The notes under the pieces were generated by a model, which saw nothing but the letters and a program-made list of their open reading frames with translations, was not told the origin of the DNA and searched no databases. Below, one piece after another: positions 1 through 54,168 of a stretch of 54,168 bases of DNA; within the stretch, counting starts at the first letter, position 1; each line of letters starts with the position of its first letter. Source of the DNA: Chiloscyllium plagiosum (lineage: Eukaryota); contig NC_057749.1 in NCBI RefSeq assembly GCF_004010195.1, positions 9,105,575-9,159,742 on the forward strand, written 5' to 3'. The translations under genes were made by a program, and so were the position numbers.

Positions 1-497
1 GTGAGTGAGTGAGTGAGTGAGTGAGTGAGTGAGTGAGTGAGTGAGTGAGTGAGTGAGTGAGTGAGTGAGTGAGTGAGTGAGTGAGTGAGTGAGTGAGTGA
101 GTGAGTGAGTGAGTGAGTGAGTGAGTGAGTGAGTGAGTGAGTGAGTGAGTGAGTGAGTGAGTGAGTGAGTGAGTGAGTGAGTGAGTGAGTGAGTGAGTGA
201 GTGAGTGAGTGAGTGAGTGAGTGAGTGAGTGAGTGAGTGAGTGAGTGAGTGAGTGAGTGAGTGAGTGAGTGAGTGAGTGAGTGAGTGAGTGAGTGAGTGA
301 GTGAGTGAGTGAGTGAGTGAGTGAGTGAGTGAGTGAGTGAGTGAGTGAGTGAGTGAGTGAGTGAGTGAGTGAGTGAGTGAGTGAGTGAGTGAGTGAGTGA
401 GTGAGTGAGTGAGTGAGTGAGTGAGTGAGTGAGTGAGTGAGTGAGTGAGTGAGTGAGTGAGTGAGTGAGTGAGTGTGTGTGTGTGTGTGTGTGAGAG
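1..497. repeat. (GTGA)n tetranucleotide microsatellite, about 118 perfect copies, grading into (GT)n and (GA)n
   Basis: Directly visible: perfect GTGA array 1-474, then GT and GA repeats; runs off the left edge. Confidence 0.98.
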
Positions 498-524
498 ATT
501 AATTGTAGTCTTACCAGCAGAAGT

Positions 525-725
525 CTGGGTTAGCTCAGTTGGCTGGATGGCTGGTTTGCAATGCAGAGTGACACCAACAACGTGGGCTCAATTCCTGCAC
601 CAGCTGAGGTGACCATGAACGACTCTCCTTCTCAACCTCTCCCCTCACCTGAGGCACAATGACCTTCAGATTAAACCAGTTGTCTCTCTCAAAGTAGTCT
701 GGTAAGACCAAGGTGACTTTTTATT
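525..725 (+). mobile_element. tRNA-derived SINE (related copies at about 11790-11990 and 35800-36085)
   Basis: A-box-like TAGCTCAGTTGG and B-box-like GGCTCAATTCC, followed by a body (ctcaacctctcccctcacctgagg...ttaaacc) shared with the two other copies. Confidence 0.7.
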
Positions 726-782
726 TGGAGGTCAACAGCTATCCTCTTCATTATCAACTATATAGTTGGTCATAGTAGGGAT

Positions 783-1300
783 TCAATGATTCTATTCTAT
801 GTGGAAACAGGCCATTTGGCCCAGCAATTTCACACTGACCATCCCACCCAGAACCATCTGTTACCCTATCCCTATAATCCTGCATTTCCCGTGGCCAACC
901 CACCCAACCTGCATATCCCTAGACACGATGGGAAATTTCCCATGGCCAATCGACCTGACCTGCACGTCTTTGGACTGTGGGAGGAAACTTACGCAGACAT
1001 GGGGAGAATGTGCAAACTCCGCACAGTCACCCAAGGGTGGAATCAAACCCGGGTCCCTGATGGAGCGAGAGACAAGAAAACTGCAGATACTGGAATCCAA
1101 AGTAAAGAAGCAGGAGGCTGGAAGACCACAGCAAGCCAGGCAGCACCAGGAGGTGGAGAAGTCAATGTTTTGGATGTAATCCTTCTTCAGGATTATTAAC
1201 TTCTCCACCTCCTGATGCTGCCTGGCTTGCTGTGGTCTTCCAGTCTCCTGTTGGTCTACCCCGGTGCTGTGAGGCAGCAGTGCCAACCACTGAGCCATCA
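783..1300 (-). mobile_element. HE1-type V-SINE, interrupted by a fold-back PLE-tail insertion at about 1075-1258
   Basis: Reverse complement of the SINE at 1672-2017 (ctttggactgtgggaggaaac, gaggcagcagtgccaaccactgagcc). Confidence 0.8.
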
Positions 1301-1671
1301 TGCTTCCCCACCACTGAGCCATCTCCTTTTGTGTTTTCTGCAAATTTCCCAATCACACCTACCATGTTTAACACTGAAATCATTCACATATGCTACAGAA
1401 AGCAACTGCGTGGAACGCCACAAGAAACTTCCTGCCATTTGCAAAAACATCCATTTCACCACCACCCTTTGTTTCCCCCCTCTGAGCCAACTTTGGATTC
1501 AATTTCTCACACTCCCCACCAGCTTGAATTCTCTTGTCCAGTTTTCCATGTGGAACCTTGGTCAATGCCTCACTCAGACCCATGTGGACAACTTCCACTT
1601 TAATGAATAAAATAATAAGACAGCGTCCAGTAACTGGATTGGCAAAAAAAACTCATCTGGTTCAGTGGTGC

Positions 1672-2017
1672 CAGCATGATGACACAGTGGTTAGCACTGC
1701 TGCTTCACAGCGCCAGGGACCCGGGTTCGATCCCACCCTTGGACGACTGTCTGTATTGAGTTTGCACATTCTCTCTGTGACTACATGGGTTTCCTCCGGG
1801 TGCTCCGGTTTCCTCCCACAGTCCAAAGATGTGCAGTTCAGATGAATTGGCCATGCTAAATTGCCCTTAATGTTCAGGGATGGGTAGGTTAGGTGCATTA
1901 GCCAGGGGTAATGGTAGAGTATTGGGTAATGGGTTTGGGTGGGTTACTCTTCGGAGGGTCGGTGTGGACTTGTTGTGCCAAAGGGCCTGTTTCCACACTG
2001 TAGGATTCTATGATTCT
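1672..2017 (+). mobile_element. HE1-type shark V-SINE
   Basis: tRNA-like head (cagtggttagcactgctgc...gggttcgatcc), V-domain core (gggtttcctccgggtgctccggtttcctcccacagtccaaagatgtgc) and a LINE-like tail (gggcctgtttccacactgtaggattctatgattct). Confidence 0.85.
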
Positions 2018-2307
2018 AAAACAATGTCCTTGGACAAAGGGAATCTCCTGCCCCTACCTGTTCTGACTCCAAATCCACACGGATGTGGCTCTTAACCACC
2101 GTCTGAAAGGGTGAGTAAGCCATTTAGGGGGCAAGTAGACTTGGCGAGTACTCGCCAGTAACATTCAGATTGTAAAAAGGGTTTTCTTTTTTAACAGAAG
2201 ATATTGAAAGACTGAAGGGCCTCCTCCTTTTCCTATGGTTGTCTTTTTGCCGCCTGTGCTAGAGGTTAGCCAAGAGCTCTGTCCGCTTTCAGGTTGTATG
2301 TTCTCAC

Positions 2308-2439
2308 CTGGCCTCTGGCAGACTCCAGTTCCTGGTTTTGCTCCTCCAGCTCACTATTCCGAGTCTGCAGCATGTCCCAAACCTTCTGTAACTCCTCTCG
2401 CACCAGAAAGAGCTCACTATCCACTTCCTCCAGCGATGC
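2308..2439 (-). CDS. Coiled-coil gene, last exon visible in the window: ASLEEVDSELFLVREELQKVWDMLQTRNSELEEQNQELESARGQ
   Basis: ttaacag|GCA acceptor, CAG|gtgaga donor, 132 nt, phase 0-0, heptad-like composition. Confidence 0.85.
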
Positions 2440-3974
2440 CTGTTAATGTAATACAGTGTGCTGGGATTAGAATGTACAATCACAGGACCATAGCAGGCCA
2501 TTCAACCCGTCCTGCCTGTCTCAGCTCTTCACAAGTGCCATCCAATTAGTCGCGTTCTCTCTACCCAGGTTTTCCTTTTCAAATATTTATCTAATTTCCC
2601 TTCTGAGAGAAATGGTTGAATCCCTTTCAGGAAGTGAATGTCAGATTACATCAACTCACTGCCAAGAATGACAGGCTCATATCTTTTAGATTTTGCCGTC
2701 TATCTTAAATTGATAATCTCTGGTCACCAAATCTCCGGCCCGCAGAGACGGATTCAACTTTTGGGAATTGAGAATGCTCAGCTGCAAATGGTTCTCGATT
2801 ACTTTAGGATATCTGGTCAGCATGGACGAGTTGGGCCGAACGATCTGCTTCCATGCTGTACATCTCTATGGTGCTAAGTGCTTCCAAAAACTCTCCTGAA
2901 CAGTCTGGCCCTAATTCTCAGACTATCCCCTAATTGTAGAATCCCCAATCAGTTTACCTTCATCTACCCTTAGGAATTGACCGACAGGTTTAGACATTAC
3001 ATTTTGATCGGCTCAGGCTGGGAGGGCCGAAGGGCCTGTTCCTGGGCTGTAAATTTTCTTTGTTCTTTACCCTATCTTTTCCTGTTAATATCTTGAAGAC
3101 AGTTCAATTAGATCACCCCTTAATCTTCTAAATTCCCTGCTTACCTGTAAAGTATTTATTTGCCAGCACACCCCAAATCACACTGAGTTCAATATTTCAA
3201 ACGGTGCTTGAGGAATTGGAACATGGAAACAGGCCACTTAGCCAATCACATCTGTGTCAGCCTTTCCCTCTGTGCTAGCAATACAGCTGAGGATGGCCAA
3301 TTGCAAGAAAATTAGCAGACTGATTCAAGATAATTATTTGAAACAAAAATTCACATGCAACTAATTTCTTTACTGTCCTGTGTCATTTATGCAAGTTTCC
3401 AATGCTTAGAAGCAAGTTCAAAAATACTAATGTTGAGAGTGTGGTGCTGGAAAAGCACAGCCGGTCAGGCAGCCCGAAACATTGATTCTTCTGCTTCTCG
3501 GATGCTGACTGACTGGCTGTGCTTTTCCAGCACCACACTCTTGTCTCTAATCTCCAGCATCTGCAGTCCTCCCACTCTCTCCTCAAAAAAACTAGTGACC
3601 ATTTAACCGTTGTCAATTAGAGTCATACAGCACGGAAACAGACTGTTCGGTCCAACTCATCCATACCGACCAAGTTTCCCAAACTAAATTAGTCCCATTT
3701 GCCTGTATTCTGCCCATATCCCTCTAAATACTCAATTGTTGGAAAAATGCATCTGGTTCACTAATGTCCTTCAGGGAAGGAAACTGCCATCCTTACCCGT
3801 CTGGCCTACATCAGGTGACTCGAGACCCACAGCAATATGGTTGATTCTTAACTACCCTCTGGACTATTAGGGATGGGCAATAAACATTGGCCCAGCCAGT
3901 GACACCCACATTCCACAAGTGAATATAAATAATATTGCTTTGGTTTGCGCAAAAGCTAGGTTGGAAACCAAAAC

Positions 3975-5240
3975 AAACTTAGGTTTGATATCCAGACGTT
4001 TCATTACCTGGCTAGGTAACATCATCAGTGGTGACCTCCATGTGAAGCAAAGCTGTTGTCTCCTGTTTTCTGTTTATATATTTGTCCTGGATGGGGTTCC
4101 TGGGGTTTGTAGTGATGTCATTTCCTGTTCATTTTCTGAGGGGTTGGTAGATGGTATCTAGATCTATGTGTTTGTTTATGGCGTTGTGGTTGAAGTACCA
4201 GGCCTCTAGGAATTCTCTGGCATGTCTTTGCTTAGCCTGTCCCAGGATAGATGTGTTGTCCCAGTTGAAATGGTGGGTTTTTTTTAGGGGGATCTCCGCT
4301 ATCAGGATTCATAGCAGAAGCAGTAGTGCAAAGACTAGAACAAACAGTCCTCCCAACCATCAAACCAAAAATCTGGGTCTGCTACGTAGATGACAACTTT
4401 GTCATCACAAAATGAAACAAGATAGAAGAGACATTTAACATCATCAACAATACCCTCACAGGCATAATGTTCACCAAGGAGGAAGAAACCGACAACAAAC
4501 TCGCATTCCTGGACGTCACAGTCGAAAGAACGGACAACGGAGAACTACAAACCTGCGTATACAGAAAACCGACAAACACTGACCAAATACTTAACTACAC
4601 CAGCAACCATCCCAACACACACAAACAAAGCTGTATCAGAACGCTATTCCAACGAGCCACATTACACTACAGCACAGACGAACTTTGGAAAACGGAGGAG
4701 AACCACCTATACGACGTATTCAAGAAGAACGGATACTCAAAAAATACAGTCCGCAGATTCCTCAAGAACAAACCACGACAAGCAGACTAAACACAGCCAG
4801 AAATCCTAACCACCTTACCATACATCAAAGAAGTTTCAGAAATGACAGCCAGCAGACTACTAAGACCCCTCGGAATCCTAGTAGCACACAAACCCACCAA
4901 TACTCTCAAACAAAAACGTACAAACTTAAAAGACCCAGTACATCCCATGGACAAAACCAACGTCGTCTACAAAATTCCATGCAAGGAAAACAGATCTAAA
5001 TACCATCTATCAACCCCTCAGAAAACAAACAGGAAATGACATCACCACAAACCCCAGGAACCCCGTCCAGGACAAACATATAAATAGAAAGCAGGAGACA
5101 ACAGCTTCGCTTCACTTGGAGGTCGTTACTAAGGATGTTACCTAGCCAGTAATGAAACGTCTGGATATCAAACCTACACCTCAGCGAGCAAACATACACC
5201 CTAAACCTCAATCTGAGCTACAAACCTTCACAAACCTTGC
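3975..5240 (+). mobile_element. Decayed Penelope-like retroelement (Poseidon-like) with inverted pseudo-LTRs
   Basis: RT motif IWVCYVDDNFV at about 4371-4403 followed by a stop; EEETDNKLAFLDVTV...VYRKPTNTDQILNYTSNHP; GIY-YIG start VVYKIPC; 3980-4165 is the inverted copy of 4993-5175; the minus strand of 4130-4277 reads HHFNWDNTSILGQAKQRHAREFLEAW (endonuclease C-terminus). Confidence 0.9.
3992..4031 (-). ncRNA. Minimal type I hammerhead ribozyme motif in the PLE pseudo-LTR
   Basis: Minus strand: cca-CTGATGA-t-gttacct-agcc-aggtaat-GAAAC-GTC-tgg; helix I cca/tgg, 7-bp helix II, ACGU palindromic helix III. Confidence 0.75.
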
Positions 5241-5350
5241 AAAAATTATTTACAAGGTATTCCCACATCTGAAATACCAGATTGTATTGCAACAAAGTAT
5301 AAAAATCATGACTACTTTAAAGCAGTCATGTGCATGCATATACACATATA

Positions 5351-5857
5351 CCATATGTGTACCTGCATAGATTGATCTCACGTATAAGTCACCCCCTTAC
5401 TTCACCACAAATCTTGTATTTTCCATATACCTCATGTAAAAGTCGACCATAGTTTTTCACAGTCACAGATCAACAGTTATGAGTCAATGTGCCTGCCCGT
5501 TGCACTCCACTCCGGCTTTCCAGTCTGCTAGCTGTACTGCTCCGTTCTGGTCTTCCAGTCCGCCAGCCATCATGTTCCACTCCAGGTTTTCAGAATTACT
5601 GTAATGGTACAACTGTACAAGGCGACCGCTGTATCCATGGAGTTGGTTTCAGTTACACGCAGTTCACCATGGCCTGAACATATTACAGGGAACGTTCCAG
5701 AACCAGGGACTGGGGGGGGCTACCGGGAAGGTAAATTTCCCATTTTACCTATTTTGTAGATTTTCCCTCTAAAACAATACCTTGTGTATAAATCAATCCC
5801 CTAATTTCAGATTTTAAAAAAGTCTTCAAAATTCGACCTATACACAAGTATATGCGG
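5351..5857. mobile_element. Old Tc1/mariner-pogo-type non-autonomous DNA element
   Basis: Degenerate TIRs (ccatatgtgtacctgcatagattga ... tcgacctatacacaagtatatgcgg) with TA on both sides. Confidence 0.5.
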
Positions 5858-6197
5858 TACCTGTGTGTGTGTGTGTACACACAGTGCTTTGTCACTACAG
5901 CAAGACACAACCACAGAGGAAAAACAGCGTTAACGCTTCAAGTCCAGTGCACCTTCATCTTGATGAGTTCCAAACAAGGGTCACTGGACTCAAAACGTTA
6001 ACTTTGTTCCTCTCTCTACCATTGCTGCTGGTCCACCTGAGTTTCTCAAACATTCTGAGGTGCAGATCTCCAGCATCCAGCAGGTTATTGTTTATTAAAC
6101 AACTCCAAACATGGAAAGTAACCTCTTCCCACAGTTAATTGCCTGTTGAAAGCTTGCATATGTTTCAAGAATGAATTTGCCTGAAACAACATCTTAC

Positions 6198-6239
6198 CTT
6201 AATTTCTCCTGGCTTGCTCAATTTGACTTCTTCAAGTTC
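6198..6239 (-). CDS. Coiled-coil gene exon: ELEEVKLSKPGEIK
   Basis: gtgtttttcag|GAA acceptor, AAG|gtaaga donor, 42 nt, phase 0-0. Confidence 0.75.
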
Positions 6240-6610
6240 CTGAAAAACACAAGACCAGAAGATAAATTGTTAAAAAATAATAAGCTCTCCAAAAGTTGCA
6301 TAGGAGCACTGACCTTCTCACCACAAGGTAACTATGTGGAATCTTGATTGACAGGGATCATCCTGGTGAACTGCCTCCCAAGAAAGGAATCTTTCCTTAA
6401 ATAAGGGGGTGAAAACTGCTCACAGTGCTCCAAATGGGATCGCCTGTGCTTGTCTCACATTGTGCTTGTGGGATTCCTTATAGCCACCCATGAGGGTGGA
6501 GGGGCCCAGAGGTGGCACCTCCAGCTGGAGTCATAAAACGTGGCAGGAGAGAAATTAAATGAGTTCCTTGCTCCTGATCCTCCCTACCCAAGAGCATTCC
6601 CATTGGAAAG

Positions 6611-7231
6611 TGTGACGACGCCGTCACTTTAAAAGATTATTTTGTCCTTTTTTTTTAAAAAAGTGAGTTTGTAAGGTAGAGGTGCAGAACTGGCTCCCGA
6701 GGACAATTTAAACAAACAACTTGCAATGCCTTGAGGTGAAACATTGGAAGCAGCCTGGATGTGGCCAGATCTCTCATACCAGACTTTCTCATTGCCTTTA
6801 GCTTTAGCAGCAGAAGCCGTTGTAGTCTCAAAAAAGTCAGAAGCTTCAGTGAATGTCTCTCTTGGCTGTAACACACTCTGAATATTCTCTCGATATTTCT
6901 TCCTCCTGGATTGGAGATCTGCATCTAAGGATATATGTCTGAATTTGCTTTTTTGCCAAGGGGTGTGTTTATGGGATGTTACTGTATTGGAACAGTTCAT
7001 TAATAATAGCTCCAGTATCTATTATTCTGCTACATTTTCCAATTGTTGTTATTCTGAATTCCTCTTACGTTTGTTTGCATTTTAACTGCAGTTTTTAAAT
7101 AAATCGTGTTTTGCTTAACATTTGGCAAGTGACATTGCATCTGGATCATTGCACTTCACATTTGCCTTCAAAATTTTAAAAATAGTTAGGGTCTAAGCTA
7201 TTTAGAGGGGGTTTTGGCCTGGTTCATAATA
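6611..7231 (+). mobile_element. Solo LTR (Gypsy-like), 621 bp, 4-bp TSD AAAG
   Basis: Starts TGTGACG, ends CATAATA (CA mutated); AAAG at 6607-6610 and 7232-7235; homologous in inverted orientation to 27237-27854. Confidence 0.75.
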
Positions 7232-7786
7232 AAAGGCCATGGGCAAACGTCACATGGGTTTGGGGATATATTCAACTGTGATGCTCCCACACTGTTATCC
7301 TCTCAACTCATCATCCATACTTGTCAAGGCAAAATGGTATCCTGGGTAAATTATCGCAAGATAACCCTGAACACCAACCCGGGTTAGAGTATTTTGAGGA
7401 GGTAATTGGAAGGCAAAGCAGTGAGGACCTGCTCTGAAGTCAACTCAACAGCAGCCTGCATTGTTTATCAGCCCATAGCAAGTGCATTCAGAAAACGCAC
7501 TCACACAATGCTAATTCCCTTGGTGGGAACTTGGGATATATCATGAGAAAATGATTCATCTCCCTCAATGCTTCAATGGGAGTAGGATAGAGACCCTGTA
7601 ATTACTACGCATCCTGTTCTTTGAACTTCATGCAGCTAGGAGGATATTAAACTCTGTGGTTCTCATCTTCTAAATTAAACTTGGCAGGTTTCAGGGAAAA
7701 GTTGCTACTTTTCAACAAGTTTGCATTTAGAGGAGAGAGCAGGAAAATGGCCAGGAAGCTGGAATCAAGCAGCTCACTGATAGTAA

Positions 7787-8007
7787 ATGAAAGTGAGGAC
7801 TGCAGATGCTGGAGACCAGAGTCTAGATTAGAGTGGTGCTGGAAAAGCACAGCAGGGCAGGCAGCATCTGAGGAGCAGGAAAATCAATGTTTAAGGCAAA
7901 AGCCCTTTATCAGGAATTCCTGAAGGGCTTTTGCCCGAAACGTCAATTTTCCTGCTCCCTGGGTGCTGCCTGACCTGCTGTGCTTTTCCAGCACCACTCT
8001 AATCTAA
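7787..8007. mobile_element. Fold-back PLE-tail element with a 16-bp TSD
   Basis: Two inverted arms centred on ggaattcc; AGCTCACTGATAGTAA at 7771-7786 and 8008-8023. Confidence 0.85.
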
Positions 8008-8145
8008 AGCTCACTGATAGTAACCAGCTGTTCCTGGGACATTGCTACACAGACTCTCCCTCAAAACCTGGAAAAGGCACCTTCGAGTCAAAAGGTATGG
8101 TGCTGGAAAAGCACAGCTGGTAAGGCAGCATCCGAGGAGCAGGAG

Positions 8146-8181
8146 AGTCGACTTTTCGAGCATAAGCTCTTCATCAGGAAT
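8146..8181 (-). ncRNA. Hammerhead motif with mutated helix III in a PLE-tail copy (10-bp TSD CACCTTCGAG at 8078-8087 and 8204-8213)
   Basis: Minus strand: attc-CTGATGA-agagc-ttat-gctc-GAAAA-GTC-gact. Confidence 0.55.
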
Positions 8182-8321
8182 GGGTTCTGACCTTCCTCAA
8201 AATCACCTTCGAGGTAACCCAGCAACCAAATAAACCTCTCAAGGTGCAGCAAGGCTTCACTGATACTTCCCACGCCAACCCAACGCTCCTCATCCTCACA
8301 GAGAATACCACTGCCAACTGT

Positions 8322-8661
8322 GGGCGGCACAGTGGCTCAGTAGTTAGCACTGCTGCCTCAAAGCGCCAGGGACCCAGGTTCGATTCCAGCCTCAGATGAC
8401 TGTCTGTGTGGAGTTTGAACATTCGCCCCGTGTCTGTGTGGGTTTCCTCCAGGTGCTTTGGTTTCCTCCCACCATCCAAAGATGTGCAGATCACATGAAT
8501 TGGCCATGGGAAATTGCCCAGTGTGTTCAGGGACGTGGAGGTTAGGTGCATTAGTCAGGGTATAAATGTAGGGGATTGGGTCTGGGTGGGTTACTTTTTG
8601 GAGGGTCGGTGTGGACTTGTTGGGCTGAAGGGCCTGTTTCCACACAGTAGGGATTCTATGA
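8322..8661 (+). mobile_element. HE1-type V-SINE
   Basis: Full head, core and tail, similar to 1672-2017. Confidence 0.85.
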
Positions 8662-9127
8662 ACTGTATCGAAGAGGTCACCATCTCCTGGCCCATGAGTT
8701 TTCAGCTCACGAAGCATTCAGATCGATTAGTGCGATTTCACTCAACATGTGCTCGCCCTGTCTTGATGCGTCCAGGCTGATTGATTGGCCTTGGCTTGCT
8801 AGTCCCCGGGCTCTGTCTGCTTCACTTGTAGGCAGTCTGTCTGTCGTTCAGATACCAACAGTCCAACCTACACAATCAATACATCACTGCTCAAAACTCG
8901 GCCCTTGAATTAGCCACTCGCCCTACTGAAACAAATTCGACAAAACCTTTCTTCCAAGTGGCCGCTCTGAACTATGTTCATTATTAAAGTTTGTTCAGTT
9001 TATTCAGGCCGAGAGTGGCTCTATGGAGCAACATTGGAGGGGGCTGCCTAATCGCAAAGCAGCAGATAACTCTTACTACTGCTGCAGTTAAGTAGCTAGC
9101 AAGTACTAATAGCTTATCCCCCACTAT

Positions 9128-9457
9128 GGGCGGCTTGGAGGCTCAGTGGTTAACGCTGCTGCCCTACAGGGCCAGGGACCCGGGTTCGATTCCTGCCTTG
9201 GGTGACTGTCTGTGTGGAGTTTGCATGTTCTCCCAGTGTCTGCGTGGGTTTCCTCTGGGTGCTCCGGTTTCCTCCCACAGTCCAAAAGATGTGCAGGTTA
9301 GGTGTACTGGCCATGCTAAATTGCCCGTCGTGTTAGTGTGTTAGTCAGGGGTAAATATAGGATAGGGGAATGGGTCTGGGTGGGCTACTCTTCAGAGGGT
9401 CGGTGTGAACTTGTTGGGCCGAAGGGCCTGTTTCCATACTGTGGGGAATCTAATATA
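9128..9457 (+). mobile_element. HE1-type V-SINE
   Basis: Full head, core and tail. Confidence 0.85.
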
Positions 9458-10847
9458 ATCCGACCATAGAAGCTGAAGGAGGTCATTTCAATTTACAGTC
9501 AAACATAGAGTGACATTCACTCACAAACACACCCTCACACAGACACAAAGACAAACTCACATGGACAGACACAGATAGACACACACTCACATAAACAGAG
9601 ACAAATAATTTCCTACACACACAGGCAGATACTTACACAGAGACAAATACACACAGACAGGCACAGGTGCACACGCGCACACACACGCAGATACATAAAG
9701 GCGCACACATGTGCACGCACATGTTCACACACACACCACTGAAGAAGTCATATCAGATTCGAAATGATTACTCTGTTTCTGTCTCCACCAATGCTACCAG
9801 ACCTGCTGGAGTTTCTCCAACACTCTGTGTTTAACAGGCATCCTCTTAGCTTTTTCTCCCAAACTTACTGAAACACTGAGATGGTGGTGTGGTGATTACG
9901 TCACTGGACTCTAGTAACCCAGAGACTCAGGCTAAGGTTTTGGGGACACGGGTTCAGATTCTCCCAGGACAATTGACAGAAATTAAATTCAAAAATTAAA
10001 GATTCATCTCCTGGTCTCTGCTGTGAGTTTACCAAGAATGACAGAACTACCTTCCTTTCAGTAACATTATTAGGTTTCTAAAGGCGATTTATACTGGACT
10101 CAAAACGTTAACTCTGTTTCTCTCTCCACACATGCTGCCAGACCTGATGAGTTTCTCCATCGCTGTCTGTCTTGGCTATTAGCCATTGGTTGGTCGGGGA
10201 GAAGGCTGTGAGAATAAATGAGTCGGCCGGAGATGAGGAGTGATTCCATGGGCATTCCAACCAGAGCTGGAAAACCCCCAGCCAGTTCCTCTCCCCAGCC
10301 CCCGTTTCCAACATGGAGGTACTTACAGCTCCTTGACCATACTCTGGCTGAGATCACATGACCCAGCATTGGTCAAGCGTCAAACCTGGACCCTTTCTCT
10401 TCTGGACACTCAAAACAAAATCAGGAGGTGTGACCACCCAAAGAGGTAAGGCCTGTGACTGTCTCAAACACTCACTGTGTAAAGAAATGTAAAATAATAC
10501 ATTAATATTGAAAATGTACAGTGAATTGTCAAGGCTTTGGTACTCCTTCACTTCAGAACTGGTGTGAGGAAACATCCTTTTACAAAGCAGTGAACAATCC
10601 ATGAAGAGAAAGCCACAACCATCGGATTGCTTAATAATTAGTTAGCGAGTCTTTAACTCACTTAACCAAGAATGGCTCTGAGACCATCTTTCATGCAGGT
10701 TTACGGAGCTTGAATGAAAGAGCCACTTAATACGCATTTTGTCAATCAGCCTGTTCAGAGATACCATTACACACCTCTGGAGCAGGTGGGACTTGATTCT
10801 CGGTCTCCTGCCTCAGAGGTATGGACACTTCCACAGCAGGGAAAAAA

Positions 10848-11049
10848 GTTAGGACTGCAGATGCTGGAGATCAGAGTCGAGACTGTGGTGCTGGAAAAGC
10901 ACAGCCGGTCAGGCAGCATCCAAGGAGCAGGTGAATTGACGTTTCGGGCATAAGCTCTTCCTCAGGGTTTAAGCCCGAAACGTCGATCCTCCTGCTCCTC
11001 GGATGTTGCCTGACAGGCTGTGCTTTTCCAGCACCACAGTCTCGACACT
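10848..11049. mobile_element. Fold-back PLE-tail element
   Basis: Inverted arms (gtcgagactgtggtgctggaaaagcacagc ... gctgtgcttttccagcaccacagtctcgac) around fused hammerhead remnants. Confidence 0.8.
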
Positions 11050-11254
11050 TACAACACCACACCGGCGTCATTCAATATTATAACATGGAAAGAAATCTGT
11101 TCAATTGAAATTGGTTTCATATCACATTATTTAAAATTGAAGAGTCTCCCACTCAAAATATAGAGGAGGCAATTTTTGTTCTGTCTCAGAGGGCTGTTAG
11201 AGTGAGGAATTCACTTTCCCAGAAATCAATGGTGGCTGGATGGTCAGATGGTCA

Positions 11255-11596
11255 GGGCGGCACGGTGGCACAGTGGTTAGCACCGCTGCCTCACAGCGTC
11301 AGAGACCCGCCTCAGGCGACTGACTGTGTGGAGTTTGCATGTTCTCCCCGTGTCTGCGTGGGTTTCCTCCGGGTGCTCCGGTTTCCTCCCACCATCCAAA
11401 GATGTGCAGGGTCAGGTGAATTGGCCATACTAAATTGCCTGTAGTGTTAGGTAAGGGGTAAATGTAGGGGTATGGGTGGGTATCGCTTCGGCGGGGCGGT
11501 GTGGACTTGTTGGGCCGAAGGGCCTGTTTCCACACTGTAATCTAATCTAATCTAATCTAATCTAATCTAATCTAATCTGTAATCTAATCTAATCTA
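11255..11596 (+). mobile_element. HE1-type V-SINE with a long (AATCT)n tail
   Basis: Head, core, then about 11 AATCT repeats at 11539-11596. Confidence 0.85.
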
Positions 11597-13605
11597 TATA
11601 TTCAAGGCTGAGATGGATAAACTTTCAATGGACGAGCAATCGCGGCAGGTTCCTGTGCAGGTACAGCAAGTAATCAGAAGAGCTAATAGAACGTGATGTT
11701 TTATTCTGAGGGGGATTGAGTACAGGAGTAGGGAGCTGATGTTTCAGTTCCACAGAACATTGGTGCGACCACATTCACCGTGACTGGATGCGGGTTTAGT
11801 TGGCTGGACGGCTGGTTTGCGTAGCACAGTGACAGCAACAGCATTGGTTCAATTCCCACACTAGCTGTGGTCAACATGAAGGTCCTACTCTCACCATCGC
11901 CCCCTACCTGAGGCACGGTGGCCTTCAAGTTAAACTCGACAACAGTCATCTCTCTTTCATGTGAATCGTCCACTGGGACTATGGAAACTTTCTCTTAGCT
12001 TTTCACAGTACCGGTCACTGTACTTACAGAAAGACATTAATACATTGAAAGCAGTTCAGAGACAATTAGTCCCTGGAATGAGTGGATTGTCTTGTTAGCC
12101 AAGGCTAAACCTATATCCACTGGAATTTAGAAGATTCAGAGATGGCTTAATTGAAACATAGGCAGAAGTGGGTACTGAAGATGTTGGAGATTAGAGTCTA
12201 GATTAGTGTGTTGCTGGAAAAGCACAGCAGGTCAGGCAGCATCCGAGGAGCAGGAAAATCGACATTTCCTCATGTAGCAGAATCTAGAACGAGGGATTTA
12301 AAAACTAAATGTTGCCCATATAAGACAGAGATGAGGAAATGTGTTCTATCAGAGGGTTGAGTGTTTTTGGAATTCCCTTCCACAAAACGCAGTGGGCGCA
12401 GAACCCTTCAATAGTTTTAAACCAGAGATAGATAGATTCATGATAAAAGATTATCGGCAACATGCAAGACTGCAGCCATTGAGGTTAAAATCAGATCAGG
12501 CACGATCTTAACGAATGAGACAGCAGGCTCGAAGGGCTGAGTGGCCACTCTCATTCCTTGTTTGTAGATTAAAAGGGGAGGGCAAACAGGAAAGTGGACG
12601 GACAAACAGGTGAACCGAGGGGAGTAGGTCAATCAGACGCTCGGGCCTGCTCCACATTCAATAAAACTTGTAACCATCAGATCAACCAGGAGGGGCCAAA
12701 TGGCCTACTCCTGCTCCTGGACCTTGTGATCAGTCCATCAAGACAATTTGCAGAAAATGAATATCTAAGGGTTGAGAGGGAGTGATGAAGATAGGAGATG
12801 CTGTTGTTGACTTAATCACTAGAAATAACTGAACATTTCTCAATCCTTTTGGCTTGTTGCTTTCATTTATGCTATATTTTTTATTCCAGTTTTGGAATCA
12901 AGTGTGTAAGCAAGATGGCGGCAGTTACATCGGTGGAGACAAGATGGTGCCGAAGAGCAGTGACTTTGTTCCAGCGGCAGCGAAGGGGTCTCAGGCCTAG
13001 CCACCAGGCCCATGACAGAGCACTTAACAAGAACAACTTTAAAGCTGGATCCTTCTTTTATTTCTTCATTTTTCTGCCTTTATTTTCTAACTTTTGGTTT
13101 CTTTTCTGTGTTTTAAGATGGCTCTGGAGAGTATCGTGTCACAAGATACACATGACAACGAACAAATCAAACCAAAAGTAGTCTGGATCATCGTATTTTC
13201 AATATTCCCGATGTCATGAACGTCCAGAACTAGGGGTCACAGTCTCAGAATAAGGAGTAAGCCTTTCGGGACTGAGATGAGGAAGAATTTCTTCACGCAG
13301 AGAGTTGTGATCCTGGGGAATTCTTTCCCACAGGAAGCTGTTGGGACCAGTTTGTTCAATATACCCAAGAGGGAGCTGGATGTGGTCCTTGTTAAAGGGA
13401 TCAAGCGATTTGGGGAGAAAGCGGGAGTGGGATCATAAGATTGCATGATCATACAGAATGGTGGTACAGGCTTTAGGGACTGAATGGCCTACTCCTGTGC
13501 TTATTGTCCATGTTTCCATAAGAGGTACAGAAATGTTTCCCTCATAAGGTCTGTGCCAGTCCCTCTGACTGCCATCTCACTGAAACCACAACACCCATCC
13601 CTCAC

Positions 13606-13701
13606 CTGTCTCAGTCCCTGGATGATGGTATGCTGCTGTCGCTGAATGACCTTGGCATCTTTAAGCTCTTGCTGAAGTGACGATACTCGAGACTGCAGCT
13701 C
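13606..13701 (-). CDS. Coiled-coil gene exon: ELQSRVSSLQQELKDAKVIQRQQHTIIQGLRQ
   Basis: ttttgccacag|GAG acceptor, CAG|gtgagg donor, 96 nt, phase 0-0. Confidence 0.85.
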
Positions 13702-13984
13702 CTGTGGCAAAAGCGAGGAGGGACTGCAAGAGACAAAATCATGAGTCGCTTCTAGAAATATTACTTTGGTATACTGGCAATGCCCAAATTTTACAATCAA
13801 TAACACCTGATTTCCATAAACAAAGTGCTCATTAAAGGAGGAATTACAGTCTGTTCCATTCAGACAGAAACTAGGTTTTATCATCAAGTTACACAGGGCT
13901 AGAGAAAGATAAATTGCCCAACAGAATTCTAGCTATAGGTTTCAGAGTATTTTCAAATGGGGTATCACTTATGTCTGAGGGTGC

Positions 13985-14570
13985 AAGTGAGGAGTGCAGG
14001 GAATGTCAAAGTGTTATAGTGAGGGTGTGGGGTATATTTGAGTGTTACAGTGAGGGGTGTGGGGTATATCAGAATGTTAGTGAGGAGTGTGGGGTATATC
14101 TGAGTGTTGCAGTGAGGGATGCGGGGTATATCAGAATGTTACAGTGAGGAGTGTGGGGTATATCAAAGTGTTACAGTGAGGAGTATGGGGTATATTAGAG
14201 TGTTGCAGTGAGGGTGTGGGGTATATCTGGGTGTTACAGTGAGGGATGTGGGGTATATCTGAGTGTTGCAGTGAAGTATGCGGGGTATATCAGAGTGTTG
14301 CAGTGAGGGTGTGCGGTATATCTGAGTGTTACAGTGAAGGGTGTGGGGTATATCTGAGTGTTGCAGTGAGGGATGCAGGGTATATCAGAGCGTTGCAGTG
14401 AGGGGTGTGGGGTATATCTGAGTGTTACAGTGAGGGATGTGGGGTATATCAGAATGTTACCGTGAGTGGTGTGGGGGATATCAGAATGTTACTGTGAGGG
14501 GTGGGGAGTATATCAGACTATTGCTGTGAGGGATGGACAGTATATCAGAGTTTTGCAGTGAGGGGTGATG
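13985..14570. repeat. 32-bp minisatellite, about 18 copies (cagtgaggggtgtggggtatatctgagtgtta-like unit)
   Basis: Unit starts recur at 14110, 14142, 14174 and onward. Confidence 0.92.
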
Positions 14571-14674
14571 GAGTGTACTGTTCTGGGATTCCCTGTCTCA
14601 CTGTAACTCTCTCTGAGTGAGCTCTGAAATATCAATATCCTCTCACCAGGTTTGATCAGGGTCTTTTGACTTAC

Positions 14675-14723
14675 CTGTTTGTGATCTTTTGTTTGGAATG
14701 ATGATTGACCAGCTCCCCATTCT
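14675..14723 (-). CDS. Possible alternative exon: EWGAGQSSFQTKDHKQ (phase 2-0)
   Basis: gtttcgcag acceptor and CAG|gtaagt donor; fits the frame only if joined directly after a phase-2 exon such as 22006-22088. Confidence 0.4.
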
Positions 14724-15685
14724 CTGCGAAACATGATAAAATGTGGAGATCAGATTGTAAACACATAGCATTCAGCAGGTAACATACATTAGAAATGGAG
14801 GAGGCCATTCAGCCCTTCAAGAATGCTCTGACACTGAACGAGATTATGGCTAATCTGACATCTTACTCTACATATCCATCTTTGCTTTGTGTAACACACT
14901 TCCTTCATGTGAAGGAGTAAGTTTTATTTTCACTGAAAAATCTGACTCTAATAATTGACCCAGTCATGCTAGATTCCTCAGCTACCAGACATAGTTTCTC
15001 TCCATCTACCTCTCAGCTCCTTTTAATATCTCTGAAATGTTGATACCAGGGTAAGAGCCCCAGTTTAGCAGTGTGATTATTATAAATAGGAGTGGGAATA
15101 GGTCATTCAGCCCCTTGAGACTGTCTGCCAATCAGTTAGACAGTTGCTGTTCCGAGGTGCACTTACCCACAATTCCCTGCCTGTCTCCCTTAACCTTTGT
15201 CCCTTCCCATCCCACCGCCCTGTCCCCACCCCCACTCAGAAAGACTGTGTTGGACAATAACCCGGGTCCACTGCTTTCTGGGAAGGGTAAATCCACAGAG
15301 CAATAGCCCTGTTAAGGAAAAAGCTTGTGCCTATGTGTATCTTATTTCATCAAGAGCGAACATCCTCTCAGCATCTGGCCCATCCAGAGCTCCAGAGTCT
15401 TATGCATTTCCACAGGTTCACCTCCCATTCTTCGAAACAAAGCAACATTTATGGGAGTTTACAGAAATTGCTTTCATTAATAACGTGCATGAAAAGACAG
15501 TTAAATGTCAATAGATTGGAGAGGTTGCATAAAAGGAATTACAAGGTGATTTTCATAACTTGCTATTCTGACCCAGACAGTGAGCGTAGGTGTTTAAGCA
15601 GAGCTTTGTCACAACTCACAGTGACGTGACCCTTCAACTGAGCTTGGTTCTGAAACCAAGGTCAGTGTTCATCACTGTGGGAGTA

Positions 15686-16167
15686 ACACACCCACACACA
15701 CACACAGACAGACACAGAGACACACACAGACACACACACACCCACAGACAGACATACCCACAGACACAAACACACGCATACACACACCCTCACACACAGA
15801 TAGACACAGACACACCCTCACACACAGACAGACACAGACACACGCATACACACACACACACCCCCTCAGACACAAATACACACCCTCACAGACAGACACA
15901 GACACACACATAGATACACACAGACACACACTCACACACAGACAGACACAAATGCACACAGATATACACAAACACAATCTCACACACAGACATGCACAAA
16001 TGCACACAGACATACACACATCCACACACAGTCACACCTACATAAACACACACAGACACCCTCACAGACAGACACAAATGCACACATAGACACACCATCA
16101 CACACAGACAGACACACACAGACACCCTCACACACACATATTCTTGCAGAAACACCTACACACACAT
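15686..16167. repeat. Degenerate (CA)n/(CAGA)n microsatellite (similar tracts at 9515-9737, 28210-28452, 49772-49850, 52599-52935)
   Basis: Directly visible. Confidence 0.95.
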
Positions 16168-16176
16168 CAGGTGCAC

Positions 16177-16217
16177 CTTAGCACGAATCCACTGGCCTGG
16201 GACCATGCAGTTCTCAG
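16177..16217 (-). CDS. Tentative small exon: (A)ENCMVPGQWIRAK (phase 1-0)
   Basis: Strong acceptor ccttttttttctccag, weaker donor AAG|gtgcac; bridges the phase between 18082-18149 and 13606-13701. Confidence 0.45.
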
Positions 16218-16619
16218 CTGGAGAAAAAAAGGTTGGTGTGTGAACACCCCCCGCCCAGAATCCCATTGGCAAGGAAAAGGGGCAAATCAATTCAGGTTCC
16301 CACCACCAAGTCCTATTTGGCATTCTCTTCAGCAAGAGATGGTGAAAGAGGGAAGAAGTGAGACAGAGAGAGGAGAGAGAGATTGGGGTCATGTACCAGG
16401 AGTGGGGTTGAACTTGGAGGAAAGTAAAACAGATTGTTGCACACAATTTAAAGATATCTTCAGATACCAGAACAGAAACAGATCGGAATTCTAACAAGAA
16501 AGCTGAAGTGGACGCAGGGAACGTTTTATATACACACACACTCCACTATAATCTCCAGCATCTGCAGCTCTCACTTTCACCTCGATATGGGAACTAACTC
16601 AAGAGATAGCTGAGCCGAT

Positions 16620-16637
16620 GCTGCCACCCTGTGGCAA
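16620..16637 (-). promoter_or_regulatory. CTCF-like motif
   Basis: Minus strand TTGCCACAGGGTGGCAGC resembles the CTCF core; motif match only. Confidence 0.25.
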
Positions 16638-17719
16638 TGTCATACAATAGCAGCAGTTTAACAGCAGCAAGTTCCGAGGCTCAGGAATAGAGTTGATAAA
16701 GTGCAAAAAGGAAACACTGAATCATGACCAAACAAACACGAAGATGAGGGACAGGAAGTTGCGAAGAAACCTTATCTTATCCAGTAATTCATTCATTGAA
16801 ACAATGTCAATTCACTGAAAGGAATAATGGCTTCTTTCTATAAAGTATTTTTCATGCCATCAAGATGATCTGAAGTGTTTTACATTCAGTGAGCTCCATT
16901 TCTTTGAAGTATGGACACTGATGTGATGCAGCTGCCAATTTGCAAAGGACCAGCTCCCACAAACAGCAACATGGCAATAAGAAACACCCAGAATGCTGGA
17001 GAAACTCAGCAAGGCCTGGCCAAATCCGTGGAGTGAGAGTTAGCATTTTGAGTCTGGTAAAACTCCTTCAGGATTGGAGGAGAGATCAAAGAACAGTCTC
17101 TTCAGTTCCAAAGAACAGTCATTCTGGACTCAAAAGGTTAACTCGGTTTCTCTCTCTGCAGATGCTGCAAGACCTGCTGAACTTCTCCAGCATTCTTGGT
17201 GCTTGTTTCAGATCTGCAGAATTTAGCCTTTATTTACAGGTCATGGATCATCATTGTTGCTGTAACAATCTTCCAGATGGATTTTCCTTCATTACCCCTG
17301 ACTTAGAGTCATAAAGGTGTACAACACGGAAACAGGCCCTTCGGTCTGACTGGTCCATGCCGACCAGATATCCTGAATTAATGAGTCCCATTTGCCAGCA
17401 CTTGGCCCATATCCCTCTTCACCCTTCCAATTCATGTACCCATCCAGATACCTTTTAAATGTCTCTTCCGCGATTGCCTGTACTCCCAGCAGTGGCCACT
17501 ACTCAAACCTGCCACTGTTGGGATGACTCAACAGCAGGACCTCCACAGAAAGAGACAAAAGCAAAAAGGTCTTGCCCCTGAGCCAATGACCGCCTCTCTG
17601 AGCGTAAAATGACCATGGGTCAGCAAGCATTTTAGTAAGAGGACTCAATGCAGTCCTTTTGGCCAAGGTAGGGACCAGGAAACAGGGCACCCTGTTAAAT
17701 CCAACCCATTACCTGAGTA

Positions 17720-17880
17720 TTTATCACATTGCTGTTTGCGGGAGCTTGCTGTGCACAAAATGGCGGCTATGGCTCCTGTGCTACAACAGTGACTACATAT
17801 CAAATACAACTCACTGGCTGTAAAGTACCTTGGGGTGCCCCAAGGGAGTGAACTGTGCTATATAAATGCAAGTGTAATCT
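17720..17880 (+). mobile_element. Deu-domain (SacSINE1/AmnSINE1-like) SINE 3' part; relatives near 16820-16980, 22190-22350, 24120-24570, 30120-30340, 41560-41960, 52200-52480
   Basis: ttgctgtttgcgggagcttgctgtgcacaaaatggcggct...ggctgtaaagtaccttggg...gctatataaatgcaagt recurs in degenerate form. Confidence 0.6.
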
Positions 17881-18081
17881 TTCAGCCTGTTATGATTACT
17901 TATTTCTCAAGAGTGTTCTGATGAGAAATGTTTAAAAAGTGATCACCCCATCATCGGTGAAAGGACTTCCAGAGAAAACTAGAGGCAATGTGGATATTTT
18001 AAAAGGGCTAATATATTTATAGCAGTCCTTCAAATCCCCCCCCCCCTTAATTAACCTTAGAGGTAAAATTCAGACACTTAC

Positions 18082-18149
18082 CATCTGACCCTGAGGACAG
18101 CTGATCTTCAAATAGCATCCTGTCATCATCGTCATTGCAATGCTTATCG
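18082..18149 (-). CDS. Probable exon: DKHCNDDDDRMLFEDQLSSGSD (phase 2-1)
   Basis: cttgtcctgccag acceptor, ATG|gtaagt donor; phase matches 22006-22088. Confidence 0.6.
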
Positions 18150-18386
18150 CTGGCAGGACAAGAGAACAAGCAGTGTCGGTGTGAATATGTATGAGATAAC
18201 TGGATGCAGAAACAGCGTAACAGAGAAAGAGGGAGACACTAAATCACTGGCAAATGTAAAGAAAAAAAGAAACAGAGGGAAGGGCAAACAAGAGAGAGGG
18301 AGGTGAGATTCGTGGTGGAAAAGAGAGAGAGGGAGAGACAGGAGTAGTAGGACAAACGAGGCATAGGGTGGACAGGTAAGACCACA

Positions 18387-19100
18387 AGACATAGGAGTAG
18401 AGCTAGGCCATTTGGCCCATCGAGTCTGCTCTGCCATTGATCATGGCTGATATGCTTCTCAACCCCATTCTCCCGCCTTCTCCCCATAACTGTTCATCCC
18501 CTTTCTCATCAAGAATCTAAATTGAAAATGCTGGAAAAGCTCAGCAGGTCTGGCAGCATCTGTGGAGAGAAATCACTGTTAATGTTTCCATTCCGAGGAA
18601 GGGACACTCGACCCAAAACGCTAACTCTGATTTCTCTCAGTTGATGCTGCCAGACCTGCTGAGCTTTTCCAGCATTTTCTATTTTTGTTTCTTATTAACA
18701 GCATCCGCGGTTCTTTTGGTTTTCAATCAAGAACCTATCTATCTCTAACTTTAATGCACTCAGTGACTGGGCCTCCACAGCCCTCTGGGGCAATGAGTCT
18801 GACAGAGTCACCACCCTCAGGCTGAAGAAATTCCTCCTCATCTCAGTCTAAAGGGCCCTCCCTTCACTCTGAGGGCATGTCCTTGAGTCTTAGTCTCTTC
18901 GGCTGATGGAAGCATCTTCACATCGATCCTATCCAGACCTCTGATCCCCCCCTCATCCTTCTAAACTCCACTGTGTACAGCGTCCTCACCCACTCCTCAT
19001 ATGACAAGCCCTTCATCCCCAGGATCACTCCTGTAAACCTTCTCTGGACCCCCTCCAAAGTCAGCATATCCTTCTTTAGATAACTGCTCGCGATATCCCA
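18387..19100 (-). mobile_element. CR1-clade LINE 3' fragment, interrupted by a fold-back PLE-tail element (18520-18725, about 12-bp TSD atcaagaa[t/c]cta)
   Basis: Minus translation KKDMLTLEGVQRRFT..ILGMKGLSYEE; typical CR1 tail. Confidence 0.8.
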
Positions 19101-19789
19101 AATAAAAAGAGGGAGATAAAATAAAAATGAAAAGGAAGAAAGAGGGACTGCAATAAACACAATTCTGATGAAGACGACATATCGGACTGGAAATGATCAT
19201 TCTCCACAGATGCTGCTAGACCTGCTGAGATTCTCTAGCATTCTCTCTTCATTTCCCATTTTTAGCGCCCACGGTACTTGGTTTTTATTTAAAGAGAGAC
19301 CACATTTGGTTTGTGATGGTTACCCTTTAATGCCTTGAAGTCCAATTCTTCAAATATTGGCCACAGGTAACATGCGAAAGGCTGTCAAAGTGATGGTTCC
19401 TGCTGCTCCACTAAAGCCCTGGTGTTCAGGTGACAGACAGCGGAAGGCCACTCACAATCGTTTCAAAACACAAGGGTTGGAAAATGATAAAGGATGACTG
19501 ACATGAAACCTTAACCCGGTCTCTCTCTCTCTCCAAAGACATTAGCTGCGTATTCCCAACATTTTTAGTTTTCCTTCTAGAAAAACACTTGACAATCCAG
19601 TATGGTCACAGACTCACCGAGCGGTGAATGTTGGTGAAGATATTGTTGATAAGGACATAATAAATCTACCAGTTCAACAGTTGGATATCAAAAACTCACC
19701 AGATACATTCTAACATTCAAAACAAAATAGAGTAACTATTCATTCACAGGGTGTTCATTGGAAAGATGGGCAGTTATTGCTAGTTATGT

Positions 19790-20560
19790 CAAGAACAGGA
19801 AGGCAGATTACTATCTAATTGGAGTCAGGTTAGGTAAAGGGGAAATACAATGAGATCTAGGTGTTCTTGTACATCAGTCAATGAAAACAAGCATGCACGT
19901 ACAGCAGACAGTGAAGAAAGCTAATGGCATGCTGGCCTTCATAACAAGAGGAATTGAGTATAGGAGCAAAGAGGTCCTTCTGCAGCTGTACAGGGCCCTG
20001 GTGAGATGGTACCTGGAGTATTGTGTGCAATTTTGGTCTCCAAATTTGAGGAAGGACATTCTGGCTATTGAGGGAGTGCAGCGTAGATTCATGAGGTCAA
20101 TTCCCGAAATGGCGGGACTATCATATGTTGAAAGATTGGAGCGACTGGGCTTGTATACCCTTGAGTTTAGAAGGACGAGAGGGGATCTGATTGAGACGTA
20201 TAAGATTACTAAAGGATTGGACACGCTGGAGGCAGGAAGCATGTTTCCGCTAATGGATCCCGAACCAGAGGACACAGTTTAAAAATGAGGGGTAGGCCAC
20301 TTAGAACAGAGTTGAGGAGAAACTTCTTCACCCAGAGAGTGGTGGGTGTACGGAATGCTCTGCCCCAGAAGGCTGTGGAGGCCAAGTGTCTGGATACTTT
20401 CAAGAAAGAGTTGGATAGAGCTCTTAAAGATAGTGAAATCAAGGGTTATGGGGATAAGGCAGGAACAGGATACTGATTGAGGATGATCAGCCATAATCAT
20501 AATGAATGGTGGTGTTGGCTCGAAGGGCAGAATGGCCTACTCCTGCACCTATTGTCTATT
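19790..20560 (+). mobile_element. CR1-clade (HER1-like) LINE 3' fragment
   Basis: ORF2 C-terminus KKANGMLAFITRGIEYRSKEVLLQLYRALVR.YLEYCVQFWSP...RRTRGDLIETYKI, then RRNFFTQRVV after a break, and a 3' UTR. Confidence 0.92.
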
Positions 20561-21007
20561 GTCTACCTCTAATTGCTTTTGAACTGAGCAGCTCGCTTGA
20601 CCTATTTGGGTTTCCCTGCTATAGGAAGGATTTTGTGAAACTTGAAAGGGTTCAGAAAAGATTTACAAGGATATTGCTAGAGCTAGAGACTTTGAGCTAT
20701 TGGGAGAGGCTGGATAGGCTGGGGACGTTCCCACTGGGATCCATCCATCAGGGTTGAACCAGAAAAGGTGTCGCCCATCCAGCCCTTAGACCATGTTTCA
20801 CCATTTAACCTAGTCTGTCATCCAACTCCCCACAGCTCATTCGCCACCCAGGCATTCCTCAATATATTTTATTCATAAAGTTCTATCAATCTCATATGTC
20901 AAAATAGCAACTGATCAATTGAAATATGATTGGAAGGAGAGACACGTTGCTAAGGTTTTTCGACTTGTTTTCATCAGGATAAATGCAAGAATGCCGCATT
21001 TCAAACG

Positions 21008-21530
21008 ATTCTGGTCTCCCTGCGATAGGAAAGATGCTGTTAAACCTGAAAGGGTGCAGAAACGATTTACAAGGATGTTGCCAGGGTTGGACGGTTTGAG
21101 CTACAGGGAGAGGCTGAATGGGCTGGGGCTGTTTTCCCTGGAGCATCAGAGGATGAGGGCTGACCGTATAGAGGTTTATAAAATCATGAGGGGCATGGAT
21201 AGGGTAAATAGACCAGGTCTTATCCCTGAGGTGGGGTAATCCAAAACTAGAGGGCGTACTTCTAAGGTGAGAAGGGAAAGATATAAAATGGACCTAATGG
21301 GCATTTTTTTTTCCACACAGAGGGTGGTATGTGTATGGAATGAGCTGCCAGATGAAGTGGTGGAGGCTGGTACAATTACAGCACTTTAAAAGGCATCAGG
21401 ATGGGTGTATGAATAGGAAGGGTTTAGAGGGATATGGGTCAACTGTGGTAAATGGGACTAGATTAATTTAGGATATCTGGTCAGCATGCATGAGTTGGGC
21501 TGAAGAGTTTGTTTCCATGCTGTATGTACT
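21008..21530 (+). mobile_element. CR1-clade LINE 3' fragment (part of a local duplication with 24862-25620)
   Basis: FWSPCDRKDAVKPERVQKRFTRMLPGLDGLSYRERL. Confidence 0.88.
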
Positions 21531-22005
21531 TCAGAGTCAATCCCACTGCTTTAAATCTGGGGTCACATGGAGGTCAGACTAGGTAAGGACCACAGATTTC
21601 TTTCCCTCAAGGGCATTAGTGAATCCAGTGGGTTTTTACAATAGTTAGCAAATGGTTACATGGTCATCATTAGTTTTCATTCCAGATTTTTAACTGAATT
21701 CATCCTTCTTTGATGACAGGATTCAAACCCTGAACATTCCTAAGGTCCCTAGGAGTAGTCAGTCAGGAACAAGGCACTATTGCATTGCCTCCCGTGTGGA
21801 AATAAAAACAGAAATTGCTGGAGAAACTCAGTTGGTCTGGAGAGAGAGAGACAGTTAACATTACAAGTCCAGCACTCATTGCTGATTTCCAGCATCCATG
21901 TAATATAGCTTTTACAGAATAATATTGGAGGGGATTTAGAGCTGTTAACACACAATATTGGAACAGATGAATGAGAACTGATGGGTTTTTTGGAGCTGAA
22001 CATAC

Positions 22006-22088
22006 CAATTGCAGTCTGGATCCAGGTCAGCAGAATTTCCTTCAGTCAGGGCAATTTGGTTCCGATAAAACATTTGCATTCCTGTAGC
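22006..22088 (-). CDS. Probable exon: ATGMQMFYRNQIALTEGNSADLDPDCN (phase 0-2)
   Basis: tttcctcccag acceptor, TG|gtatgt donor, open in the expected phase. Confidence 0.6.
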
Positions 22089-22354
22089 CTGGGAGGAAAT
22101 TCAAAGGGCAGTTAGAGAGGACTGCACCCATTCGTTTGTCAAAGAGATTATTCCAAATGCTAACAAGTCATCAGTTTTGCAGTTAACACGGCTTGCATTT
22201 ATATAGTGCCTTTATCAGCCTCAGCGCATCCCAAAGCAGTTTGCAACCAGTGGGGTAGTTTCCAAAGTGAGGTCACTGTTGACTGGTAAGAAACACCGCA
22301 GCCAATTTGTGCACAGTAAGATTCCACAAACACCATCGCAATTATGATCAGAAA

Positions 22355-23055
22355 ACTGACCATACCAGTGGCCAGAAACTGAACTGGACTCATTATATAA
22401 AAACAGTGGCTACAAGAGCAGGACAGAGGCTGGGAATCCTGCAGTTAGTAATTCACCTCCTGACTCCCCCAAAGCCTGTCCAGCATCTCGAAGGCAGAAG
22501 TCAGGGGTATGATGGAATACTCCCCACTTGTCTGGAAAAGTGCAACAACGTGCAAGAAGCTTGACACCATCCAGGACAAAGTAGCCCGCTTGATTGGAAC
22601 CACATCCTCAAATATTCAGTGACTCCACTGCCAGTGCTCAGTAGCAACAGTGTGTGCTATCTGCAAGATGCAATGTACAAATTTGTCAAAAATCCTTAGA
22701 CCTTCAAAACCACAACTACTTCCATGAGGGAGAGATTTTCAGGATTTTGACCCAGTGACATTTTCAGCTCAGGGTGGTGTGTGGTTTGGAGGGGAATTTG
22801 CAAGGGCAGCAGATACATGGAACACCACCTCCTGCAAATTCCCCTCCAAACCACACACCACCCTGAGCTGAAAATGTCACTGGGTCAAAATCCTGAAAAT
22901 CTCTCCCTCATGACATTATGGGTTTACCTTTGGCATATGGACTGCCGCGATTCAAGATGGCAGCTCACCCCCACCTTCTCAAGGGGCAGCTAGGGATGGG
23001 CAATAAATGCTGGCCTAGCCAGTGACACCCACATCCCACAAATGAATAAAAAACA
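22355..23055 (+). mobile_element. L2/CR1-group LINE 3' fragment; an inverted relative lies at about 28860-29465
   Basis: KLNWTHYIKTVATRAGQRLGIL; KLDTIQDKA-like motif; tail tagggatgggcaataaatgctggcc...gaataaaaa. Confidence 0.7.
22723..22912. repeat. Perfect 80-bp inverted repeat with a 30-nt spacer
   Basis: 22723-22802 is the exact reverse complement of 22833-22912. Confidence 0.95.
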
Positions 23056-23189
23056 TAATCTACTGCAATGATGTTGATTTAAGGATCAAATATTGGTTCA
23101 TAATATTGCAAGCTCAAAGTGAGAGTCCTACCAACTGAGCAACAATCTAAAGGTATATCAGGAACAAAAGAATGACTAGAGTAAGATTA

Positions 23190-24015
23190 AAGCCAATCAA
23201 GGATAGTAGTGTGAAAATGAATATTTTTCATCAGTATTCACACAGGAAAAAGGCAATGTTGTTAAGGAGAACACTTTAGAAGGAGTAACAGGAATAAAGA
23301 CGACTGGTAAGTTTCTTGGTAGTGTGGATGAGCAGAGAGATCTCAGTGTCCATGTACATAGACCCCTGAAAGTTGCCATCCACGCTGATAGGGCTGTTAA
23401 GAAGGCATATGGTGTGTTAGCTTTATTAGTAGAGGGATTGAGTATCGGAGCCAAGAGGTCATGTTGCAGCTGTACAAAACTCTGGTGCGGTCGCACTTGG
23501 AGTATTGCGTACAGTTCTGGTCACTGCATTATAGGAAGGATGTGGAAGCTTTGGAAAGGGTTCAGAGGAAATTTACCAGGATGTTGCCTGGTATGGAGGG
23601 AAGGTTTTATGAGGAAAGGCTGGGGGACTTGAGGTTTTCATTAGAGAGAGGAAAGTTGAGAGGTGACTTAATTGAGACACATAAAATAATCAGAGGGTTG
23701 GATAGGGTAGATAGTGAGAGCCTTTTTCCTTGGATGGTGATGGTGAGGAGACATAGCTTTAAATTGAGGGGTGATAGATACAGGACAGATGTCAGAGGTA
23801 GGAAGGATGTGGATATGGAATGTGGATGTGGAATGCCCTGCCACAACAGTTGTAGACTCGTCAAATTTCAGAGCATTTAGATGGTCATTGGATAAACATA
23901 TGGACGAAAATGGAATAGTGTAGGTTAGATGGACTTCAAATTGGTTTCACCGGTCGGTGCAATATTGAGGGCAGAAGGGCCAGTACTGCGCTGTAATGTT
24001 CTACGTTCTATGTAA
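23190..24015 (+). mobile_element. CR1-clade LINE fragment
   Basis: MLQLYKTLVRSHLEYCVQFWSLHYRKDVEALERVQRKFTRMLPG. Confidence 0.9.
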
Positions 24016-24683
24016 CAGTTAACACCATGCAATAATATTACTGCACCTTACACATTATCTGAAGAGCACTTTAAACTGTACTACAAAACAAGATTTTAAC
24101 ATCCTTGGTCTGGTATCTGTGTTGTCCCAGGGTGTGGTGTATTGTATTAGTCATGACGCCTGTGCCCCCACCTCAGAGTTTGGAGGCTGTGGATTCAGGC
24201 ATCACTGTCAAGACTCGAGCATTAAATCTTTTGTATAGCACCTTCAGAATCACTAATCCTGCTTTTCTGCATTTTCAACGGTAAATGGACAATATTTATC
24301 CCCCAGCCAACATCCCAAACAACTGAAACTACAAGGTTTAGGAGCAGATTTGGTCCGTCCAGGCTTCTCTACCGTTCAATGAGATCTGACAATCCTTGAC
24401 TCTACTTTCCCGCATTTTCTCTTACTAATTATCACATGGCTGCCTGTGGGAACTTGTAAATTGGCTGTAGGGGTTTCCCATGTTACAACTCTTCTTTGGC
24501 TGAAAAAACATTCCAGGATATATAGTAGGCATGAAAAAGCATTATGTAATTGCCAGTCTTTCTGTCTTTTGGTTTAACTTCTTACAAGAACATAATTAAC
24601 GAAAATTAAAGTTAGAGTTGCTGTCTCAGCATTTCCCGGGGTACAGACTCCCAAGAGTTCTCAGCGGCAGAGCGGGTACGTAC

Positions 24684-24830
24684 TTGGCTCGGCTGGTTCT
24701 GCTCCAGGAGCTCAGCGGTCCGTTTTAACTCGTAAACTTGATGCTGCAGTTTTTGCCTCCGGCTTTTCTCAAGCTCTAACTCCTGCTTGCAAGCATCAAG
24801 TTCCACCCGGGCTAGAGGGGGACTCTCTGA
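24684..24830 (-). CDS. Coiled-coil gene exon: SESPPLARVELDACKQELELEKSRRQKLQHQVYELKRTAELLEQNQPSQ
   Basis: atgttttcag acceptor, CAA|gtacgt donor, 147 nt, phase 0-0. Confidence 0.85.
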
Positions 24831-25113
24831 CTGAAAACATCGAGAAATTTCATATTATTTACATCCATCTGGGCTGAACCAGAAAAGGTGACACCTAGAC
24901 TATGTTTCACCATTTAGCCCAATCTGTCATCCAACTCCCCACAGCTCATTCACCCCTTTACTCCGCAATATATTTTATTCACAAAGTTCTATCAATCTCA
25001 TATTTCAAATTAGCAACTAATCAATTGAAATATGATTGGAAGGAGAGACACGTTGCTAAGGTTTCTCGACTTGCTTTCATCAGGATAAATGCAAGAATGC
25101 CGCATTTCAAACG

Positions 25114-25620
25114 ATTCTGGTCTCCCTGCGATAGGAAGAATGTTGTGAAACTTGAGAAGGTTCAGAAAAGATTTACAAGGATGTTGCCAGGGTTGGACGG
25201 TTTGAGCTACAGGGAGAGGCTGAACAGGCTGGGGCTGCTTTCCTGCTGAGGGATGACCTTATAGAGGTTTATAAAATCATGAGGGGCATGGCCAGGGTGA
25301 ATAGACAAAGTCTTTTCCCTGGGGTGGGTGAGTCTGAAACTAGAGGGCATAGGTTTAGGGTGAGAAGGGAAAGATATAAAAGGGGCAACTTTTCACACAG
25401 AGGGTGGTGCGTGTATGGAACGAGCTGCCGGGGAAGTGGTGGAGGCTGGTACAATTACAACATTTAAAAGGCAACTGAATGGGTACATGAATAGGAAGGT
25501 TTAGAGGGATATGGGCCAAATGCTGGCAAATGCAACTAGGTTAGTTTAGGATATCTGATCAGCATAGATAAGTTGGACCAACGGTCTGTTTCCATGCTGT
25601 ACAGCTCTATTACTCTACAT
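25114..25620 (+). mobile_element. CR1-clade LINE 3' fragment
   Basis: Same RT C-terminus and tail as 21008-21530. Confidence 0.88.
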
Positions 25621-25840
25621 TAAGCCACAATTAAGAAAATAGTTGTGAACTTATGTGGCCTCACATTCATGTGTATGGTCAGACACACACATACATAGTC
25701 ACACGTGCATACACCCACATATGTCCACACAGGCTGAGATAGCCTCATCCTTATAATGCTGAGTACTCACAGGGTCACATTGGTTATGAGATTTGTTCCA
25801 AGTTTTAATTTGGAATAACACAAGTCACCGGCGGCAGTAC

Positions 25841-25904
25841 CTTGAATTTCTTCAATTCCGTTTCCACCTCAGTCTTTTCTTTTTCAAGTTCACATATCCT
25901 GTCA
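25841..25904 (-). CDS. Coiled-coil gene exon: (H)DRICELEKEKTEVETELKKFK
   Basis: atttttacgcag acceptor, AAG|gtactg donor, 64 nt, phase 2-0. Confidence 0.85.
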
Positions 25905-25989
25905 CTGCGTAAAAATGAGAGGAACCGTAATGTCTTGGTTACCACCCTCTTCCACTGCTGGCTCACCCCAACCTCAATTCAACAGAGAA

Positions 25990-26200
25990 GCAGAGATGGA
26001 GGGACAGAGGAAGAAAGAGAGATGGAGGGAGAGAGGGAGAGAGAACGATGGAGGAAGAGAGGAAGAAAGAGAGAGGGAGAGAGTGAGGGAGGGAGAGAGA
26101 GAGGGAGATGGTGAGAGAGATAGAGACAGAGCGATGGAGGGAGATAGGAAGAAAGAGGGCTGGAGAGGGAGCAGGAGAGGGAGAGGGGAAGAGAGAGAGA
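25990..26200. repeat. GA-rich low-complexity tract (another at 29835-30070)
   Basis: Directly visible. Confidence 0.9.
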
Positions 26201-26231
26201 TAATTGCCCAGGGTGGACTTAAGGAACTTAC

Positions 26232-26299
26232 TGGCTCTTCTGGAGTTCAGAGTGGAGGCTCTCCAGGTTACTGGAAACCTTCAGAGAACCTTGCAGTGC
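26232..26299 (-). CDS. Coiled-coil gene exon: ALQGSLKVSSNLESLHSELQKS
   Basis: ctctctccattcag acceptor, CA|gtaagt donor, 68 nt, phase 0-2; only an 89-nt intron separates it from the preceding exon. Confidence 0.85.
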
Positions 26300-26388
26300 C
26301 TGAATGGAGAGAGACAAGTGATGAACCAGTGATCAGGTAAAACAGAACATTCTCAGAACCGGTGATGGTTTGGATGCGAGACACTTAC

Positions 26389-26485
26389 AGAGTCACTGGC
26401 GATATCTCGCTGGAGCTGGAGGAGATGAATGATCCGCTCACTCTCCTCTTGCTGCTTTTTAAGCTGCACCTTTTCTGCTGTCATC
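26389..26485 (-). CDS. Coiled-coil gene exon: MTAEKVQLKKQQEESERIIHLLQLQRDIASDS
   Basis: cctggttttag acceptor, TCT|gtaagt donor, 97 nt, phase 2-0. Confidence 0.87.
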
Positions 26486-27236
26486 CTAAAACCAGGAGAG
26501 GGAGAATATCAGTCACTGCCAGACTTATATCCATGAACCGACTAATAACAGCAGCAAAGACCCCACTGACTGTCACATTGGGTCCCAAAGTGCACCCACT
26601 AGTGAGGCTCTCCTCATTTGCGCTCAGTATGAGTAAAGTAGATCGCTGCCTCTCATACCTCCTCTTCCCAAAATTAACAGCCACAGCTACCTGGGCCCTA
26701 AACTCCATAAATCACTTTACTTTCTGAATGACGCTGCTGAAATCCTGTTTAGCTTTTGGCCATCTGTCTGAATTTTATTATTTTTTGTATTCATTCACAG
26801 TTATCGCTGACTAGGCCACCATTTATTGCCCATCCCTAATTACCCAGAGGGCAGTTAAAAGTCAACCACATTGCTGTGGGTCTGGAGTCACATGTAGGCC
26901 AGACCAGGTAAGGATGGAAGATTTCCTTCCCTAAAGGACATTAGTGAACCAGATGGATGCTCCTCCCAACAATAGTTTCATGGTCATCTTTAGACTTTCC
27001 AGATCATTAATGAGTGAGTATGTGGGACTTGTTACAATTTCACAGGGTCACGGTGAATAGCATAGATGGTTTTACAGGGAAACGAGACAGACGCATGAGG
27101 GGGGGGAAAGGATAGATCAGATATTTTCTACAAGTTGAGCAGAAATTCCTGAATTTTATCCCATCATAACCCAAATTGAGGCTTAAAAACAGTTGTGACC
27201 CTACAACGGGCAACAGCAGGGTGAGGAAGAACATAT

Positions 27237-27854
27237 TGTCATAGACCAGACCAGATCCCCTCAAAATATTTTAAGAAGGTAGCCTAGACACTAACGCTTT
27301 CTTATTTTTAAAGGAAAATGTAAAGTGCTGTGTTCCAGATGCAATACAACTAGTCAAACTACTCAATGTTAAGCAAAACACAATTTATTTAAACACTAGC
27401 ATTACAATACAAATGACAATAACTTAACTCAACTGGACAACTTAACAGAACAATAGATATAGTACCTATTATTAATTAACTGTTCCAATACAGTAACATC
27501 CCATTAATACACCCCTTAGCAAAAAGGAAAATTCAGACACAGATTCTGACATGCAGTACTCCCATCCAGGAGGAACAGAAAATTCAGAGAGAGCAGCAGC
27601 CAGGGCACACTCACTGAAGCTTCCAACTCTGTTGAGACCTTAATAGCTTCTGCTTAAAGCTAAACCAAAAAAAACAGAACTCTTGATTGGTGAGAGTTGG
27701 CCACGCCCATTCCAGCTGCTTAAATAAACCCCAATGCCTCCCAAGCTGTTTACTCCAGCAGTTCAGGTAGACTGGTTGGCGTTCGGCCCTACGACCACAC
27801 TTCAAAGAAAAAAATCAAGACAAAATAACTTTTGAACATCACAGCATCGTCGCA
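27237..27854 (-). mobile_element. Solo LTR (Gypsy-like), 618 bp, 4-bp TSD ATAT
   Basis: TG...CA termini; ATAT at 27233-27236 and 27855-27858; same family as 6611-7231. Confidence 0.8.
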
Positions 27855-28461
27855 ATATCTTGATAGCAGCAGGAGTGGTGCTTGGGGGATAGGGAAGGTG
27901 GATATTGCAAGTTCAGCTTCAGAGTTTGCAACCTCAAAAGTTGAGCTCGTGGTCTGACCCTCCCACTTTGGGAAGTCGTGGGTTAGAGGAGATAGGGTGG
28001 GAGAAGGCTAGTGGGGAGCTTAAGCACATTTACGCCTGGATACAGCAGGCTGTATCTTAGACAGGACCTTAAATTATTACAATTACTGTGCATTTGACAT
28101 TTTAATAATGGTTTAAAAATAGGTGATTACAGATTAACCTCGTCTGATAAATCAATGTGATGCAGTATGACTCACAAAGTCTTATGGGCATGGTGAAATG
28201 TCCATGAGTGACACAAACATGCATGTGCAGATACATGAACATACAGACATGCGCACACATACACAAACACACACCCACACAAACACATGCATAGAAATAC
28301 GTACACACATACACAGACACAAACACACACACACAAACACAGACACAGATATACATGTGCACACATAAACGCGTTCACACACACAGAATCACACAGACAC
28401 AAACACACACACACACAGACACTTACAGACAGACACAGACAAACACACACACAATTTATAC

Positions 28462-28538
28462 CTGGTTAAAGTGGCCCTCAGCTCAAACAACTCCTCCAGA
28501 TCAGCTGCAAAGCTCTCACAATCTCCCGGTGAATCGGC
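28462..28538 (-). CDS. Coiled-coil gene exon: ADSPGDCESFAADLEELFELRATLT
   Basis: Long pyrimidine tract then ccccacag acceptor, AG|gtataa donor, 77 nt, phase 0-2. Confidence 0.75.
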
Positions 28539-29567
28539 CTGTGGGGTGGGGAGGTGGGGAGAGGGAAGGAGCCAGCAGAAAGACAGCGATCAGTCTAACA
28601 AAGCACCACATGGCTGCTTCTGATTACTTCAAAACCGAAAACGTTCGGGGCAAAGCGAGTGAACTGACACTGGCCTGGTAACCCTCAATGCCAGTACATC
28701 AAGAGTAGGTGAGTCAGAGCTCCCAGCCTGGGAACTTGTAAAATGGAAATAAAATCATATAACATAGGAGCAGAAGGTAGGCCATTCAGCCCATCGAGTC
28801 TACTCCACCATTCAACGAGGTCATGGCTGATCTGATAACCCTTGATTTGACTCCCAATGCTTTTTTTTTTAACTCATTTGTAGGCTGGGTGTCGCTGGCT
28901 GGGCCCAGCATTTATTGCCCATCCCTAGTTGCCCTTGAGAAGGTGGGGGTGAGCTGCTTTCTTGAACCGCTGCAGTCCACCTGCTGTGAGTTAACCCATA
29001 ATGCCCTTAGGGAGGAGTTTCAGGACTGTGACCCAGTGACACTGAAGAAACCACAAAATATTTCCAAGTCAGGATGGTGAGTGGCTCGGAGGGGAACTTG
29101 AAAGGGGTGGTGATCCCATGTGTCTGCTGCCCTTGTCCTTCCGGGTGGAAGTGGCCGTGGGTTTGGAAGGTGTTGTCTGAGGATCTGTGGTGAATTCCTG
29201 CAGTGTGTCTTGCAGATGGGACGCAGCGCTGCTCCTGAGCGTCGGTGGTGGAGGGAGTGGATGTTTGTGGATGTGGTGTCAATCAAGTGGGAGCTGCTTT
29301 GTCCTGGATGGTGTCAAGCTTCCTGTGTGTATTTGGAGCTGCCCCCATCCAGGCAAGTGAGGAGTATTCCATCACACTCCGGTCCTTTGCCTTGTAGATG
29401 GTGGACAGGCTTTTGGGGGAGGGGGGGAGGGGGTCACGAGGTGAGTTACTCTCCGCAAGATTCATAATCTCATGGCCTTCACATGGGGTACAACAGTTAG
29501 CAGTACAACGGGTTTTCGTTATTGTTCCCTCTCACCCAGGCCAACCTTGAAAATAAGAGCTCCAGAC

Positions 29568-29775
29568 CTTCTCATTCTTTTGCGAATTCTTCCCAATGAC
29601 CAATCGGAGCTCTTTCTCCTTGGCGTTCAGAGCTGTCGAGGCTTCTTGCCATTTTGCCTTCCAGTATTGAGCGATCTGATGCTGCTCCAGAGTCACAGCA
29701 GTCAGCTCTTCAGCCTTCTGCTGCAACTCAACCTCCAGGCGCCCCCTGTCTTCCTTCAGTTCAGCTTCCGAGGCC
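29568..29775 (-). CDS. Coiled-coil gene exon: ASEAELKEDRGRLEVELQQKAEELTAVTLEQHQIAQYWKAKWQEASTALNAKEKELRLVIGKNSQKNEK
   Basis: gtgttcctcag acceptor (phase 2); donor AAG|gtctgg (phase 0) or alternative GG|gtgaga at 29536 (phase 2). Confidence 0.85.
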
Positions 29776-30029
29776 CTGAGGAACACAAGGACTGGGCGTA
29801 AATCAGAGAGAATTAGCATTGAGTACAGAGAACATGTGAGAGAGAGAGTGACAGCGAGAGTGGGAGAGAGATAGAGAGAGTGCATGACCATGAGAGAGCC
29901 CTAGAATGCTTGAGAGATCCCGAGAGAGCGCGAGAGCACGTGAGAGAGCCCGAGAGAGCACAAGAGCAAGAGAGCGCGAGAGAGAGAGTTAGAGGGATAG
30001 AGTGAGAGCAAAAGAGTGAGACCAATAAG

Positions 30030-30062
<33 letters not shown>

Positions 30063-31331
30063 CACGAGAGGCGGGTGAACAACTATTAACAGACCGTATG
30101 ACAGAAAAGAGACATAGATGACCACGGGGCATCTCAAAGTGCTGAGCAGTCGATGAAGCACTTTACTATTACAACACAAGAGATAGGGCAGCAAGCTCCC
30201 ACAAACAACAATGTGATAATGACCAGATTCGGCTGTTTCCTGGTGAGGTTGTTTGGAAGATAAATACTGGACAGAAACCCCCCTTGCTCCTCTTGTTCAG
30301 AAAGGGATCCTTTATGCCCACCCAAGCAAGCAGATGAACACGTTACTCATGAGTTCCTTTTAAGTAGGTTCCCTCAGATTAGACCTGGTCAATTAGTTAT
30401 TTTTAACCTTCAAACCTCCAAGCTGACAGCCGTTGTTTATAAACCACGATTTCCTTGTAAGATTGTGACTGATCGCTGTCTCGACTCCATTTCCCCACCT
30501 TACCACTCAATACATCAACAAGAACTGTTTCATCTCAGCCTCTGAATTTTCTATTTCTTCAACATATAAGCCTTGAGGAGCGCGAGTTCCAAATTTCCCA
30601 CCACTTTGTACGAAAATGTACCACGTATTTCCACTCCTAAAGAGCCCAGCTCCGAGAGATGGGTTAAGTGCTGAAGTGTCACCTTCTCCACCAGAGAAGA
30701 TACTCTCTCAGTATCTCCCTCATTGAATCCTTTCAACATTTTCCAATTTCTTTAAGTCAAGGGGAAACAAATTATGTTTATGCAGCCTCTCTTTGTAATT
30801 CAATATTGTGAACCCCGGCATATTTCCCGTGAATGTAGGCTACGCCTTGTCTGAGGCCAATCTGTCCATCCTTAGGTACAGTGTGTTTAAGACCATGGAA
30901 CATCAGAACAGAATTAGGCCATTCAGCCCATCCAATCTGTTCTGCCATTCAATCATGGTTGACATGTTTCTCAAACCCATTCTCCTGCTGTCCTCCCACA
31001 AACCATGAACCCCTGACTATTCAGGAACCTATCAATTTCTTGAAGACACTCAGTGACTTGGCCTCCACAGACCTCTGTGACAATGAGCTCCACAGATTCA
31101 CCTCCCTCCTGCTGAAGAGGTTCCTCCTCATCTCAGTCTAAAGGGTCATCCCTTCTCTCTGAAGCTGTGCCCCCGTGTTCTAGTCTCGCTGGTTGGTGGA
31201 AACATCTTCTGCCAAAAAGCCAAGGTAAACTGAAACTCAAAATGTCATTAAAGTCACTTGCGTGATAAATGGGAACCCAGGATGCTCGTCTGGAAAAAGT
31301 CCAATGATGCTCAAACACAATATTCAACTGT

Positions 31332-31553
31332 CAACAGATGGGGTGATGGAAAAGCACAGTAGGTCAGACAGCATCTGAGGAGCAAGAAGATCAACATTTC
31401 AGGCTGAAACCTTTTATCAGGATTAATGAAAGGTTTCAACCCGAAACGTTGACTTTCCTGTTCCTCGGATGCTCTCTGACCCTGCTGTGCTTTCCAGCTC
31501 CACATCTATTGACTCGGACTTCCAGCATCTGCAGTCCCCCACTGTCTCCAAGT
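31332..31553. mobile_element. Fold-back PLE-tail element with a 16-bp TSD
   Basis: CACAATATTCAACTGT at 31316-31331 and 31554-31569; inverted arms. Confidence 0.85.
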
Positions 31554-31669
31554 CACAATATTCAACTGTGTCCCTTGCAGAATTCCAAATTTTCCCTTCT
31601 ACAATCCTACAAACAAGTTCATTCCATTGGTTGATCACTCAATCTGTAAAGCCCTGGCACCGACATTAA

Positions 31670-32275
31670 GGAGCAAGAAGGTAAATGCTATGTTGGCCTT
31701 CACAGCGAATGGATTCGAGTAGCGGAGCAGGGATGTCTCACTGGATCTAGAATACAGTGTACAGTTTCAATCTCCTTATCAGAGGAAGGATGGTCTGACT
31801 ATGGAGGGAGCAAAACAAAGGTTTACCAGACTGATTCCTGGGAATAGCAGGACTGACGTATGAGGACTTAGAATTATATTCATTGACATTTAGAAGAATG
31901 AGGGGAATCTCATAGAAACCTATAAAATTCTAACAGGACTGGGCAACATTAACACAGGAAGGATTTTCTCAATAACTGGGGAGCATCAAACCAGGGATCA
32001 CAGTTAGAGGGTATAGGGTAGACCATTTAGGATTGAGATTATGAGAAATCCCAGAGAGTGGGGAATTCTCTGCCACAGAAAGTAGTTGAGGCCAAAACAA
32101 TGAATGTTTTCCAGAAAGAGTTAAGGTATAGTCCTCATGGCTAAAGGGGTCAAAGGGTATGGAGAGAAAGCAGGAACAGGGGACTGAGTTGGATGATCAG
32201 CCGTGATCACATTGAATGTCGAACAGGCTTGTAGGGGTGAATGGCCTATTCTTTCCCCTATTTTCAATGTTTCTA
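31670..32275 (+). mobile_element. Degraded CR1-clade LINE 3' fragment
   Basis: Collinear similarity to 19900-20560. Confidence 0.8.
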
Positions 32276-32297
32276 TATTTCTAACCCCATGGAGTCG

Positions 32298-32746
32298 CAT
32301 GGTGGCTCAGTGGTTAGCACTGCTGCCTCACTGCAACAGGGACCCAGGTTCGATTCTACCCTCGGGTGACTGTCTGTGTGGGTTTGCACATTCTCCCAGT
32401 GTCTGCGTGGGTTTCCTATGGGTGCTCTGGTTTCCTCCCACAGTCCTAAGATGTGCAGGTTAGGTGAATTGGCCATNNNNNNNNNNNNCTGTGTGGGTTT
32501 GCACATTCTCCCACTGTCTGCGTGGGTTTCCTCTGGGTGCTCCAGTTTCCTCCCACAGTCCTAAGATGTGCAGGTTAGGTGAATTGGCCATACTAAATTG
32601 CCCATAGCATTCAAGGGTGTAAAGATTAGGTGCATTAGTCAGGGTAATTGAGATAGGGGAATGGTTCTGGGTGGGTTACTCTTTGGAGGGTCGGTGTGGA
32701 CTTGTTGGGCTGAAGGGCCTGTTCCCACACTGTAGGGTTTCTATGA
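32298..32746 (+). mobile_element. HE1-type V-SINE spanning a 12-N gap
   Basis: Head, core and tail; the core is repeated on both sides of the gap at 32477-32488. Confidence 0.82.
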
Positions 32747-32819
32747 TAAATGTGCCTCTCAAGTTTAAAATTGGAACACAGTCTCAGATTAAGGGGCAAA
32801 ACATTTAACACCGAGGCAT

Positions 32820-33485
32820 AGAGTCATACAGCAAGGAAATAAACTCTTCGGTCCAAGCAGTCCATACCAACCATGTTCCAAAAACTAAACCAGTCCCACT
32901 TCCCTGGGTTTAGCCTATATCCCTCCAAACCTTTCCTATTCACGAATTTATCCAAATGTCTTTTAAACATTGTAACTGTATCTGCATCCACCACTTTCTC
33001 TGCCAGTTCGTTCCATATACAAACCACTCTGTGGAAAAATGTTGCCTCTCGTGTCTTTTTTAAAATCTTTCTCCTTTCACCTTAAAAATATGCCCCAGTT
33101 TTGAACTCCCCACCTTAAGGAAAAGACCTTTTCTATTCACCATATCTATGCCCCTCATGATTTTATGAGTCGAGAATGTGGTGCTGAAAAAGCACAGCAG
33201 GTCAGGCAGCATCCGAGGAGGAGGGGAATCGACGTTTTGGGCATAAGCTGTTCCTCACTTTTTCCTCATGATCTTACAAACCTCTAAGGTCATGCCTCAA
33301 CCTCCTCTGCTCCAGTGAAAAAAATTCCCAGACTATCCAGCTTCTTGTTATAACTCAAACCCTTCAGTTCCAGCAACATCCTGATGAATCTTTTCTGAAC
33401 CCTCTCCACTTTAATAATATGCTTTCTATAACAGGGTGACCACAACTGTACACAGCACTCCAGAAGAGGCCTTACCAATATCCTT
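32820..33485 (-). mobile_element. CR1-clade LINE 3' fragment with a PLE-tail insertion (33166-33263, TSD cctcatgat[t/c]tta)
   Basis: Minus translation VRPLLECCVQLWSPCYRKHIIKVERVQKRFIRML. Confidence 0.85.
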
Positions 33486-33869
33486 TAACAAGACATTGGC
33501 GAAGCCACTTTTGGAGTACTGCGTTCAATTCCAGTCTCTCCGCTACAGGTAGGATGTTGTTAAACACGAAAGGGTGCAGAAAAAATTTACAAGGATGTTG
33601 CCAGGACTGCAGGGTCTGAGTTTGAAGGAGAAGTTGGATAGTCTGGGACGTTTCTCACTGGAGATTCGGAGCCTGAGGGGTGACATTAAGGTTCCTCAGA
33701 TCCCTTTCAAATTTTTCCCCTTTTCCCCTTAAACCTATGCCATGTAATTTCAAACTCACCTACCCTGGGGCAAAGTCCTTGGCTATTCACCTGACCTACA
33801 CTCGTGATTATACAAACTCCTCAGCCTCCTACGCTGCAGGGGAGCATAGTCACCACAATGCTGACTATC

Positions 33870-34225
33870 GGCAGCACAGTGGCTCAGTGGTTAGCACTGC
33901 TGCCTCATAGCGTCAGGGACCCAGGTTCAATCCATGCCTCAGGCAACTGTCTGTGTGGAGTTTGCACATTCTCCCCATGTCTGCATGGGTTTCCCCCGGG
34001 TGCTCCGGTTTCCTCCCACTGTCCAAAGATGTGCAGGTTAGTTGAATTGGCTACGCTAAATTGCCCATCGTGTTCAGGGATGTGTAGGTTAGGTGCATTA
34101 GTCAGGGGTAAATGTAGAGTAAAGGGTTGGGGAATGGGTCTGGGTGGGTGACTCTTTAGACGGTCAGTGTGGACTTGTTGGGCAAAAGGACCTGTTTCTG
34201 CACTGTAGGGATTTGATTCTTTGAT
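33870..34225 (+). mobile_element. HE1-type V-SINE
   Basis: Full head, core and tail. Confidence 0.85.
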
Positions 34226-34446
34226 TCAAATGGTGATTGTAAAAGCCCATTGGGTTCAACAATGTCCTTTAGGGGAAGGGGATCTGACTCCACGTGACTC
34301 CAGACCCACCGCAATGAAATGGCCGGCACCACCAATCAGATTGAGAATGAGTAAAGATCAGCGGTAAACGCTGGCCCCACCCACACCCCAGGAAACGAAG
34401 AGGAAAAGAATTCCACCAAAAGGCTGAGCAACCTTCCCGCGTTTAC

Positions 34447-34685
34447 CGGAGCTCCTTGCAGTTTTGCCGTAAGGTCCAGAGCTCGTCCACCTGGGTCTGG
34501 TCATCCACCTGGACGGCGGTCAGCAACATCTCCCTTTCGCTGACCAGGTGGCTGCGCTCCGTCTGCAGGGCCTCAATCTGGTTGCTGAAGATGGTCTTCT
34601 CGGCCTGGAGGTGGTGGAGCTGGTCCTGGCACAGCTCCAGCCTCTGCTGAGACTGGCCCAGCTCTGAGGTCAGCCTGTCGTTCAC
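34447..34685 (-). CDS. Coiled-coil gene exon: VNDRLTSELGQSQQRLELCQDQLHHLQAEKTIFSNQIEALQTERSHLVSEREMLLTAVQVDDQTQVDELWTLRQNCKEL
   Basis: ctttcatcctcag acceptor, CG|gtaaac donor, 239 nt, phase 0-2. Confidence 0.9.
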
Positions 34686-35191
34686 CTGAGGATGAAAGAG
34701 CACAGGGAGGGGAGGTGGGGGGTGAGACAGCACCTAGGGTCCCTCAGCCGCTGAAAGAGAAAACTGGAAACTCCAGCTACACCTTGAGGAAAGAAACCTG
34801 GTCTGGCCTACATGTGACTCCAGACCCACAGCAATGGAGCTGACTCTTCACTCTGGACAATACGGGTTGAGCAATGAATACTGGCCCCGACAGCAACACC
34901 CTCATCCCCATGAGTAAGTAAATAAAACTCCCACTTCATCTGCCTAATCCCTCATCCTGGTGTAAACCTTGCAGAAATTTTCTGCACCTTATCCATGTCC
35001 TTTTCAACAGATAACGACCAGAGCCAGGAGGCCAAGTATGGCCCAAGCTTTGGTTTCACAACTTCTCTGCTGTTCAGCTCCATCTGACTAAAACGATTTG
35101 GTTGATTTGTGCTTAAATGTCGCTAATCCATTCTTTTTGTTTAAACATCACTTTTGTTACATTAAAAAAAAACAAGGTAAAGCTGTTGTAC

Positions 35192-35380
35192 CTGTTTGAT
35201 GGTGGCTAGCTTTTCTTGCAGCAAGACCTTTTCCTGATCTTGTCTGTTGGCCTGAGTTTTGGTGCTCACCAACTCTGTGTGCAGGTCAGCAACTTGCTCA
35301 TCGAAGCCCTCCTTCCCTCTCAGAGCACGCTGTAGCTCCAGAGTCAAGTGTCGGACCTGCTTGTGTAATTCCAGCTTCTC
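35192..35380 (-). CDS. Coiled-coil gene exon: EKLELHKQVRHLTLELQRALRGKEGFDEQVADLHTELVSTKTQANRQDQEKVLLQEKLATIKQ
   Basis: agttttacag acceptor, CAG|gtacaa donor, 189 nt, phase 0-0. Confidence 0.9.
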
Positions 35381-35854
35381 CTGTAAAACTCAGCCATGTT
35401 AGAATCCGACTCTCACATCGCCCTGGCACCACACCCTCCACTTCAAAAACCGAAGATCGCCAGATTTTCAGGTGATCATTCATCCCCCAATCTCACCCAT
35501 CCTAATTTTTGGTTTCCTGAGAATATGGAAGACGTGGGAGGCTTCATGTCTGCTCCAGCTCTCTGAAAGAGCTATCGAATTAATCATAGGCATTTGGACC
35601 CTTTTCAAATATTTATCCCAACCCTTTTCAAAGTCACGACTCAACCTGCTTCCACCACAGGCAATGCCTTCCAGCTCAGATCGCACCAACAGTTCTCTTC
35701 ATTCTCCTGTGCTTCCTCTACCAATGACCCTACATCTATGTCCTCTTGTTATTGCCAATGGGAACAGTCTCATATTATATCTACAATATTTTCAGTGGTC
35801 AGTGAGTTCAGTTAGCTGAACGTGACGTGGAGTGAAGCCAATAGCACGGGTTCA

Positions 35855-35890
35855 ATTCCTGAAGAAGGGCCTGTGCCCGAAACGTCGAAT
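35855..35890 (+). ncRNA. Intact minimal type I hammerhead ribozyme motif
   Basis: attc-CTGAAGA-a-gggc-ctgt-gccc-GAAAC-GTC-gaat; perfect 4-bp helix I and helix II; predicted cleavage after C35886. Confidence 0.8.
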
Positions 35891-37322
35891 CTCCTGTTCC
35901 CTGGATGCTGCCTGACCTGCTGTGCTGTTCCAGCAATAAAGTTTCAACCGGGTTCAATTCCCGCAGTGTTCCTTTCTCAACCTCTCCCCTCGCTTGAGAT
36001 GTGACGACCCTCAGGTTAAAATAACCCCCAGTCATCTGTCTGTCTAGGGAGAGAGCTGCCCTCCGGTCCTCTGTCAACTTTACACTCATAGACCCTTGAA
36101 CCATCACAGATTTTAGTCGTATTTCGATGATCACTATAAGCACCACAGTATGCAAGACTACAAGCTAATTGCTGGACAGTGGAACGGTAGTAGATAGCTG
36201 CTGGATGACTGGCATGTACATAATGGACTGTAGGGTCTCTTCACAAAGCTGTTTGATTTTATGGCTCTAAGTAATCAAGAACAGATTACATTCACTATGG
36301 CTGTTACAATCTCACTTAGGTATCGACTTTGTGACAAACTCACGCTACAGCTGCTAAACCCTACTTATCTTTTGACCTGTTCTGGAATGGGGGCATTGCT
36401 GGCAAAGTTGGCATTTGCTGCCCATCCCCTATTGCCTTCGAACTGAATGGCTCAGTCAACCATTTCAGAGGGCAGTTGCAAGTCAACCACACGGCCCTGG
36501 CTCTGGGGTCACTTTCCCACAGTTATCAGACTGTTGAACAGACCTCTGAGATGTTAATTCTGATCTCTGACTCTCTGCGTGTTCTCTGTGGCTGTAACAC
36601 CATACTCTGCACTCTGTTCTGCCACCCTGATGCACTTTGTTTGGTATGATCTGTCTGCATGGCACACAAAACAATATTTTTCACTGTATCTCGGTGCATG
36701 TTACAACAATAAATCAATCAACGTGCAGGCCATTCTCCTACCAATGCCAGCAGCCTTGCCAGTGAAGGGCACATTATATAAACACATGTGACAGATTCTC
36801 CACCTTGGCAAATTACTTCATATTGGCGGATACAAGCTCTGTTGGGTGAATGGATCTGTCTTGACGAGGGACCTCATATTAATCAGAGCTTCCATCGGTT
36901 TGCAAACATTTCAAATGGCTGATGCCAATAGGGCTCAGGTTTTTCATTGAGGAACGTTGGAACAGCAGGAGGCCATTCAGCCACTCGCATCTCTATGGCA
37001 CGCAATGAAGTCATGGCTGACTAGGACGCTAACCACACCCCCCCATCCCCATCCAACTCCTTTGACTCAACACCTACAGATGGCTGGGTTAGCACAATTC
37101 TATTGCTTTCATGATTATGGCTATTTAATGGTGTAAAACTACCCAAGACTGATCTTTGCATCACTTCTACAAAACATGAAAAACCATCAAACATTTGGGA
37201 GGGGGGTGGGGGGAGGAAATACTGAATTGTAAAGAGGGTTGAGATTGTTGCAAATGGCCAGTTGGTCAGAGTTTGACACCTTTGCTCAGATTTGATTAAA
37301 CTCTGTGGTTTAAAGTCAGTAC

Positions 37323-37427
37323 CTGCAGGAATCGATCTTTGTCTGCTGTTGCAGCTGCTAGTTGCGTTCTCAGGTTGGCCACGGTCTCTTCCAGTCTTAC
37401 AGATTTTGAAGAGAGCACGTCCCTCTC
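37323..37427 (-). CDS. Coiled-coil gene exon: ERDVLSSKSVRLEETVANLRTQLAAATADKDRFLQ
   Basis: atctttgcag acceptor, CAG|gtactg donor, 105 nt, phase 0-0. Confidence 0.9.
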
Positions 37428-37579
37428 CTGCAAAGATGGACGAGGTGTTTTTAAAATAGGAGCCTGCCTTCCAGGACATTCCAACAAATACTTTCAAAAT
37501 TGGAAAGCCCTATCTCTGGCCCCTCCTCAGCCTTCTCTTTGCAGGACGTAGAGGGGTCAGTGTTCGACGAGGGTGTACA

Positions 37580-38040
37580 AAGTTAAAAATCACAGAACAC
37601 CAGGTTATAGTCCAACAGGTTTAGTTGGAAGCACTAGCTTTCAGAGCACTGCTTCTTCATCAGGTAGCTAGTGGGGCAGGATCATACAACACAGAATTTA
37701 TAAATACCGAAATTAATAAATACGGAAATCCCATAACTTCTTTCAAGGTTACATTCCTGAGATAACTTAAGGTTTTACAAAAAGTAGGTGACATCTCAGT
37801 TCAGACAATGTATTATTAATCAAAATCTGCAACTCCATTCTAAGTGATTAAAGACTTAACAGCAATCTAGGTTTGTTCAATACATTGCATCAGTTGTATG
37901 ACACTTTGATCTTTTACTATAAATTCTATGTTGTACGATCCTGCCCCACTAGCTACCTGATGAAGGAGCGGCGCTCTGAAAGCTCGTACTTCCAAATTAA
38001 CCTGTTGGACTACACCTGCCGTTGTGTGATTTTTAAACTT
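37580..38040. mobile_element. Second-family fold-back PLE-tail element with one hammerhead per arm
   Basis: Arms at about 37580-37700 and 37918-38040 are inverted; hammerheads at 37632-37666 (-) and 37954-37988 (+). Confidence 0.8.
37954..37988 (+). ncRNA. Minimal hammerhead motif, AGCU-palindrome type
   Basis: tac-CTGATGA-a-ggagc-ggc-gctct-GAAAG-CTC-gta. Confidence 0.7.
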
Positions 38041-38342
38041 TCTCTTTTCACAACAGCCGCTGTGCTCTGCATTGTGGGAAACGGTGAGAGTTGGAGCAGG
38101 AATTTAGAAAATGACAAGAGTCGCCCGGACTGAAGGGAGACGGACAAAGGCAGGAAATCCTTGATCCCAGATGGAAAACGTGTGTATGAGTCTTCTGCAG
38201 TGGGAGAGGACTCACGTCTTGGTGGCAATATCGCGCCCCCCCCGCCACAGGCGGATGATTTAACAACCAAGAGGAGGTGGCTTTCCTTACCTGGGTCAAC
38301 TCTGGCCACTCTGTAAGTAACATTTTGTGAGAGTGTAATTAC

Positions 38343-38468
38343 CAAACTGGCTTCACTGTACTTGAGGCGCAGCTGATTCACCTCATCATGCAGATCTGTC
38401 TGTGCTCGCAAGGAATCAGTCAGTCGCTGGTTGGCCTGATTGGTCGTCATGAGTGCCGAGTGTTGAGC
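38343..38468 (-). CDS. Coiled-coil gene exon: AQHSALMTTNQANQRLTDSLRAQTDLHDEVNQLRLKYSEASL
   Basis: ccttcattcag acceptor, TTG|gtaatt donor, 126 nt, phase 0-0. Confidence 0.88.
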
Positions 38469-39270
38469 CTGAATGAAGGAAACTGGGGATATTACTGGGA
38501 TAACTATGTTGCTTAAAAGCATTTTTACAGCTAACGTCAGTGTTAACACCCATCCGGTCCACTGAAGTCATTGAGGGAAGGAAACCTGTCACCCTTACCT
38601 GGTCTGGCCTATGCGTCTCCAGACCCACAGCAATGAGGTGCACAGGGAACTGCCCTCTGAGACAGCCGTGGGGCCACTCAGTTGGGGCAAAGCCATTAAC
38701 AGGTCTCAAAGGAGTAAAGCCAGACGGACCACCCAGCCTGGACGTAGACATTGGGAATGACAACTGCAGAGGCAGCCCTGCGGCCAATCCTGAAAAACCC
38801 TCCTTCCCAGCATCGAGACAGTTAGTGCCAAAACAGGGAGAGCTGTCTCACAGACCGGCTTGATGCGATCATACTCACAGAATCAGACAGTGTCCCAGAC
38901 TTCGCCAACACTATCTGGACAATACTGAGGTTATTAAAGACAAGTTGCAAAAGTAGCAGAGTGGAGGGGAAGATTTTTTATTTGTAAATACACAGTGAGT
39001 TGTTAGGATTCAGAGCTCACTGATTGCTAAGTCATTGGGAGCAGATTTCGTAGTAACTTTCAATAGAGAATCAGCCATACATTTGAGAAGTAGGAAGGAT
39101 AAATATTTGCAAGGGTATGAAGAAATTGGAAAGAAGCCAAAATAATTGAATGGCTCTTTCAAAGGGCTGACACAGGTGCGATGGGCTGAACTGGCTCCTT
39201 CTGTGTGCCGTACCATCCCACGAAACTCAAAAGGACCCCGAGAGCAGGCGCCTGGTAAAGGTAGACCAAC

Positions 39271-39390
39271 CTCCCGAAAGCTTCTCAAGTCTTCCCTGGC
39301 TTTATCGCACTCTTCCTCCAGGCTCCTCACCCGGTCTTGGTATACCTGGAGAATCTCCCGCACAGACTGCAGCTCCCGTAACAAGCCGTC
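39271..39390 (-). CDS. Coiled-coil gene exon: DGLLRELQSVREILQVYQDRVRSLEEECDKAREDLRSFRE
   Basis: GAG|gttggt donor; the acceptor is the first AG after a 132-nt AG-free zone; 120 nt, phase 0-0. Confidence 0.8.
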
Positions 39391-40009
39391 CTTCCCCCAG
39401 CAAGCCACCGGGTGAAGTCACCAAATCAGACAGCGAGAAAGGGGACCGGGGTGGGGGTGGAGGAGGGGGGGGGGGGCGGGGGGCGGGGGGAATAGGAGTT
39501 GAAGGAGGCACAAAACGAAAAAGGCTAGTGAGCTTTATCAGATATTCAGATGCAGGAGATCGACGTGGAAGTGACAGAGGTGTACTTCATGAGCTACATC
39601 ACGTTTCCCAGCCTTGGCTGTAAACAGGAGCTCAACAGGTCAGTCTCTTTGTAAAGGAACAAGCTCAAACATGCCTGGCTCTGAATGAATAGGCCGGCGT
39701 GCAAAGGGAGTACACAAAGCCCCCGCCGATTGTAAGGCAAGGCAGGATTGTCTGAGTGACAATGAATGACAGGAATGCAACCTTGGAGTCACTGCAGGAA
39801 AACAGGATGTTGTTACATTTGGTTATCAAGCAGAGTCGAGCACCTTCGTTGACAATGAGCACATTTTCCCAGACTGGATTGATGCACGGTCTACCCTGCA
39901 TTAATTTCAGACATGATGGCATTCAGGGTATTGTTACTGGCTTTGGCACTCAAACTAAGGAACATAACCAAAACACTCAGATCTTTTAGAGTGTGTGTAC
40001 GGAGTGGAG

Positions 40010-40335
40010 AGAGTCATACAGCTGTACAGCAGGGAAACAGACTCTTCAGTCCAACATGCCCATGCCGATCAGATATCCTAAATTAATCTAGTCCCATTTA
40101 CCAGCATTTGGCCCATATCCCTCTTAACCTTTCCTATTCATATATCCATCCAGGTGCCTTTTAAATGTTGTAATTGTACCAGCCTCTACCACTTCCTCTG
40201 GCAGCTCATTCCATACACGTACCACCCTCTGTGTGAAAATGTTGCCCCTTAGGTCCCTTTTAAATCTTTTCCCTCTCATCTTAAACCAATGCCCTCTAGT
40301 TCTGGACACCCCCACCCCAGGGAAAAGACCTTGGA
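40010..40335 (-). mobile_element. CR1-clade LINE 3' end
   Basis: RTRGHWFKMRGKRFKRDLRGNIFTQRVVRVWNELPEEVV. Confidence 0.88.
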
Positions 40336-41315
40336 GATTCAGAACAAAAACCGAAAGAACTGCGTATGCTGTAAATACAAAACAAAGAATGGAAATTTCC
40401 AGAAAAGCTCAGCAGGTCTGACAGCATCTGTGGAGAGAAATCAGAGTTAGCATTTCAGCTCCAGGGCGGATATTCTGAGGTAGGGTGACTCAACCCGAAA
40501 CATTAACTCCGATTAGCAAACAACAATACTACAAGAAATAGGAGCAGCAGCAGGCCATTCGGCCCCTCGAAGCTGTTCTGCCATTCAGTAGCATCATGGT
40601 TGATCTGAATGATTTGGAGGAGCCAGTGTTGGACTGGGGTGTACAAAGTTAAAAATCACACAACACCAGGTTATAGTCCAACAGGTTTATTTGGAAGCAC
40701 TAGCTTTCGGAGCACTGCTCCTCCACAACCATCTGAGGAAGGTAGCCTTAACCCTACTTGCTGCCTGTCCCCTTGATTCCCTCGTAGATCAAAGATCATT
40801 CTAACTCAACCTTGAATCTATTCATTGACACAGCCTGCAGTGCTTGAGGAAGAGCATTATACAGAATAATGACCCTCTGGGAGGAGAAATTCCTCCTCAT
40901 CTCTGTCTTTAATGGGAGATCTCATTCTTTTAAACCATGCCCCCATGATAGAGAACATTCTCTCAGCATCCACCCTGTCAAATCCCCTTAAATGGTTCAA
41001 TAAGTCTGTCTCTCCTTGCTCTAACCTCCATTGGTATGCAGACCCAACCATTTTTCTTAAGATGAACCCCTTCATCCCAGGAATTAGCCCAGTGAACCTA
41101 GTCCAGTCTGCCTTCAATACAAGACATCCCTCTTTAAGTTAAGGGTCCAAAACTGGACACAGTATGGGCTGTTCATGTATAGCAAGGTCTCTGCCGGTCT
41201 CCGCAACACCCCCCTCCCCCCACTTTCTGTGCACAACATCAAACAAGGGACCTGAGCTCACCAATATTTAGAAATAAGGAAGGTTACAGGGATATGACAT
41301 CCCATTAGTGCTCAC

Positions 41316-41445
41316 CTGTTTCAGAGCTCCCTCCTCCAGTTTGGTCGAGAACAGTGGGACATGGGGAGATGAAGAGCCGTGGCTGCTGCTGAGAAGATCC
41401 AGGGACGATTTTGTTTTTGCCACTTCTGCCTCCAGATGCAAAACC
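41316..41445 (-). CDS. Coiled-coil gene exon: (K)VLHLEAEVAKTKSSLDLLSSSHGSSSPHVPLFSTKLEEGALKQ
   Basis: tgctctgcgcag acceptor, CAG|gtgagc donor, 130 nt, phase 2-0. Confidence 0.87.
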
Positions 41446-42466
41446 CTGCGCAGAGCAACAACTGGTTCATCTCTCAGAGCAACAGTACCATTCATGACTA
41501 GACATTGAATGTAGCCCTCCTTTTTTGTCCCTGACTTAGCAGGTAGCTGTCTCATTTCCAAGTCAGACACTATTGGGCTCACGTTGCTCTGCAGGGGTAT
41601 CTAACCTAGGCCAACTCTCTGCATGCAATACTGAGGGAGGGCTGGACTTTCCGAGGTGCTGCCTTTCTCATGACTTTAACTGGTTTGTCTGTTAGGTGTA
41701 AAGACTGTATGCGGATACTTTGAAGAGAAAGCAGAGGACTTATCTCCATTGTCCTAGCCAGGAATTTACCCTCTGACAGAGAAGAATGTACAATCTGCTT
41801 CTTATCACATTGTTATTGGTGGGACCCAGCTGTGTGCAAATGGACAGCTGTTGCATAAATTACAATATCATGAAGTACAGAACTCTGACATCTGTTTTAG
41901 GGCACTTCAGTTTGTCCAGAGATCAGGAAAGTCTTTACTTAAATGACTTTTCTTTCTTATAGGATATGGATAGGCTGAGAAATGGCCTGGTCGGGCTTAA
42001 TTTGGACAAGCGCAAAGTGATGTAAGGTCAAATACAGGCGGGAAGTATATAGTAAATGGCAGAAGCTTTGGTAGCATCAACATACAGAGGGATCTAGGCA
42101 AACAGGTCCACAAATCCCTGAAAACGACAACACAGTGGAAGTGATGAAAGCTGGTACAATTGCAACATTTAAGAGGCATTTGGATGGGTATATAAATAGG
42201 AAGGGTTTGGAGGGATATGGGCCGGGTGCTGGCAGGTGGGACTAGATTGGGTTGGGATATCTGGTCGGCATGGACAATTTAGACGAAGGGTCTGTTTCCA
42301 TGCTGTACATCTCTATGACTCTTTGACAAGTGGTTAAAGTGGTCATGAAGGCATATGATTTGGAGACACTGGTGTACAAAATTACAAATCACACAACACC
42401 AGGTTATAGTTCAACACGTTTATTTGGAAGCACAAGCTTTCGGAGCACTCCAACATTGTCCTGAAT

Positions 42467-42501
42467 CACCTGATGAAGGGGCAGTGCTCCGAAAGCTAGT
42501 G
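42467..42501 (+). ncRNA. Minimal hammerhead motif, AGCU-palindrome type
   Basis: cac-CTGATGA-a-ggggc-agt-gctcc-GAAAG-CTA-gtg. Confidence 0.72.
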
Positions 42502-42611
42502 CTTCCAGATAAAACTGTTGGACTATAACCTGGTGTTGTTTGATTTTTAACTATGAAGGCATATATATGGCATTGCTTGCCATCAGTGGTTGAACCACAG
42601 AGTATAAAATC

Positions 42612-42647
42612 ATTCCTGAAGAAGGGCCTGTGCCCGAAACGTCGAAT
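42612..42647 (+). ncRNA. Intact minimal hammerhead motif identical to 35855-35890
   Basis: attcCTGAAGAagggcctgtgcccGAAACGTCgaat. Confidence 0.8.
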
Positions 42648-44213
42648 CTCCTGTTCCCTGGATGCTGCCTGACCTGCTGTGCTGTTCCAGCAATAAAGTN
42701 NNNNNNNNNNNNNNNNNNNNNNNNNNNNNNNNNNNNNNNNNNNNNNNNNNNNNNNNNNNNNNNNNNNNNNNNNNNNNNNNNNNNNNNNNNNNNNNNNNNN
42801 NNNNNNNNNNNNNNNNNNNNNNNNNNNNNNNNNNNNNNNNNNNNNNNNNNNNNNNNNNNNNNNNNNNNNNNNNNNNNNNNNNNNNNNNNNNNNNNNNNNN
42901 NNNNNNNNNNNNNNNNNNNNNNNNNNNNNNNNNNNNNNNNNNNNNGCAGTGCTCCGAAAGCTAGTGCTTCCAGATAAACCTGTTGGACTATAACCTGGTG
43001 TTGTTTGATTTTTAACTATGAAGGCATATATATGGCATTGCTTGCCATCAGTGGTTGAATCACAGAGTATAAAATTGGCATGTCATGTTGCAGCTGTATA
43101 AAACTTTAATTAGTTGGGATATTGCGTTCGGTTCTGGTCACTGCACTACCAAAAGGATATGGAGTCTTCAGAGACCACACAGAAATGGTTTACTAGATGT
43201 TGCCTGGTTGGGAGGGTATTAGCAATGAGGAAAGATTGGACTAACTCGATTTGTTTTCACTTGAACGTCAATGGAAAAGCTGATAGAAATGTACAAAATT
43301 ATGAGAGACATGGACAGAATGGAGATCTTTTCCCAGGGTAGAAATTTCAGTTATTAGGGGCCATAGGGTTAAGATAAAAGGAAATGAGTTCAAAGGAGAT
43401 GTGAGAGGCAAGTTTTTCCTTTTACACAGATGGTGGTGAGTGTCTGGAACGCACTGCCAGAAGGGGTGGTAGATACAAATACAACAGCAATGTTTCAGAG
43501 GCATCTTGTCAGAAATATGAATAGGCAGGGAATAGAGGGATTTGGACCATGTAGAGTCAAAACGTTTTTAGTTTAGAACGGTGTCATGTGTTGCCCTGGT
43601 CTTGATGGGCCGAAGGATCTGTTCCTGTGCTGTACTGATTTTTTATTCTTTATTCAGATCTCTAGTCCATGATGACACTAGGGATCCATTGATAAGAACA
43701 GAGAAGATTAAAGAGAAGATTTAATGGGGGAGATTTAAATCATGAGGTGTCTTCACAGACCAAATAAGATGGAACAATTTTCACTTGGGGGTGGATTCCA
43801 GTAACTGGAAGGCACGGATTTAAATGCAACAGAGGAGATTTGAGGAGAACTTTCCTTTTAAATAAACACCACGAATTGTTAGGATCTGGACTGAGCGGTT
43901 TGAAAAGGGAGCAGAGTCAATAATGACTGGCAGAAAGGGTTTGGAAGAATGTTTGGAAAGGAAGACAGCTGCAGGGATTATTGGGGAGAGCAGAGGGAGT
44001 GGGACAAATTGGAAGACACGTTATAGAGTCAGTACAGGCAGGATGGGCCAAATGCTACATCCTAAACCATTGGAAGAGTCAAAGAGTCAAACACTGGGTG
44101 GGGCGACCTGTTTCAGAGGGGGTCCATCAATAAGCAACATGGAGACAATGAGCCAAGTGTTAACCCAATACAAACCTAACCAAAAAGCCACAAGGAACAA
44201 CAAGCCAACTTAC

Positions 44214-44311
44214 TTATCCTGCAGCACTCCACCTCTCTTTTGATCTTCAAGTCGTGACATTTCCAACATATTCTTCTCCCTTTCCAGTTGAGAAATTGAA
44301 TTTTCCAATTG
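44214..44311 (-). CDS. Coiled-coil gene exon: QLENSISQLEREKNMLEMSRLEDQKRGGVLQD
   Basis: gctaactttatttag acceptor with a branch-like CTAAC, AA|gtaagt donor, 98 nt, phase 0-2. Confidence 0.9.
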
Positions 44312-44791
44312 CTAAATAAAGTTAGCAAAAAGAGAAATAAAAAAAAACCTCTGGGTAATGGACCCTCTCTTCATTTACTTCTGAGATTCACAAGGAGATG
44401 GCTTTGAATTAAGAAAATTCATTTGGCGACAATGGGCATCGCTGGCAAGGCCAGCATTTCCTGCCTGTCCCAGTTGCACTCAGGAGCTGGTGGTGAGCTG
44501 TCTTCTAAAATTACTGTGGGCCTTGGGGATCCTCTATGTTGATGAGGAGAAATACCTTCATCCAGACTGTGGGGAGCCTGTGGAATTCTCTCCCACAGAA
44601 AGCGGTTGATGCCATAACATTGTGTGTTTTCAATGACGAGATTGAGACAAGGGGGATTTGGGGGACGGGGGGGTGGTTTAGGGTATTGAGCTCAGCCGCA
44701 ATCATAATGAATGGCAGAACAGGCTCATGCAGCTGAATGGTCTACAGTTCCTATGTTTCTATGACCCAGCAACAATAAACAAACAACATGT

Positions 44792-45106
44792 GCAGCACGG
44801 TGGCACAACAGTTAGCACTGCTGCCTCACAGTGCCAGAGACCCGGGTTCAAATCCTGCCTCGGGCAACTGTCTAGGTGGAGTTTGCACATTCTCCCCGTG
44901 TCTGTGTGGGTTTCCTCTGGGTGCTCTGGTTTCCTCCCACAGTCTAAAGATGCGCAGGTCAGGTGAATTGGCCCATGCTAAATTGCCTGTAGTGTTAGGT
45001 GAATGGGGTAAATGTTGTGGAATGGGTCTGGGTGGGTTGCTCTTCGGAGGGTTGGTGTGGACTTGTTGGGCTGAAGGGCCTGTTTCCACACTAAGTAATC
45101 TAATCT
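44792..45106 (+). mobile_element. HE1-type V-SINE
   Basis: Full head, core and tail ending aatctaatct. Confidence 0.85.
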
Positions 45107-45189
45107 AAAAAAAACTTTATTTCCAGTAAGGATAGAGTGTGAAATTGGGGGGCAGGGGCATGAACTTGCTGGTGGTGCTTTGTTTCAGA

Positions 45190-45880
45190 GTTATAGAGTC
45201 ATTCAGCACAGAAACAGACTCTTTGGTCCAACCAGTCCACCCCAAACTAAGCCAGTCCCACCTGCCTGCTCCTGGCCCATATCCCTCCAAACCTTTCCTA
45301 CTCATGGACTTATCCAAATGTCTTTCAAACATTGTAACTGTACCTGCATCCACCACTTCCTCAGGAAGTTCATTTCACACACAAACCACCCTGTGCAAAA
45401 GATTTGTCCCTCATATCTTTTTTAATTCTCTCTCCTCTCACTTTAAAATTGTTTACCCTAGTCTCAAAATGCCCCATCCTAGGGAAAAGATTAACCCTTT
45501 GTTCTTCTACATGGTGGAAGCGATGGGTTTAAGACTTAGAGTTAGCTCATCCCCACAGCTTAACTTAAATTTGAAAAAGTGTAAGCAAGGACTGTAGGGG
45601 GCACATTTTTAAGGTGAGAAGAGAGATTTTAAAAAGACATGAGGGGCAAATCTTTTTTTTTTTTACACAGAGAGTGGTTCATGTGTCAAATGAACTTCCA
45701 GAGGAAGTGGTGGGTGTGGGTTCAGTTACAACATTTAAGACATTTGGATAAGTCCACGAATAAGAAATGTTTGGAGGGACATGGGCCAGGAAAAGTGGGT
45801 GGGACTAGTTTAGTTTGGGATTATGGCCGGCATGGACTGGCTGGGAAAAACAGTTTATTTCTGTGCCGTAAGACTCAGAG
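45190..45880. mobile_element. Two oppositely oriented CR1 3' ends (45190-45490 minus, 45595-45880 plus)
   Basis: Typical CR1 tails on opposite strands. Confidence 0.78.
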
Positions 45881-45906
45881 TGAACAACAGGAGGCACCTC
45901 ACTTAC

Positions 45907-46228
45907 TTTCTGTTTGGCAGAGAGCAGCTCGATCTTGGCTTTGCTTTCCAACAGTTGACTATCGCGTTTCCTCAGCTGCTCGGATTGCCCCTCCAAACGC
46001 TGGTGTGCTTCCTTCAAGTGGTCCACCAGCTGTGCCCGCTTCTTCCCGCTGTCCAACAGGCGGGCCGCGAGGTTCACGTCAGACTGGCCCCATGCCAGCC
46101 CTGAGGGGGATGAACAGGGTGGTGCCTCTGCTTGGCAGGCATCTGGAAGGTGAGATAAAGAGTGCGTCCTCCGGGCTATCAATTGGTCGTAGGCCCCAAG
46201 GTCCTCTTCACCATTGGTGAGAGGAGAG
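45907..46228 (-). CDS. Coiled-coil gene exon: SPLTNGEEDLGAYDQLIARR...LDSGKKRAQLVDHLKEAHQRLEGQSEQLRKRDSQLLESKAKIELLSAKQK
   Basis: tttctctgctag acceptor, AAA|gtaagt donor, 322 nt, phase 2-0. Confidence 0.88.
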
Positions 46229-47409
46229 CTAGCAGAGAAATGAGAAATGCACTGTATTGAATTGAATGATTTATTGTCACATACAGTGAGAAAACAGTAA
46301 AATGCAGTGAAAATCTGTTCTAGGGTCATCACAATCCAATGCTATTTCGAATAAATTAAGAATAAGGGGGGTGGGAAATAGAAAGGTAGAGGTTAAAGCG
46401 GGTTTGTCAGTCCTGAGACAGCTCTTCATCAACGTCGCCTGCATTGCTATTCCTCCTGCATCACCTCGGCGCTGTCTAAACTGGACCCAACCAACCAGGA
46501 GGCTGTCGGCACCACCATTCACCACCAGCCTTACCTCGACAATATCACCTCCGCCAATGTGGCAGCCACCAATTCCAATGCCAGGTCCCGTGCTTGTCCC
46601 ACAAAATAAGTAAGGGCTCACTTGAGGCACGCCGCGCAAAAACAAGAAAAGAAGAGAAAAGGAAAAGGAAAGCAGCCAGAGTGGGCGAGTTCTGGCTCAA
46701 GTGCCCTACTCTGCTGCCATCATGCAGTGCCACCAGGTGATGACAGGGAATTGTCTCACTGTAACAGCCTCAAATGATGGCTTCCTGCTCGAAACAATGC
46801 ACTGATATGGTACATTGCACTGCGATCAGAGATCCCAAAGTCCTTTGCAACCAATTAAGTACTTCTCAAGTGTAGTCCTGTTCAAGTCCAACGCAACCTC
46901 CTTAGTCTCATTTTCAACACCCCTATTGATAAAATCAAATATATTTTTTAGATTAGACTCCCTACAGTACAGAAACAGGCCCTATGGCCCAACAGGTCCG
47001 CACCGAACCTCCAAAGAGTATTAACGGTTGCCTCACCCTGGGCTGCAACCATCAATGACACCCAGGTCTCTCTGCTCCTTGATTCCAATTACGATCATAC
47101 CCTTTATTTTATCTCTCCACTTTCCTCCGATCAAAATGAACTTCAACTTACACCCATTCCACCAAACTCCTTTCAGAGCTCTATACTGTCCTCCTCACAG
47201 GCCACAATACTTCCAGGTTCTGCATCCTCCACAAATATTGGAGCTGTGTCCTTCACACCAACGTCTAAATCTTTAATACAGATCAGGAAAAGCAAGTGTT
47301 TCAGCGCTGATTTCTTGAGAAAGTGAGGACTGCAGATGCTAGAGATCAGAGCTTAAAAATGTGTTGCTGGAAAAGCGCAGCAGGTCAGGCAGCATCAAAG
47401 GAGCAGGAG

Positions 47410-47445
47410 AATCGACGTTTCGGGCACAAGCCCTTCTTCAGGAAT
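47410..47445 (-). ncRNA. Minimal hammerhead motif in a PLE-tail copy (about 47318-47505)
   Basis: Minus strand: attc-CTGAAGA-a-gggc-ttgt-gccc-GAAAC-GTC-gatt. Confidence 0.75.
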
Positions 47446-47774
47446 GAGGAGGGTGTGCCAAGCAGGCTAAGCTAAAAGGTAGGGAGGAGGGACTTGGGGA
47501 AGGGGACACCACTTGAGAACTCCATTAGAAAACCTCCTTCTAGCCCCAGAAAAATCCACAAAGCACTAATCGCCATTTCCTCTCACTTAGCGAATTTCCC
47601 ACCCATGTTGCTGCCCCTTTAATTCCATGAGTGATAACTTTGGTCAGAAGTCTTTTGTGCAGTAGTGCATCAAGTGGCCAGTCACATTACTGCAAAGCCA
47701 CTGACTTGGCGCAATCTGCCTTTATAATGGAACCTTTCAGCCCACGATCGAGATGCTTGCTTTGATAACCTATA

Positions 47775-47935
47775 CAGGGGAACCTCGATTATCCGAGTGA
47801 CACAGGTGGGAGTATTTTGCTCGGATAATCGAATATTTGGATCATCAAATGCCGAATAACACAGTTTAGCCAAGCATTGGGCACTTTGCGATCTTGGCCG
47901 GATAATCCAAAGTTCGGATAATCGAGGTTCCTCTG
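47775..47935. mobile_element. Tigger/pogo-type MITE, 161 bp
   Basis: 22-bp TIRs CAG(G/A)GGAACCTCGATTATCCGA with one mismatch, flanked by a TA TSD. Confidence 0.88.
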
Positions 47936-48169
47936 TAGCAGAATGAGGCACTGCAACAGAGTGCAATATTTAACTGAGTGTTACAACACAACTGGGTTTA
48001 ATGCACTGACAGACTTGTCCCACTGCTCCACAAACCGTCACAACTCTAGAAATACCACCTAGGTGATCAATTTGCCCAGCAGAATGCTATTCAGGAAAAA
48101 AAATTCACACCAGGTTTCATCATTAACAGGAAACACCTATTTATTGCAAACAGACTTATTATTTAACAG

Positions 48170-48805
48170 GTGCTTCGGTCCTTGAGAGTGGACTCACAGT
48201 TTGACAGGTTGGTGAAGAAGGCATTGGTCAGAACAGTGAGTATGGAAGTTGGGACATTATGTTATGGCTGTATAGGACATAGGTGAGGCCACTTCTTAAA
48301 TACTGCATACAGGTCGGCTTGCTATAGGAAAGATATTATTAAAGTTGAAAGAGTGCAGAAAAGATTTACAAGGATGTTGCCGGGATTGGAGAGGCTGAAT
48401 AGGCTTGGGGATTTTACCCCCTGGAACATCGGAGGCTGAGGGGTGACCTTACCGAGGTATTTAAATCATGAGGAGGATGGCTAGGTTAAGTAGACAAAGT
48501 ATTTTTCTTGGGGTGGGGGAGTCCAAGACTATAGGTTTGAGGGGAAAGATTTGAGAAGGACCTGAGGGGTAACTTTTTCACACAGAGGGTGGTGTGTGTA
48601 TGGAATGAGCTGCCAGAGGAAGTGGTGGAGGCTGGTACAATTACAACATTTAAAAGGCATCTGGATGGGTACACGAATAATAAGAGTTCAGAGGGGTATG
48701 GGCCAAATGCTGGCAAATGGTATTAGCTCAGATTGGGATGTCTGGTCGGCGCAGTTGAGTTGGACTGAAAGGTCTGTTTCCGTATTGTATGACTCTATGA
48801 CTCTT
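48170..48805 (+). mobile_element. CR1-clade LINE 3' fragment
   Basis: Collinear with the other CR1 copies; ends gactctatgactct. Confidence 0.85.
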
Positions 48806-48923
48806 AAGTGGTAGAGAAAACAAATAAACTACAATGCAGCTTGAACTATATCTCATTAAACCCTCAACACACAAACACTGCCCAGAAAGATTAATCAGAC
48901 CCCAGGTGTAGGTCTCCACTTAT

Positions 48924-48996
48924 TTCGCCGTCAATTTGAATTTGCTGTCCCCGACAGCTCCTACATATCGAGGGCTAAGGACGACAGAAACCTTCG
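48924..48996 (-). CDS. Tentative 5' exon: (A)KVSVVLSPRYVGAVGDSKFKLTA, with non-canonical ATAAGT donor
   Basis: Good acceptor tttgtatttcctgacag; phase 1-2 bridges its neighbours, but the donor reads AA|ataagt. Confidence 0.35.
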
Positions 48997-50204
48997 CTGT
49001 CAGGAAATACAAAAATGAAACAGATGGTTCAATATATCTTGCAAATAACTTAATTAGGATAGTAGAGCTCAATGTTTATCTGGGTGACAACGTTGATTGA
49101 CCAGTGAGACTAGAGAATCCACATTGATGGCAAAACAGGAAGTGAAAATCAGGAACTATTTGCCATTATGGAAGAATTGATATAAAAATCAGGGACATGC
49201 AAGTGGGTGATTAAAAGAGTAACAGAAATACAAAATCATCGAATTTACCCCATAAGGGGCTGGAATAGCACACAGGTAATATTCATTTTTTTCAGGGCCA
49301 GAGAGGATGTTCACCAGTAATTGTGATGTTTTGTGTTATTAAAATCATAGAGAATCCTGATTGTTTCAATCTCAAGCTTCATTGTTCTGACCCATGAAGG
49401 CAACTGTGCCCAATGCCACCTTCACCATCCTGTCAACCTGTGACTCCACTTTCAATCCTGATTGAAACAGCCTCCCATGTGATAACAGTGGGGAACTAGT
49501 TCATGTCTGAACAGTGATTCCAGCTACAAAGGCAGTAATCGTGCAGCCCTGATAAGTGAAGTATATCATGTATTTCAGTGTTTAACTGCATGTGGCATCT
49601 GCTGGTGTTAGCCCATCAGCTTTGTTTCCAACCACAGCCAGCAATGACAGCATAAGCATTTTTGCTATACCAGATACTGGGCCATGGGTAAGGACAGAAG
49701 GATGTGGCTCTGATGCCTCACAATCTTCAACAACCCAGCAGCTGGCATTCACATGAAGAGGGATTTTGGGGTGCGTCTGCGTGTGTGTGCGCGTGTGCAT
49801 CTGTGTCTGTGTCTGTGCGTGTGCGTGTGTGTGTGTCTGCGTGTGCGTGTGGGGGGGGGGGGGTGGTGTTGCTCTGCAGAAATCTTAGGAGGAATAGGGA
49901 GAAACAAATTGACATTTCGGCATATTTCTCAAATTACATCATTAGTGTGTTAAGGACCAGAAATATTCGCAACCCGCAGTGCTAAAAGAGATGGTCTATT
50001 ATTAAGAATAGAGGCAAATGATGACTTGTGATCCTGGGATGCTTTTCAGTTCTAATCACAGAGTGGGTGGACACACTGCCTCAGTAACACGCAGCTGAGT
50101 CATTGAATCGTTTACAAGAATTTGCACCAAGCATTTCCCCAAGTGGGAGGGTAGATTCCAAAGGAAAGTACGAGAACAAGGGACTATTCCAAGACAAAAG
50201 CAAA

Positions 50205-51230
50205 GCACTGAAGACGCAGAAAGTGCTGGAGAAACTCAGCAGGTCTGGCAATGTCTGTGGAGAGAGAAACAAAGTTAAACATTGCAAGCCAATTATGACT
50301 ATTCTAGAGACCTCTCTGTCTTTCTAGCTGGGACTATCCACTGATATTCTTCGCAAACCTAACTCCCACTGCTATCTGAACAACACTTTCTCTTAAGGTG
50401 TTTCCTTTAAGAGTCCATTGTATTCTCCCAGTTTCTCCATTTCTCTCATTATCACAACTCTGACAATGATGCCACCTTCCAGCAGGGGTACCTTTTACTT
50501 CCTTACTGTCCAAGGCTCCAAATGCTCCTTACAGGTGAAACAGTGATTTACCTGTACTTCTTGCAAATTAGGAAGCTGCATTCACTGCTCACTATGCCAT
50601 CTCCTGCACAATGGGAAAATCCAATGTAGACCAAGTGACCGATTTGCAGACTACCTTTTCAAGCGTGACCCAACCTTCTGGTCCCTCGCCATCTAATTAC
50701 ACTAATCTCCCCTCATGCCCGCATTAGTGTCTTAGATTTCTGCAAGAAAGACTACCAGAAGCTGAGATAGCAGCATTTCATTTTCCCTTCAGTCACTTTA
50801 CATCCTCCTGGACTTCAACAACTTCAGACCATGAACTTTGCCCTCCATTTTGCCTACTTGCCTCAACATACTCCCTCTCCTCTCCCCCAACTATCTGCAT
50901 TCCTCAGTTTTGCCTTCAATAGGGAGAGAGGTGACCTAATGTTTTTTCTATTAACACCTACCCTGCATCTATATCACTTCTCAACACGATCACCACTCCT
51001 TTTGCCTTTTGTTCCATGACACCAGTGATCTCAGTTGCCTGCAGTTCCCCCACCTTTCCTTCCATTGGTTCCTCCACCTTTTCTTTCTACAGTATAAAAG
51101 CCATCTCTTTTCCACCTCTCTCTTCTGTTCTAAGGAGTCATGTTGGGTTCAAAATATTACATTCTGTTCCTGTCTCCACAGATGTTGCCAGAGCTGCCGA
51201 GTTTCCCCAGCACTTTCTATTTTTATTACA
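50205..51230 (+). mobile_element. Heavily decayed Penelope-like (Neptune-like) element with an inverted terminal tail
   Basis: 50511-50654 translates QVKQ*FTCTSCKLGSCIHCSLCHLLHNGK...DRFADY, a degraded Cys-containing GIY-YIG; the tail at 51125-51228 is repeated inverted at 50215-50290. Confidence 0.65.
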
Positions 51231-51317
51231 AGTTGGCTGCAAAATAACTGTTACATAAATAACTTGCAGCAAAATATTTCATTCCACACTGTGCTGCAGG
51301 AACACTTGCAGACCTAC

Positions 51318-51356
51318 CAGGCTTTGAAGCAGTCTGGGAGCTGCTGTCTAGATTCC
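51318..51356 (-). CDS. Tentative 39-nt 5' exon: (G)NLDSSSQTASKP
   Basis: ctcatctgcacag acceptor, CTG|gtaggt donor, symmetric exon. Confidence 0.4.
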
Positions 51357-51554
51357 CTGTGCAGATGAGGATTTTAATGATCACAAAGAGTACAGTTTCT
51401 TATCCATTGGCACCACTGAGCTAACCAGACAGACAAACACTTCATATTACAATCGTCTACCCAGATCAACCTGTCCAATCCTGCCCTTGACTAATAAAAT
51501 TTCATTTAATAGCTCATTCCACAATTAGGATGCCCCAATTATTTTATTGCAAAT

Positions 51555-51995
51555 AGAGTCATCGAGTTGGAAACAGCATGGAAACAAACCCTTCGGTCCA
51601 ACTTGTCCATGCCAGTCAGATTCCCTAAGTTAATCTAGTTCCATTTCTTAGCATGTGGCCTATTTCCCTCTAAACCTTTCCTATTCATATACCCATCCAG
51701 ATGCCTTTTAAATGTTGCAATTGTACCTGCCTCCACCACTTCCTTTGGCAGCTCATTCCATACACTCACCATCCTCTGTGTGAAAAGGTTGTCTCTTAGG
51801 TACCTTTTAAGTCTTTCCCCTCTCACCTTAAACACATACCCTCTAGCTTTGGACTCCCCTACCCTTGGAAAAGATCTTGACTATTCACCCTATCCACGTC
51901 CCTCCTGATTTTATAAGGTCACCCCTCAGGCTCTCGCACTCCAGCGAATAGCCCCAGCCTATTCAGTCTTTCCCTATAGCTCAAATCCTCAAACC
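51555..51995 (-). mobile_element. CR1-clade LINE 3' end
   Basis: FKVRGERLKRYLRDNLFTQRMVSVWNELPKEVVEAG. Confidence 0.88.
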
Positions 51996-51999
51996 CTGT

Positions 52000-52194
52000 T
52001 GTAATGATTGAAACCAGGTGGATTTTGTTGACCTGAGACCCTTGATCGGGGTTGTAAACCTGGGCCAATCGGGGAGCCCTGGCTGACAGATAAAAACAGG
52101 GGATACAACTCAGGGACTGATTCTGAGCTAGCTGGCCACATGTAGATAAAGAGTGACTTGTGAAGGGGGTATTAGCCTCTGGACAGTTACTTCA
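52000..52194 (+). mobile_element. Short solo-LTR-like element
   Basis: TGT...CA ends with CCAAT, a TATA-like gataaaa and a polyA-like gataaa; no TSD recognised. Confidence 0.45.
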
Positions 52195-53619
52195 GAAGTT
52201 CTGTTCTCGGTATTGAGACCATTGTAATGCAGGAAACAAGGCTGCCACATTGTACACAGGAAGCTCCCAAAATAAAAAGAAGTGGGGATAATTACCTGGT
52301 TTCTGTGATGTTGAGTGAGGGACAGAGAACTGTCATGGCATTGGCAAGAACTACCTTGCCCTTTTTAAAACATAGTGCCACGGCATCTTTTAGGTTCACT
52401 TGAAGGGGCAACTGGTCTAACATTGCATCAAGAAAACGGTACTCCCAACAGTGAGGCTCCTCCTAAGAACTCCATTGCATGAGTCAGCTTGAATTTCTTT
52501 CCACAAAATGTCCCTTTCCAAATTGTATGCCTAATGTTATATAACTGTTCAAATTTGATATTATGTAAAATGCAACACAGATCGCTTGTTGTCGATGCTG
52601 TGTGTGAGAGAGAGAGAGAGAGAGACACAGAGTGTGTCTCGCTCAATGTGTGCCTTTGTGTGTGTGTGTGTACGCGCGCATGTGCGTGTGCGTGTCTTGC
52701 TGTGTATGTGTGTGCATCTGTGTCTCACTGCGTGTGTGTGCATGAGTTTGTGTCAGTGTCTCACTGTGTGTGCATGCATATGGTTGTGTACATGTAGGTC
52801 TGTGTGTATGTATTTGCACGTGTTTGCGTGTGCATGTAGGTGTTTATCTGTGTGTACGTATTTGCATGCGTGTGCGTGTATCTGTGTCTCGCTCTGTGTG
52901 TGTGCATGTGACTCTGCGTGTGTGTGTGTGTGTGTTCTGAGGTGCTCAAGCACGCTTGGAATTACAGGTTCCTTTGCAATATTCATTACATGTCAAGCAC
53001 ACAGCCCGAGAGGTGTTTACATATCTTTTAGCCCCTCAGGGCTCTGTGTTGAGGGGACCCTAGGTTTTGGCTTTTCCCTGCCTAGCTTCTGCAGCTACAC
53101 TTTTGGTACATCACTCAGCAAATAACCCTAGACCTTGGCCAGTCTACAGCACCAACAGCTCCAGAAGACCAGCAAGTCTCAGGGAGACCAGAGCCTGCCT
53201 TTCACTGAACTGCTCATCCTCCAGCCACAGCTGCTGATTGCTTCAGTACGTCTCCCTGGGAACAGCCTGTGGAGCACAGCCTGTCCTACATCATGGAACT
53301 CGATAAAACCCCCTTTCCAGAAGTGTGCCAACAGGATTCTAAACTTCTCTCAGCCTGCGTCACTGGAGCCCAGTGCAACCAGTTTACACAAACCCGACTG
53401 ACCCGAACCATCTCCTGCTCAATCCATCCTGGTTTCCATCAAATCTGTACCAGATCGGTCGGGCTTTTTATGATTATAGCAGCTCACAGGAGGGAAGAGA
53501 TAACAGAGAAAGATCAGGAATTTGAATGTGTTAATTCTCCCGGATACACTAAAGCAGGCGTGAACACAAATACATTTTACTGAGATGGCAGATATCATCC
53601 AACAAATTCACGCTCCTAC

Positions 53620-53762
53620 CTGCCACTGTCAGACAGATCATAGCAGCGCCTCCAAGCTAACCGCAGCAAGTTGTTTCGTGTCGCATTAACAGCTCCCGGA
53701 CTGTTCACCGTGCAGCAGGGACTGGTCGGATCGAAGCATTTCAGGTCCTCTGGCAGAGAATC
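53620..53762 (-). CDS. Tentative 5' exon: either start-codon exon (ATG at 53641, MICLTVA) or fully coding DSLPEDLKCFDPTSPCC...
   Basis: cactttag acceptor and CAG|gtagga donor in non-repetitive DNA. Confidence 0.4.
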
Positions 53763-54168
53763 CTAAAGTGGTCCGAATGAAAAGGAGGGCTCAGGTCAGA
53801 AAGGAACCGTTCAGCACTCAACAGTGCTCCCTCCTCCACAATCTGAGAGTGAGGTGCTGTGGTTACTGTGCACACTATCAAGATGACAGCTTGCCAGCTT
53901 ACTTAAAGCTGCACTGCTTATATAACGGGTTCAAAATGGTGAGGCAATTTAGGGCCCAATATCTGCCACTGAGTGAGTGTCAGGTTTGCACACATTCGAT
54001 TGGGGTCCGCATTCTCATCCTACACTGCACAGATGCCAGGAGTTGAATTGGACTTGGCACCAAGGGCATGACAGACATTGTGAGTAGGGGGTTTGTTGGC
54101 GGATTGGAGCAGTGACTGAGAGATGGTGGGGATGGAAGCGAGGGAGAGGAGGCGTGGGTGTGGGGTGA

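What the first reader, a model, noticed from the sequence alone, without database searches (positions are those of the whole stretch)
1075..51230. Swarm of short hammerhead-ribozyme retroelements derived from Penelope-like tails
Seen: more than 20 short (90-250 bp) elements, many containing helix I - CUGANGA - helix II - GAAA - palindromic mini helix III - NUH - helix I'. Intact or near-intact examples are 35855-35890, 42612-42647, 47410-47445, 3992-4031, 42467-42501 and 37954-37988. Helix II differs between families but stays paired (gggc/gccc, gagc/gctc, gttacct/aggtaat), which is covariation. Established: Penelope-like elements carry minimal type I hammerheads whose weak palindromic helix III favours cleavage as dimers. 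Inference: this genome has a very high-copy, non-coding, ribozyme-bearing non-autonomous system with several families, mobilised by PLE RT/GIY-YIG. I cannot tell whether it has been described in sharks.
Basis: partly seen in the sequence, partly recalled or inferred. Interest (0 to 1): 0.8.

Follow-up and report, generated by a model that had tools for sequence, protein, structure and literature searches.

The report
Penelope retroelement stubs carrying hammerhead motifs
The window is dotted with short, mostly dead-end copies of the tail of Penelope-like jumping genes, each starting with a minimal hammerhead ribozyme motif; they are real and hugely abundant in this genome, but belong to a kind already described.

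Summary
All six cited sites carry a minimal type I hammerhead (HHR): CUGANGA, one bulged base, a 4-7 bp helix II, GAAA, an ACGU or AGCU palindrome, then GUC/CUA. A strict descriptor finds 5 sites in the window and 0 in 200 shuffles. BLAST finds 27 element arms of three families (A, B, C), plus 9 arms of an older relative.

Exact HHR patterns occur 88,434 (A), 18,697 (B) and 2,979 (C) times in the 3.56-Gb genome; reversed-pattern controls give 0.

These are not a separate non-autonomous system. In longer copies each family continues upstream into the GIY-YIG-coding 3' end of its own Penelope-like element (PLE). Short and long A3 copies show no diagnostic difference.

The insertions carry the published PLE signature:
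- variable 5' truncation;
- two discrete 3' ends about 35 nt apart (the "tail");
- 39 head-to-head pairs against 1 tail-to-tail, 27 of them with the tail on one arm only;
- 8-14 bp target duplications;
- an empty site in another species.

5' ends pile up at the HHR's first bases, not at the cleavage site; this is unexplained. Cleavage is untested, and no Rfam hammerhead model matches. Verdict: new member of a known kind (Cervera and de la Pena 2014). Two earlier scan notes on this genome agree.

The parts
35855..35948 (+). Family A3 short copy (94 nt): min-HHR at 35855-35890, then the 3' region ending ...agtttcaac, without the tail. Flanked by a 13-nt duplication cgggttcaattcc at 35847-35859 and 35949-35961.
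   Evidence: A contig of another species joins 35846 to 35949, giving an empty site (table 8, record 1).
42610..42699 (+). Second A3 copy, 100% identical to 35855-35942 over the 88 nt that are readable. It runs into the N gap 42700-42945.
47317..47505 (-). Family A2 copy with tail. It extends 63 nt upstream of the HHR into the PLE 3' region. Core intact, helix I 2 bp.
7789..7998 (.). Head-to-head pair of family A arms: 7789-7917 (-) with tail, 7916-7998 (+) without. Flanked by agctcactgatag on both sides.
10845..11046 (.). Head-to-head pair of family A arms: 10845-10966 (-) with tail and core+GAAA kept, 10964-11046 (+) truncated at +8.
3429..3587 (.). Head-to-head pair of family A arms, both 5'-truncated inside or after the HHR. 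The right arm has the tail.
31338..31549 (.). Head-to-head pair of decayed family A arms. The right arm has the tail.
1080..1243 (.). Decayed head-to-head pair of family A arms forming a long hairpin. This is the source of the sub-threshold miRNA-like Rfam hit at 1116-1245.
8098..8182 (-). Single family A arm with helix II GAGC/GCUC; the palindrome is mutated to AAGU.
12166..12268 (-). Family A arm with tail, 5'-truncated at about +21, inside the HHR.
33172..33257 (-). Family A arm without tail, starting at about +2. Core decayed.
16542..16585 (+). Fragment of a family A tail only (unit positions 86-129).
42371..42555 (.). Family B head-to-head pair: 42371-42445 (-), with a decayed tail running further left towards the duplication, and 42465-42555 (+) with an intact HHR at 42467-42501. 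Flanked by ATGAAGGCAT at 42345-42354 and 42553-42562.
37551..37702 (-). Family B copy with part of the tail and 37 nt upstream of the HHR. Helix II is broken.
37837..38041 (+). Family B copy extending 116 nt upstream. The HHR at 37954-37988 passes the strict descriptor (cleavage triplet CUC).
40609..40725 (-). Family B copy with the 39-nt tail, 5'-truncated at +5.
42952..43020 (+). Family B arm in a 98%-identical duplicate of 42481-42600, on the far side of the N gap. This duplicate lacks the A3 insertion.
3980..4276 (-). Family C copy: 247 nt of PLE 3' sequence, an intact HHR at 3992-4031, and a 3' end about 17 nt after the cleavage site.
4970..5187 (+). Family C copy with a decayed HHR, head-to-head with 3980-4276 at about 700 bp.
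18529..18674 (.). Inverted pair of an older relative of family A (tail GATGCTGCCAGACCTGCTGAG...), core decayed. Other arms of this family have their tail motif starting at 9790, 10131, 17161, 19209, 51181 (+) and 40428, 50255 (-).

Best explanation
The elements are 3'-terminal pieces of at least three lineages of endonuclease-bearing Penelope-like retrotransposons (PLEs). Each lineage carries its own minimal type I hammerhead motif about 60-95 nt (families A, B) or 17 nt (C) from the 3' end.

Shown here:
- the motif and its abundance;
- the link to PLE GIY-YIG-coding sequence;
- two discrete 3' ends about 35 nt apart;
- variable 5' truncation;
- head-to-head pairs with the 35-39-nt tail on one arm only;
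- 8-14 bp target duplications;
- one empty site in another species.

Inferred from published work on an Anolis PLE: the PLE protein cuts both target strands, and each 3' end primes reverse transcription at one of two internal sites of the RNA. This gives copies with or without the tail and, when both strands are extended, head-to-head palindromes. Most cDNAs stop early, so the genome fills with 90-130-nt stubs.

The hammerhead is maintained in the source elements, with covarying helices between lineages. In the stubs it is a passenger. Lacking a same-strand partner, it is probably inert, because this HHR type needs a dimer.
For: Motif:
- The strict descriptor gives 5 hits against 0 in 200 shuffles.
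- All 78 distinct strict sites in the held DNA have the bulged base between A9 and 10.1 and a self-complementary ACGU, AGCU or AUGU. Helix I, helix II and 15.2/16.2 differ between families but pair.
- The A3 HHR segment folds by MFE into helix I plus helix II at -7.2 kcal/mol.

Abundance: 88,434 (A), 15,038 (A3 30-mer), 18,697 (B) and 2,979 (C) exact matches. The reversed-pattern control gives 0 each time.

PLE link:
- A 67-aa linker/GIY-YIG peptide matches 150 of 150 scored places, out of 48,664 first-look candidates.
- In 14 of 29 such loci a family A HHR passes the strict descriptor on the ORF strand, from 54 nt before to 682 nt after the ORF end. In 6 more the same region is visible but mutated.
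- The ORF fragment hits 57 longer proteins. Most carry RVT_1 and some also GIY-YIG. The best named one is a bamboo-shark protein at 72% identity.
- The C and B upstream ORFs align to the GIY-YIG motif of one such protein, E 1e-7 and 2e-5.

Footprints:
- 3' ends are bimodal, at 90-94 and 125-129 (26 and 26 of 96 A arms) and at 85-89 and 120-124 (8 and 10 of 32 B arms).
- There are 39 head-to-head pairs against 1 tail-to-tail and 2 same-strand adjacencies. 27 of the 39 have one tailed and one untailed arm.
- Target duplications. Empty site.
- 22 short and 8 extended A3 copies show no diagnostic difference.

Literature:
- min-HHR features: PMC4209133, passages.
- Insertion architecture: PMC8557442, passages.
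- Two RT start sites, both strands extended, and HHR mutants not affecting insertion in vitro: PMC11167929, main text part 1 and passages.
Against: - No Rfam hammerhead model matches. This holds at gathering score, at E<=10 on the whole window, and on short stretches.
- Self-cleavage was not tested and cannot be tested here.
- Helix I is only 2 bp in the two commonest subfamilies, A1 and A2.
- Pfam GIY-YIG scores sit just under the cut-off for family A (22.1 and 21.9 against 22.6). There is no Pfam hit for the B and C fragments.
- The RT-coding parts of the PLE copies are withheld (N). I therefore never saw RT and HHR on one copy, nor an upstream pseudo-LTR.
- Plain random 5' truncation does not predict the pile-up of 5' ends at the start of the HHR. 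33 of 53 intact-HHR A copies end 0-8 nt upstream of C3. 20 of 96 incidental arms end at -6..+3, about 3-4 times the flanking density.
- B is tied to a PLE ORF by two loci only.
Confidence: 0.85

Rival explanations
1. One reading: the 90-130-nt unit is a self-sustaining non-autonomous retroelement, SINE- or retrozyme-like, with its own master copies. It is transcribed from near the start of the HHR and copied in trans by PLE RT/EN.
For: - 5' ends are discrete. 19 of 27 A3 copies, 11 of 14 A2 and 3 of 12 A1 end 0-8 nt upstream of C3.
- There are 15,038 near-identical A3 30-mers.
- The sequence TCATTCC just upstream fits the initiator consensus YYANWYY. That consensus is recalled from memory, not tested.
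- In Anolis the RNA needed for insertion lies downstream of the HHR (PMC11167929), so a short RNA would be a competent template.
Against: - The same subfamily sequences run upstream into PLE sequence in 20 of 53 copies.
- 22 short and 8 extended A3 copies show no diagnostic difference.
- Most short copies would not carry a promoter lying upstream of their 5' end.
- No RNA 5' ends were seen, although the library laid (poly-A single-cell, about 2% of the run read) is poorly suited to showing them.
- ARAGORN finds no tRNA-like head in the window.
Confidence: 0.12
2. Non-LTR retrozymes: tandem HHR repeats whose transcripts self-cleave at two sites, circularise, and are then reverse-transcribed.
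For: - The type I HHR has a palindromic helix III, as in metazoan retrozymes (PMC7229834, search listing only).
- A 2026 preprint derives vertebrate retrozymes from PLE pLTRs (10.64898/2026.07.22.740005, abstract and Results part 1).
Against: - None of the 37 TRF rows for the window shows a unit matching these elements.
- Only 2 same-strand adjacent arm pairs against 39 head-to-head pairs in about 350 kb of held DNA.
- One three-copy direct cluster among the first 100 A3 matches listed.
- 1 of 96 incidental arms starts near the cleavage site (+26..+32), and none at +28/29.
Confidence: 0.03
3. The motifs are chance matches, or belong to an unrelated palindromic DNA transposon (MITE) or LINE-dependent SINE.
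For: - Many copies form hairpins that resemble MITEs.
- Rfam sees only weak miRNA-like hairpins.
Against: - 0 of 200 shuffles give any hit, and the reversed patterns give 0 genome-wide.
- Single arms have their own target duplications.
- The two arms of a pair are asymmetric, with a tail on one only.
- The copies are continuous with PLE coding sequence.
Confidence: 0.01

Closest known systems
Minimal hammerheads (min-HHR) in the pseudo-LTRs of metazoan Penelope-like elements (Cervera and de la Pena 2014, PMC4209133; passages read)
   Same: - Core CUGANGA/GAAA, with one extra base between A9 and 10.1.
- G10.1-C11.1 pair.
- No helix III; palindromic 15.2-16.2.
- Several covarying families per genome.
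- Thousands of genome-wide copies, of which only a few lie in full PLEs.
   Different: - The host is a cartilaginous-fish-like genome, not treated in that paper.
- Copy number is about ten times the largest figures quoted there: 110,110 exact matches here, against about 4,000 in coelacanth and 9,000 in Xenopus.
- Helix I is only 2 bp in the commonest subfamilies.
PLE insertion architecture and internal RT initiation (Craig et al. 2021, PMC8557442, passages; Frangieh et al. 2024, PMC11167929, main text part 1)
   Same: - Strong 5' truncation.
- An adjacent inverted 5'-truncated copy.
- An optional 30-40-bp tail at one end only.
- Two RT start sites that explain the tail.
   Different: - Here the signature is quantified on short stubs (27 of 39 pairs have exactly one tail; 3' ends are bimodal).
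- A pile-up of 5' ends at the start of the HHR is seen. I did not find this described in the passages I read.
Non-LTR retrozymes of animals (Cervera and de la Pena 2020, PMC7229834, listing only; Li, Clavereau and Pollet 2026 preprint, abstract and Results part 1)
   Same: Non-coding type I HHR-bearing sequences related to PLE pLTRs. The preprint argues that they are non-autonomous PLE derivatives and sampled one chondrichthyan.
   Different: Retrozymes are defined by tandem repeats with at least two HHRs and by circular RNAs. The elements here are dispersed single arms or head-to-head pairs.
Sm-alpha of Schistosoma (HHR-bearing SINE-like element; mentioned in PMC6155905, figure legend read)
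   Same: A short, high-copy, non-coding element carrying a type I HHR.
   Different: Sm-alpha carries a canonical HHR with helix III and loop contacts. I did not compare sequences.

Membership tests
min-HHR of metazoan PLEs (Cervera and de la Pena 2014) | Conserved core CUGANGA ... GAAA in type I order (helix I open) | tested here: met
   There are 5 strict sites in the window and 78 distinct strict sites in all held DNA.
min-HHR of metazoan PLEs (Cervera and de la Pena 2014) | One unpaired nucleotide between A9 and 10.1 | tested here: met
   All 78 of 78 strict sites need a 1-nt bulge: A in families A and B, U in C.
min-HHR of metazoan PLEs (Cervera and de la Pena 2014) | G10.1-C11.1 closing pair of helix II | tested here: met
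   G-C in families A and B. In C it is G-U in the window copy and in most listed copies, and G-C in a listed subfamily.
min-HHR of metazoan PLEs (Cervera and de la Pena 2014) | No helix III; positions 15.1-16.1 form a 4-nt palindrome able to pair between two copies | tested here: met
   ACGU in families A and C, AGCU in B. CpG-decayed AUGU occurs in some copies.
min-HHR of metazoan PLEs (Cervera and de la Pena 2014) | Helix I formed by the flanks | tested here: inconclusive
   4 bp in A3, 3 bp in B and C, and only 2 bp in A1 and A2. In many short copies the 5' strand is target DNA.
min-HHR of metazoan PLEs (Cervera and de la Pena 2014) | Lies in the terminal non-coding region of a PLE | tested here: met
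   Family A: 14 of 29 PLE loci, plus 6 mutated. Family C: 2 of 3 loci show the PLE ORF upstream of the HHR; the third shares the upstream DNA but no such ORF was listed. Family B: L097, with L096 partly readable.
min-HHR of metazoan PLEs (Cervera and de la Pena 2014) | Self-cleavage (weak, as dimers) | not testable with these tools
   Laid poly-A RNA reads show no places where many molecules begin or end. The library is ill suited to this, and only about 2% of the run was read.
Endonuclease-bearing PLE insertion | [quoted passage not shown] | tested here: inconclusive
   The GIY-YIG part is seen. The RT-coding stretches read N. Database relatives of the visible fragment carry RVT_1 with or without GIY-YIG.
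Endonuclease-bearing PLE insertion | Variable 5' truncation | tested here: met
Endonuclease-bearing PLE insertion | Adjacent inverted 5'-truncated copy | tested here: met
   39 head-to-head pairs against 1 tail-to-tail. Among the first 100 A3 matches there are 15 close (-,+) pairs and no (+,-) pair.
Endonuclease-bearing PLE insertion | Optional 30-40-bp tail, usually at one end only | tested here: met
   3' ends are bimodal, 35 nt apart. 27 of 39 pairs have exactly one tailed arm.
Endonuclease-bearing PLE insertion | Pseudo-LTR (partial direct tandem around the ORF) | tested here: inconclusive
   No full-length copy could be read. L092, upstream of L053, shows no HHR on the ORF strand. One PLE locus has two same-strand HHRs 1,053 nt apart (L038).
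Rfam hammerhead families (Hammerhead_1, _3, _II, HH9, HH10; names recalled) | Match to the covariance model | tested here: not met
   No hammerhead family among 0 (gathering), 28, 2 and 4 matches at E<=10.
Non-LTR retrozyme | Tandem repeat with at least two HHR-bearing units | tested here: not met
Non-LTR retrozyme | Circular RNA | not tested
   One search lists joints but none specific to these units. No analysis for circles was made.
SINE | Pol III-type head (tRNA, 7SL, 5S) | tested here: not met
   ARAGORN finds 0 in the window. The copies start at the HHR or within PLE sequence.

The most novel reading that the evidence does not exclude
The 90- or 125-nt unit is not just a truncation product. 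It is a defined RNA that begins within about 6 nt of the first hammerhead base (a transcription start in the TCATTCC just upstream, or a programmed RT stop) and ends at the internal RT start sites.

On this reading the hammerhead sits at the very 5' end of PLE transcripts and can strip the first 30-odd nucleotides, cap included. The unit then behaves as a minimal, repeatedly re-copied parasite of the PLE machinery. It has seeded more than 100,000 ribozyme motifs and tens of thousands of perfect hairpins in a vertebrate genome.
Probability: 0.15. Interest if true: 0.55.

Novelty: new member of a known kind. Interest (0 to 1): 0.3.

Why it matters
This adds a cartilaginous-fish-like genome, with very high copy numbers, to the known link between Penelope-like elements and minimal hammerheads. 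That matters for three reasons.
- Repeat annotation: these stubs and their hairpins can be mistaken for MITEs, SINEs or miRNA precursors.
- Assembly: an N gap in the window sits at one copy.
- Mechanism: the clean genomic statistics (two 3' ends 35 nt apart, one tail per head-to-head pair) are an in vivo footprint of what was proposed from an in vitro Anolis system.

The unexplained pile-up of 5' ends at the first hammerhead base is a concrete, testable lead on what the ribozyme region does for the element.

Tried and rejected
- Rfam: gathering, E<=10 on the whole window and on two short stretches gave no hammerhead family. The models do not cover this minimal form.
- DNA search of the own genome with the 94-nt unit returned nothing, because very common words are skipped. 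Exact patterns were used instead.
- Pfam GIY-YIG family search of the genome gave one hit only. That hit served as the seed for a peptide search.
- Pfam scan of 120 window ORFs of at least 90 aa found no RT or GIY-YIG, so no autonomous PLE lies in the window.
- Full-length PLE copies were sought. The long 'open frames' were runs of withheld N, so neither RT nor an upstream pseudo-LTR could be read.
- A Naiad-like (N-terminal endonuclease) reading of family B arose from L096, where the GIY-YIG motif lies 1.6 kb upstream of the HHR. It was rejected: in L097 the same motif lies about 680 nt upstream with ordinary 3' sequence between.
- 5' ends at the predicted cleavage site, a lead from an earlier scan note on another genome, are not enriched here: 1 of 96 arms at +26..+32.
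- RNA: no RNA holder was listed for the stretch. One of the two raw-read RNA runs laid nothing. The other laid 2,848 reads, almost all from other copies, on both strands, with no common starts or ends.
- ViennaRNA cofolding of two HHR segments only pairs the helix II hairpins between molecules, which is trivial and uninformative about the dimeric ribozyme.
- The sequence look-up in earlier scan notes found nothing.

Full report
**Observation**

I wrote a strict descriptor. It requires the core, a helix II of at least 4 bp with a loop of at most 8, GAAA, a paired 15.2/16.2, U16.1, H17, and a helix I of at least 3 bp. It finds 5 sites in the window (35859+, 42616+, 37957+, 42470+, 4028-) and none in 200 dinucleotide-preserving shuffles. 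The sites at 47441(-) and 37663(-) fail only on a helix mismatch.

BLAST of representative units against the window gives 27 arms: 19 of family A, 6 of B and 2 of C. They are 32-297 bp long, 2.9 kb in all, and 9 still have CUGANGA...GAAA. A degenerate search for the family A tail motif adds 9 arms of an older, decayed relative, out to about 51230.

**Anatomy**

- Family A reads (ATTC) CUGA[A/U]GA A GGGC-N4-GCCC GAAA CGUC | GA[A/U]U. About 60 nt of tail sequence follow, ending ...agtttcaac or its subfamily equivalents. An optional further 35 nt can follow (tttgatctccagcatctgcag...ctttctcc).
- Family B reads CAC CUGAUGA A GGAGC-N3-GCUCC GAAA GCUA | GUG. It ends ...gatttttaac, with an optional 39-nt extension.
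- Family C reads CCA CUGAUGA U GUUACCU-AGCC-AGGUAAU GAAA CGUC | UGG. It ends about 17 nt later.

Across the 78 distinct strict sites in all DNA held (window plus loci), every one needs the single bulged base after A9. The four bases around 15.1-16.1 are ACGU, AGCU or CpG-decayed AUGU. Helix I, helix II and 15.2/16.2 differ between families while staying paired. Helix I is 4 bp in subfamily A3 and 3 bp in B and C, but only 2 bp in the commonest subfamilies A1 and A2. The A3 HHR segment folds by minimum free energy into helix I plus helix II (-7.2 kcal/mol).

**Abundance**

The window lies in a 3.56-Gb assembly. Exact-pattern counts over both strands are below; the same patterns read backwards give 0 each time.

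| Pattern | Matches |
|---|---|
| Family A HHR | 88,434 |
| A3-specific 30-mer | 15,038 |
| Family B HHR | 18,697 |
| Family C HHR | 2,979 |

Together, A, B and C give 110,110 intact-pattern motifs, about one per 32 kb. Decayed copies are not counted.

**Link to Penelope-like elements**

No RT or GIY-YIG is found among 120 ORFs of the window. A Pfam GIY-YIG search of the genome gave one locus. Its 67-aa linker/endonuclease peptide then matched 150 of 150 scored places, out of 48,664 first-look candidates.

In 14 of the 29 new loci a family A HHR passes the strict descriptor on the ORF strand, between 54 nt before and 682 nt after the end of the longest ORF. In 6 more the translated ORF tail shows the same region in mutated form. 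The DNA just upstream of the HHR in longer family A copies (L009, L016, L023, L067, L080 and others) is this PLE 3' region.

- A 311-aa ORF fragment scores 22.1 bits on Pfam GIY-YIG, against a cut-off of 22.6.
- The same fragment finds 57 longer proteins. Most carry RVT_1 and some also GIY-YIG. The best named one is an uncharacterised bamboo-shark protein at 72% identity.
- Family C HHRs lie about 100 nt after an ORF whose NVIYKI...YVGQTGRKLATRIHEH stretch aligns to the GIY-YIG motif of one such RT/GIY-YIG protein (E 1e-7).
- The family B HHR lies about 680 nt after an analogous motif (E 2e-5).
- Pfam itself reports nothing for the B and C fragments.
- The RT-coding stretches of all copies I fetched read N, so I never saw RT and HHR on the same copy.

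**Insertion footprints**

I aligned all arms in about 350 kb of held DNA to family units.
- 3' ends are bimodal. For A they fall at unit positions 90-94 (26 of 96 incidental arms) and 125-129 (26 of 96). For B they fall at 85-89 (8 of 32) and 120-124 (10 of 32).
- There are 39 head-to-head (5'-to-5') pairs, against 1 tail-to-tail adjacency and 2 same-strand adjacencies. 27 of the 39 pairs have exactly one arm with the tail and one without. One is tail/tail, two are short/short, and nine have an arm too decayed to class.
- Among the first 100 genome matches of the A3 30-mer there are 15 (-,+) pairs 40-64 nt apart and three 264-269 nt apart. There is no (+,-) pair, and one direct three-copy cluster (counted by eye).
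- Target-site duplications of 8-14 bp flank single arms and whole pairs. Examples are cgggttcaattcc at 35847-35859 / 35949-35961 and ATGAAGGCAT at 42345-42354 / 42553-42562.
- A contig of a run from another species covers window 35600-35846 and 35949-36568 contiguously. It therefore lacks the A3 copy and one duplication copy, which is an empty site (table 8).

This is the architecture described for PLEs: strong 5' truncation, an adjacent inverted truncated copy, and a 30-40-bp tail at one end (Craig et al. 2021, PMC8557442, passages). For an Anolis PLE it has been explained by cleavage and extension of both target strands, with reverse transcription starting at two internal RNA sites (Frangieh et al. 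2024, PMC11167929, main text part 1 and passages).

**Truncation products or a family of their own?**

5' extents vary from 0 to more than 280 nt. I looked at 53 distinct family A copies with an intact HHR pattern, taken from the two samples not chosen for length.
- 20 continue upstream into PLE sequence: 9 of 12 A1, 3 of 14 A2 and 8 of 27 A3.
- 33 end 0-8 nt upstream of C3.

Among 96 incidental arms, 20 start at -6..+3 (2 per nt). That compares with 7 at -20..-7 and 13 at +4..+25 (about 0.5-0.6 per nt). Only 1 starts at +26..+32, around the predicted cleavage site. So there is a real pile-up at the first bases of the HHR and none at the cleavage site.

Over the 90-nt unit, 22 short and 8 extended A3 copies show no diagnostic difference. 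The only class difference is N7 (A in 22 of 22 short copies; A in 5 and G in 3 of the extended), apart from one indel-bearing copy in each class.

I conclude that the stubs come from the same sources as the long copies. Why the 5' ends pile up is open. Candidates are:
- a transcription start in TCATTCC (it fits the initiator consensus, which I recall from memory);
- joining by microhomology with AT-rich target ends (the Anolis enzyme prefers ATT);
- a stop of the RT.

In many stubs the 5' strand of helix I is therefore target DNA, as at 35855.

**RNA**

No RNA holder was listed for the stretch. Of two raw-read poly-A single-cell RNA runs of the same species label, one laid nothing. The other, with about 2% of the run read, laid 2,848 reads on the elements, on both strands. 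2,757 of them lay only partly on the stretch, so they come from other copies. There was no place where many molecules begin or end. This says nothing for or against cleavage. TRF lists no array whose unit matches these elements, and ARAGORN finds no tRNA-like gene.

**What argues against calling these hammerheads**

No Rfam hammerhead model matches at any threshold. Helix I is minimal, and activity is untested. The published min-HHRs cleave poorly in vitro, and then only as dimers (PMC4209133, passages). In Anolis, core mutations do not affect insertion in vitro, and no reads ending at the cleavage site were found (PMC11167929, passages). The stubs have no same-strand partner nearby, so they are probably inert.

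**Comparison with what is known**

- Cervera and de la Pena 2014 list the features tested above as marks of PLE min-HHRs: the bulged base, G10.1-C11.1, palindromic 15.2-16.2, covarying families, and thousands of copies with few in full PLEs. They report about 4,000 in coelacanth and 9,000 in Xenopus.
- PLEs are known in cartilaginous fishes (PMC4350176 and PMC8455134, passages).
- A 2026 preprint argues that vertebrate tandem 'non-LTR retrozymes' derive from PLE pLTRs, and it sampled one chondrichthyan (abstract, Results part 1, passages).
- A full-text search for 'hammerhead ribozyme', 'Penelope-like' and 'shark' found one paper with all three terms, where 'shark' refers to the shape of the motif. 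A second search found nothing closer.
- Two earlier notes of this scan on other pieces of the same genome reached the same reading.

**Verdict**

This is a new member of a known kind. Its worth lies in the numbers and in the unexplained 5' pile-up.

Noticed in passing
window 42481-42600 and 42946-43065, around the N gap 42700-42945: The 120-nt stretch with the family B arm and its right flank is present twice at 98% identity, on either side of the gap. The first copy is followed by the A3 insertion at 42610. The second continues without it (...GTATAAAAT|TGGCATG...). This looks like two haplotypes, with and without the insertion, assembled in series. That would make it a heterozygous and very recent insertion, or else an assembly artefact.
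   Followed up: partly
window 37605 and 40671-40674 (family B arms on the minus strand): In the poly-A RNA run, 119, 245 and 127 reads carry about 70 nt of T before these places. That means RNAs in the sense of the B element that end in a long A run right after CCAAATAAA, about 24 nt past the predicted cleavage site. This could be real polyadenylation or oligo-dT priming (table 7).
   Followed up: no
window 22748-22887: A nearly perfect hairpin of about 140 nt that matches several miRNA-precursor models on both strands below their gathering scores (best 64 bits against 80). It is unrelated in sequence to families A-C and is probably another inverted repeat.
   Followed up: no
L034, L036, L054, L055, L057 (PLE loci of family A): In several copies the frame that encodes the GIY-YIG domain stays open for about 100 further codons and reads through the HHR (...SSFLKKGLCPKRRFSCSLDAA, then stop). 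The ribozyme motif may therefore overlap the end of an open frame. In the Anolis PLE it overlaps the ORF start.
   Followed up: partly
window 35800-35980: The A3 copy at 35855 sits inside a repeat with a B-box-like gggttcaattcc. The sequence is continuous in the empty site of another species. ARAGORN calls no tRNA there.
   Followed up: partly
window 1-491 and 13986-14567: A (GTGA)n microsatellite of 123 units at the window start, and a 32-bp minisatellite of 18 units.
   Followed up: no
L096 (G000:C1:12120000-12122000): A family B head-to-head pair 1.8 kb apart. Its interior is almost wholly withheld (1,290 N). In the right-hand copy the GIY-YIG motif lies 1.6 kb from the HHR, against about 680 nt in L097. 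This suggests a nested insertion.
   Followed up: partly
runs X1 (organism A), X2 (organism B), X9-X14 (organisms D, E): Contigs of runs labelled as other species hold parts of the stretch. In X1 they pile on the element bins at very high summed depth, so the families are shared beyond this species.
   Followed up: partly
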